Source of the DNA: Stegostoma tigrinum
Taxonomy: Eukaryota
Assembly (NCBI RefSeq): GCF_030684315.1
Contig: NC_081364.1
Span: 24,300,989 to 24,364,988 of the forward strand
Reading direction: 5' to 3'
DNA: 64,000 bases
Part shown: piece after piece, positions 1-64,000 of the stretch
Position numbering within the stretch: the first letter of the stretch is position 1
Layout of the letters: every line of letters begins with the position of its first letter
Position numbers and translations under genes: made by a program
The notes under the pieces: generated by a model
The model's input: the letters and a program-made list of their open reading frames with translations, nothing else
Told to the model about the DNA's origin: nothing
Database searches by the model: none

Positions 1-516
1 TGCACCTATTGGGGAACGTGTTAATTCTGGACTGTTGCTTACCCCAGTTCCTGCTATCAGATGGTGTAGCACAGTGGGCCGTGAGGAAAACCTTCGGTTA
101 TCCAAAGTCAGTTTGACTTGGTGCAGAGGGAAGAGCAAAAAAGCATTAACGGGCAATGAGTCACACGTCAATATCAAATGTGAAAAATTGAATTTAAAGA
201 AACCGGTTGCAGCAAAAAAGTAAAGTTGGTGCCTTCGTCAGCTCACCAACTCCTCATTTCTGCCTGCATTCGTCAGGCGAGACTGTAGATTAACTTTCCA
301 GTGTGGCATTACATCCAATGGAACATGCAGCTTCAGGGTGTTTGCTGCTACAAGAGGGTTCACCGCTGTGCTTAAGTCAAATTGTCTCCATTCTTTCGGT
401 CCAACAATAATAGCCTGGTTACACAACAACTGAAGAGAACATGTGGACTTACAAATGTTGAATGACTGTCCTGCACTTAATTGTTGCTGCCTGACCTACT
501 TAAACTTTTCTGATTT

Positions 517-544
517 CTGAAGAAGAGTCCCGACCCGAAATGTC
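517..544 (+). ncRNA. Degenerate PLE hammerhead motif in a short pLTR remnant (~505-590)
   Basis: CTGAAGA-A-GAGTCCCGACCC-GAAA-TGTC followed by pLTR-type sequence. Confidence 0.55.
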
Positions 545-3500
545 AGCTTTCCTGCTCCTCTGGCCTGCCGTGTTCCTCCACCTCGACATATCGCCGCTTA
601 TACGTTTGCAGCCTTTTTCGGTTTTTGCTTCGAAATGTCACGCATCTGCAGTAGTTTATTGACTGAGTAATCTGTTTCCCAAAACTCCGTAATTCTTTGA
701 CTTCTGCACGTGTTAAGGATGTGTTTGTAAAAGAATCACATTATTTGGAGTGTGACTTCTTTGTATACGGAAAAGTGTCGCAATGCCATGTGCCGAGGGA
801 GAAACAATTCATTATTATTTCTTGTGTTAATCATTAGAATATTAAGCGTTCCTGGAATCATAACCCTCGCACATTGCACATGCGGCGTGCTATCATGGCA
901 AACCAAAACTTATTATCCAGGCGTGTCCCTTCCTTTATTAACTCATTTAAACACTAAACAATGAACATTCATTCTCTCAACCGCTGTTTGAATCTTCAAG
1001 CAGCAGATGGCCATCTGTTTTGGGGCTCCTTAATTCCTGAGAGTATAAAATATTTGCTTTTGATGAAACGAAGTGTTACAATGCAGAAGACAATGGGAGA
1101 AGCTGACTGGAAGCCACTTGCAAGTTAATCATTTGCCGATATAGGTCGAGGCGGTTAATGATTACAGAGAGTGTTGAGGAAGGGTAAGCACGGCAGCAGG
1201 GACTGTTCTCAGACTTTAATTTGTCCCTTTGCCGCCGCTGTCTGACTCAAAACGGATTTCCTGGCGCTTCGCCAGCTTTTCAGACAATTAAATAAAGACA
1301 AAGCTCTCAGCTCTTGCGGGAAATAGGAGATGTTTTGATCCTGAATGAGTGGGCAGACCGTCTACAGAGGTAGGGCACGTAGAAAAACGGCAGGTTGCCA
1401 TTCATCTTTGTGTAACCACGTCAGGCAGTTAGCTCACACATTCTGCAAACTTACTTTTCACAAACGTTGTCCTGTGTTTATGGACCATTGCAATCTCCAC
1501 CTACGAAAAGCTGTTATGAGTGACGGGACTGCGAGAAGATACATCCCCCGCCCAGGCGCCTGGTGTTGAGTCAGGATGGATTACTGTTCCACCAGTGCTT
1601 CCGCAGGGTGCAGTGAGTGCTGCCAGGCTTACACTGCCAGGGAGATGAGCACAGGCCCGTTTATGTCCAGCCCTCGGCCGCTATCAACACGTCCACTCTG
1701 CAGCAGCAGGAGGTTGATTTAAAGCGCAGAAACCAGAACCTTTTGAACATTTGGCAAAGCATAACCGATAGGCACTGAAGGACATTTGTGTTTCTTACCA
1801 CGACCCCAGCTGGAATTATATATGGGGGTGCAGTTGATGCAAGATGCAAATTCTCCTTCTGTCACTCCAATGGAATTAGCCCAGCATTCAACCACAAGGC
1901 CCTGGATGGTGATGAATTTGGAACAATTATAAATTCAGGCTTTATTTTTTGATCTGAACGTATCCCTAAGAGATTACAGGATAATTGAGATTTTAAAAAG
2001 CCCCTGTGTCCCTAGTTCTAAGACAACATAGCTGTTTCTGAAGTGCCTTTCTTCTCCAGGTTTTCACCACCCTGCCTGGCAGCCTTCCAAATATAGGAAA
2101 GATAATTATAGAGAAGGGAACAAATAAAGATATTGAATGGGAAGCTGGGACCAGTTCGTCATTTCCAAGTTGACCTAATCCTTCTTAATGGTAGTTTGGC
2201 AGCTGGAACCATGTATACCTGTTGCACCTTAAGATTTCCTCCATTTACGATTAACACATTTTGCCAAAGGCTTTATTTATTTAAAAAAAGTGAAATTAAC
2301 ATTGTGATGGACATATTGATTGAATTATTAATTCCCTTCCTCATTCTTACATTCTTGTTCCATTTTCAATTATAAATAGTTCAATGAAATTATCAAACAA
2401 ATGTCAACACTCTCAATCCATTAATTCATGTCTATAATTACAAGATTTTCAAATATAACTTGAACAGTGCTTAAAGGAATTGTTATAAATTGAACGATTC
2501 CAAAGTTTCATTTTAACATCATGAAGTAACACAAAAATTTACAACAAACATCTGTTTTTGTTTAACGCCTGATTTGCAGGATCTTACATGACATTTAAAA
2601 GAAACATAGGTGTTGTTTGAAAGCTTATCTATTAAATAGCCAAATAATGTGCAATATTTAATTTCAACCAGATATCCAATTTTGTTAAGAAGAAGTACCA
2701 ATAAAACGGTCCCTAGCAATTAACTCAGGTAGTGATATCTGCCCCCTTCTTTATAACTGAATTGCATATTTAACTAAAACTAGCTGTTTTTATTCCAACT
2801 CCATTCAGTTGCATTCATCTGTTACCTATTCTGTGAATCTGTTCAAATATTTGTGACCCCCACCAAAATATGAATTCAAAGAAAAGTATCAGTAGATTGA
2901 TATGAAATGCTGCTGGAATTATTAGCAATGAGATGCTTTAAATTTACCATTAATGCAAAAATTGATTGCATCTCATTAATTTTTATAGACCTTATAAAAA
3001 CCTGTTATTGGTGTATTCTTTTAATTTTTTTATAGCCACGCAAGACACAGACATAACTCAGGATTTAATACTTGTAATGCCGAACTTGGAAGTGATTCAT
3101 TTGTAAGCCACTGGACTGATGACAGAGCATATTTACTAACATAAAGATGGCAATGATTCCATCTGATTCTTATTTAGTCACAGATTATAAAGCTGTAGAT
3201 TACTGGATTATTCAAATCCTGTAGTTTTCTAATGCTGAAGCAAGTCAGTTTTCAAGTTAAATTGAACTAATTCTTAAATTCCTAATAAATACTTATAGTT
3301 TGCAAGAGTTGTTATACCTGGATTTTTTTTCAAACAAGCTTAGAACATAAACAATTTGCAAATGTAGTATATCATATTGCATTAAATCAATCATTCACCT
3401 TTCCTAATCTCAATTAAAGAAAAGAAATAAACACATTTATAGAAAGGCAATTTAACATTTAACTAATACTATTGATTGATTTGTCTCATGCACTGTATTA

Positions 3501-3982
3501 TACTCAGGATAATTGGAAATATAGAATGGTAGGATGGGATTGTGTAAAGGTTACAGCACAGAAGCTGGATGTCACTTAATGTCACTGGATTGGCAATCTA
3601 GAATCTCAGACCAATGTTCTTGCACACTCTCATGCCATGAACAAATTTTAGAAACAAATCTCTGTGATCATACAATTTTTGTTCCTTTCAGGTTGTGTAC
3701 CTTGGATGATGTTCTTAGATTTGTATGTTCATTGGAGCTTTTGTGTAAGGATTGTAACCTACAATAAATCAAATCCACTTTTTAAAGTTTTCATTGACCA
3801 CAAAATTATAATGTTTCACCTGCAAGGTATTGGGTCAATTATAGAACAACATCTTAATTTACACAGCAGTGGGTACAAATCACTTTACTTACAGAAAATA
3901 CTGATAGAAAATTTTTGAATTAGGTTGTTCACTAGAACTTGCTTTCAACCTGATTGTGTATATGCTTATTTATCTGGACCTT

Positions 3983-4642
3983 TGTTATAGACCTGACCAA
4001 AACTCCTCAAAATATATCTATAGAACAACATAGACCCCAACTTTTTCTTAATTTTAAAGGCAAGTGTAAGGTGTTGCATTCCAGATGCAATTTGATTGGT
4101 CAAACTACCAGGGTGGAAGCAAAGCACGCTTTATTCTTAAACCATAGTTAAAATACAAACAAAAGAAATAAGAATTGGAGTAACAACTCTATTGGAAAAC
4201 TTAAACAGAATAATACATTATTTAACAACTAAACAGCAACTGTTCCAATATAGTAACAGCCTATAAACACACTCTTGGCAAAGTCAAATTTAATAAAATA
4301 GATTGTCTCACATGAAATTCTCCAGTTTAGGAGGAAGGAACATCAAGAGAAAACTGTGTGAGAGAGACAAAACTCAAGCGTTTTGCTGTAGCAGGGAGAG
4401 ATGTATAGCAGCTTCCAAATGCCAACAACTGTTGAAAGCTAAAACTAAAATCCTAGATCTGTGGGAGCTTGACCCCACCCATTCATGCTTCTTCTTTTGT
4501 TCTAACTTTAAAAATAAACTCCAAGGCCTCACCAAGCTGTTTACTTTATTCACTTGAAACAAAGCACTTGGTACCTCTGTCTCAACCACTCTTCATAACA
4601 AAAAAGACAAAATAAACTTCTTAAAGCCACAGTATCATCACA
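3983..4642 (-). mobile_element. Possible solo LTR
   Basis: TGTTA...TCACA termini, ~660 bp, AATAAA on the minus strand. No TSD found. Confidence 0.35.
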
Positions 4643-7600
4643 GGTGTCTCAGAGATATTTTGTAGATGAGTGACATAACTGCTTAGATTTTTCTTCACTT
4701 GATAGTGTTGTTTTAATGAACCTTGACAGGGCAGTTAATTCCACTAAGCTCATCTAGCCATTTGCCTGCGTGCATGTTTCTGTTTATAGGACTGATAATA
4801 GTTCAAAGGATAGAACTTTTCTTTTAAAAGGATGGATTTAATATGATGGAACCTCAGACAATCACAACAAATAAATTTGTTATTAAAACAGTTATAGTAG
4901 AAATGTTGCTTTGTCTTGGCTGGTATCCAGATTCCAATCACTGCTGCTCTAATGTAAATCACCTCTCTAACTTCAAATAATGTTGATCTTGCTGTTTGAA
5001 TCTCCTCTGCAGTCATGGTCTTATATGCCTCATTCTGTCTAAGCACCCAGTGATCTGTCCATCCTTGTTTGCTATGGTCTGCCTATTCTGGTCACAAAAC
5101 AAAGCTTTTCACTGTACTTAGGTTCATGTGAGTATAATAAGTCAAATCCAATTAAATGTGAAACCTTTTCTCTCCTATTTTTATGCATTCCCTTCTTTGG
5201 AACTTGTCAGATTGTCATTTTCTATGGTTAAAGTAGTAAGTGTAAGTGATTCATCTACTGTTACTCATTAGTGAGAAGTTGTGCAACAGTATCTCCTTGA
5301 GACATCTGCCTCTGCTTCCAACAGCAAAAGAAACAGCAACAGCAAATAGAAAATCGAGTGAGAGGAATGTAATGTGTTCCTCCATCTTGTGAGATTTATT
5401 GTTTCTAATGTCACTCATCCCATCACCATCCCATTTTTATTGCACTAATTTGAAGTGGGACACAAACACATGCGGCTATAATTTTCTGTCTATCTGTTTA
5501 TATCTAGCCTGTGTTCATTGTTTTTTGCCACCACAGACAACCTGGAAACAGGGTGGACAGATTTGGATCTAAAAAACTTAATTTTAAAAGAGAGCCTTGT
5601 ACATCCATAAAAAAGGTACAAGCAAGGAACTCAAAATCTGTGGAAATTCCTAAATACAAAAGAAAGCAACAAAACTCTGCAATATTTTAGTTATGTGTCT
5701 TGCTATGTATGAGAAATTAGTATGTTTAAATTTTACTCTGGATATCTGACTCAGAACTCCAAATGTTACTCCTGTTATTTAATCTTAAGTTGTGACTTGG
5801 AATTCCTAACAATGTGACTTGATCATATGTGTGCCCTGAGCTGTAGCAGTGCTGAGATGAAACAAAATGCCTGGTGCAGTCTGAATCTTGATAAGCAAAA
5901 GTACATAGATCTGAATTGTTCCACTTTGGTTCTCTTTGAATTTCAAAGTAACGTAGAAGTTTATGCCAACAAAAGTAAATTATTAATGTTTATTAGGAAA
6001 TCAGTTGTTTCATAAAATGTACAAAGACAGAAATCAAAAGGATTAAAACTTTCAGGAATGTAAACGCCGTCTGTTTCGAGAGGGAAACTGAATTTTTATC
6101 TTTTCTTTCCTGATGAATCTATTTATATTTGGTTTCATCCAATGCTATTAAAAATATAACAGACCTTCTCAGAGTGGTGCTGGGGCTGGGGGGGTGGAGG
6201 GGGCAGGAGGAGAATCAGAAAAATGTTGCACCCGTGCATTCACAAAAATCTTTACGTGCTCTTCATCAATAACAGTAAGCACACAGAGAATCAAATCAAA
6301 TGGCGTAATCCTTGTTGTTATATCCTCAGACTTCTTTTTACTTGCCATTGCTGAGAACATCCGCACCCATATAATTATTGGATATGTCTGAGGATTTTCT
6401 TAAACCACTTGGTGTTGAATTTCAGGGCTGTGCATAGGACAGGGTGGAAGATCCAAAACTTGTCAAACAAGGCTAATCTGGCAGAACGCGTACATGCTCT
6501 GTCAAGACCAATCCCAAATGTTGCTTTTGAAACTTTCGAAAATATTTTGTATGACTTCCACCTTCTGTTTGTTCCACACAGTTTAATATTAAGCATGTTA
6601 AATTGATGCCAATTTGAACTGTTTTAGGAAAAGATTAACTAATTGAGTTACTGCAAGACAATGTAAAGTCAACTGTAATCGATATCCATTTACCACAGGA
6701 AAACCTATCTTAAAGAAAGACACAGTGGTACCATATAAATATTACATAACATTCCCCGTATTTGTGGACACACTGTTGAAAGTATTAGAGGCATTTAGTG
6801 GCAGTAAAAGAGCACTGTACAAACCTTTTAATCAAACTACTACTGCATTTATGGTTGAGATTTAGTGCCTTCTTATGATATTTCAGAGTTTGTTATTTCA
6901 ATTTAGATATTAATCAGTATTTTTTTAGCAAGTGACATATCTTCTTAAATATTGAGCAATGGTAAACTATAGGTATATTCGCTAAAAACAGCTAAATTCC
7001 ACACTTCTGCAATACTGCTCTAAAAGTCACAAAGACCATTCTGTATTCAAAGAATTAAGCTTTTAAACATAGCTGTTTAGATATAATCAAGACAAGTTCT
7101 TACTGTTGTTTAGGTAGAAAATAACACAATGGTTTAGCCTAAACAATGCTACATAAAAACAGCATAAGTTCAGATAAGTTTTCATTCTCTACCTCAACCT
7201 CCATCTCAGTCAATCTCTATCTGAATAAAATTGTACAGCATTGTGCTGACAACCTAATAAAGCTATTTACCTAGGCACCAGTAATATAGGTTAAAAAATG
7301 GGATGAGGTCCTACAAGCAGAATTTAGGGAGTTAGGAGCCAGGTTAAAAAGTAGGACCTCAGAGGAAATAATCTCAGGATACTGAAATACCATCTCAGGA
7401 TACCAGTGCCACGTGCTAGTCAGTGCAGAAGTGAAAGAATAGGCAGGATAAATGAGTGGCTTGAGAGATGGTGCAGGAGGGAGGGGTTCAGATTTTTGGG
7501 ACATTGGGACTGGTTCTGGGGGAGGTGGACTATTACAAATCGCACAGTCTACACCCGGGCAGGACTGGAACCAATGTCCTAGGGGCTGTTTTTGCTAACA

Positions 7601-9831
7601 CTTTTGGGGTTGGTTTAAACTCATGTGGCAGGGGGATGGGAACCAAACAGGAGGTTAGTGGACAGTAAGGAGGTAGTAAATAAAGCCTGTAAGGAACTAG
7701 ATAATGAAGTCAGTGTGACTAAGGGGAAGAGTAGGCAGAGAGCAGACGATGAACGCAGAGGGACAGGTGATCTGATGTGCATTTGTTTTGATGGGAGAAG
7801 TATAGTAGGTAAGGCAGATTAATTTAGGTCTTGGATTACTGCCTGGGAGTTGATGTTATTGCTATTACTAAGACTTGGTTGAGGGAAGGGCAAGATTGGC
7901 AACTAAATATCCCAGGATATAGAAGCTTCAGGCAGCATAAAGAGGGAGGTAAAAGGGGTGGAGGAGTTGCATTACTGGTCAAGGAGGATATCACAGCTGT
8001 GCTGAAGGAGGGCACTATGGAGAACTCAAGCAGTGAGGCAATGTGGACAGAGCTCAGAAATAGGAAGGGAGTGGTAACAATGTTGGGCTGTACGACAGAC
8101 CTCCCGACAAACGTAGACAGATTATGGAAAGATGTAGGAGCAACAGGGTGGTGGGGATGGGGGATTTTAATTATCCCAACATTGGGATTCACTTAGTGTT
8201 AGGGGTTTAGATGAAGCAGAATTTGTAAGGAGCATCCAGGAGGGTTTTCTAGAGCAGTATGTAAATAGTCCAACTCGGGAAGGGGCCATACTGGACCTGA
8301 TGTTGGGGAATGACCCCAGCCAGATGGTTGAAGTTTCAGTAGGGGATTACTTCGGGAATAGTGATCACATTTCTGTAAGTTTTAGAATACTGATGGACAA
8401 AGACGAGACTGGTCCTAAAGGAAGAGTGCTGAATTGGGGGAAGGCCAACTATAACAAAATTCGCCAGGAGCTGGGAGCAGCTGTTTGAGGGTAAATCCAC
8501 ATTTGATATGTAGTAGGCTTTTAAAGAGAGATTGATTAGAATGCAGGGCAGACACATCCCTGTGAAAATGAGGGATAGAAAGGGCAAGATTAGGGAACCG
8601 TGGATGACAAGTGAAATTGTGAGACTAGCAAAAAGGGAAAAGGAAGCATATATATGGTCTAGGTGACTGAAAACAGATGAAACTTTGGAAGAATATCAGG
8701 AAAGTAGGAGCAATCTGAAATGAAGAATTAAGAGGGCTAAAAGGGGTCATGAAATATCTTTAGCAAAGGGTTATCTTTAGGGTTAAGGAAAATCCCAAAG
8801 CCTTTTATTCATACATAAGGAGCAAGAGGATAACTAGAGAAAGAGTTGGCCCACTCAAGGACAAAGGAGGGAAGTTATACAAAGAGTCAGAGAAAATGAG
8901 TGAGATTCTTAATGAGTACTTTGCGTCGGTATTCACTGAGGAGAGGGACATGATGGATGTTGAGGTTAGGGATAGATATTTGATTACTCGAGGGCAAGGC
9001 AGCATAAGGAAGAGGGAAATGTTGGATATTCTAAAAGGCATTAGGGTGGACAAGTCCCCAGGTCCGGATGGGATCTATCCCAGGTTACTGAGGGAAGCAG
9101 GAGAGGAAATAGCTGGGACCTTAACAGATATCTTTGCAGCATCCTTAAGCATGGGTGAGGTCCCGGAGGACTGGAGAATTGCTAATGTTGTTCTCTTGTT
9201 TAAGAAGGGTAGAAAGAATAGTCTAGGTAATTATAGACCGGTGAGCCTGACGTCAGTGGTGGGGAAGCTGCTGGAGAAGATACTGAGGGATAGATTTATT
9301 TATATTTGGAAGAAAATGGGCTTATTAGTGATAGGCAGCATGGTTTTGTGCAGGGAAGGTCATGTCTTACCAACTTGATAGAATTCTTTGAGGAAGTGAC
9401 AAAGTTGATAGATGAGGGAGGGGCTGTAGATGTCATATTCATGGGCTTCAGTAAGGTGTTTGATAAGGTTCCCCATGGTAGGCTGAGAAAGTGAAGTCGC
9501 ATGGGGTCCAGGGTGTGCTAGCTAGATGGATAGAGAATTGGCTGGGCAACAGGAGGCAGAGGGTTGTAGTGGAAGGGAGTTTCTCAAATGGAGAACTGTG
9601 GCCAGTGGTGTTCCACAGGGATCTGTGTTGGGACCACTGTTGTTTGTGATGTACTTAAATGATCTGGAGGAAGGTATAGATGGTCTGATTAGCAAGTTTG
9701 CAGATGACACTAAGATTGGTGGAGTAGCAGATAGTGAAGGGGACTGTCAGAGAATGCTGCAGAATATAGATAGATTGGAGAGTTGGATGAAAAATGGCAG
9801 ATGGAGTTCAATCCAGGCAAATGCAAGATAA

Positions 9832-10522
9832 GAGATAATGGGAACTGCAGATGCTAGAGAATCCAAGATAACGAAGTGTGAAGCTGGATGAACACAGCAG
9901 GCCAAGCAGCATCTCAGGAACACAAAAGCTGACACTTCAGGCCTAGATCCTTCATCAGAGCGTGTTCATCCAGCTTCAGACTTTGTTATCTTGGATTCTC
10001 CAGCATCTGCAGTTCCCATTATCTCTGATCACAATTTTAACCTCACTGCGAAGCCTCTTCCAGGGATGCCTAACCTGAAGAAGTTACCCTCCTCCCTCCG
10101 GACCAACCTCAGGGAATCTCTCTCCCACTGCAACTGTCTTGTAATCTCTTCGGCATTGAAACCTCTCGACCATGTCCTGAAGCAAACCAGGTACCACAGC
10201 CACGTCACCTTCCTCAGCACCTGCCTCTGGAACCGGATCATCCCCAATGGACTACAGTCTACATTCAAGCCTTCCCAATTTGGCCCCAACCGTGACCACC
10301 TGTACATCCAGAACATTGAGACCCTTCAGCAACGTTTCTCCTTGCGAATCCTGAAACAGACACTTGCAGCCATGTGCTGGCATCTCCAGGCACTGCAATC
10401 CAGTTTTTAAAAAATTTTCTTTTCCTCTCTGATGAAGGGTCTAGGCCCGAAACATCAGCTTTTGTGCTCCTGAGATGCTGCTTGACCTGCTGTGTTTATC
10501 CAGCTTCACACTTTGTTATCTT
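9832..10522. mobile_element. Penelope-like insertion nested in CR1: minus pLTR arm, plus pLTR-to-ORF N-terminus junction, plus pLTR arm
   Basis: pLTR and hammerhead sequence on both strands; ATG at 10066 opens MPNLKK...HVTFLSTCLWNRIIPNGL; degenerate TSD 9819-9831 / 10523-10535. Confidence 0.88.
10429..10456 (+). ncRNA. Minimal hammerhead ribozyme motif (PLE type)
   Basis: CTGATGA-A-GGGTCTAGGCCC-GAAA-CATC. Confidence 0.7.
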
Positions 10523-11224
10523 AAATGTGAGACAATGCCTTTTGAAAGATCCAATTCAAGAGCAAACTATACAGTAAATGGAAAAGTCCTGGGGAAAATT
10601 GATGCACAGAGAGATCTGGGTGTTCAGGTCCATTGTATCCTGAAGGTGGCAACGAAGGTGGATAGAGTGGTCAAGAAGCCATACAGCATGCTTTCATTCA
10701 TTGGACGGGGTATTGAGTACAAGAGTTGGCAGGTCATGTTACAGTTGCATAGGACTTCGGTTTGACCACATTTGGAATACTGCTTACAGTTCTGGTTGCC
10801 ACATTACCAAAAGGATGTGGATGTTTTGGACAGGATGCAGAGGAGGTTCACCAGGATGTCGCCTGGTATGGAGGGCGCTAGCTGTGAAGAGACATTTGAG
10901 TAGATTAGGGTTATTTACATTAGAAAGACGGAGGTTGAGGGGGGACCTAGAAAATCATGAGAGGTATAGACAGGGTGGATAGCAAGAAGCTTTTTCCCAG
11001 ATTGAGGGACTCAATTACTAGGGGTCGCGATTTCAAGGTGAGAGGGGAAAAGTTTAAGGGAGATATGGGTGGAAAGTTCTTTACATAGAGGGTAGTGGGT
11101 GCCTGGAACGCGTTGCCAGCAGAGATGGTAGAGGCGGGCACAATAGCATCATTTAAGATGTATCGAGACAGATACATGATTGGGTAGGGAGCAGAGGGAT
11201 ACAGATCCTTGGAAAATAGGTAAT

Positions 11225-11824
11225 GAAATGTGAGGCTGGTTGAACACAGCAGGCCCAGCAGCATCTCAGGAGCACAAAAGCTGACGTTTCGGGCCTAGAC
11301 CCTTCATCAGAGAGGGGGATGGGGAGAGGGAACTGGAATATATAGGGAGAGAGGGGGAGGCGGACCGAAGATGGAGAGAAAAGAAGATAGGTAGAGAGGA
11401 GAGTATAGGTGGGGAGGTAGGGAGGGGATAGGTCAGTCCAGAGAAGACGGACAGGTCAAGGACGTGGGATGAGGTTAGTAGGTAGGAGATGGAGGTGCGG
11501 CTTGGGGTGGGAAAAAGGGATGGGTGAGAGGAAGAACAGGCTAGGGAAGCAGAGACAGGTTGGACTGGTTTTGGGATGCAGTGGGGGGAGGGGATGAGCT
11601 GGGCTGGTTTGGTGATGCAGTGGGCGGAGGGGACGAGCTAGGCTGGTTTTAGGATGCGGTGGGGGAAGGGGAGATTTTGAAGCTGGTGAAGTCCACATTG
11701 ATACCATTGGGCTACAGGGTTCCCAAGCGGAATATGAGTTGCTGTTCCTGCAACCTTTGGGTGGCAATATTGTGGCACTGCAGGAGGTCCATGATGGACA
11801 TGTCATCTAAAGAATGGGAGGGGG
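11225..11824 (-). mobile_element. PLE 3' fragment (GIY-YIG C-terminus, 39-nt repeats, pLTR) inserted in the CR1 3' UTR
   Basis: Reverse complement of ~44815-45400; CR1 UTR resumes at ~11825. Confidence 0.9.
11283..11310 (-). ncRNA. Minimal hammerhead ribozyme motif
   Basis: Reverse complement reads CTGATGAAGGGTCTAGGCCCGAAACGTC. Confidence 0.78.
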
Positions 11825-12444
11825 ACAGGTTTCGATAGAGGATCTGGATTAGCACAGGTTTGGAGAGCCAAAGGGCCTGTTCCTGTGCTGTAACTTTCTT
11901 TGTCCTTTGTTCTATCTAACTCTTCTTCTCTCCCCCATAACACAATAAGTTGTTCCATTAAGAATGTTTCCAATTCCCTTTTAAAAGTTATAATTGGATT
12001 CGATTCTAGAGGCCATATCATAAATCCAAAATCATAACTTTCCAAATAAAGGAAAATTCTTATTTTCCCTTTGGTTCCCTTAGCAATGGACTTGGATAAG
12101 TTTTCAATTTCTATGTCAGGAAACAGCACTAAATATCATGTAACAAATTCACCAGTTGCATGTAACTGGTAAATGTCAATGAAATGTGAATGATATACAG
12201 ATTAGCTCAGTAGTTCATTTTCGCAATGTCTTTCACAATAAAACAAATGTACATAAACTTTAGTTGTCGTTGTGATTGTGAGATTTCACAGAAGTATTGT
12301 TTCCATTTATCAAATTGGAAGATACAATAAATCTGGTCCCGTTGACATGAAAGATTTCAAAGTAACTGCCATTTCAATATCAGATGGTAAACTACAGGCC
12401 TCAGTATGGATTGGCATCAGTTTACTTTGTTTTGATTGGCCAAC

Positions 12445-13520
12445 ACATAGGAAAATAGGAACAGGAGTAGGCCATTCAATCCCTCAAGACAGTTCTGCCA
12501 TTCAGTGAGATCATGGTTGATCTGCAGTCTAATTCTTTTATCTGCCTTTTGGACCTGAATACCCTTGCTTAACAACAAATAAGTCAACCTAATTTTTCAA
12601 CTTAGCAACTGATCTAGCATCACCTGCCATTTGTGGAAGAGTTCCAAAACTCCACCTTTCTTTATATGGAGGAGTGCTTCCTAACATCTCTCCTGAATGG
12701 TTTAGCCCTAATGTTTAGACCATGCCCACTAATTCTAGAATCTCTGAGCTGTGGAAATAGTTTATCTTTATCTTCTCTGCTTTATTCTGTTATTACCTTG
12801 AAGACTTTGATTACTGCTTAACCTTCTAAATCCTAGAGAAAACAGGCCAGTTTTCTATAATCTCTCTCCATAACTTAAACCCTGAAGTCTAGGTATCATT
12901 CTTATAAACCTACATTGTACTCCCTCCAAGGCCAATGTATCCATCCTAAAGTGTAGTGCCCAGATCTGCTTACAGTACACCAAGTGGGGTCTAACTTTTA
13001 TATAGTTACAGCATAACCTCTGCATCCTTATATTCCAGTCCTCTAGATATAAAGGCCAGCATTCCATTAGCCATCTTGCTTATTTTCTGCACGTGCTCAT
13101 GGCATTTTAAAATCTATGCACCGGGACCCCCAAGTCTCTTTGGATATCCACTGTAATTAATTTCATAACATTAAGAAATTACCATGATTGATTCTTTTTC
13201 ACCTAGTCTCTCAATATCGCTTTGTAATTTTATGGTATAATCCATACAGTTTGCAGTGCTTCCTAACTTTGTGTCATCAGCAAGTTTGAATATATGGTTT
13301 TCTATGCCATTACCCAAATTGTTGATAAATAATGGGAATAACTGGGGCCCGAATGCAGATCCTTGTGTGATACCACTGGTCACATCCTACCAATTTGAGT
13401 ATATACTCATCATCGCTACTTTCTCTTGCCTTACACTCAACCAGTTTCTTAGCTTTGTCAGTAATTTGCCTTATCATCCAATGCTAGCTGGATTGTCCCA
13501 CTCACAGTAGGCAGTTTTAC
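12445..13520 (-). mobile_element. CR1-type LINE 3' fragment, decayed
   Basis: ORF pieces SGITQGSAFGPQLF, KLADDTK, VRPHLVYC, GLSYGERL. Confidence 0.85.
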
Positions 13521-13719
13521 CAGCCACTGCCAAGATATCCTTTGATCTTTGGCACCAATGTCACATTTAAAAGACAGGCAAGTGCTTCCAGTCCAGAGCA
13601 GCCTGAATGTTTGGAGATCTTTTCCATGGATGCACAAACAAGGCAAAATTGGCAAATAGAGACTTTAACATCCTGGTGGACTGGGTGGTAGAGAAGAGGG
13701 TAATATTCTCTTTTTTATA

Positions 13720-13850
13720 TTTTTGTTTACTTGTGGGCATCACTGGCTGGCCAGCATTTATTGCCCATCCTTAGTTGCCCTTGAGAAGGTGGTGGTGAGC
13801 TGTTCCTTGAACCACCGCAGTCCACAATGCCCTGAAGGAGGGAATTCCAG
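13720..13850 (-). mobile_element. 3' fragment of an old LINE family
   Basis: ggccagcatttattgcccatcc...ttgagaaggtggtggtgagctg recurs at ~36780 and ~45850. Confidence 0.6.
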
Positions 13851-15644
13851 ATCTTCTTTGCTAGAGAAAGCCAAGACACAAGACCCTACCAGCCTGGTCC
13901 AAGGCTTCCACCTGGGTAAACCTCAATAGTCGGGATTGCACAGCAGAATGACATTCTTTGCTCTGTCAGGGTAAATGTCATCACCATCCCTCTGTCACTT
14001 CACACTTTACTACTGCAACCATCTCCCTCAAGGCTCATGCTCCACCACTCTCACAATTTCATGTAGCACCTTTCATGTGCTGTCACCCTGGCCAAACCCA
14101 GCCTCCACTACTAAGCCTACATTGCTTCCATGCTTCCTACTCATTTCCTCTTTTGAGTTTTACTGGATGGAACCTGAAGGCTGATTGTGGTTTGAGATTT
14201 AGCCAGATAGCCATGAACGATAAGTAACGAGATCCCCTGGCTAATACCAGTCAGGTACTGATCTCCAGACTTAGACTGTCACAAGCAGCTGACTGTGGCC
14301 AATCCCCTTGACTTACTGTGGTGGGATCTCTTCCCTAGATTTGACTGAAGACTATGTCCCTTAGCCTTTACACAGGGCTGTTTGTTTGTAGCATGTGCAG
14401 TGTATTTGAAGTACATGAGGCTGGCACATGGTGCCACTATATCACTGGCATTGCACAGTGCCTTAAAGCAACTAAGCTGCCTGGCTTTATTTCTGTTCTA
14501 AAAGGCAAGTCAAGAATTAAGTTCTGTAAACATTTAAGTACAGCTAAGGGGGCATAGTGCCAAAAGGTAAAGCAAAACAAGGCAGGAATTCTGTGAGCAT
14601 CAAACTAGCTTAATGTGAGTTAGCGCTAATCGAGTAAATGAGCAGCCAGATATGTGGCCTAGTCCAGTCCATGTCCTGGTTAGAGTATCATTTCAATGCA
14701 ACATGCCATGCACTTCAAAATGCAGCACTGAAGTGCAGAAGACTACTACAAGTGTTTCGGAATGTGCCATGAAGATGTGGTGAGGATAGTATATGTTGGA
14801 TGCCAATGCCCATGGATGAAGAGTGTGTAGGGTCACTGCCTATGGAAAATGCCCGGAGATGTTGGTCCCTGCTATCCAAGATGGAGATCCAGAGAAGCAG
14901 AGAGCTGCAGTTGTCAGGTACCTACTCTGACTTTCATGTCAGGAATTCTCAACATGTAGTTTCTATCCAGCAGGTGTTAGCATGCAAGACTGCATAATGA
15001 GGCAAGATTAAGTAATGAGAGCAAGAGTCTATGGTAATAGGACTCTCAAAATGCATCCTTTTGGTCTCAATGTCGAGGGACAGGAGAGTTGACATCTCAT
15101 CCAAGTTTCCCAAATTTATCATCATAATCTACATCATCCCAGGGCTGGGAAGATTCCACTTCACCAATCCAACTGCACCCAATTTCTAGATTTAGCTCTG
15201 ACACTTGATTTCCACAGGTGAGACACACAAACCTATAAGCACAAATCTTCAGTGTGTTCCATAGAGTACGTTGTAATGTCTACTCTTACAGCCTTACCTC
15301 ATTTTCACAAACAGATTTATACAACTATTATTAAATGCATTCAATAGGAATTCACCCTACACCTTATATTGTGGCAATAATATGGAGGAGAGGAAATCAT
15401 TACAATGTCAAATAGCATGAAGACCAGGAAGTTTGATAATGACAACTGGACAGCAGTTCAGTGGGAAAGAATCAAGAAATCTACAAGTGGGGCCTTTGGA
15501 CAAGATAAGCTAGGAGAGAATATGGGACAAAAATAGAGAAAATTGAGATCTATGAAGGGTGGGGGAAATGACATGGTGAGAAATGGGTGCAACAGAAGCA
15601 GCAGCTGGTCAGACTGTCGATATAATTAATAATTGATGGGGGCA

Positions 15645-15745
15645 ATGAGGCTCTTGTGGTGCAGCAGTAGTGTCCCACCTCTAAACCAAAAGGCCTGCCC
15701 ATCAAGTCCCACCTGTTCCGGTGGTGTGACTAACAGGTTGATTTT
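15645..15745 (+). mobile_element. tRNA-derived SINE fragment
   Basis: A-box-like tggtgcagcagt, degenerate B box; related sequence at ~24260-24330. Confidence 0.5.
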
Positions 15746-15809
15746 AAAGTCCATGATTGGTGTGATGGGGAGTAATATTGGAGGGTACAGGTGAAAATGG
15801 TTTAATAAG

Positions 15810-17055
15810 ACCATAAGACAAAGAAGCAGAAGTAGGTTATTCAGCCCATTGAGTCACTCTGCTATTCAATAACATCATGGCCGATCCAAATTCTCAACTG
15901 CACTTTCCTACGTTGGTTCCCTGACTGATTAAAAATGTGGCTCAGCCTTGAATATACTTAATGATCCAGCCTCAAAAGCACTCTATAGAGAAGAATTCCA
16001 TAGTTTCACTGTCCTCTGAGAAAACAAATTCCTTCTAACATGTATCATAACAGTGCAATAAAGGTCCCCTCTTATTCTTTTGTATTCCGATGAGTCCAGG
16101 CCATAGCTACTCAGCCTCTTCTCATAAGACAGTCCTTCCATAGCTGGTTTTAAAGTAGTGAACCTTCTGTGGACTGCCTCCAATGACAGCACATCTTTTC
16201 TCATATCAGGTGTCAAAAAAATGTTTGCAGAATTTCAGCTGTGGTCTGACTAGTGCTTTGTATAGTTTTGACAAAACCTCACTTTTACATTGCATTCCTG
16301 TTGAAATAATGATCAGCATTCTATTTACCATCCCTATTAACTGCTGAAACTTTTTCTGATTTATGCACAAGGACTTACAGATCCTTCTGTTCTGTAGTTT
16401 ACTGCTGTCTTTCTCTATTAGGTAATTTACATCTCCTTAATTCTTCCTGACAAAGTGAATAGCCTCACACTATATTTCATCTGCCCACTCAATTAACCTG
16501 TCTATATCCCTTTGCAAGCTCTGTGTCATCCCCACCACTTGCCTTTCCACCTATTTTTGTGTCAGCTGTACACTTGGCACTCACTTTCCTCATCCTCGTC
16601 ATTTAGTAAATAATTGTGACACCATCACTGATTCCTACTAGTTACAGGATGCCATCTGGAAAAAAGAACCTTATCTCAACTCTCTGTCTTCCATTAGTTA
16701 GCCAATTACCTATCAATGCGAATATATCACATCGAATACCATGGGATCTGTTTAAGTAACCTAATGTGTGATACTTCAATCAAACACTTTCCAAAAATCC
16801 AAACGTATTACATCCTTTGCTTCCATCCTTCTTGTACCTCCTCAAATAATTCTAATAGTCAGGGATGATTTCCCCTTCATGAAGCCATGCTGACTTTGTT
16901 TACATTACGTATTTCTAGATGCTTTTACATCCTTTATATTAGATTCTAACATTATCCAAATAATAGACATTTACTATAGGCAGGTTAGTTACCTAGTTTT
17001 TATCTAAGTACTAAGAGATGTCACATCAGCAATTTTCCACACTTCTGGTGTTTGA
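15810..17055 (-). mobile_element. CR1-type LINE fragment, decayed
   Basis: RKDVLSLEAVHRRFT...GLSYEKRL...FSQRTVKLWNS. Confidence 0.85.
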
Positions 17056-17332
17056 CAGTCTTAGTAGTAGAAAGGAAAAGATAAACTGGGGCTACATTTA
17101 TTCTGGGTGACAGTAAGAACTGCAGATGCTGGTGGAACAGAGCAGGCCAGGCAGCAGCAGAGAAGGAAAGCTGTTTATTGAGCTTCTAAAATACGGTAAT
17201 GACAATAACACAAAAAAAGTGAGACAATCTCAAATTTTTTGATCCAATTTTCAAAGGGACCACTACAAGAAATTGCTCTCTGTCAATCATTATTTTGTGA
17301 CAATTTTAACATATTGTTTGATATATACAGTT

Positions 17333-17656
17333 GAGTGGCATGATGGCTTAGTGATTAGCACTGCTGCCTCAAAGCGCCAGGTACGATTCCACCCTTGGGC
17401 AACTGTGTGGAATTGGCACATTCTCCCCACGTCTGCGTGGGTTTCCTCTGGGTGTTCCTGTTTCCTCCTGCAGTCCAAAGATGTACAGGCTAGGTGGATT
17501 AGCTATACTAACTGCTTATAGTATCCAGGGATGTTTAGGTTAGATGGGTTAGACATGGAAAAATGCAGGGGAATAGGTCTGAGTGGGATGCTGTTTGAAG
17601 GTGTGCTGAGGACTTGTTGGGCCGAATGGCCTGTTTCCACACTAAGGATTCTATGA
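17333..17656 (+). mobile_element. HE1-like V-SINE
   Basis: tRNA-like head, V-domain cacattctccccacgtctgcgtgggtttcctc, CR1-like tail; paralogous to 33630. Confidence 0.85.
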
Positions 17657-19709
17657 TATACTTTGATGTAAAGCTTCTTCCATATGTCTGTAAAGCAGTG
17701 TCAAATTTACCCACAAAGTTAGACAAATGAATTAATTGTTTTGTCATTGTCTGTCTTCCACTAGCAATATGTTCAATTACTTGTTAAAACATGCATCATA
17801 TTTAGCTGCATTCACACATCATGTAACTTCACTACTGTAAATCTACCCTGGGCATATTCCTAAGCTCTGACCTGTTATTTAGGGGGAGCACTGCTTCTGA
17901 ACTCATAACAATGAGTAAAGTCATTACTAAGTTACAATTCCACCAGTTCAAGTTGTAAATTTCAACAGTTCATTTGCCAACACATTGGTAAACCCTTTAT
18001 TCAACAGGATACCTTGGTTAAAAAAAATCCAGATTAACATTGTGTATATGAAAATGCCTAAGTCAATGCAAAGCAAATATCCATTGTGTAAATGTAATTT
18101 AAAATACTGGATGATCAATACACCTTTCAATCGTTCAACCATTCATGGAAGAGAAAACTATTGCAAACTACTGCTGCAACAGCTGGAAATTGCAAGAACT
18201 CTGTTTAGTTCAGAAATATCCAATGGAGTTCACTTTGCAACTCTACCTTTACAAGGTTGAATTTAATTTCTTTTGTACCCTGAATAGTGCATAAAAATTG
18301 GGCAGATTTCATAACTGAGCTTAAATCATTCATTTTCGATGAAATGCTTGGTAAAACTGAGAATGAGTTTAGTATATGCAAACTCTTCAGTAACAGAGCA
18401 TCTTTGTTAAAATTCCAGTGGATGTAGATCACTGAGTCAGGACAAATTAGTAGTCAAATGCAGTGCCCAGATATTTTATTGAATGTTAGTTATGGGTCAA
18501 GAAAGAAGAAATGAGAATTCACACACTGGGGTGAATAAATGGTCAAGCAGAAGCTGTAAAAAAAATATTGGTTGCTCCCTTATAATTCTTTTATTTTTAG
18601 ATATTTTCACAATATGGTCTAAAAGGCATTACCACATTAAAAAAAAGTTACGTGAACAATGTTTTAATGTTATGAGCAGTATACCATCTTGTGTTCAATG
18701 TATTATGGTTCACTGAACTGAAGCTGTATTATAGAATCTGCTAAACTGAACTGCTCCAAGTGAATATCCAATAAATTCAAACACTTTCCTTCACCAAAAA
18801 CTGTAAATGAAATTGGAATGCACTTGCAAATTTCTGGATTCGAGTCATAAACAAACAACATTAAAATGACCACTTTATTTTTCATTGTATGTTTGCGACC
18901 TTAAAACAGATGTAATAGCTCAAAAATTGTTAAGAAGATTAGATATATAAATAAATTGATCATTCTGGCCCTAGGAGTGCAATGTTCTTAATAGATAAGA
19001 CAATACCAAACAAATTCAAAAGCTACATTGAAAGTGTAAAATACACTAAAATATACACAGAAAATGCTGGAGGAACTGTTTTACTTTTACTAAAAAAAGT
19101 ACCAAAATGCCAGAAAACTTAGTTTAATGTATTCTCAGGTATTAAACCCAGTCACGCCTATACATAAGCGTTATTAAGCCATATTTCCAAGCAACTCTGC
19201 ATGGCTATAGGTATTCAGTATTAAATTTACAATTTTAATGATACTGTTTTAACCAGGGATATCCAAAACACTTGTAAAAGTTGCAAAAAGAAATTGAACT
19301 TCAGTGTGTTATGGATTTAATTTAGTAAGGCATTTGGCTGTACCTGCCTAAATAGTGCCACCAACAGGAATCAAGTGGTATGTTGAGCCAAACATCACCA
19401 TGCTTGACTCAATCAAGTTACAGTTGAGACATCTAAGAAATTCTCAGCACCAGCTTATTAATACATTTGATTCTTTGTAAGTGACATTGTCCAATTAATA
19501 ATTAGCTGCTTGAAAGTAAAACTTGGGCAACATCTCTGTGGACGTCAGACAGCATGCTCCAAGATGACAATTGGCAGATGGAACTAGCAAAATAAAATCA
19601 GTCCACACGAGACAAATGATTATCCAATGACTGAGCAAAACATCCATGCAGTATCCATGACATTTGTACGTTGCTCAATAACACAGTACTTTAATATTGC
19701 TGAAGAGAG

Positions 19710-19979
19710 ACACTGTCCCTCCAAAGAGCATCCCACCCAGACCCGCAACCCTGCCCTCTCCCTGGAACCCTGAATTTTCCATTGCTAAACAACCTAACTT
19801 ACACACATCTTGACACCATGGGCAATTTAGCATGACCCATCCACTTAATCTGCACATCTTTAGACCGTGGGAGGAAACTACAGCACCCAGCGGAAATCCA
19901 CATAGAAGTAGGGAGCATGTGCAAACTCAACACAGTCACCCCAGGGTGGAATGCGAATCACAGAGCCACTGTGCCACCC
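19710..19979 (-). mobile_element. HE1-like V-SINE, decayed
   Basis: Reverse complement of the same family (gagccactgtgccaccc head). Confidence 0.75.
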
Positions 19980-22127
19980 CTTCTGCTGCAACGTATTTCA
20001 TGTTGCACCTATCAGGACAAATACAAGGATACCAAATTTTGAATGACCACAATTTATACTACAAGAGAAAAAGGTATAGATTACTAGGCAAGTCATCCCT
20101 TACTGGCTAAAGGGATGCCACGGAGAAAGCGCCAAGGAACTACAGATTTACTAAGCTTGAGGGTAATTCAAAAAAAAGCTATGAGTAAAACATGTTCTGT
20201 TTGCAGAGAATAGAGTGCACAAATATGAATGAATGTCACCTTTAGCAAATGTAAGTGAGCCACCTTACAAGCTTAAACTGGTCATTAGTATGATCCTCAG
20301 CATACTCAGGATTATTCAGCAAATGCTTCCTAATTGCAGAATCACATGTAACAGTAGATGTTTCAGTTTAAGATTGCAAGTATGGGCTGGTTGCGAACTT
20401 TATGTATTCTTCCTATTACAAACAACTGAAGGAACACTTACACTCGGTTGCTGTTTCATGCTGTTACTATTTAGTGGCAACTAACTAGGTACAAAATGTC
20501 AGTTCAAAACAACATTCTGACTACCATATAGTTCAGTAAACTCATACATGAATACAAGGGCTGGTGTGACTGAAGGTGAATAGGCTGTACATTCCAAACA
20601 GCTGGTTGATGGAACATGCTATTTGATTCATTCAATTGTTTGGAATATGGAGATTAAAAACCATACTCAACCAGTCTGCACTTACTCAACTCAAAATAAA
20701 ACAGTGACTGTCAAATGAGATTCTATCATAGAGCAACACTTGCTGAAAATCCTGACCAGTTGGCAACACTAGCTAATTTAAAATCATCAGTTGAGTTTAG
20801 AAAGGTTAAATGAACCTATTACAGAGTTACATTGGATAATGAGTTTCTATAGGTGAATCAAAAGAAAAAGGAATATGTTTATGCTTTGTACCTTAATTGA
20901 ACTGCCCAGGAGCTTGCATACCTAATACGATAGTAGCTGGCTGTTTTGTTTATGCCATGCCCCCAGTCAATAATGGTTGGCTTGTCAAAAATCAGCACAC
21001 CTTTCTCCTGTTGCAACTGTTTGAATTTGGCATTCTTCAGTTGTTCCGATGAATGCAAGACAGAAAACTTCAGCAAAACAGCCCTTTTCACCAATAGTCG
21101 ATGGTTAGATTCTAATGAATCCTTTGCAAATATGGAACTATTGGTAATGGTTGTAAAGGGATGCAGGAAACACCGTATCTACTGGAATTCAGTGCATTTC
21201 AAACTTTAAAACCATCTGTTGAATCATTCTCTTATTCACTGGCATGAAAGCCAATCAATCCAAAGACAAACAATGGTACTAACTCATATTTTGCCAAGCA
21301 AAGTGTTTCAGTTTTGGATACAGTACTTCCTAATGACAATTACTGCTATACAATCCATTTAGCAAAACTGGTTCTGAAACAAGTGACAAGTAAACTAGCA
21401 TCTCAAAAATGGATAGTTGTAATGACCTCACCTTCCCTGTAATGCAGTAAGCGAATTCACCACAGGCAGTAGCATTAAGTACGCAGACAGAAAAAAAAAC
21501 CACGATTTGAACTATAGTCCCTACTGATCCTCCACTCTTTCCACATTCACTAAAACAAGAACTGTTTAAGTCTATACAGCAGAAAGTTTTATTTAAATTA
21601 AAAATATAGTAATCATAGAAAAAACAAATAAAAATAAAGGTTTTAATTACTTCAGAGAGACAGACACACAAAAAATCCATGAAACCAAACAAGTCACATG
21701 AGCTGAAGCTTTATTATGATGTCAATGTCTTGGTTCATGCACGTGTCTTATGAGACAGTGAAGTAACAATAACGTGAATAAAGATCTTCCATTGATTGTG
21801 CTTACTGTTAACTGGAACTTTTGTAGCTCACATGGATCTGGAAGGATCTGCACAATTTCCAAGGAGATTGGATCCTAATTAACCATCTGACAACTAATCA
21901 CCGATGACTAACAAAATTCACACACTTACAAAGTTCCATGGAATTATAAAATGCTGGATATTGTAAATCACAAATAGCATTTATCTTCATAAAACATTTA
22001 CAGTAAAATTGTTTCCAAAATACTCGTCATTATTAATGACACTGATGTGCAGGAGTAACCTCCTCTCTATATAAAGATGATGCAAACATGAATCCCAGCC
22101 ATTGATGAAAGCTCACAGCTAGCATGC

Positions 22128-22133
22128 TTTATT
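22128..22133 (-). promoter_or_regulatory. Candidate TAMM41 polyadenylation signal AATAAA
   Basis: tttatt on the + strand ~48 nt past the stop codon. Other candidates lie near 21710 and 21590. Confidence 0.45.
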
Positions 22134-22180
22134 TAAAATTGTCTTTTTCAAATATAAATTTAAATAATATTTAGCAAACG

Positions 22181-22257
22181 TTAGGACGATTTTCTTCTCC
22201 ACCCTCTCCACATTTTATGCAGCTTCTTCATGCTATAGGTAACTGTTTTTTTCGTAC
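22181..22257 (-). CDS. TAMM41: TAMM41 last coding exon (GTKKTVTYSMKKLHKMWRGWRRKSS*)
   Basis: KLHKMW C-terminal motif; tag acceptor; TAA stop at 22183-22181. Spliced CDS sums to 1011 nt in frame. Confidence 0.96.
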
Positions 22258-22390
22258 CTAAATGCAAATGAAACATGAGAGAATGTCTGGAGATTTTAAT
22301 ACAGCTCTAAATTGTAGTCAGCTGAAATGCCATTGACAATCAATAGGCTATAGTATACAACTATTTACATGGGGAAAAAGAAACATTTAC

Positions 22391-22453
22391 CAGCAGTAAG
22401 AACTCCTTTTGCGCTTTGGGTCATACTTGAGGATTTTACGATACCAGCTACAC
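22391..22453 (-). CDS. TAMM41: TAMM41 exon 7 (SVAGIVKSSSMTQSAKGVLTA)
   Basis: Manual translation with QSxKGxxTAG motif; cag acceptor, gtaaat donor; 63 nt, phase 1/1. Confidence 0.95.
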
Positions 22454-23889
22454 CTGACATTTGGAGAAACAAAATACTATTATTTTGGCAAGAAAGTAAG
22501 AAGTGATTTAGAAGTCCAAGCTATATATTTAAATAAAATTATATTTTGCTATTAGTTCTGAAAGTTGAAGCTACAGTTTGGAAAAGACTGCACATAAATT
22601 AACTTGCCCCTAGATTAACAGTTTTAAATTTCAGTATGCATACAGGACATGGTTCAAATCAAGACAGACTTCCTGCATTTGTCCTCCAGTTGTTATTGCT
22701 GTTTTCCTAATAACCCACATTCAAGTTCTTTCCTGCCACCTGTCCCCAAATTTCTGCTCAAAAGGTTTTTGTGACAGAAACAGCAGAACATAGGACCACT
22801 GTAGTAACTTTGTAATCAGTTTACAACTGGTGCAGACTTGGTTCAGTTAATTAAATGACAAACAAAGAAATGTCATTTGACAAAAACACAAAGATGCTAA
22901 TGTACAATGACTGACTAAAGCTTTGTAACAGTTATTTCCCATGTCAGATTTTGTGTGGTACCAATGATCTCTCTAACATCTATTTGTAGTGTGCAGCTGG
23001 CTTGTTCCAGTATTGATGCCTTTAAAATTGAACAACTCTGTGTGGGTGCACCTTAATGAAAATGTTTGTTCATAAGCCAATTGTCACTTTACATACATCA
23101 TTTGAGGAATAGTTGCCCAGATCATCAGGCTTCGGGTTGCCAGACTTGCCATTCTAATCTACTTCATTCACCTGTCAGCCTACCCTACAATCCAATTAAC
23201 TCACACATTCACCTTCTCTTCTACTGAGGCCCTGAGTGTTTAAACATTTACTGGAATATGGCAGCCAATGCCATAAAACACAGACAAGGCTTCTACAGAG
23301 ATTCTCAAAGGTGCTCCCCGAGAGGACTACTGCACCACCTCTGTAATGAAGGATTGGACATTACTATATATACCCCCCAAAAAAAACAAAGGTAGGTGAC
23401 CTTTGAAAAGGATTCCAACAATGATTCAAAGGAAAACTATCACTGAGCTGCAAGAGACCTTTCAAATGCCTCATTAGCTTTCATTCCAGAATGAAATCGG
23501 AATTCAAATTTTACTATCCCATCATGATGGGAATCGAATTTATGCCACCAGAACATTTGCCATTAATGTGTACACAAAATTAACATTCAGAAGGAGCTAT
23601 AAATCCAAAGTATGGAGTTTGAAAACAGTTTTCAAGATATAAATAAGGAAGATTTCATAGCATTTTTGTAGATCACATAAAAGTCATTTAAAATTGGTTC
23701 ACATGGTTCTTGTCAAAAACAAAGCAAATAAGCAAGCCAGAAAACCAAGCAATTCATTCATGTTCAATGGTTATTAATTAGTCTGCATTGTTAATATCAT
23801 GGCCTTTATTTTGAAATTAAATAGGCCATCGTTGCAACTGGACGCTCTAAAATTGAATTGTATATTCATAAAACATGGGAAGGAAACAA

Positions 23890-24250
23890 CATAAGTTATA
23901 TAAAATTAAGAGGTGTGGATAAGATGGATAGTCAGTCAGAGTCTGAGTCTTTTTCCAGCATGGAGATGTCAAGTACTAGGGGACGCAGGTTTAAAGAGAG
24001 AGGGGAAATTTTAAAGATGTGCAAGCAAAGTTTTTTTTAAAAAAGACACAGACAGTGGCAGGTGCCTGGAACATTTTGCCAAAGGAGATGGTCGAACCAG
24101 ATACATTAGCAAAGTTTAAAAGGCATTTAAACAGACACCTGAACAGGTAAGGAATAAACGGCCATGGACCACGTGCTATTAGTTTACAATGGCATTATGG
24201 TCAGCAAAGACATGGACTGAGGGGCCTGTTCTTGTACTGTGCTGTTTTAT
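23890..24250 (+). mobile_element. CR1 3' end fragment
   Basis: TRGRRFK motif and 3' UTR gggcctgttcttgtactgtg. Confidence 0.75.
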
Positions 24251-25959
24251 GTATCTTTGGATCAGAAGGCCTGGGTTCAAGTTTCACTTGTTCCAAATTT
24301 GTCATAGCATGTCTGAATGGGTTGATAAATATATACCCAATTAAGAGTGGGTTTCCATGTTTTAAAGTTTTACCCCCAGAAAAACACTGCATGTAGAAAA
24401 TATTATAGTCTTTTTCATCCAAATGTCTTGTAGATAAATGACAGCTTATGTAAATATTTACAAATTAGTGTGTGAGAAATGTATTTTGAAGGGAACATTT
24501 TAATACCTTATGCTGATTTTAAATTTAACAATCTTCAAGTATTTATTTCATTACGGAAATTCTCTGGATTATCTTTTACTGAATAAACCTGGCTTATATT
24601 TTTAGGTATACACATTGATCTTACAATTACACGCAGTATTTTACTTTGGAATTTTATTGTCTTTGGTATAGCTTGGGAGAATGAAGTGAGTATCCCATAC
24701 ACTCCGCTGGTTAAAGTATACCATTGCTTGGGGATAAGTGATCCATTTATCTTCTAGAAAAGGTTGCAGATTTGGTATACATATGATATAGTATGCTTTA
24801 ACCCACCCCATTTTTGGTAATTTTAGGAAAGAAGAGTTGAGAAAAAGTTCAAGTGGTAGCAGGAAAGAAAAATGAGCACAGGACTTCAATAGTAGATTGC
24901 TCACTGGTAGTATAAAAATGTTGAGAAACACATCAGGTTATTGCATGAATCGTTATTACTGGGACTGCAGAAGATGTCACATTTTTCTTTCCCTGGGATG
25001 GGGTAGGAGTAGTGTTGGAATAGTGAGACAGCATGGAAAAAAAAAGTTAAAATGTAGACATTTTACCCAGACTTCACCACTCGCACATCCATACAGCAAG
25101 CTGCAGTGTGCTGTCAGAAGACAGGCAACATAGCGTTTGTTAGATTTTGCAAAGGGGATGCAGTAAATTTTAAATAATTTGGAGGGGTCTCAGTATGGAA
25201 AATAAAACAAAACATTTTACACGATCTTGGAAATATTTGCTGAATCAGTCACACATTAGTGGAATTTACTATTGTGATGTATAACTGACCATCGGCACAG
25301 AAACTAAAGTTGAATGACTGAAACAATAAAACGTAAAAAAAAAAGCTTGGAAATTCTTGGAATTGTGACAATATGTGACTCATGCTAAAATTACATCATT
25401 GTGCACCAATTAAATAAATGTTAACAGTTTTTCGGGGATGTAACTAGCAGACAGAGGAATACTGGTGAATACAGTATGTTTGCATTTTCAGAATGCTTTT
25501 GATAAGAGGTGCCACGCACAGATTGTTACACAAGATTAGGGACAGTATATTAACATGAATTGAGGTTTAGCTAACAGACAAGAGTAGGAATAAATAGGTG
25601 ATTTTCAAATTGGCAGACTATAACTGGTGGGATTGCCCAAGAATTAATAGTGAAAATGGACACAAGAAGGTCTAACTTGACTTGTGTCATGGGTCCCAAA
25701 AGGTGCCTGTTTATATAATTGGGTAATACAAGCTGTCCTGGGGATTATTAGATATTCCTCATGGCTGCATTTCATAGGCTTTAGCACCAGAAAGGCTAAC
25801 ACGTATGTAAAGGATTTCTCTCCAACATTAGTTAGAACTAAAGGAGAACATTAGCCAGCATGCTGTGCTCCAAATTCCACATTAAGTACTTAAAGATTGC
25901 AGGAGGCACAAACATAAAAAAAATTTATTTATTTTTAAATGTACTGTAATATGGAGCAA

Positions 25960-26190
25960 GCAGGACTGAAACAAAAACAAATTGCTAGTGAAACTCAGCA
26001 GGCTTGACAAAATCTGTCTAGAGCGAGCAAGCAAGAGAGAGCGTGAGACAGCGAGAAAGAGTATGAGAGCATAAGAGAGCGCACGCGGGAGGGAGAGCCA
26101 CAATGTGGAGTTTAATAACACTGGTTTGTCCAATGGTTCCAGTTCCAGATGCTATCAGACCCGCTGAATTTCTCCAACACTGTTTTAATT
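25960..26190. mobile_element. Old fold-back PLE-like remnant with an internal GA-rich microsatellite
   Basis: aaactcagcaggcttgac...gatgctatcagacccgctgaattt form diverged inverted arms. Confidence 0.5.
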
Positions 26191-27689
26191 TGAGAGCTTC
26201 AGCTCCCATGATATTTAGCTTTTTTTAGAGCAACAGTGAGCCTTCTGACTCCAGAGCTTTGTTTCAGGCCAAAAAAAAGTTACCAGCTCATGTTGACTGT
26301 TTCCATTGGTTTCAAGGACCAGAGACAAATAAATATCGATTGTGGCTGGAGGATCACCAACTTCGGGAAAAACGCTTTGGGTCTGCCTGAATCATGCTAA
26401 TCTTGCAGTACAAAGGTGTTGCAGCTAGCACATTCTCAATTTCAGGACTGTGCTGAGAATAACACTAAAGCTTGGAACAACCCCATTTCTAACATTCTCT
26501 CACCACAACACAACTCCTTGGGCCTATATGAACTGAAGCATGTTTGACATGAAATGTAAATTGGAAATATAATCTGTAATGGTAACTGTTGCAAGACACT
26601 TGGGAGTGCCACATTCCATAAATTGAAAGAAACTGAACTGTATCACACTTAAGTAATGCATGTTTACAAATTATATGAACAAAGTATGTTTTTTTCCCCC
26701 CTCAAAAAGGCTCCAGGACCTACCCAGATGGCTGGCTACTTTTTAGTCAGCCTTAGTTAATGCAGAGAAAGCAGCTAATTGCCTCACTAGTATCCAGGAA
26801 AGTTTGGACTAACAAAACTTCAACCTTCAATGGGTTAACATGGGATTGTCTGTAAAGCATGGTAACAGTTGCTGTTAAAGTTCCATGCTTGTTATCCTTA
26901 AAAGGCATGTGATAACAGGCTTGACTCAGCTCTTGTAAAACTAGTTTAGGGATGTCGACTAACACCATAAAACTCAGAAGAGGAGTCACTTACAGTAGAA
27001 ACTGACTATTCCTGGCATGGCAAATACTTCAAATAGATGCAGTTTCTGCATTTTTTTGACATCACTGAGACCAAGGTTCATAATACAAAAACAACTTGGT
27101 TATAAAAATAACCAACTAAAACTTGTATTCCTCATTTTAAAAAAAAGGGCCATTCAAGCTTGAAATCCATGACAGCATTTGTTAATGGAGATGAATCAAC
27201 CCAAATTTGCAACTTAAAAACTTTAACATTACAAAGATTTTGCAAATATAGAGTAAGGTGCTTTGGAAGGCAATGTAATGCAACAGAGCAGCTAAAAAGC
27301 TTATCTTCCTGCCTCCAGCTTACAAAACCAGGCTGGACAAGATATTTTATAAAATGACATTTTCAGGATTTTTTATATTTTCATATTTTTAGAATAATCA
27401 AAGCTCTCTTTGGTAATTTTCTTACGGGTACTTCCAAGTAATTTGCCACGCAAGACATATGGCCATATTTTTGTTAATAAAGGAGCTAATTCTTGGGCAC
27501 GTAATAAAGTCTTCACACTATTAAGTTATCTCATGATAAATTAAAATGTAAAACTATCACCAATATAATCAAACAAGCCTCATAACATTAAAGATAATGG
27601 GAACTGCAGATGCTGGAGAATCCAAGACAACAAAATGTGAGGCTGGATGAACACAGCAGGCCAAGCAGCATCTCAGGAGCACAAAAGCT

Positions 27690-27717
27690 GACGTTTCAGG
27701 CCTAGACCCTTCATCAG
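27690..27717 (-). ncRNA. Minimal hammerhead motif, sense in TAMM41 pre-mRNA
   Basis: CTGATGAAGGGTCTAGGCCTGAAACGTC (G-U pair in stem II). Confidence 0.7.
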
Positions 27718-27724
27718 ACCCTCT

Positions 27725-27752
27725 CTGATGAAGGGTCTAGGCCCGAAACGTC
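27725..27752 (+). ncRNA. Minimal hammerhead motif
   Basis: CTGATGAAGGGTCTAGGCCCGAAACGTC. Confidence 0.78.
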
Positions 27753-27872
27753 AGCTTTTGTGCTCCTGAGATGCTGCTTGGCCTGCTTTGTTCATCCAGC
27801 CTCACATTTTGTTGTCTCATAACATTAAAGTCTGGTTTAATCACAGCACAACTTGTTAGCCATATTTACGAA

Positions 27873-28794
27873 GCAATATTTGCCCAGTGTTAAACATTTA
27901 TTTCTGGACCTACCGTATTCCCATAATTTTCCCTTTCCTGGATTGGTGGGATACATATTCAGACTAGTAGGACTTCCAATGCAATGCATTCCTCCAGATG
28001 ACTTTTCTAGCCTCTGAATGATTTAATTAGTCCTACACTACCTGCAGAAAGTAAACTTTCTGAGAAATATATTAAAGACCTTCCTTTAGGCAATGAAAGA
28101 ATGTGTGCCTGCTGAAGCTGAATGAAAGAATAAGTTAGGAGAATGCAAGATGTCTCTGGTTAACAAGCAGCACAATGTTCACATTCAGTTCAGCAATGTG
28201 AATCAAGGAATCCGGAACATATTTCCCTGAGTTGCATAACATTGGATGCCAGAAAATGGGAGATGGCATGAAACAATAATGCAATTGAATACTTTTCCTT
28301 AAGTCATGGAGAAGATTTAATTTTAAACAATCTGGATGGAATCTTGAAGGCAACTGGGGTCTTGCCTGCCAAATGGAGAGTCAGCAGGAGCTTCGTACCA
28401 CCTTTTGTAGGAAGGCACATCATTATCTTGTAGCACAGCAGCAGCCTTTCACATAGTCTGAAGGGCTCTGGATGCTGGCGGGGCGGGGGGGTAGTGCTGG
28501 TGTTGGAAAACCTGTATTGAGCCTTGCTGACCAGTCACAGGATCAATCGAGCTGCTAGCCTAAGTTTATAGTCTCCAACAAATCTGGAATCTGGGAGGGT
28601 AGGATAAACAAAAATGCTTCCTGCAGGTAGTGTAGGACTAATTAAATCATTCAGAGGCTAGAAAAGTCATCTGGAGGAATGCACTGCATCGGAAGTCCTA
28701 CTAGTCTGAATATGTATCCCACCAATCCAAGAAAGGGGAAATTATGGGAATACTGTAGGTCCAGAAATAAATGTTTAACACAGGCAAATATTGC
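27873..28794. repeat. Inverted repeat: arms 27873-28051 and 28617-28794, ~565-bp spacer
   Basis: Arms are direct reverse complements with only a few mismatches. Confidence 0.93.
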
Positions 28795-28951
28795 CTGTAT
28801 AGAAAATATCTACGAAGAGAATTGAGAATCAGAGTCTACTCAATTCAAAGGTTTTAGACTGTTAAACAAACATTGTTGTAAGATCATAAAGAAAATTCTA
28901 CAAGTCTTGTTTATAATTCGTTAACTAAAATGACAAATATTTAACACTTAC

Positions 28952-29117
28952 TTTGCTGTATTAGTAATCCACAGTCTGGATCCTGGGCTACTTGAAGCAA
29001 GATCTCTTCTACATCTCTATTTTTCCCTGGTTGGTCTACCAAACGGGTTATCTCTTGTTGAAGAGTTCTAGGCAAAGCCATCAATTGATTGAATTGACCT
29101 TCTGGACTTTTATCAAG
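28952..29117 (-). CDS. TAMM41: TAMM41 exon 6 (LDKSPEGQFNQLMALPRTLQQEI...VAQDPDCGLLIQQ)
   Basis: Manual translation; follows a 103-nt intron; aag acceptor, gtaagt donor; 166 nt. Confidence 0.96.
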
Positions 29118-29220
29118 CTTAAAAATAAGTACAATTGATCGTCACTGTTCAATAATAGAATTTATGTTGACTAATGGAGCAAACTGCATCCAACTTGTTT
29201 CTGAATTGAAGCGCCATTAC

Positions 29221-29366
29221 CTCTAATTTACCCAGTTGCTGCTTGTAGACCACTTGAGGGCACTCCTGTAAAATGTTATTGTAAAGTCTTTGGAAGTTTT
29301 CCATGTTTGCTGTAACAATATTCATTACTTTTGATCGGTCTTCTCCGATAATCATTCGAAAATCAC
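29221..29366 (-). CDS. TAMM41: TAMM41 exon 5 (GDFRMIIGEDRSKVMNIV...QQLGKLE)
   Basis: GDFRM..GED motif; cag acceptor, gtaatg donor; 146 nt. Confidence 0.97.
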
Positions 29367-29938
29367 CTGATTTAGGAGAGAATTAATCCCATTACAAACA
29401 GTGTTTACACAAATTCAAATTTTTCAATGTCTTAAGTTCCTAAAGTGACGTTTACAATAACAATATTAAAGTAACTTATATTTATAACTGAACCTTTAAA
29501 TATTTTTAAAAACACCCAGCTGTTTTATGGACACTACGCTAGCAAGAGAGACATTGAAAAGTTACACAGAGATCGGTTGATGGGGAATTTTAAACTTCTT
29601 AATAAGTTGGAAAGGAAAGGTTGGTATGAGGACTAACAGAGAACAGGGGCATTTAACCAACAGAGAAGCAAAGTAAAGGGTGAGGGAAAAGACAGAGGAA
29701 AGCAGCATTTTGGAAGGAACATGGGGATGCAAAGGACCACAATGATAATACTGGACAAATTCATTATTGGAGTTGTAAATGAAAATGAGGGATACAGTGG
29801 AGGAACAAATACAAAGTATTCAACTGCCATGAGTGAATGTAATAGCTGTAGTCAAAGATGTGCATGGATTTTCACTTGATATTTAGTTATTCGAAATATT
29901 TCTAAGGGGCATTAACAGCTACTAAAAACTAAACAAAC

Positions 29939-30089
29939 CTGAGTAGGACAGTCCAGCAATACGAATGTAGAGCTCCTCCTCAGTGAAAGATTCTGGCAGC
30001 ATAAGAAATGCTGCGATCACTGCACTTTTCAGATTCTTAACCAGTGCATTTTGTAACTTGCCATTTTCATTTTGGATCAATATCTTCAC
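29939..30089 (-). CDS. TAMM41: TAMM41 exon 4 (VKILIQNENGKLQNALVKNLKSAVIAAFLMLPESFTEEELYIRIAGLSYS)
   Basis: Part of ORF 29922..30131; tttcag acceptor, gtttgt donor; 151 nt, ends in phase 1. Confidence 0.96.
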
Positions 30090-30339
30090 CTGAAATTTGA
30101 CATAGATTTCGGAGATGCTACAGCAGCCCATCCGTACAGAATATTAGCACGTGAAGCACCTCTTGCACAGTTAAGATAGCCATTTCCTGGAGCAGCAACT
30201 CAACCAAAGCAGTTTCTTATTTAATTGATCCAGGAAACAACTTACTTAATTATTCTCTTTCATCAGCAGTACTGCATGAAGATCTCTACAATGCAAAAAA
30301 TCGACCGAGGTGGGGAGCTCAGCAGAGGTTTATAAAAGA

Positions 30340-31915
30340 ACAAATAATATGGCAGAGAGTATGGCAAAGCTCAGGAATTTAACTTCAGGCATATCATATA
30401 AAGGGCCCATCCATGCAGGACAGAGGGTGTTGTACTTAAATGCATGCAGTATATGAAATACAGTAAATGAGCTTGTAATGCACATTGTAATTAGAGGGTA
30501 AAATGTTGTGGGAACAAGGGGATCAGAGCTGAGGAGCCAAATATCTAAGGACACGCTCCTATCAAAAGGACTGGCAGTTAAGCAGAGGGGGCAGGGATGC
30601 CTTGTTAGGAAGAAATGAAAATCAAAAGCAACAGTGAAATGGAGTCAGAAAGCATAGGAATCTGTGTGGGTAGACTTGCGAAACTGTAAAGGTAGAAAGA
30701 CTCTGATGGGAGAAATTGCAAGAGTAATTCTAGATACAGAAACAGGTAAGAAAGAGGCAACTGTGGACATTAGATTGCTGGAAAATGAGGCTGGAGGAAA
30801 AATAATAGGGAACAAAAAGATGGCAGAGCAAATGAACAGATACTTTGCATCAGTATTCACGACAGAACACACCAGCAGTACCAGAGCTTCAAGATAGTCA
30901 GTGGGAGGGGCAAGCTGTGGAGCGAGTGTAGTGGTCTCAAGGAGAAGGTGCTGAGAAAGTTGAAAGGTCTGGAGGTGGATAAGTTGCCTGTACTGAATGG
31001 ACTACAACCCAGAGTTCTGAAGGACATAACTGAACAGATTGTGCAGGCATTGGTGGTGATCTTTCAAGAATCACTGGAGTCAGGCAGGGTCCTAGAGGAC
31101 TGGAAAACGGCTAATGTAACACAGCGTTTAAAAAGGAAGGCAGGCATGCAACAGACAATTATAGACCAGTTAGCCTGACCTCAGTCACTGGTAACATTTT
31201 AGAAGCCATTATTAAGGATAAGATTGCAAAATACTTGGAAGTGCATTGTAAAATAGGACTAAGTCAGCATAGCTTACTTAAGGGGATGTCGTACCTGACT
31301 AAGCTGTTAAGAATTATTTGAGGAGTAACGAGCAAGTTAGACAAAAGACATCCAGTGGATGTTATCTATTCAGATTTCCAGAAGGCCTTTAACAAGGTGT
31401 CTCGCAGGAGACTGTTAAACAATATAAGAGTCACTGATGTTATAGAGGAGGTACCGACATGGATATAGGATTGGCTGACTGGCAAAAGATAGACAGGAAA
31501 AGGGGTATTTTTCAGGATCACAGCCAGTGACTAGTGTAGTTCCACAGGGGACAGTGTTGAGACCGCAATTATTCGCATTATACATTAACTATCTGAATGA
31601 AGGAACTGAAGGCATTGTTGCTAAGTTTACAGATGACACAAAGATAGGTGGAGGGACAGGTAGCATTGAGGAAATGGGGAAGCTGCAGAAGGCTACAAGG
31701 GTGGGCAATGAATTGGCAGATGGAATACAATGTGACAAAGTGTGACGTTATGCACTTCAGTAGGACGAAGAGGTATAGGCGATTTACTAAATGGGGAAAG
31801 GCTTCGAAAGGCTAAAGCACAAAAAGACTTCAGTTCTAGTTCAGGATTCTGTTAAGATTAACATGCAGGTTAGTTGGTTAGGAAGGCAAACACAATGTTG
31901 GCATTCATTTCTAGA
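30340..31915 (+). mobile_element. CR1 ORF2, internally deleted and decayed
   Basis: YFASVFT, EDWKTANV, VPQGTVLRPQLF, KFTDDTK. Confidence 0.88.
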
Positions 31916-32454
31916 GCAAGTCCACAAAACTACACCATCAGGACGATCCAGAGGCAATGGAGAGAGGATTCATTTCATAATTGTACCTGTGAAATCAAAA
32001 TGTTGAAAGTAATGTCAGATTGTCTTCACGTAGGGTAGGCCAAGAGTACTAAGTAGCATATTTTGGAGCTGTGTAGGAGCCAATTCGTGCAGAGTGTGAT
32101 GCAAATTGATTGTGATGCACAGGATATATTTTTTGTATCGTTATTTTAAGCAAATTTTAAGTTTTTTATTTGAAGTACAATTATTCTGTTAATTCATGCC
32201 TAACTTGCATTGGCTCCAATTTGTGGAATTCTAATAAAAGCTCAAAGAAAATTGAATTTTGTTGGTAATTTGTTAATTTGGGAGTCATTCAGTACATTTG
32301 GTTATTTTAATATATTGCTCCCCAGTGAGGATGGTCATGTCTGATCAAACTGATATCAGCATCCAGTAAGTTTTCAAATTCCGTTCCAATGCAATGAGCA
32401 TTCCCACCTGGTCCTAAACTCAAAAAGCTGCTATAGCTTATAAACATAACCTAC

Positions 32455-32547
32455 AGGTTTATGCAGTCTTCCAGCAATGTATAAGTTTTTCCAATAAAGA
32501 AGGTCTTCAATCAGAGTTCCTGTACTGATGATGCCATACTTGATTAT
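32455..32547 (-). CDS. TAMM41: TAMM41 exon 3 ([31 protein letters not shown])
   Basis: Manual translation with KYG and AGRLxKP motifs; ttttcag acceptor, gtaggt donor; 93 nt. Confidence 0.97.
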
Positions 32548-33435
32548 CTGAAAACAAAAGTATTCCATTATGATTCCAGCAGATTATTCACTTATTGTAT
32601 TAATCGTGCTTGTCTTGTTTCTTCAATATTAGAATCTTGTAATTGCTTAAGTATAATTTTCAAAACTTTGTTGCAAATATTGGGTTGCAATGTTTACACA
32701 TCAGATATATTAATGAATCTCCAACGTTTAAATATTTCAATGGCCTTTAAGATAGCTGCAACTAGAAATCCTTCTTCAGTTTACAGCTTTTGCAGAGAGA
32801 TATTCTCTCTTCTGAATTTGAAAGATTTGGTTAAATGGTATCTGAAGTTAATTACGATTTATGGGATAGCATTTTACATTGAATTAGATTTTTTTTCCTA
32901 CACAGAAAAGTCTGTTTAGCCCAACCAGTCCAGGCTAGCATTTACTTTCTTTGGGCGTCTTTCCATCTTTCCTCATCTATATCACCATTTTCCTCTGTTT
33001 CTTTCTCCCTCAGTTGACTACCTTTCACCTGAATACAATTATATTCTTTCAATCAACAACTCCCTGTCGTATCAAGTTACACATTCTCACCACACTTTGG
33101 TTAAAAAAAAAATTTCATATGAATTTCCTGATGGATTTCTCAGTGACTATTTAATATTGATAGCCTCTTGCTATCTTCTTTGCAGGAAATATCCTGTGGA
33201 AATAATCTCCCTGCATTCCAAATCAATCAAAACCTTCATAATTTTAAATACCTCTCTTTTGTCATCCATTAGCCCAGTTCCCCAACCTCCACCACCGCCG
33301 CCCCCTCCTTGGCCAATTGTCATGGCCCTGCCTGCATGTCCTTTCCTGATATGTATGCCCATACATTTCTCATCGCCAGCATTTCCATATCATTTTTATG
33401 ATACAGTAATGACAATTGGATGTAGCACTTTTAAT

Positions 33436-33590
33436 TGTGGTGGAATAATGTAACAATAATGTCACTGGACTAGTAATCGAGAGTTCCAGCATAATTTTCG
33501 GGGGGTGTGCGTTTGAATCTCACCATGGCAGATGGTGCAAATCAAATTCAACAAAGTGGAACAAAATGTGAGATTAATAGTTAAAATGAA
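33436..33590 (+). mobile_element. tRNA-derived SINE 5' fragment
   Basis: aatgtcactggactagtaatc...gtttgaatctcaccatggcag; paralog at ~62125. Confidence 0.6.
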
Positions 33591-33629
33591 ACAAAGAACT
33601 CCACCTAGCCAACCTAGACAGCATATTTA

Positions 33630-33973
33630 GGGCAGCACAGCGGCTCAGTGGTTAGCACTGCTGCCTCACAGCGCCAGGGACCTGGGTTTGATTCCAGCTT
33701 CAGGCAACTGTCTGTGTGGAGTTTGCACATTCTCCCGGTGTCTGCGCGGGTTTCCTCTGAGTGCTCTGGTTTCCTCCCACAGTCCAAAGATGTGCAGGAT
33801 AGTTGCTAAGTTGTCTGCAGTGTCCAGGGATGTTCAGGCCAAGTCGATTAGCCATGCAGAATGCTGGGTTACAGGGACAGGGCCAGGAGCTGCGTTTGGG
33901 TGGGATGCTCTTTGGAGTGTCGGTTTAGACTCAATATGCTGAATGGCCTACTTCCACACTGTTGCGATTCTAT
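33630..33973 (+). mobile_element. HE1-like V-SINE, full length
   Basis: A box cggctcagtgg, B box ggtttgattcc, V-domain, CR1-like tail. Confidence 0.9.
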
Positions 33974-34056
33974 ATAAATGACTGCAGTCAGACCCAAATT
34001 AAAATGCATCTTTTCAATTCTTTCCTTCTACAAAAAAAAGCCTTCTGCTTAGATTA

Positions 34057-35690
34057 TAAGAAATTGGAACAGCAGTTGGCTGTTCAGCCTTTTGAGCCTG
34101 CTACGCCATTCAGTAGGATCACAGCTAATCTGACATTCCTCGCAGTCACTTTCCAGCCTTTCTCTCGTAAGTTTTGATTTCCCGTGGAGATCAAAATCTA
34201 CCTCAGCCTGAAACTTACACAAGGCTTTCGCCCCACAGTTTTCGGTGGCAAGGAGTTCCAAATATTCACAACTCTCAGAGAAGACCATCCTCCTTATCTT
34301 AGTGTTAAATTGGTGCCCCTTTATTCTGAGGCTTTGCCTTCTGTTCCTCGACTCTCCCGAAGAGTGAAACATCCTCTCAGCATTTACCCTGTCAAGACCC
34401 TTAACAATCCTCGGTGCTTTAATAAGATCAGCTTTCATTCTTGTAAACTCCAGTGAGTCGAGTCCCAACCTGTTTACCCTATGGTCATAAAATAATCCGT
34501 CCACACTAAGGATTATCCTAGTGAACCTTCTCTGTACTTTCTTAAAAAAGACCAAAACTACTCACGGTACTGCAGATATGATCTCATCAGCACCCTGTAT
34601 AGTTTCAGTAAGAGACTTCCCTACTTTTATACACCATATTCCTTGAAATAAGGGTCAACATTCCATTAACCTTCCTGATTACCTACTGTACCTGTGTGCT
34701 AGCTTTGTGTGTTTCATGCACAAAGTACCTCCAAGCACCTTTTCACTGCAGTTTTCTTCCATTTCTGTTCTTTTGTTCTCCCTTCCAAAATGAACAATTT
34801 CACATTTGCCCACATTATACTCTATTTGCCAACTTTTTGCCACTTACCTAAACCTGTACATTAATTGTATTCCTTCACAACTTGCCTTTTACCTACTTTT
34901 GTGCTATCTGCAAATTTGACTACAGTACATTTGCTTCCTTCCTCCAAGTTACTAATACGTATTGTAAATAATTGCAGTCCCAGTACCGATCCCTGTGAAA
35001 CCCCACTGGTTACAGGGTTGCAAACCTGAAAAAGTACCTCTCATCCCCACTCACGGTTTCCTGCCCATTAGCCAATTCTCTATCCATACTAATATACTCC
35101 CTCTCTCTAACACAATGGGCTACATCTTACGACTTAACCATTGGAGAGATACCCTGTCGAATGCCTTCTGGAAGCCCAAATACAACAAATCTACTGGTCC
35201 CCCTCAAATCAAGTCTGGTTTAGACTTCTTTAAAAAACTCTAACAAATTAGTCAGACACAATTTCCTTTTTCATGAATCCACACTGCTTGATTATGTTAT
35301 GATTTTCCAAATGTGCTGCTATTACATCTTCCAAAATACATTCCAACATTATGGAGGATAGATTAATTGGCCTTCTGTCACCTGCATTTTAACTTCCACC
35401 CTTTCTGAACTAGGATGTCACATTGGCAGTTTTCCTACACTCTTGGTACTTCTTCAGAATCTAAGAATTTTATAATAATTTTAATAAGAATTTTATAAGA
35501 AATTATAAACAATGTATCCATTATTCTTGTAACTACTTGTTTTCAGATTCAAGTCATCAGCCTCATTATTTTGTCCAGTACTATTTGTCTAGTGATGGTG
35601 ACGACACCTAATTTCTCCCCATATTCTTTGGTATCAATGGGATATTCAAAGTATCTTTCACCATAAAGGCTGATGCAAAATATCAGTTTA
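34057..35690 (-). mobile_element. CR1-type LINE 3' part, decayed
   Basis: KVQRRFTRII...LGLDSLE...GHQF. Confidence 0.85.
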
Positions 35691-36774
35691 TTAATTGATT
35701 TGTTTTTTTTAAATAAGGGCCTTGCTAACCTATGGCATGACTCTTACTGATTGGTGAACATGTATTCTGTGATCCTTTTGTTCTTTCACCCACTTAAGAC
35801 TCGTATCCTCAAAATACTAAAAGACTTCCCACTTCCTCTTAACAAAATGTACTAATCATATCGTGGAATTTCATTCACCAGTTACTTGTACATTTTGCAA
35901 GTTTATTATAGAGGATATTAATATGTGGCAGCTTACATGTTTTCTGTACTGTGAATGCCACCCTCCAAACTAGAATAATCCAACAATTTAGAAATTATGT
36001 CTTTTATTCCAAAACCAGATAAACAATACAAACTTGGAACAGCAATGTTCTCTGCACTGATCTTTGATCTCTTTACTTAGCTGCAAATGTTCTCTTGTAT
36101 CTTCATTGATCCATGGCGTATCACTAGTACTTAGCTTGACCTTTCCTTTTAGTTGAATAAAATAATAATTCTGTGATTTTGTTCCGGTAAAGACAGAAGA
36201 CTGACATTAGATAATAGAGCCAGAGTAGGCTTGATGGGCTGAATGGCCTCTTTCTGCAAAATCATAATTCTGTGATGTTCTACTCAGTCCTTAAAATCAG
36301 CCTGCCTCCAGTTTATTAACTTTGCTTTTGCCACACAAATTATGTATTCACTGACAAAATACATTCAACTTTATATTGTATACCTTACTTAGAACTTCTT
36401 GATTTGGCAAAATTCCATACAAAACTGTAATTTTATTAATTCAACAAGTTTTCAGCTATGGAACAAAATAGACAGACATTCTAAAAAGAAATTTAGGACC
36501 CAATTGTAACAGCTAACTTGTCACACATCATAGTCAACACCAGCATGACATTCAGCTAAATGGCACATTGGGTTAATTTAGATCAGTAAAAATGGACTTG
36601 CATTTATACAGCATCCTTCACCCTAGATAGCAGACAAGATCTTATTTTAATCCTGCACACCCTCAGGATTGCACTGGAAATCAGCCTAGATGTTTGTGAC
36701 CCAGTCTCCAGAATGGAACTTCAATCAGAACCCTCTGATTGAAAGGGAAGTGTGCTACTAACGTATTTTAAAAA

Positions 36775-37095
36775 TCATTTGTGCATCTTGGCATCACCGG
36801 CTTGGCCAACATTTACGGTAGATCCCTAATTAACCTAGAAAAGGTGGTGGTGAGTTGCTTCCTTGAACCGCTGCAGACCTTGGGCCAAGGGGGCACTCAC
36901 AGTGTTGTGAAGGAGGGAGTTCCAGGATTTCGATGCAGAGACACTGAAGAATCACAACATAACTGAAATCAGATTGGCGTGTGACTTGAAAGGGAATTTG
37001 TATGTGGTGGTATTCCTATGCACTTACTGCCCCTATTCTCCCAAGGGGTAGAAGTCATGGGTTTGGATGGTGCTGTTGGGGAAGGCTTGGCAAGT
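36775..37095 (-). mobile_element. Old LINE 3' fragment (same family as 13720 and 45775)
   Basis: Shared aaggtggtggtgagttgcttccttgaaccgctgcag. Confidence 0.65.
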
Positions 37096-37202
37096 TCCCT
37101 TTGTTGACGAACAAGGAAAATTCATAAATAATACTATTTTTTTGTAAGTATGTAAGCTCATCATTGAGTGTACAAAGTTCCCCAGCAAAAATTTCTTGAG
37201 AA

Positions 37203-37283
37203 TGAGAGAGAGAGAGAAAGAAAGCGAGCGAGCAAGAAAGAAAGAAAGCGAGCGAGAGAGAAAAAAGAAGAGAGAGACAGAGG
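37203..37283. repeat. GA/GAAA/GCGA purine-rich microsatellite
   Basis: Visible directly. Confidence 0.9.
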
Positions 37284-37529
37284 ACAGTTAGAATGCTAAT
37301 AGCCTCATAATTTCTAAATCAGGCTTACTTTAAGTTTTGACTTGTTTCTTGATAGAGTTAAAATTATAACCTTACCCAGTGTCTACTTCTCACAAATTAA
37401 ACTTTGTAGATTAAAGGGTGTACAACAATATACAACAGTATACATAGTTTAACATAGCTACACTTCTGACACCAATAAAGTTCAGCATGCAGCCTCATTG
37501 GCTTAAAAGCATGTGCATTAACAAAAAAA

Positions 37530-37713
37530 ATCTGTCCTAGAGGATCTTAGGGTTGCTCTCACTGGACAGAAGTTTTAACCTGAAGGTCACCACACCTCAG
37601 GCAAGGAAAGAAGGTGTGACCTTCATGGTGACGTCAAGCTGGTACAGAAACCTGTGCTATTGGCATCACTCTGCACTGCAAACCAGTCATCCAGATAACT
37701 GAGCCAACTGACC
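37530..37713 (-). mobile_element. tRNA-derived SINE
   Basis: Minus-strand head ggtcagttggctcagtt; partial paralog at ~63680-63820. Confidence 0.6.
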
Positions 37714-38325
37714 ATGAGCATGTGCTTACACATAGAAAAAAATGCAAAAGTACTCCCTGTAGTTTAAAGGTGCTTTTGGAGGAAGTACAAACGCTTGATG
37801 AAATACAAATGGGTTAAATAGTTCTCAGTACAATTTTCTAACTAGAACTATATACATTCAATGTAGATTTTGATGTCAGCCTGGCAAATAGTACAAACAC
37901 CTCTTTCTGGCGCCAGAATGTATATTTAGGATTAAACTCACCACATCAATTAATACAAGTTCCTTACTTTAGATAGTATATAATTGTTTAGAGTGATACT
38001 CACATTAGGAGTTGGTCTCAACTTTCTAGCTCAGAAATATATTTTAATCAATGGGATCAGATAAAACAGGTCATGTTGCCAAAAAAGTGAGGGAGTTTAA
38101 GATATGCTCAGACTGCATGGTGACCAGATAAAGATTTTTCAATCTCAAAATGGTGACTGCCTACACTAATACCAAAAAGTTTCATGCTTTGCATTCAGCA
38201 TACAAAAATTGGTGCATGTTTGTGGAAGAATTTGTCAAAGCTTAAAGATCAACTTAAATATCATGACCAACAGTGCTTCCTGTGGCCAATATTATAAAGC
38301 TACATTTCATATTAGGCTTACTCAC

Positions 38326-38508
38326 CCTGTCATCACATGGCACTAATGTATTGTAATATATTCCAGCTCCATAATTATTCTGTATTTTACTAACATGTTT
38401 TGGCCCAAAAAATCTTAAAAATGAGTAATGTCGGGGATTTTTCATGATATTCATCGTATGCCAAGTCACAGGATCATCCACAGCAAAGACAAAATCCAGC
38501 ATATTGTT
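38326..38508 (-). CDS. TAMM41: TAMM41 exon 2 (NNMLDFVFAVDDPVTWH...NNYGAGIYYNTLVPCDDR)
   Basis: Part of ORF 38254..38502; ag acceptor and gtgagt donor; 183 nt, phase 0/0. Confidence 0.97.
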
Positions 38509-39159
38509 CTAAAAATGAAGAAACGAATAATATATTTTAGTTAAAAGTAAATCTTAACATAAATATAAATTAAATAACACATTATGAAAAAGACACTGCA
38601 ACACACTAAACAATAAATTAATCCATTATTTAAAGGACAGAAGCAACTCTAGTTTTACATAGAAAAAAATCAGGGTCAAATACTCAGACAATACTTCACT
38701 GATGCCAACACATTTACTCAGATTGAGCATGTGCATTGTTATTTTGTTTCCTCGCACCGTGAAAATTTAAACTTCAATGTGTGAGCGAAACAGGAAAGTG
38801 AATATTGAGTAAAACATTAAGTACTGTTGATCCATATTGGTGTTTGTGTAAACACAAACAGGTATCCAAGAGTATGAGGCATTAAAGAGACAGTAAGCAC
38901 TGGGAAGACAAAAAATAGCAATAATAAAGATTATTTAAATAATGTATGAAATGGCCACAGAATGAAACCTTAAAGACAAGAATTTCAGCCTTTTTAGACT
39001 CATCATTAATTTTGAATGTTCTTTTCTACATCACAACTTGCCTTCTATTTATCTCCTGGTTAATTTCTAATTACACAAGTATCTGTTGAATAATATTTAT
39101 AGCAATGACTTATTAGTCAAGCTATTAATTGCAATTGATCATCTATTAATGTAGGATGG

Positions 39160-40400
39160 AAGAGCAAGAGTGGGCCATTCAACCCTTTGAGCATGCTCTA
39201 CAGTTCAATAATATTATGGATGATCTGGTTGTGGTGTCATTTCTACTTTCCAATCTGCCCAACAGCCCTAAACTCCAATGTCCATCACGAATCTAACTCT
39301 GCTTTGAATAATATAAAAATGATCCAGTCACCACTGTTTTCTGGGGAACAGAATTCCATGCATTAACAACTGACCAAGAAATATTTTCACCTTAAAAGAA
39401 GACCTCTTATTCTTAAACCTTGCCACCCCTAATTCTGGTCTCACCACAAAAGAAGGTATACTCCCAGTATCTACCTTGTCAAGTCACCTCAGGAGGATTT
39501 TATAATGTTTCAGTAAGATCTCTTTGCATTTTTTTAAACTCAAAAGAATGCCAGCATGACCTTTTCAACCATTCTTCATAAAAGGTAAATCCTTCATCCC
39601 AGGAATGAATTAAAAAAACCTTCTCTGAATTTCTTCTAATACAATATTATCTTTTCCAAGTACAGAAACAAACTCCAAAATTGTACACAGTTCTCCAGGT
39701 GTAGCTTCACCAAGTTCCAATACAGTTGAAGTAAATCTCCCCTACTTATACATTCCATTTTCCTGGCAATATATGCCATCATTCCACTTGCCAGGACAGC
39801 CAGATCTCTGTACATCGTTAAGTTCGTCAATCTCTCTTCAATTTTCAATTCTCGCTGCAAAGTGGGTAAGTTCAAATTGTCTGTCATTATGTTTCAGCTG
39901 CCAAATTTCTGCCCACTCTTAATTTGCATATATTTCTTTGCATACTCTCTATCTCCCTTTGCCAATCTACATTCTGAATTACCTTGGTATCATTGGCAAA
40001 TCTAGCTACCATACATTTAGTCCTTTCGTCAGTCATTGACATTGATGTCATTGACAATGCCTGCTGGAAATCCAAGAACACTACACCCATAGGTCCTCCA
40101 TTATCCACCTTGCATGCTACTTCCTGCAATTTCAATTCATAAAGCCGTGATCACATCGAGTTTCTAAATATCCAGCTACAATCTTCTTAATAACGGATTC
40201 AAACAGCTTCCCTGTAACAGATGTTAGGCTAACTGGCCTACAGTTTCCTGTTTTGTGTTCCTCCCTCATTGAATATAGGTATCACATTAGATATTCTATA
40301 ATCTACTCAGACTTTTTCAGATTATAAGAAATTTTGAAGGATCATAGACAATGAATCAACTATGTCAGCAGCCACTTCTTTTAAGACAGTAGAATGTAGA
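39160..40400 (-). mobile_element. CR1-type LINE fragment, strongly decayed
   Basis: VFLDFQQA, RFANDTK, LVKLHLENCVQFWS. Confidence 0.8.
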
Positions 40401-41499
40401 CCAACAGTTTCTTAAACAACATTCTTGCTAATTCTCTTTCTTCTGTGTGGATCTCAAAGTCCATGTGTGCCAGCAGCTTCTGGAACTGCAAATGACATCA
40501 CATCAATTGCCAAGCCCAGACCTTCAAAGACTGCATGTATGCTGCTTAGAGGGAATATTGTCCTTGGGACTTAATTTTTCCATGACTTTGTCCTTGGTCC
40601 TATTCACCTCTTGATTTTCAGGAATCTTCGAGAACTAAAATGCTAGTTTTAGTTCCCCTTTCCCAATGAAATGTTGTAAAAACCCTGACTGTCTGTTTTA
40701 TATTAATAGCTAGATTTTGCTAATACTTTCTCCATGTATTTTCAAAATCATTCTTTTGACCAATCTTCTGACCTACCAATAATTATTGCAGATTTATGTA
40801 GCACTTTCATCAATTTGATACCATCCTTAACCTCCTTCTTCAGCTACGAATCAGGACTCCATCTGAGATTTCCTGACATCTACTTTTAGATTTTCAGAGG
40901 GTCCCTTTTTTCACTAAATACTTCCATAGGTGGTGCAATCACTGAGGGAAAACACCTTTCATGCTTGTGTGGAATAAATGGGGGATTTGGACTCGCACTG
41001 AAACAGAATAAAAAGAATTCATCAATATCACCTCTATTACACTTAATGACACAATATAAAAAGGAAAGCTTTAACTTCCTAGACACGATAGCATTTAAAA
41101 AAAATCAAAAGACACCCTAAGCACACATTCCACAGAAAAGTGGTGAGAACTAACCTGTTGCACATTTGTATCTCATGCAAACATCGTAACTTGCACTTCA
41201 AGTAATTCATGGTTACGTTAGACACTGAGATATAACAACACCCAAACGCAAATCTTTATGAAATTATCATTACAAAAACATTAAATTATAAGAGACTTTC
41301 AGATGCAAATCTGCTCACCATTTCGGTTTGCTACAAATGATACATTTTTCTTAGTGTTTTTTGGGACCAAAACAAAGAGTCAGTCAAGTTAGTTTAACCG
41401 GATAGCACAAATTTAAGGGTCAATCTTCCTTTAATTAGAGCACATTTATTCTGGACACCAATAATTTTGTCCCAAATATCAGTTCCATTATGCTGCTCA

Positions 41500-42045
41500 C
41501 AATGTATCTCCTTCACATTCACAAGACCAACTGCAGAACAGGTGACCACTTAGAGGAACACTTCCACCATCTGTAAGAATGACCCTGACTATCTAGTTGC
41601 TCCCATGCTATCATTTTCATTGTGCTCAAACCGAGGCAGGGGTAACAACAACTCATATTTCACTTGGATAATTTACACCTCAAGGACTCAACATTGAATA
41701 CAACAACTACAGTGCACAACGTCTGCCCTTCATTTTGATTATTCCTTGGCCATGGTCTGGTTTGTTTCTTGTTGGCTTTCCTCTCAAAATTTTCCCCTTT
41801 TCACATCTTTCATTTGCACCCATTTCAGATCTCCACCATTCCTTTACCTACATCTACACTCCCTGACTTTCTGAGCACCTTCACCATCAGTTCCAGTAGA
41901 TCCTCCTCCTCAGCATCAAAATCACTTTCCAAACCCCTTCAATTCCAAAGAACATTAAATTCTATTTCTCTTTCTACTGATGCAGTCGGACCTGCTGAGT
42001 TTCACGAGTTTCGTTTTGTTTTTATTTCAAATCCGCAGTATGTTT
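41500..42045 (+). mobile_element. Old PLE 3' remnant (decayed GIY-YIG and pLTR) in TAMM41 intron 1
   Basis: ggtgaccacttagaggaacac and caacaactcatatttcacttgg resemble the GDRFAEHL and QQLIFRLG coding segments of the younger PLEs. Confidence 0.6.
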
Positions 42046-42169
42046 TCCTTTACCAGTGTCACTGTCACAAATCCACGTCCTAGTTTTGTACAAGTAATAA
42101 GGATACCACCCACCCCACCCCGAGAACAGCCCATGTTAGCACCTATTACACAGAGTCTCCCTGACTTAC

Positions 42170-42301
42170 ACTGGGGCCTGGGTGTCCTGTCTGTCCGAAC
42201 AGGCCAGAGCCGTAAGCGAAGGCCAGGCTCAAATCCCGGGGGAAATGAGCCAGGATCCTCCGCATCAATCCATTGTTGCTCTGCAACATCGGCAACGACA
42301 T
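42170..42301 (-). CDS. TAMM41: TAMM41 coding exon 1 (MSLPMLQSNNGLMRRILAHFPRDLSLAFAYGSGLFGQTGHPGPS)
   Basis: Manual translation, not in the ORF track. Contains the Tam41 LSLAFAYGSG motif; 132 nt; followed by a gtaagt donor. Confidence 0.95.
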
Positions 42302-42555
42302 AACGTCCCAAGCTACCACTCAGCCCCTTCGGCGATGGGCCTTTTTTAAAAAAACTTATAAAGGCCCAGGACCAGCCCCCGAAGTAAAGTTACGAGCCAG
42401 GCGGTTCCATAATGTCGGAGGGCCAGGGGGTGGGACGTGGGCTCCGCTCGCCGCCAGCCGCCAGCGCACTCACTGCTCCACCTTCCGGCAGGAGGAGCAA
42501 GCTGCAGCTCCCGCTGGCTGCGGCCAACAGGCAGAGGTTGAGAGGTAGCGGGGTG
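42170..42555. promoter_or_regulatory. CpG-rich promoter / 5' region of TAMM41
   Basis: Strong local GC and CpG enrichment over and upstream of exon 1; ETS-like CCGGAAG on the minus strand near 42482. Confidence 0.75.
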
Positions 42556-42640
42556 TAGACCTGGATGAACACAGCAGGCTAAGCAGCATCGTAGGAGCAG
42601 GAATGCTGACGTTTCAGGCCGAGACCCTTCTTCAGGAAAA
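42555..42640 (-). mobile_element. Short pLTR fragment with hammerhead motif at 42608-42635
   Basis: Minus strand reads CTGAAGAAGGGTCTCGGCCTGAAACGTC. Confidence 0.75.
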
Positions 42641-42783
42641 AGGCTGACCTTGGGGCTGAGGCTTGGTCAAAGGGTAGACAATGGCCAATGCAGCAAGTGG
42701 TCAAACAGAGTATGAAGGGGATAACAAAGCGTGAAGCTGGATGAACACATCAGGCCCAGCAGCATCTCAGGAGCACAAAAGCT

Positions 42784-42811
42784 GACGTTTCGGGCCTAGA
42801 CCCTTCATCAG
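42784..42811 (-). ncRNA. Minimal hammerhead motif
   Basis: Matches the family motif exactly. Confidence 0.78.
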
Positions 42812-43419
42812 AGAGGGGGATGGGGAGAGGGAACTGGAATCAATAGGGAGAGAGGGGGAGGCAGACCGAAGATGGAGAGAAAAGAAGATAGGTGGAGAAG
42901 AGAGTATAGGTGGGGAGGTAGGGAGGGGATAGGTCAGTCCAGGGAGGACGGACAGGTCAAGGAGGCGGGATGAGGTGGTAGGTAGGAAATGGAGGTGCGG
43001 CTTGAGGTGGGAGGAAGGGATGGGTGTGAGGAAGAACAGGTTAGGGAAGCAGAGACAGGCTGGGCTGGTTTTGTGATGCAGTGGGAGGAGGGGATGAGCT
43101 GGGCTGGTTTTGGGATGCATTGGGGGAAGGGGAGATTTTGAAGCTTGTGAAGTCCACGTTGATACCATTGGGCTGCAGGGTTCCCAAGCAGAATATGAGT
43201 TGCTGTTCCTGCAACCTTCGGGTGGCATCATTGTGGCACTGCAGAAGGCCCATGATGGACATGTTGTCTGAGGAACGGGAGGGGGAGTTGAAATGGTTTG
43301 CGACTGGGAGGTGCAGTTGTTTGTTGCGAACCGAGCAGAGGTGTTCAGCAAAGCGGTCCCCACCCTCCGCTTGGTTTCCCCAATGTAGAGGAAGCCACAC
43401 CGGGTGCAATGGATACAAT

Positions 43420-45086
43420 ATATCCACAAACCTGCCTGCCCTGGTCGACCCATTGTCTCAGCCTGTTCCTGCCCCACTGATCTTAACTCCGCCTATCTGG
43501 ACTCCATTTGCTCCACTTTGGTCCAGGAACTCCCCACCTACGTCCATGACACCACCCATGCCCTCCACCTCCTCCAGGACTTCCAATTCCCCGGCCCCCA
43601 ACACCTGAATTTCATCATGTACATCCAGTCCCTATACACCTGTGTTCCTCATGCAGATGGCCTCAAGGCCCTCCACTTCTTCCTGCCCCGCAGGCCCGAC
43701 CAATCCCCCTCCACCAACACCCTCATCCGCCTAGCCGAACTCGTCCTCACCCTCAACAACTTCTCTTTCGATTCCTCCCACTTCCTACAGACAAAGGGGG
43801 TGGCCATGGGTACCCGCATGGGCCCCAGCTATGCCTGCCTCTTTGTAGGTTACGTGGAACAGTCCCTCTTCCACACCTACACAGGCCCCAAACCCGACCT
43901 CTTCCTCCGTTACATTGATGACTGTATCAGCGCCACCTCTTGCTCCCCAGAGAGCTCCACTTTACCAACACCTTCCACCCCAACCTCAAGTTCACCTGGG
44001 CCATCTCCAACACATCCCTGACCTTCCTGGACCTCTCAGTCTCCATCTCAGGTAACCACCTAGAAACTGATGTCCATTTCAAGCCCACTGACTCCCACAA
44101 CAACCTAGAATACACCTTCTCCCACCCACCCTCCTGCAAAAATTCCATCTCCTATTCCCAATTCCTCCGCCTCCACCGCATCTGCTCCCAGGATGAGGCA
44201 TTCCACTCCTGCACATCCCAGATGTCCACGTTCTTCCGGGACTGCCACTTTCCCCCCACAGTGGTCAAGAACGCCCTTGACCGCGTCTCCCGCATTTCCC
44301 ACAACACATCCCTCACACCCCGCCCCCGCCACAACCGCCCCCAGAGGATTCCCCTCGTTCTCACATACCACCCCACCAACGTCTGGATACAACGTATCAT
44401 CCTCCGACACATCCGCCATCTACAATCCGAGCCCACCACCCAAGCCATTTTTCCATCCCCACCTTTGCCTTGTGGAGAGACCACGCTCTCCATGACTCCC
44501 TTGTTCGCTCCACACTCCCCTCAACCCCACCACACCCGACACCTTCCCCTGCAACCACAGGAAGTGTTACACTTGCCCCCACACCCCCTCCCTCACCCCT
44601 ATCCCAGGCCCCAAGGTGACCTTCCATATCAAGCAGATGTTCACCTGCACATCTGCCAATGTGGTATATTGTATCCATTGCACCCGGTGTGGCCTCCTCT
44701 ACATTGGGGAAACCAAGCGGAGGCTTGGGGACCGCTTTGCAGAACACCTCTGCTCGGTTCGCAACAAACAACTGCACCTCCCAGCCACGAACCATTTCAA
44801 CTCCCCCTCCCATTCCTCAGATGACATGTCCATCATGGGTGTCCTGCAGTGCCACAATGATGCCACCCGAAGGTTGCAGGAGCAGCAACTCATATTCCGC
44901 TGGGGAACCCTGCAGCGCAATGGTATCGATGTGGACGTCACAGGCTTCAAAACCTCCCCTTCCCCTACTGCATCCCAAAACCAGCCCAGCTCATCCCCTC
45001 CTCCCACTGCATCTCAAAACCAGCCCAGCTCCTCCCCTCCCTTCTCTGCATCCCAAAACCAGCCCCGCCTGTCTCTGCTTCCCTAA
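43420..45086 (+). pseudogene. PLE RT-GIY-YIG ORF with frameshifts (~43950, ~44470)
   Basis: IHKP..PGRPIVS, SLYTCVP, GVAMGTRMGPSYACLF, FLRYIDD; VVYCIHCTRCGLLYIGETKRRLGDRFAEH; C-terminal 13-aa repeats. Confidence 0.93.
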
Positions 45087-45316
45087 CCTGTTCTTCCTCT
45101 CACCCATCCCTTCCTCCCACCCCAAGCCGCACCCCCATCTCCTACCTCCTAACCTCATCCCACCTCCTTGACCTGTCCATCTTCCCTGGACTGACCTATC
45201 CCCTCCCTACCTCCCCACCTATACTCTCCTCTCTACCTACCTTCTTTTCTCTCCATCTTTGGTCCGCCTCCCCCTCTCTCCCTATTTATTCCAGTTCCCT
45301 CTCCCCATCCCCCTCT

Positions 45317-45344
45317 CTGATGAAGGGTCTAGGCCCGAAACGTC
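45317..45344 (+). ncRNA. Minimal hammerhead motif
   Basis: CTGATGAAGGGTCTAGGCCCGAAACGTC. Confidence 0.78.
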
Positions 45345-45774
45345 AGCTTTTGTGCTCCTGAGATGCTGCTTGGCTTGCTGTGTTCATCCGGCTCCACACT
45401 TTGTTATCTTGGATTCTCCAGCATCTGCAGTTCCCATTATCACAGAGTATGAAGGAGAATTTGGAAATCTTATATCCGTGCCCCCACTACTGATGCCGTC
45501 CTACTGAAATTTCACTTTTACATAGCACCTTCTAACTTAATAAAATGAATACTCATAACAGAAGGGTTATAAAGTAAAAGTTGACGTCAAGCAACAAAGG
45601 GTGATATGAAACAAATACACAAACCTTGGTTAAAGATGTAAACATTAAGGAGCTGCTCCAGCATGTGAAGAGAAGTAGAGAAGACCATGGGGGAAATTCC
45701 TGAGCTCATCCTGCCTAATTAAGTTGTCTTCCCAACTGAAACAGTGGAAGATTAAGCTCTATGACTTTAAAATT

Positions 45775-46257
45775 CATCCATTCACAGTATGTGGGCATCA
45801 TTGGCTAGGCCAACATCTGTTACACACCTCTAATTCTTTTTATTTATTCTTGGGACATGGGCATCACTGACAGGCCAGCATTTTACTTTCTGTCCCTAGT
45901 TGCCTTCGAGAAGGTAGTGATGACCTGCCTTCTCGAACCATTGCAGCCCATGTGCTGTCGTTTGCACCACAATATCATGGGGGCTGGGGGCAATTCCAGG
46001 ATTTTGGCCCAGCAACAGTGAAGGAATGGCAACATACTTTCAAGTCAGGATGATGAGTGGTTTGGAGGGGAACTTGCTACCTGCTACCTTTATCCTTTTA
46101 GATGGAATGGTTATGTTTTTGGTAGGTGCTATCTATGGATCTTTGATGAATTTCTGCGTGCATCCTGTAGACAGTACATATTGCTGCTACTGAGTGTTGG
46201 AGGTGGAGGGAGTTGATGCTTTTGGCTATGATACCAATCAAACAGGCTGCTTCGTCT
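45775..46257 (-). mobile_element. Old LINE 3' end; continues after the CR1 insertion as the tandem array, to ~48500
   Basis: Same family as 13720 and 36775; the array unit resembles ~63170-63275. Confidence 0.65.
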
Positions 46258-47096
46258 TAGAACATAGAACATAGAAGATAGAACAGTACAGCACAGAACA
46301 GGCCCTTCAGCCCACAATGTTGTGCCGACCATTGATCCTCATGTATGCACCCTCAAATTTCTGTGACCTATACATGTCCAGCAGTCTCTTAAATGACCCC
46401 AATGACCCTGCTTCCACAACTGCTGCTGGGAACGCATTCCATGCTCTCACAACTCTCTGCGTAAAGAACCTGCCTCTGACATCCCCTCTATACTTTCCAC
46501 CAACCAGCTTAAAACTATGACCCCTTGTGCTAGCCATTTCTGCCCTGGGAAATAGTCTCTGGCTATCAACTCTATCTATGCCTCTCATTATCTTGTATAC
46601 CTCAATTAGGTCCCCTCTCCGCCTCCTTCTCTCCAATGAAAAGAGACCGAGCTCAGTCAACCTCTCTTCATAAGATAAGCCCTCCAGTCCAGGCAGCATC
46701 CTGGTAAACCTCCTCTGAACCCTCTCCAAAGCATCCACATCTTTCCTATAATAGGGCGCCCAGAACTGGACGCAGTATTCCAAGTGCGGTCTAACCAAAG
46801 TTTTATAGAGCTGCAACAAGATCTCACGACTCTTAAACTCAATCCCCCTGTTAATGAAAGCCAAAACACCATATGCTTTCTTAACAACCCTGTCCACTTG
46901 GGTGGCCATTTTAAGGGATCTATGTATCTGCACACCAAGATCCCTCTGTTCCTCCACGCTGCCAAGAATCCTATCCTTAATCCTGTACTCAGCTTTCAAA
47001 TTCGACCTTCCAAAATGCATCACCTTGCATTTATCCAGGTTGAACTCCATCTGCCACCTCTCAGCCCATCTCTGCATCCTGTCAATGTCCCGCTGA
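46258..47096 (-). mobile_element. Young 5'-truncated CR1 LINE
   Basis: Uninterrupted 256-aa ORF2 C-terminus (46307..47077: WQMEFNLDKC, LVRPHLEYC, TRGHSFKL) and a tagaaca repeat tail. Confidence 0.95.
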
Positions 47097-48468
47097 ATGG
47101 ACTCATCAGAGCAGCTGGGGAGTATTCCGCAAAACTATTAAGTTATGCTTTTGAGACAGACTTTGAGAGTCAGGAAGTGGGTTAGTCACCAAGGGATTGG
47201 TGGCCTCTGACCTGCTCTTATAACCATTGTATTTCTGTGGTTAATTCAGTTCATTTTCTGGTCAATGGTAATACTTGTAATGTTCATAATGGAGGAATCA
47301 GTGCTGTTAATGTCATTGAATTTCCAGAGATAATGGTTAGGTTTTCCTTTGTTAGAGATGATCATTACCTGCCATTTGTTTGTATAATTTGCCACTTTTT
47401 AGCCCAAGTCTGGATACAGTCTTGAATGATGGCAAGCTTGTTGAGATGGACTCATCAGAGCAACTGGGGAGTATTCCACAAAACTATTAAGTTATGCTTT
47501 TGAGACAGACTTTGAGAGTCAGGAAGTGGGTTAGTCACCAAGGGATTGGTGGCCTCTGACCTGCTCTTATAACCATTGTATTTCTGTGTTTAATTCAGTT
47601 CATTTTCTGGTCAATGGTAATACTTGTAATGTTCATAATGGAGGAATCAGTGCTGTTAATGTCATTGAATTTCCAGAGATAATGGTTAGGTTTTCCTTTG
47701 TTAGAGATGATCATTACCTGCCATTTGTTTGTATAATTTGCCACTTTTTAGCCCAAGTCTGGATACAGTCTTGAATGATGGCAAGCTTGTTGAGATGGAC
47801 TCATCAGAGCAACTGGGGAGTATTCCACAAAACTATTAAGTTATGCTTTTGAGACAGACTTTGAGAGTCAGGAAGTGGGTTAGTCACCAAGGGATTGGTG
47901 GCCTCTGACCTGCTCTTATAACCATTGTATTTCTGTGGTTAATTCAGTTCATTTTCTGGTCAATGGTAATACTTGTAATGTTCATAATGGAGGAATCAGT
48001 GCTGTTAATGTCATTGAATTTCCAGAGATAATGGTTAGGTTTTCCTTTGTTAGAGATGATCATTACCTGCCATTTGTTTGTATAATTTGCCACTTTTTAG
48101 CCCAAGTCTGGATACAGTCTTGAATGATGGCAAGCTTGTTGAGATGGACTCATCAGAGCAACTGGGGAGTATTCTACAAAACTATTAAGTTATGCTTTTG
48201 AGACAGACTTTGAGAGTCAGGAAGTGGGTTAGTCACCAAGGGATTGGTGGCCTCTGACCTGCTCTTATAACCATTGTATTTCTGTGGTTAATTCAGTTCG
48301 TTTTCTGGTCAATGGTAATACTTGTAATGTTCATAATGGAGGAATCAGTGCTGTTAATGTCATTGAATTTCCAGAGATAATGGTTAGGTTTTCCTTTGTT
48401 AGAGATGATCATTACCTGCCATTTGTTTGTACAATTTGCCACTTTTTAGCCCAAGTCTGGATACAGTC
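47097..48468. repeat. Tandem array, 349-bp unit, about 4 copies (first copy lacks 24 bp)
   Basis: Unit ends at 47421, 47770, 48119 and 48468; only a few substitutions between copies. Confidence 0.97.
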
Positions 48469-48561
48469 CAGGGTTTGCTACATTTGGACTTGGACTACTC
48501 AACATTGGCAGCAATGAAAGTTAAATGGGAAATGTTTAATGGCACTTCCAGTCTTATTCTA

Positions 48562-48737
48562 TAAGTGTAGCACTTCCTGCGGTTGCAGGGGAAGGTGCCG
48601 GGTGTGGTGGGGTTGGAGGGGAGTGTGGAGCGGACAAGGGAGTCGCGGAGACAGTGGTCTCTCTGGAAGGCAGACAAGAGTGGGGATGGAAAAATGGCTT
48701 GGGTGGTGGGGTCGGATAAGTTTGTTGCGAACCGCTG
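48562..48737 (-). mobile_element. Internal PLE fragment (RT-endonuclease linker)
   Basis: RDHCLRDSLVRSTLP...PGTFPCNRRKCYT; homologous to ~44425-44575. Confidence 0.85.
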
Positions 48738-49087
48738 ACATGCAATTAAATATCCATGAAAGTAGGTACACAGAAAAAAGCAGGAGTAATTCTCAAGATT
48801 CTAGGAAATCCAAGATAGAAGGTGGGAAAAAAATGTGACTGTAACAGCTGCTCCTTTTTTGAGGTCTTTTCAGTGTTGGAACTGAATTTATCCAATTCCA
48901 GGAACCATAATTACTGTTTTATAAGCTGTTGCACTGTTTCAGAAATTTGGGCAAGAAGAAATCGAAACAAAGGCACTTTAAAAAGGAGGAAGAGATACAA
49001 AGCAGCGACCACATGGGAAGTGAAACAAATCGAGAATTAAACCTGTCTGACCTAGCAGTGAACCTGCACAGCTGACTGCCCTCTGCT

Positions 49088-49620
49088 CAGAGATAGTAAG
49101 AACTGCCGATGCTGGAGTCAGAGATAACACAGTTATCCAGTGAAGCTGGAGGAACACAGCAGGCCAGGCAGCATCAGAGGAGCAGGAAAGCTGACGTTTC
49201 GCGTCAGGACCCTTCTTCAGAAATGGGGGAGGGTGAAGGGGGGTCTGAAACGAATAGAGAGAGAGGGGTGGGGCTGAGAAAGGTAGGTGGAATGCTGATA
49301 AGTGAGTGCAGGTAGGCAGTGGTGGGGATTGGTCAGTGAGGTGGGAGGAGCGGATAGGTAGAAGAGAAGACAGACAGGTCAAGGACGCAGGAATGAGAGG
49401 GAGGGTTGGTCATGGGTTGAGGCTGAGGTCGGAAGATTTTGAAATGAGTAAAGTCCACATTGAGACCATGGGGTTGAAGGCTCCCAAGGCAGAATATGAG
49501 GGCTGCTTCTCCAGTTTCCAGGTGGCGTCGTTGTGACATTGGAGGAGACCCAGGGTAGACATGTTGCCCAGGGAGTGGGAGGGGGAGTTGAAGTGGTTTG
49601 CGACTGGAAGGTGTTGTTGT
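49088..49620 (-). mobile_element. PLE 3' fragment of a second subfamily, hammerhead at 49193-49220
   Basis: HLPVANHFNSPSHS...; CTGAAGAAGGGTCCTGACGCGAAACGTC. Confidence 0.85.
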
Positions 49621-50872
49621 TTGACGCATTTGCAGCAGTTAGAAGCAATGATGAATTTACAGGAGCAAGGGGGTATGATGGATGGCAGTCGCAGGCAGGG
49701 CGACAAACTGAACATACAGTCAGGTAGATGGGTTACCTCCAGGAGAGATAGGAGGGGTAGGCAGATAGTGCAGGAGTCTCCTGTGGCTATGTTCATCACA
49801 AACAAGTATGATGTTTTGGAAAATGTAGGAGGTGATGGACTCTCAGGGAAATGTAGCACAGACAGCCAGGGTTCCGGTACTGAGGCTGGCTCTCATGTAA
49901 CAAGGGTTATATCAGGTTCCAAGCGATCATTTGTGATAGGGGAGTCTCTATTCAGAGGCACAGACAGACTCTTCTGCAGTTGATGGCAAGACATCAGAAT
50001 AGTGTGTTGCCTCCCTGCAGCCAGGATCGAAGATATCTGAGAGAGGGTGCAGAATAATCTCAAAGGGGAGAGGGACCAGTGGGAGATTGTTGTGTACATT
50101 GGAACTAATGACACAGGAATAGAAAAAGACAAGATTCTGAGGAGACAATATAGAAAGTTCGGCAGGAATTTAAAATGTAGGTCCTTGAAGCTAGTAATAT
50201 CTGGATTACTTCGGGTGTCACGTTCTAGTGAGGGTAGAAATAGGAGGATAGAGTAGATGAATGCATGAATGCATGGCTGAGGAGCTGGTGCAGGGGAGAA
50301 GAATTCACATTTTTGGATCATAGGAATCTCTCCTGGTGTAGAAGTGTAAGGAAGGACGGATTGCACCTGAATTGGAAGAGGTCTAATGTATTGCCGGAGA
50401 GATTTGCTGGTGCTGTTTGGGAGGATTTAAACCAGTAAGGGGGGAGGGGTGGGATCCAGGGAGAGAGTCAGGAAAGAGATCAGTCTGGTACAATTGGGAA
50501 AAGGAGCAAGTCAAACAGTCAGGGCAGGCAGAAACAAAGCAAAGACTGAGGTAGGATTGATAATTTAAACTGCATTTATTTCAATGCAAGAGGCCTAACA
50601 GGTAAGGCAGACAAACTCAGGGCATGGTTGGGAATGTGGGACTGGGATATCATAGCAATTGCAGAGACATGTCTCAGGAATGGACAGGACTGGCAGCTTA
50701 ATGTTCCAGGGTATAGATGCGATAGGAAGAATTGAAAGTGGCAACAAGGGAGGAGGGAGAGTGGTGCTTTTGATGAGGGATAATATTACGGCTGTACTTC
50801 AGGAGAATATTCCTGGGAATATGCCCAGGGAGGTTATTTGGGTGGAACTGAGAAATTTGAAAGGGATGATCA

Positions 50873-52242
50873 GAGATAATGGGGACTGCAGATGCTGGAG
50901 AATCCAAGACAACAAAGTGTGAAGCTGGATGAACACAGCAGGCCAAGCAGCATCTCAGGAGCACAAAAGCTGATGTTTCGGGCCTAGACCCTTCATCAGA
51001 AAAGGCGGATGGGGAGAGGGAACTGGAATAAATAGGGAGAGAGGGGGAGGCAGACTGAAGATGATAGACGAGAAGATAGGTGGAGAGGAGAGTATAGGTG
51101 GGGAGCTGGGGAGGGGATAGGCAGTTCGGGGAGGACGGACAGGTCAAGGAGGCAGGATGAGGTTAGTAGGTGGGAAATGGAGGTGTGGCTTGATGTGGGA
51201 GGATGGGATAGGTGAGAGGAAGAACAGGTTAGGGAGGTGGGGACATGCTGGGCTGGTTTTGGGATGCAGTGGGGGAAGGGGAGATTTTGAAGCTTGTGAA
51301 GTCCACATTGATACCATTGGGCTTCAGGGTTCCCAAGGGGAGTATGAGTTGCTGTTCCTGCAACCTTCGGGTGACATCATTGTGGCACTGCAGGAGGCCC
51401 ATGATGGACATGTTGTCTAAGGAATAGGAGGGGGAGTTAAAATGGTTTGCGTGGGGAGGTGGGGAGGGGATAGGTCAGTCCGGGGAGGACGGACAGGTCA
51501 AGGAGGCAGGATGAGGTTAGTAGGTGGGAAATGGAGGTGTAGTATACTATATCCACTGTACCCGGTGTGGGTTCCTCTACGCTGGGGAAACCAAGCAGAG
51601 GCTTGGCGACCGCTTTGCAGAACACCTCTGCTTGGTTCACAACAAACAACTGCACCTCCCAGTCGCGAACCATTTTAACTCTCCCTCCCATTCCTTAGAC
51701 GACATGTCCATCATGGGCCTCCTGCAGTGCCACAATGATGCCACCCGAAGGTTGCAGGAACAGCAACTCATATTCCGCTTGGGAACCCTGCAGCCCAATG
51801 GTATCAATGTGGACTTCACAAGCTTCAAAATCTCCCCTTCCCCCACTGCATCCCAAAACCAGCCCAGCTCGTCCCCTCCCCCCATTGCATCCCAAAACCA
51901 GCCCAGCTCATCCCCACCTCCCTAACCTGTTCTTCCTCTCACCTATTCCCCCCCCCACCTCAAGCCACACCTCCATTTCCCCCCTACTAAACTCATCCTG
52001 CCTCCTTGACCTGTCCGTCCTCCCCGGACTGACCTATCCCCTCCCCACCTCCCCACCTATACTCTCCTCTCCACCTGTCTTCTCATCTATCATCTTCGGT
52101 CCGCCTCCCCCTCTCTCCCTATTGATTCCAGTTCCCTCACCCCATCCTCCTCTCTGATGAAGGGTCTAGGCCCGAAACGTCAGCTTTTGTGCTCCTGAGA
52201 TGCTGCTTGGCCTGCTGTGTTCATCCAGCTTCACACTTTGTT
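50873..52242. mobile_element. Fold-back PLE nested in CR1 (minus arm to ~51540, plus arm from ~51540)
   Basis: 19-bp TSD aattt(g/a)aaagggatgatca at 50854-50872 and 52243-52261; GIY-YIG fragments on both strands; hammerheads at 50972-50999 (-) and 52154-52181 (+). Confidence 0.93.
52154..52181 (+). ncRNA. Minimal hammerhead motif
   Basis: Matches the family motif exactly. Confidence 0.78.
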
Positions 52243-55200
52243 AATTTAAAAGGGATGATCACTTTATTGGGATTGTACTATACAGCCCCGAATAGTCAGC
52301 AGGAATTTGTGAAACAAATTAGTAAGGAGACCTCAGTTATCTATATGAATAATAAGGCAGTTGTGGTAAGGGATTTTAACTTTTCAAACACAGACTGGGA
52401 CTGTCATGATGTTAAGGGCTCAGATGGAGAAGAATTTATTGAGTGTGTACAAGAAGATGAGCTGATTCAGTACGTGCATATTTCTACAAGGCAAGGTGCA
52501 AAACTTGACCTACTTTTGAGAAATAAGACAGGACAGGTGACTGAGGTGCTGGCGGTGGTGCACTTTGGGGCCGGCAACTGTAATTAGGTTTAAAATACTG
52601 ATGGAAAAGGATAGACTGGATCTAAAAGTTAATGTTCTAAATTGGAGGAAGGCCAATTTTGATGGTATTAGGCAAGAACTTTTAAATGTTGATCAGGGGC
52701 CGATATTTGCAGGTAAAGGGAAGACTAGGAATTAGGGACCCTTCAAAAATGAGATAACGAGAGTCCAGAGACAGTATTTTCCTGTTGGAGTGAAGGGTAA
52801 GTGTGGATGACTCGAGAAATTGAGGTTTTGGTCAAGCATAAGAAGGATGCATATGTCAGGTACAGATAGCAGGGATCGAGTGAATCCCTAGAGGAGTGTA
52901 AAGGTAGTCAGAGTCTGCTTAAGAGGGAAATCAGGAGGGCAGAAAGGGAACATAAGATACCTTTGGCAAATAGAGTTATGGAGAATCCAAAGGGATTCTA
53001 CAAATACATTAAGGATAAAAGGGTAACAAGGGAGAGAATAGGGCACCTTAAAGATCACCGTGGCTGCCTATGTGTGGAACTGCAGGAGATGGGGGAGATA
53101 CTAAACGAGTATTTTGCATTAGTGTTCACTGTGGAGAAGGATATGGAAGATAGAGAATGTAGGGGAATGTAGAGGAGGGGGTGCTGAACTTCTTAAAACT
53201 CATTAATGTAGATAAATCCCCAGGATCAGGTATCCTAGAATTCTGTGCGAAGCTAGGGAAGTGATTGTTGGGCCCCTTGCTGAGATATTTGCATCATTGA
53301 TAGCCACAGGTAAGGTGCCAGAAGATTGAGCTTGGCTGATGTGGTGCCACTCTCAAGAAATGTGATAAGAAAAAGTCAGGGAACTATAGACTGGTCAGTC
53401 TGACATCAGTGCTAGGCATATTGTGGGAGGAAATCTTGAGGGACACAATTTACATGTATTTGGAAAGGCAATAGGGTAGTCAACATGGCTTTCTGCATGG
53501 GAAATTGTGTATCACTAACTTGTTTGAGTTTTTAAAGAAGTAACAAAGAGAATTGATGGGGGCAGAGCGCTGGACATGAAATATACAGACTTCAGGAAGG
53601 CGTACAACAAGGTTCCTCATGGCAGCAAGGTTAGATCGCATGGAATACGGGGAGAACTAGCCATTTGAATCCAGAACTTGTCTGAAGATAGAAGACAGAG
53701 GGTGGTAATGGAGAGTTGCTTTTCAGCCTGGAGGCCTGTGACCAGCCGTGTGCCACAAGGATTAGTGCTGGACCGACTGATTTTCATCATGTATATAAAT
53801 AATTTGGATGTGGACATAGGAGGAATGGTGACCAAAATTGGAGGTGTAGTGGACAGCGAAGAAGCTTACCTCAGCACAACAGGACGTTCATCATAGGCCA
53901 ATGGGCCAAGGAATGGCAGATAGAGTTTAATTTAGATAAATGTGAAGTGTTGCATTTTGGAAAGGCAAATCAGGGCAGGACTTATACACTTAATGGTAAG
54001 GTCCTGGCGAATGTTGCTGAGTAAAGAGATCTTAAATTGCTTGTTCATAGTTCCTTGAAAGTGGAATCCCACGTAGGCACCATAACAAAGAAGGCATTTG
54101 GTATGGTTGCTTTTATTGGCCAATGCAATGATAAAGCAGTTGGGAAATCATGTTGCAGCTGTACAGAACATTGGTTAGGCCACTATTGGAATGCTGTGTG
54201 CAATTCTATTCTCCCAGTTACAGGAAGGATATTGTGAAACTTGAAAAGGTTCAGAAAAGATTTACACGGACGTTGCCATTGTTGCAGGGTTTGAGCTGCC
54301 GGGAGAAGCTGGATAGTCTGGGGCTAATAGCCCTGGAACAGCGGAGGCCGAGTGTTGACTTTTTCGAGGTTTATAAAATCATGGGGAGCATGGCCAGAAT
54401 GAATAGCCAAGGTCTTTTCCACCTCTGACTCTATGACTCTATGAATAGCCAAGGTCTTTTCCCTGGAGTGGGGGAGTCCAAAACTGGACAGCATTGGTTT
54501 TAGGTGAGAGGGGAAAGATTTAAAGGGACCTAAGGGGAACTTTTTCACACAGATGGTGGTGCGTTTACGAAATGAGCTGCCAGAGGCAGTGATGGAGGCT
54601 GGTACAATTACAACATTTAAAAGTCATTTGGATGGGAAGGACTTAGAGAGATATGGTCCAAATAGGACTAGAATAATTTAGGATATCTAGTTGGCATGGA
54701 TGAATTGGGCTGAAGGGCCTGTTTCCATGTTGTATAGCTCTATGACTCTTAATTCTCAGAATGAGTATCCAAGGGAATGGACAGCAGGGTTATGGAACCA
54801 AAACACATATCAATTTGCTTCCCTAAAGATTTTTTTTACCATGGAAACTAGGTGGAACATTTGTTCTATTATTTCTGCGCAGGTTTTGTTTTAGTATCCA
54901 TTAAATTTTCTGCAAAAGTAATCCAATGTATGTTAAAAGTTTGCACCAATATTAAAGCTACTGATTTATAAGTTGCGGGGGAGGAAAATAAAACGAGTAA
55001 CAATGGCTCACAATTCCCTGTAAAGGAAAATTCAGTCCAGTTAATCTTACAAATTTCATCATGTTTCAAATCTGGCATCACCTATAATCATCTGGAATAT
55101 GTTTCCATTGAGAACTTAAATGCTCTTGAAATAGATTGTAGAATTTGATTGGCTATGTTAATAGTAGCCTTACATTGAGTAGAAAATATAGGTGAATAAT

Positions 55201-56454
55201 TAAAAGTTTACAAGCTTACTGTTTACCATCTTTGCTAATGGACATTTTGATAATGAGTGCATATTCAATATTTTCTGATTGTTCTAACACCCATCACGGT
55301 ACTTTTACCGATAAAAGCACCATCAACTTTTCCTTAGTGCAACTTACAATAAATTCTAGCGTGTTTTACATTGAACCATCCGGAGCTTATTTAAGCTTAA
55401 GGAACAACCAAGTACTCAAATGGAAGTAATTTCTAAAACTGTGTGCTTTGTTTAACATATTATTGTGCATGTGTGGCTTTTTGTGATGGATTTATCACTT
55501 GTTAGCAAAGTTCTTCAAAAAAGTTGGAATATCTCAATAGAGACATTGAGTACAGCCAGCTGTGCAGCTAGGCTAGCTTTCAGTTAATCAGTGGTTTTAG
55601 CAAGGAGGACCGTACAGGCTGAAAATAAAGAAAACTGCAGGGAGAGTGTGAAATAGCAAAGCATCAAAGAAAATAGCAGTATGTTAAAGAAAGAAACGAA
55701 AGAGTGTTTTGTCTGTACATCAGTAATTTCGAAATTGCAGAAATATGGAAGCAATTTCATTGATTCTCCAATTCATGCCTGACTCCTACTCATGCTGCAG
55801 TGCTTCCAGTTAGCAATCTTAACTGGTCAGGGTTTTTGGAAGTCAAGCCACAAAGTTGCGCAAAAATCATGCTTCACATTTACTGAAATATGTTTTTAAT
55901 TTTAGCAGTTGCTGGAGTAGCAAGAGGGAATTAGAGCTTTGTGTCACCATGGTAATGTTAACAATAGCAATAAATTTAGGAGAACAAAGAAAATAATAGT
56001 TGCTGAACCCAGCTCTTGTAATTAAACAAAATGTGAAAATTTTTTAAAACAAATTCAATCTTGTATTCTAATTAAAAATTTGATATTTCTCATAGTGCTT
56101 CTGCTGCCCAATACGGTTTTTCTTTTCCATTTTGAACTAACATCTATCAATAATGAAGACATTTGTGTATAGGATTGCAACTATTTTGCATTTGGTGTAA
56201 ATCATGAATTACCCCTAGGCCATTTATAGCATGAGCCAAATGTAAAATGCAGTTCCATCCATTCTTATCAAGTGGTCTTCGACCCAACCACAAAATAATT
56301 TTAATTACATAAACATGACATTTCTATTCCCACATGAGCCTTTTTAAACATTTCTCTGGCACCCTCACAATCTAATGCCAAATAACCTTGGCAGTTTTGT
56401 TATTTGGATTAACATGCACTAGAACTAGGATGAGACTGCCCAAACATATTTTAA

Positions 56455-56870
56455 AAGAAAGATTTGCATTTATAAAGCCCTTTTTATGAGCAGAAATGAT
56501 CTTTGCAGACAGAATTCAGAACTTTGTTCACAGTTGTATTACAAAAATCATGGCAACTAATTTTCACAAAGCAAGCACCAACTTCAAAATGATGATGATC
56601 AGATAATCATTTTTTGTGATATTGCTTGAGGAATAAGTATAAGCTAAGACCCCAGGGATAACTCCCCTGCTCTTCAGTGGAAGAGTGCTTTGGGATCTTT
56701 TTCATCAACCTGAGCAGGCAGATGGGGCCTAATGAAAGACAACACCTCTGACAACGCTGGAAGTCCTCAGGGCTGACTGGAGTTTTGCCTTGATATTTGT
56801 GTCACACTCTAGACTGGGGCTAAAATCCAAGATCTAATGACTCAAATGTGTGTGCTGAGTCATACTGACA
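56455..56870 (-). mobile_element. Deu-domain SINE (SacSINE1/AmnSINE1-like), old
   Basis: Minus strand reads aaagatcccaaagcactcttcc..gaagagcaggggagttatccctgggg, which I recognise as the Deu core; tail ends tataaatgcaaatctttc. Confidence 0.7.
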
Positions 56871-57529
56871 CATATTGGCATTTGTATGCTTTAATGTGCC
56901 AATTTGTTGCAAAATCAGTGAAATTACAAGCTAGTGAAAGGGTATTAAAACAAATGTATCTATACTGGTTTGATCCCAACTTTATTGACCAACTTTGTTC
57001 AACCATATTTGATCCTCAGACCCTAAATCTAACTACCTTCAAATTCCTGTTCTACCCCTAAAATTACCTCCATTAGAGTCTAATCCACAGCTACAACCAA
57101 AATCTTTATGTTTTAGACATCTCCAGGCTTACCATCAGCACCACACTTACAAGCTCCATTCTCTACAAACTCCAGCTCACTCAAAATTTATTTTCTATAT
57201 CTTACCCTGCACTGCCCTAAATGCTCCTCAGACTGGTATTTCATGAGTTACAAAACATTGACCTCATCAATAGTACTCTTCATGTGCTTGTTCTGCACCA
57301 TGTTTGTGAGTTTCTTCACTTTTATGGCCCATCCCGAGCTCTTGATTCACTATCTCTGCTCTCCTGTATTCACTCCACTATTTGAGGTTGTTCTTCCTGA
57401 TATCTAGACACTGCATTCTGAAACTTTTCCCATCATGTTTATTCATGTAGACTGGAGATGATCGGTATATAATTTTACTGTCAGCTTTCTTGTTTCCAGT
57501 TTATTTGATCTGAATATTTTAAGGCATGG

Positions 57530-58615
57530 CATGGAATACCCATCTGCGCCATGTGGAAAACCATGGATAATCCGTGTGACCTAGATGATCATGTGTGCAG
57601 GAAGTTTTCCAGCTCCAAAAACCTGAGCTGGAAACTTGATTGGCAGCTGGGTCCATTGACATGCATCTGTGAACCTGAAAACTACATGGAAACCATGTTT
57701 AACAAAGTAGTCACAGCAGGGATTTAGACAAGGTAGGCAGAAAAGAAATGGATTACCTCTACGCAGTTTGAAAAACCAGGAAGTGTAAGACTCCTCTGAT
57801 TTTATCTCACTCACTAATGAGGTCTCCTGTTGAAACTTGTGAATGTGGTGGTTTATTGAAAGAATGAAATGAGAGCCAGTAGTATGCACTGTGAATGGCT
57901 CAGCTGCACAGGTGAGGAAGAAGAAGAGTGAAAGGACAATAGTGGCAAACACTCTGATAGTTAAGGGAGCTGACAGGTATTTCTATGGCTATTGACATGT
58001 CTCCAGTATTAGATGTTGCCTCCCTGACTCCATGATCAAAGATGTCATGAAGCAACTGTAAGGCATTATTTTGGGAGAAAGTGAAGAGCCAGAAGTCATG
58101 GTCTGCATTAACACCAATGACATGGGTAGAAAGAGAAATGAAAGTCAAAGTAGAATATTATTGAGCTAAGTAAGAAACTGAAAAGGAGCTTGTATAGTTA
58201 TCTCAGGATTGATCCCTCTACCACATTCTGGTGAGTATAGTAACAGGAAAATTGAGCAAATCAATACATGACTAGAAAAATTATTCAGTGGAAAGGGCAT
58301 TAGACTTCCGTGATTGATTCTGGGACAGGCAGGACCTATATAAGGAAGGTGTGTTACATCTCAGCAGGACAAAACAAATATTCTCATGGGGAGATTTGCT
58401 CGTGCTGTTGGGAAGGGTTGTCATGGATACAAGAACCTAAAAGGAAACAAGGCTAGTTATGTGAAGTCAAGAAGCTTTAAAAGAAGTGGAAAACTGCAGA
58501 AACAAATTCTAGGATCAAACAGGGACAATCTTCAAAATATTGTTCTAAAGGCAGAGGTCTCTATCTGAACCTATGCAGCATTTATGACAAGAGAAGTGAA
58601 TTGAAGGTGCCAGTA
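57530..58615 (+). mobile_element. Highly decayed CR1 ORF1 and ORF2 start
   Basis: Similar to the 49.9-50.6 kb region (gatagttaagggagctgacagg, accaatgacatgggtaga, tatctcaggatt). Confidence 0.6.
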
Positions 58616-58619
58616 GATG

Positions 58620-60075
58620 TAAGAAGGCAGGAATAGGTAGGCTAGTCAGCCTTCTGAACCTGCTGCACCTTCAACACAATTATGGCTGATTGAACACTTC
58701 AATATTTTTACCTACATTATCCACATAGCTCTTTATGACATTGGCAATCAGAAATCTATCATACTTTAAACATACTCAAAGACTGAACTTGCAAAGCCCT
58801 CTGGGGTACAGAATTCTAAAGATTTACAACCCTTTGAGTAAAAGAAAAGGTAATCTCAGTCATAAATAGCCAGACTCTATTTACTGTGGGGACTGATTCT
58901 AGACTCACTGATCAAGGAAACATGTTACCTGCATCTACACAGTCTATCTCTCACTATTTTCTAATTTTCACTGAGATCACTTCTCAGTCTTCAAAATTCT
59001 AGACAATATAAGAGTAGTTTGCCAAATCATTCTCCACAGGACAACCCTCTCCATAGGAACTAATCTGGCGAACTTCTGTTGCACTCCTCTGATGTCTTTC
59101 CAAAGATAAGGAGACTAAATTTGACTACAGTGCTCAGGCGCAGTCTGACCGTACTCCTACAAAATTGAAGCAAGACTTCACTACTCCTGTACGCAAATCC
59201 TCTTGCGATAAAGACTAACATTCCATTAGATTTCCTAATAGCTTGCTGCAGCTGCATGTTAGGCTTCAGTGACTTATTGACACAGATACCTAGGTCCCTT
59301 TGTACATGCGCAACTTCCAAACTCGTGACATTTAAGAAATACAGTTCATGTCTGTTTCTCCTACCAAAGTGGATAACCTCACACTTTTCCACATTAGATT
59401 CCATTTGCCAAAATCTTGTCCACTCACTAAGTCTGTCCAAATTCTCCTGAAGCCACTTTGCATCCTCCTCACACTGCACATTCTAACCTGGCTTTGTATC
59501 ATCTGCAAGTTTGGTAACATTGCATGTGGGCCCACATCTAAATCATTGATGTATATTATGAACATCTGGGCTCAAGTCCTGATCCTTGCTAACTACTGTT
59601 CACCAATGTATGAATCAATCATTCATTACTACGCAGTTTTCTGCCTGTAAAATTCTTAATCCATGCTGAAGATCTAAGTGTACTACATCCAACAAGCCCC
59701 ATTATCAATTTTGTTAGCAACAGTCTCAAAAATTAGTGCCAAACATGATTTCTCATTCAGAAATTGATGATGACTATGTCCAATGAGATAATTATTACAA
59801 AAGTGCCCATTTATCACATCATTTATCATGAATGCGATCCTTTTATGCACCCCTGCTGTCAGGCTAATAGGAGCGTAGTTTCCTGTTTTCTCTCTCACTC
59901 AGTCCTTGAGTAGTGGGCAATATTTTCTTGCCTCCAATCTGCAGGAATCATTCCAGAAACTGTAGAATTTTAGAATGTGATCACCAAAGCTTCATCTATC
60001 TCTATAGCCATTTTCTTCAACATTCTGGAATAACAGATCCTGGGAACTTATCAACTTGTAGCCCAATTAATTTCT
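58620..60075 (-). mobile_element. CR1-type LINE 3' part, decayed
   Basis: GNYAPISLT, WQMESNVEKCEVIHFG, QRDLGI. Confidence 0.85.
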
Positions 60076-61439
60076 CCGGTTGCAGCATGATTTGTTGACT
60101 ATAAACTTTACATTTCTCGACAGCTTAAAAGCAAAGGTTTTGCTGCAAATTACAGGATATGTTAGTGTGGTGAGGGCAATGGGACTTGAAAGATCTTGCT
60201 GAAGAAATGGACTTCATTAACCAAAGTTAGATAATAAAACTGCATGTGATATTTTGTTTTCTTTTTAAAGGGGTAAGATGGAATTATCATTTGTGCTCCA
60301 ATGTTTTATCATGGTTGGCACTTTTCCAAGGAATCTGTTTGGTTGTTAGTACCGCTGAGAATTATTTTTGCACTGAGGCTTAATCTCATAAATTGTAAAT
60401 TACAATTCAAGTAGAAATTTACCAATTAACCTAAAAAGTAATGGACAAAAAAAAACCATCCACAATAAGACCAGTAACAACACTACATTGTCTTACAAGA
60501 TCAGAAATTGCTGAAACAACTCAGCAGTTGAGACAGCATCTATGGAAAGAGAGTTAAATTTTCGGGTCCAGTGATCCTTCTTCGTAACTGAATTATATTG
60601 TCTTACTTTGTACACACGGCTGTGTAATCCAAGGACTTTTGCCATCACCATAAATTTGCCATATTTTATATATAAAATATATTTTATACACACCACATTT
60701 GAAACTGCTGGCATAATTATAATTCATTGCCATTTGATTATCACCAGAAATTATTTGAGAAATGGGTTTGCAGATTCCTCCTGTAGTTCAATTTCTTGAT
60801 TCATTATTCAATGTTTTGAAAGAAACAGTCAGCTTAATTTGAAGCCACAGACTAGTTGTATCATTATAATCTAGGAAATATTTCTAAATTACAGTTTATT
60901 TTTAGAAGCTTGAATCTCAATATAGATTCAAATGACTCATTAGAAAAAATTCTAAATTCCTCCACAGAGCTTTAAAAACTATTTCTGCATCTGTTCATTG
61001 GTGATCTCCTTAACTTTATAGCCCACTAACAGGTGAATTTTATAGTTGAATCGCCATTATTATATATGGAGTCAAACATCATTTTATTCCAATGCTTCGC
61101 CATTGTAAATTTTAGTTACAATTTTAATTTAAAGTATATTTAAGCAAGGAAGTTGGCTGAAAACTAAATAAAAGAACATTAAAACTAATCACGGTTTGGT
61201 CATGATCTTATGCTGTGTCCGTATTTAAAAATATCTTTACAAGTAATACAATTTTGTAAGTTTTTATGTGGTTGATCATTTGACTTCTGGAACAGGTAAT
61301 ACATTAAGCAACAGTTGACATATGCCATTTTTCAAAATATCTTTTTCCAAATCATAATGTACCTTTGTTTATGCCCGATATTTTGCAGTGCCTATCTTCT
61401 AGTGAGCCATACAAATTACAGTTAATGAAGCAGGCAAAC

Positions 61440-61670
61440 AAAAACAGAAACTCAGCTGGTCTGGCAGCATCTGTGGAGCGAAAATAGAATTAATATTTTG
61501 AGTCCAGCGATCTTTCTTTAGATAAAACAAAGCACTGTGAATGCTGGAAATCTGAAACAAAAATGAAAATTGCTGGAGGAACTCAGCAGGTTATTGGACT
61601 TGAACTGTTAACTCTGTTTTCTCTCCACAGATGCTGTCAGACTAGCTGAGTTTTAGACAACTTGTTTGTG
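61440..61670. mobile_element. Old fold-back PLE-like remnant
   Basis: aactcagctggtctggcagcatctgtggag is the inverse of ctccacagatgctgtcagactagctgagtt; related piece at ~60500-60590. Confidence 0.6.
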
Positions 61671-62124
61671 CTCAATTTTGTGCTGCAAAGAGCAGGAGAT
61701 TTTGAGTGGTTGATATTTTGTGTTTCATCATCAGCAGCCACCAAGTATATTTTTACTGCAAACTATTAAATTATTACTGATTGGGAATGAAGAATGAACC
61801 AAAGAGATCAACTTAGATATATGCTGTAAGTAGACATGCAATCCCTGCTGTCCTGTGATATGCAAGCTATTTTTATTCAGTAAAACTCAAACATCTAGTG
61901 AATCTATTTCAAGGATGTCATAAGCTGAACTGGCCTCCCAGGCACATACCTCAAAATGCATCAAATTCCAAAAGTATCATTTATTATAGGGCGAATAAAA
62001 GAGATGCCACATCCAGAAACATTAACTCTAATTCTCTCTCCATAGATGCTGTTTTGCCTGTTGAGTATTTCCATCATTTTCTGTTCATACTACAAAAGTA
62101 AAGAGTGCTTCAGACAGGGGGAGA

Positions 62125-62460
62125 AAATGATACATTGCTAATGTCTTTAGACTAGTAGACCAGAGACTGAAGCACATGCTCTTGGGATAAAAGTTCAAAC
62201 TTCAATCTCACCATGACGACCAGAAGAATTTAAATGCAATGAATGACTCTAGACTTGAAAACTCTAGCCACAGTAATGGTGACAATGAAACTATCGTTGA
62301 TTTTCATGAAGCGGAATCCAGTTCACCCACCAATCCCTTAGGGAAGAAAATTTGGTGTCCTTCCCTGCTGTGCCCAATGTGTGTTTCCAGAACCACAAAA
62401 ATGGGATTGCTTCTTAATTACCCTCTGAAATAGCTAGCCAGTCAAGAGCAATTAGAAGTG
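62125..62460 (+). mobile_element. tRNA-derived SINE (family of 33436)
   Basis: Shared head sequence; tail resembles the old LINE 3' end. Confidence 0.6.
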
Positions 62461-62917
62461 ACTAGCTAACACAGTATCAAACCCTACCTGCCCCACATAT
62501 GACAGCATCTGAAGATCTTATGTCAGACTTATTAGATCCCACTATCCATTAAACCAGATTGGAAATAATTTCTGATCCTGGAAGTCTATCATAAAGAAAG
62601 AGGAAACTTCCAAGCAGCAATGTGCAAGAACCATGGAACTGAATCAGGGTGCTCAACTTTGTAATGTGGCAGAAATGATTACCACAAAACAAACAAATTG
62701 CTAAGATATTTCTACACAGCTTAACCACTATTGTCCTTATTCAAACACTTAGCCCTACAACACCAGCAATAACATATTACAAAGAAATGAAGGAAGAAAT
62801 GCAATTTTGTGAATGTAAATACAAAATGAACACATAATATTACACATTGCAGTGGTGAAATGTCTGCAGTTTTGCCCCATTCATATGTTGTAATGTTGCT
62901 AAAACAACAGTCAGAGT

Positions 62918-63008
62918 AATGAGATGACAAGGCGTAGAGCTGGATGAACACAGCAGGCCAAGCAGCATCAGAGGAGCAGGAAAGCTGACATTTTGGGCCT
63001 GGACCCTT
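62918..63008 (-). mobile_element. Short pLTR fragment with truncated hammerhead
   Basis: gctggatgaacacagcaggccaagcagcatc...ggcctggaccctt. Confidence 0.75.
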
Positions 63009-64000
63009 GAATAATGCTGTATTTGGGGGGTTAATGCTGCTGTTCTGCTGAAGTTATGAACAAGTGGGCAAATATCAACACAACTTTAGTCTTTTTAACA
63101 TTAGAATTAAGCGCAAGCTTTGTCTGCGTGGTTTCATTCTGCTTTCTGTTTTATGGTGTTGAGTTTTTGGATGTTGTTGAAGCTGCACTCCTGCAAAGAA
63201 GTGGCAAATATTCCATCACTTGGCTGATTTGTATCTCGAAGATGGTGGCCAGGTTTTAGGGAGTCAGAAGTTGAGTGGTTAGAAAGCACAACTTGTCTTA
63301 TAGGGCTGCTACTATATTCTAAATACAGAGTCGTGGGATTACCAGATCACATCCTGCCCAGAGGTGAGCAGTGATTGACCACGATTGACCACAGTTTAAG
63401 ATATGCGTCCTTAGAAATACATGCATGATCAAATGACAATGCAATTCACCTTGGCCCATTGGCTCATCCAGCAAAAATCCCTGGGACTCAAGTTTTCAAG
63501 CCTATATCCTATATTCAGATACTTCACTCCACCTCCTCACATTTACCAATACTGCCAGTCTCACACCACCTCCTGGTACTTCCAAAAACTTCATCTATTT
63601 AGCTACAGCAGCTCCATCATCCAAGCACAGTGGGTTTCACCATCTACTGACACTCCTATCTCTCCCATACAGATTAAAGGAAAGTAAAGATAAAGTTAAG
63701 GACGCCATTGTCCCAGAGGACCACAGGGTTGCTTTCTCATTAGTGAGAGACAACAGGAGATGATCTAACCTGAGGGGAACCAGGTGTGGTTAGGAAGGCA
63801 GGTCATTCATGGTCACCTCACACATAATAGAAGGGAACACAGAAGAATCACAGGATGAATCTGCAACTCATTAACTTGTGAGAGTGCTGACTCTGTGCAT
63901 TATGTGACAAGCTGCAACTGAGCCCCTGGCACTCAGTGCTCTGTAATTGTTGACCAGCTATGTTTTTGTCTTATTCACTTCACAATACCTAGCTCATCCT

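Follow-up and report, generated by a model that had tools for sequence, protein, structure and literature searches.

Long and short ends are paired in inverted copies of a Penelope-like element in Stegostoma tigrinum, probably through priming at two sites on one RNA

Copies of a Penelope-like element (PLE) in Stegostoma tigrinum that expose a pLTR 3′ end at both termini almost invariably combine one long (L) with one short (S) end, 33 nt apart on the element. The pattern was raised by an earlier note on four inserts in the window (the whole stretch of DNA analysed, 64,000 nucleotides of contig NC_081364.1), and all four inserts were found where that note placed them, with pLTR 3′ ends facing outward at both termini. 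Each has one L end (...cccaTTATC) and one S end (...ttgTTATC), with the claimed spacing of 33 nt. TSDs of 13–19 bp had also been reported; those of copies 2, 3 and 4 stand (15, 14 and 19 bp), whereas copy 1 has only a degenerate 13-mer, its mismatches being three transitions, two of them CpG-type, and its score of 6.7 falling below both the cut-off of 8 and the 99th percentile of 600 mismatched pairs (7.1). The inserts and related family copies in the window are as follows.

9832..10522, no single strand: copy 1, composite arm with a template jump
9832-9960: copy 1, antisense L arm
9962-10403: copy 1, sense piece that passes both sites and enters the N-terminal region of the ORF, followed by a 20-nt T/A-rich linker between this piece and the S arm
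10424-10522: copy 1, sense S arm
9819-9831 (left) and 10523-10535 (right): copy 1 TSD, degenerate 13-mer with 3/13 mismatches
27594..27815, no single strand: copy 2, mini palindrome of antisense L arm (27593-27718) and sense S arm (27719-27817)
27579-27593 and 27816-27830: copy 2 TSD, 15 bp, exact
42719..45441, no single strand: copy 3, antisense S arm (42720-43428) and sense L arm (43426-45441)
42705-42718 and 45442-45455: copy 3 TSD, 14 bp, exact
45404..45408, + strand: short (S) end site TTATC in copy 3
45409..45441, + strand: 33-nt tail of copy 3, terminating at the long (L) site TTATC (45437-45441)
50873..52242, no single strand: copy 4, antisense L arm (50875-51461) and sense S arm (51538-52243)
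51451-51539: copy 4, repeated 3′ UTR piece adjoining the L arm
50854-50872 and 52243-52261: copy 4 TSD, 19 bp with 1 mismatch
11226..11825, - strand: further single-arm family copy with an S-type end, for which a TSD was sought and none found
42553..42635, - strand: older single S-type pLTR fragment
49092-49623 (L) and 62922-63008 (S): older single pLTR fragments similar to that at 42553..42635

All four inserts derive from a Neptune-type PLE, a label suggested by a linker Zn-finger motif together with the vertebrate host. Neptune and Nematis carry a CX2-5CxxC Zn-finger in the RT–EN linker, which is absent from Penelope/Poseidon (PMC8557442), and membership of the Penelope/Poseidon clade (that of PAc) is ruled out by its presence here. 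The features that bear on identity are these.

43428..43955, + strand: RT core of copy 3 (YIDD), 5′-truncated and frameshifted downstream
44496..44960, + strand: linker Zn-finger CNHRKCYTC and GIY-YIG endonuclease of copy 3, with CxxC between the two motifs
45317..45346, + strand: minimal hammerhead motif CTGATGA-helix II-GAAA-C-GTC, predicted cut after 45344

In copy 3 the RT core precedes the GIY-YIG domain. The former matches Pfam RVT_1 below the gathering score (E 5.9e-4) and has 798 homologues with a top identity of 80%, no named clade reference being among the 120 homologues listed; the latter exceeds the gathering score (E 1.6e-5). The window copies are frameshifted, and the homologue P0009 holds RT and GIY-YIG together in a single 889-aa frame. 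A DKG motif ahead of the RT core (PADKGGAVVVW) occurs in a natural copy, L209, as does the linker Zn-finger, in the form CNRRKCYTC; a CCHH Zn-finger with two Cys between GIY and YIG (VVYCIHCTRCGLLYIGE...EHL...NHF) was read in translation. The pLTRs arise from partial tandems, direct or inverted, with a tail, as in EN+ PLEs. The candidate hammerhead appears by eye to fit the description in PMC4209133 in its core, bulged base, G-C first pair and palindromic AC/GT, and an Rfam scan of the window gave 0 matches at gathering score, hammerhead included. Both end sites are internal to the element: copy 1 continues past L into the N-terminal part of the ORF (10024-10403), a read-through part that, by ascertainment, is present in 25/25 loci of one set. 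The window holds no intact copy of the PLE protein.

Pairing was counted in seven unselected blocks (1.464 Mb, 229 clusters); the family makes up about 8% of the sampled DNA, and the evidence consists throughout of old, mutated genomic copies. Arm ends are not randomly spread, the 292 pLTR ends being bimodal with peaks at the L and S sites. Nor are like-ended units as common as unlike ones: two-ended clusters comprise 77 L/S, one S/S and no L/L (n = 78; binomial p 2.6e-22 against 0.5), the lone S/S cluster being an L/S locus with a neighbouring single S arm, and L/S holds in 55 of the 56 that have a TSD. Single-arm copies in these blocks use both ends equally (57 L : 62 S). The count excludes 24 clusters that lack an L or S end and 8 in which one outer end is damaged; no clean L/L is among them, and in one old cluster an arm reads through L. 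Targeted loci gave 31 L/S, 1 S/S and 0 L/L among 32 TSD-bounded two-ended units. TSD-bounded S/S exceptions number two (L205 and L244), each with a jump in one arm, and several "5′-truncated L" TSD calls at targeted loci were duplicated-tail artefacts and went unused. The two-arm architecture accounts for some 40% of loci with a mapped 3′ end (77/196).

Common descent hardly explains this constancy. Among the 77 two-arm loci, 72 junction pairs are distinct, and this diversity refutes a master-palindrome origin for most copies; copy lengths run from 130 bp to over 5 kb across varied subfamily haplotypes, with L/S kept throughout. That one or a few master palindromes already bearing these termini were the ancestors could appeal to the five junction coordinate pairs that occur twice, but it is a highly improbable reading when junctions, lengths and haplotypes vary widely around a constant L/S pairing and the exact ends spread over about 10 nt.

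The L and S ends both behave as priming junctions. The two TTATC sites are indeed the preferred ends, as had been claimed, and are better described as windows than as points: measured in 43 two-arm loci, most arms copy their final template base between 0 and +9 relative to TTATC at L, and between -7 and +4 relative to TTATC at S. Primer–template overlap is 1.65 at L (37/55 junctions) against 0.73 in shuffles, and 1.68 at S (41/58 junctions) against 0.65, under a two-sided microhomology null, the one-sided null being too lenient. The 8 nt outside each nick are A-rich and symmetric (A 148 and T 59 of 344; A 158 and T 40 of 344), and folding around both sites gave no stable stem-loop beyond shuffles (z 0.92 and 0.66). 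The median TSD is 15 in two-arm copies (n = 55) and 13 in single-arm copies (n = 33; p 4e-5).

The published reading of such inversions invokes a single primer, the cDNA or an antisense RNA folding back to prime itself (self-priming, PMC3846280), with the second arm ended 33 nt short by endonuclease resolution (PMC8557442) or by a steric block. A fold-back of this kind would suit the bases often shared at head-to-head junctions (1–7 at 21 of the 46 that are simple) and the near-perfect palindromes that some of them form. It predicts an S arm that is a subset of L, yet the S arm reaches further 5′ in 34 of 77 loci (by more than 100 nt in 13) and the L arm in 27 (by more than 100 nt in 11), with 16 ties and no bias for either as the longer arm. 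Simple fold-back is disfavoured because neither arm is nested in the other, although a central deletion afterwards could mask nesting. TSD-bearing single-arm copies are moreover as often S as L (19 vs 14); junctions of the two types are alike in overlap and flank, and TSDs are longer where two arms are present. We consider fold-back improbable.

Because the arms share haplotype and length class, priming of both on one RNA is favoured. Both arms are mini in 48 loci and both extended in 21, with 8 mixed (n = 77; Fisher p 2.5e-11); partner arms agree at 437 of 452 diagnostic sites (0.967, vs 0.757 shuffled) in 49 younger pairs of the 77, and rare variants common to both arms number 12 vs 1.9. This sharing could also reflect one source locus dominating the cell's RNA pool. 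Some pairs may derive from two templates, given the 8/77 mixed classes and the 15/452 discordant sites (copy 3 has one differing site). Twin priming on two separate RNAs, with the protomers of an asymmetric dimer each committed to a different site, long or short, would account for strict pairing equally well and agrees with the dimer predicted in PMC11167929, with the discordant sites, and with the mixed-class pairs, in three of which the L arm halts at the 5′ edge and the S arm continues for 700–1100 nt. Against it stand the strongly shared length class and haplotype and the extra source of asymmetry that it requires between identical protomers, and we judge it unlikely. A "simultaneous stop" model was dropped, no arm-length correlation being present among long pairs (rho -0.05, n = 16).

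The "variable truncation points" of the earlier note are only half right, since about two thirds of arms stop within the pLTR, where their ends mark out a sharp edge at a single position.

45313..45313, + strand: 5′ stop of arms, with an extra G there in other copies; putative capped transcription start

Of 182 arms, 49 end inside one 15-nt interval, a density of 3.3 per nt that drops to 0.07 immediately upstream. The base before this putative start is, genome-wide, G in 2813 cases and A in 541 (G/T context); after five A it is G in 76, A in 3, T in 2 and C in 20, and 23 of the 76 G cases have 8 or more A. Among 20 loci with an A-run and G, the run is preceded in 11 by same-sense element sequence, at 11 different end positions, and in one by foreign RNA, whose donor matches at 96% over 226 nt, has AATAAA 13 nt before the break and lacks a genomic A-run. 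A donor search for the non-element piece in another locus, L242, returned only that locus itself. The near-full unit L209 has a jump-built structure; the jump linker of copy 1 is not a clean A-run with G. An extra G has been ascribed to the cap for L1/SVA (PMC3287187), and here it could partly be inherited from source copies already carrying it. The edge, the extra G and the A-runs together make run-off at a cap, followed by a jump onto poly(A), likely.

Alternatively, the edge might be an RT stop at the hammerhead base or cut site, and the A-run with G a fold-back copy of AAAAGCT followed by slippage. The edge does lie 4 nt 5′ of the putative hammerhead core. G+AAAA, moreover, corresponds to the antisense sequence of the element itself at the predicted cut (176 junctions with exactly four A, mostly CAAAAG), and 4 arms end exactly at that cut, where the pile-up forms no clear peak (0.8 per nt vs 2.2 and 1.4 in the neighbours). 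Yet G exceeds A 5-fold even without a preceding A, the A-runs, up to 8–9 long, come after element sequence that breaks off at 11 different positions and after a foreign AATAAA site, and a stop that acts per pass would not be common to both arms. This, too, seems an unlikely account.

A staggered cut with both strands priming at two internal sites and head-to-head joining, as the earlier note proposed, is the best-supported reading, and partly supported overall; none of the three outcomes that the note named as refuting it was observed. Probably, the L/S pairing arises when both cut strands prime on the same RNA at two sites, with capped run-off and poly(A) jumps. The PLE protein would nick each DNA strand, with an offset of about 15 bp, and the two 3′ overhangs would start reverse transcription of a single RNA, one of them at the long site, the other at the short site 33 nt upstream, perhaps through a dimer whose two active sites are placed at the two RNA sites. 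The two cDNAs would be joined 3′ end to 3′ end through short microhomology, and single-arm copies may be events in which one arm was aborted or lost. If the capped transcript starts at the 45313 position of the window, the two sites would lie about 95 and 128 nt downstream of its 5′ end. cDNAs primed within the 5′ pLTR would then be short, would run off the RNA and would bear an additional base derived from the cap, giving the ~220-bp mini palindromes of about two thirds of two-arm loci, whereas priming in a downstream pLTR would yield long arms. After run-off, a cDNA may switch to an oligo/poly(A) end, whether of its own template or of a different RNA, and be extended further, giving composite arms and capture of foreign RNA; such a jump could also build pLTR-ORF-pLTR from one monomeric mRNA. 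More broadly, obligatory two-site twin priming on one capped mRNA, with short strong-stop-like cDNAs of the 5′ pLTR, bearing a cap-derived base, moving to poly(A), might account at once for the tail, for both the inverted pLTR and the direct one of full-length copies, and for foreign transcript capture, without need of antisense templates or ribozyme-made circles; we hold this possible, at somewhat less than even weight.

The insertion unit of EN+ PLEs has been described as an inverted pLTR, a one-sided 30–40-bp tail and a TSD (Pen2a_Av, PMC3846280; Fig. 2 legend, PMC8557442), and this "tail" is the published counterpart of the 33-nt difference (PMC3846280, PMC8557442). Units of the Pen2a_Av type and those reported here share a head-to-head 5′-truncated inverted arm, a TSD, partial tandems and a one-ended tail, which measures 33 nt in the present family and 31 in Pen2a_Av. 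The hammerhead in the pLTR, a candidate one in the present family, would be a further likeness. They differ in TSD length (12–19 bp here vs 8–10), in that the tail is called optional there whereas the pairing is counted here, at 77/78, and in that inversion is ascribed there to self-priming whereas the present data favour twin priming. For PAc (Poseidon, Anolis carolinensis), two internal start sites were found in vitro with both strands cut and extended, and a dimer was predicted; the Anolis protein's choice of start site did not differ between strands (PMC11167929). Here too, initiation is internal, the two sites lying close together on either side of the tail and 3′ of the putative hammerhead, and the target is AT-rich. 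In contrast, the linker Zn-finger is present here and absent in Penelope/Poseidon including PAc, an AC-rich stem-loop is reported for PAc and none was found at the sites here, and primer–template overlap is 1–2 nt here and "not homologous" for PAc; the pairing, cap and jumps described here are unreported for PAc (PMC11167929).

L1-type twin priming proper is ruled out by the two fixed end windows and the overlapping arms, although the process works in a similar way. In the L1 process, reportedly set out by Ostertag and Kazazian in 2001, both target overhangs prime on one RNA, joining proceeds by microhomology, and an inverted 5′ arm comes to lie inside the TSD. There, the place within the RNA at which the second primer anneals varies and the arms share no sequence, whereas both sites here are fixed, 33 nt apart, so that the arms overlap into a palindrome. 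In LTR minus-strand strong-stop transfer and R2-type template jumping, a short 5′ cDNA runs off, is transferred to the 3′ end and regenerates a terminal repeat. A similar run-off, move to the 3′ end and remaking of the terminal repeat would take place here, but with target DNA rather than tRNA as primer, with an oligo/poly(A) end at variable positions as acceptor, with neither RNase H nor an R region in evidence, and in a minority of copies.

The architecture itself is ordinary and mostly known; added here are the pairing counts, the junction diversity and the sharing of haplotype and length between arms. The suggestion that a fixed long/short rule might be undescribed needs dividing: the lopsided architecture and the 33-nt tail were already published, but strict L/S exclusion with counts, and a twin-priming explanation of it, were not found in print, although Figs S1-S2 of PMC11167929 may bear on pairing and Arkhipova 2006 and Evgen'ev and Arkhipova 2005 may already describe it. 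The new lead would be the sharp arm stop at 45313 with its extra G, before which an A-run and another RNA's 3′ end sometimes stand.

PLEs are the sister group of telomerase. The formation of their tandem and inverted pLTRs and tail has been called unresolved (PMC8557442), and the steps after initiation unvalidated (PMC11167929). The counts yield sharp predictions, namely L/S pairing, one RNA per event, a named capped start base and poly(A) jumps, which the existing in vitro system could put to the test. If real, the poly(A) jump is a route for PLE-driven capture of host RNA, and the ~220-bp palindromes are to be annotated as by-products, not as MITEs.

All four Penelope-like element (PLE) insertions proposed in the earlier note are present in the window (copies 1–4, at 9832–10522, 27594–27815, 42719–45441, and 50873–52242), and every one has two outward-facing arms of the element's terminal repeat (pLTR), one ending at the long TTATC site (L, 45437–45441 in copy 3) and one at the short site (S, 45404–45408). 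The claim that all four are TSD-bounded stands for copies 2 (15 bp, exact), 3 (14 bp, exact), and 4 (19 bp, one mismatch), but not for copy 1, where the candidate is a degenerate 13-mer scoring 6.7 against a cut-off of 8 that 0.3% of 600 mismatched pairs attain. Natural copies served as reference sequences throughout; the following positions refer to the sense arm of copy 3, with ref n equal to window n + 43425:

ref 1892, start of the hammerhead core
after ref 1919, predicted hammerhead cut
ref 1983, end of the S site
ref 2016, end of the L site

The unit is about 3.6 kb, in the order pLTR, S, 33-nt tail, L, ORF, 3' UTR, pLTR; both sites are internal to the element. In copy 3 the RT is broken and its RVT_1 match lies below gathering (E 5.9e-4); the GIY-YIG domain is also present (E 1.6e-5). 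The linker has a CX3CxxC motif, and a CxxC lies between the EN motifs; a DKG motif was found at another genomic locus, L209. By the clade features given in PMC8557442, this sequence would be assigned to the Neptune/Nematis type, not Poseidon. Sharks and rays supply the best named homologues. The pLTR contains a minimal hammerhead-like motif, recognized by eye against the description in PMC4209133; Rfam returned no match for it.

The window insertions are real and of ordinary PLE architecture. PMC11167929 shows that synthesis can start internally at two sites, one on each side of the tail, with both strands cut and extended, and PMC8557442 and PMC3846280 report a tail at one end only as well as an inverted pLTR; the architecture is therefore already known. 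As to whether a fixed long/short rule is new, our searches of a literature library without the older subscription papers found no statement of strict L/S pairing, of PLE twin priming, or of a cap base with a poly(A) jump.

Copies 1 and 4 are embedded in other dispersed repeats (9700–9830, 10530–11160, 50570–50870, and 52245–52660), which we take to resemble CR1-type LINE fragments. Directly right of copy 2 lies a 179-bp inverted repeat (27873–28051 / 28617–28794, 95.5% identical) that may mark the two ends of a small DNA transposon, and a tandem array of about four copies (period about 349 bp, 98–99% identical) occupies 47097–48468. Two insertions of different subfamilies, at 11190–11226 and at L014:2620–2660, have S ends that adjoin one and the same position in a host repeat, a possible site preference.

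Seven blocks picked blind to content, the window among them, sample 1.464 Mb of the 3.2-Gb genome; the element family makes up 7.9% of this DNA. Arm ends are not randomly spread, as 292 pLTR ends form two peaks. Leaving aside 32 clusters whose ends are damaged or lack L/S, both outer edges were L or S in 78 of 229 clusters: 77 L/S, one S/S, and no L/L, with a TSD in 55 of the 77 and in the S/S case, which proved to be an L/S unit next to which an independent single S arm lies. Single-arm clusters comprise 57 L (14 with TSD) and 62 S (19 with TSD). Because L and S are used about equally, independent choice would give half L/S; the observed excess has p = 2.6e-22. Among 49 targeted loci, selected for a long end or the 5' part of the ORF, the two-ended units bounded by a TSD comprised 31 L/S and one S/S. 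Both ends were in view in 11 of 20 loci with an A-run before the pLTR; judged by eye, these were nine L/S, one S/S (L244), and one ambiguous. The S/S among the targeted loci, L205, is genuine, and its 13-bp TSD is exact; L205 and L244 are both TSD-bounded, and one arm of each contains a template jump. No L/L was seen in the seven blocks, targeted loci, or A-run loci. Like-with-like pairs are thus far from being as common as long/short ones, and the rule holds with rare exceptions. It is kept in all of the at least four pLTR subfamily haplotypes of differing age in the blocks (75–97% to copy 3). Nor do most copies descend from one master: junction pairs are distinct in 72 of 77, so the pairing is re-established at each insertion. 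One block on C2 (offsets 79653–83766 and 72130–75229) holds an L/S unit nested in another, plus an 843-bp tandem triplication that repeats an L arm together with its TSD.

L and S both behave as priming ends. Primer–template overlap is alike (L 1.65 nt, S 1.68 nt, vs 0.73 and 0.65), a measure omitting junctions with untemplated bases (18/55 for L, 17/58 for S), and the flank outside the nick is equally A-rich at both. TSDs are longer in two-arm than in single-arm insertions (median 15 vs 13, p = 4e-5), as expected where both overhangs remain as primers. Fold-back from a single cDNA, the reading offered by PMC3846280, is disfavoured because there is no consistent nesting of one arm within its partner (S reaches further in 34, L in 27, with 16 ties), although later deletion at the palindrome centre could blur nesting.

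Partner arms also resemble one another. They fall into the same class, "mini" (ending within the pLTR) or extended, in 48 and 21 cases, with 8 mixed (Fisher p = 2.5e-11); 49 younger pairs match at 437/452 non-CpG diagnostic sites (after shuffling, 0.757 on average and 0.83 at most) and have 12 rare variants in common vs 1.9. Both arms would be copied from one RNA, at its two sites, which yields L/S pairing without further assumptions. Two separate RNAs held by an asymmetric protein dimer are a less probable source of the pairing. PMC11167929 predicts a dimer and reports no difference between strands.

Arm stops concentrate at ref 1880–1894 (49/182, compared with 2 over the preceding 30 nt). 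Composite arms at near-full-length loci consist of unrelated internal sequence, a short A-run, a G, and then pLTR from ref 1888–1891; the tandem element has C where these composite arms carry G. In exact genome-wide counts, the base before the pLTR start after five A is G in 76, A in 3, T in 2, and C in 20 (eight or more A in 23 of the 76 G loci), and without preceding A it is G in 2813 vs A in 541, in DNA of 29% A and 20% G. Context was taken from 20 of the 76, the first ones on the + strand, all ascertained on the pattern itself: upstream lies same-sense element sequence in 11 (11 different end positions), partner arm in four, host flank in three, element plus unassigned single-copy sequence in one, and foreign RNA in one. 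In this last (L252:421–660, G000:C14), RNA of another repeat family stands between a PLE arm and A9-G-pLTR. Its donor on another contig (G000:C1:173927444–173927669) matches at 96% over 226 nt, ends exactly at the A-run, has AATAAA 13 nt upstream of the break, and continues without a genomic A-run; by these features the insert would be a captured polyadenylated RNA.

Known mechanisms that run parallel are L1 twin priming, strong-stop transfer of LTR elements, and R2 jumping. An untemplated 5' G in L1 and SVA is ascribed to the cap in PMC3287187. RT would run off a capped RNA end and may then jump onto a poly(A) end. L209 runs from a pLTR through the complete ORF and the 3' UTR as far as ref 1737, then through A8 and a G into a second pLTR that finishes at the L end; its partner arm is a mini S arm, and the TSD is 15 bp. 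This is the layout predicted for a monomeric mRNA copied by such run-off and jump. The pairing rule and the cap/jump signature offer directly testable predictions for the PLE mechanism. The extra G may in part be inherited from source copies. Junctions with exactly four A before G-pLTR number 176 genome-wide, mostly CAAAAG and mostly head-to-head, and would mostly be junctions using the element's own antisense sequence; the CAAAAG cases join an arm ended at the predicted hammerhead cut to one begun at the 5' edge. Three A5-G-pLTR starts spaced 141 bp apart (G000:C3:84702540–84702848) possibly reflect repeated run-off and jump, or local tandem duplication.
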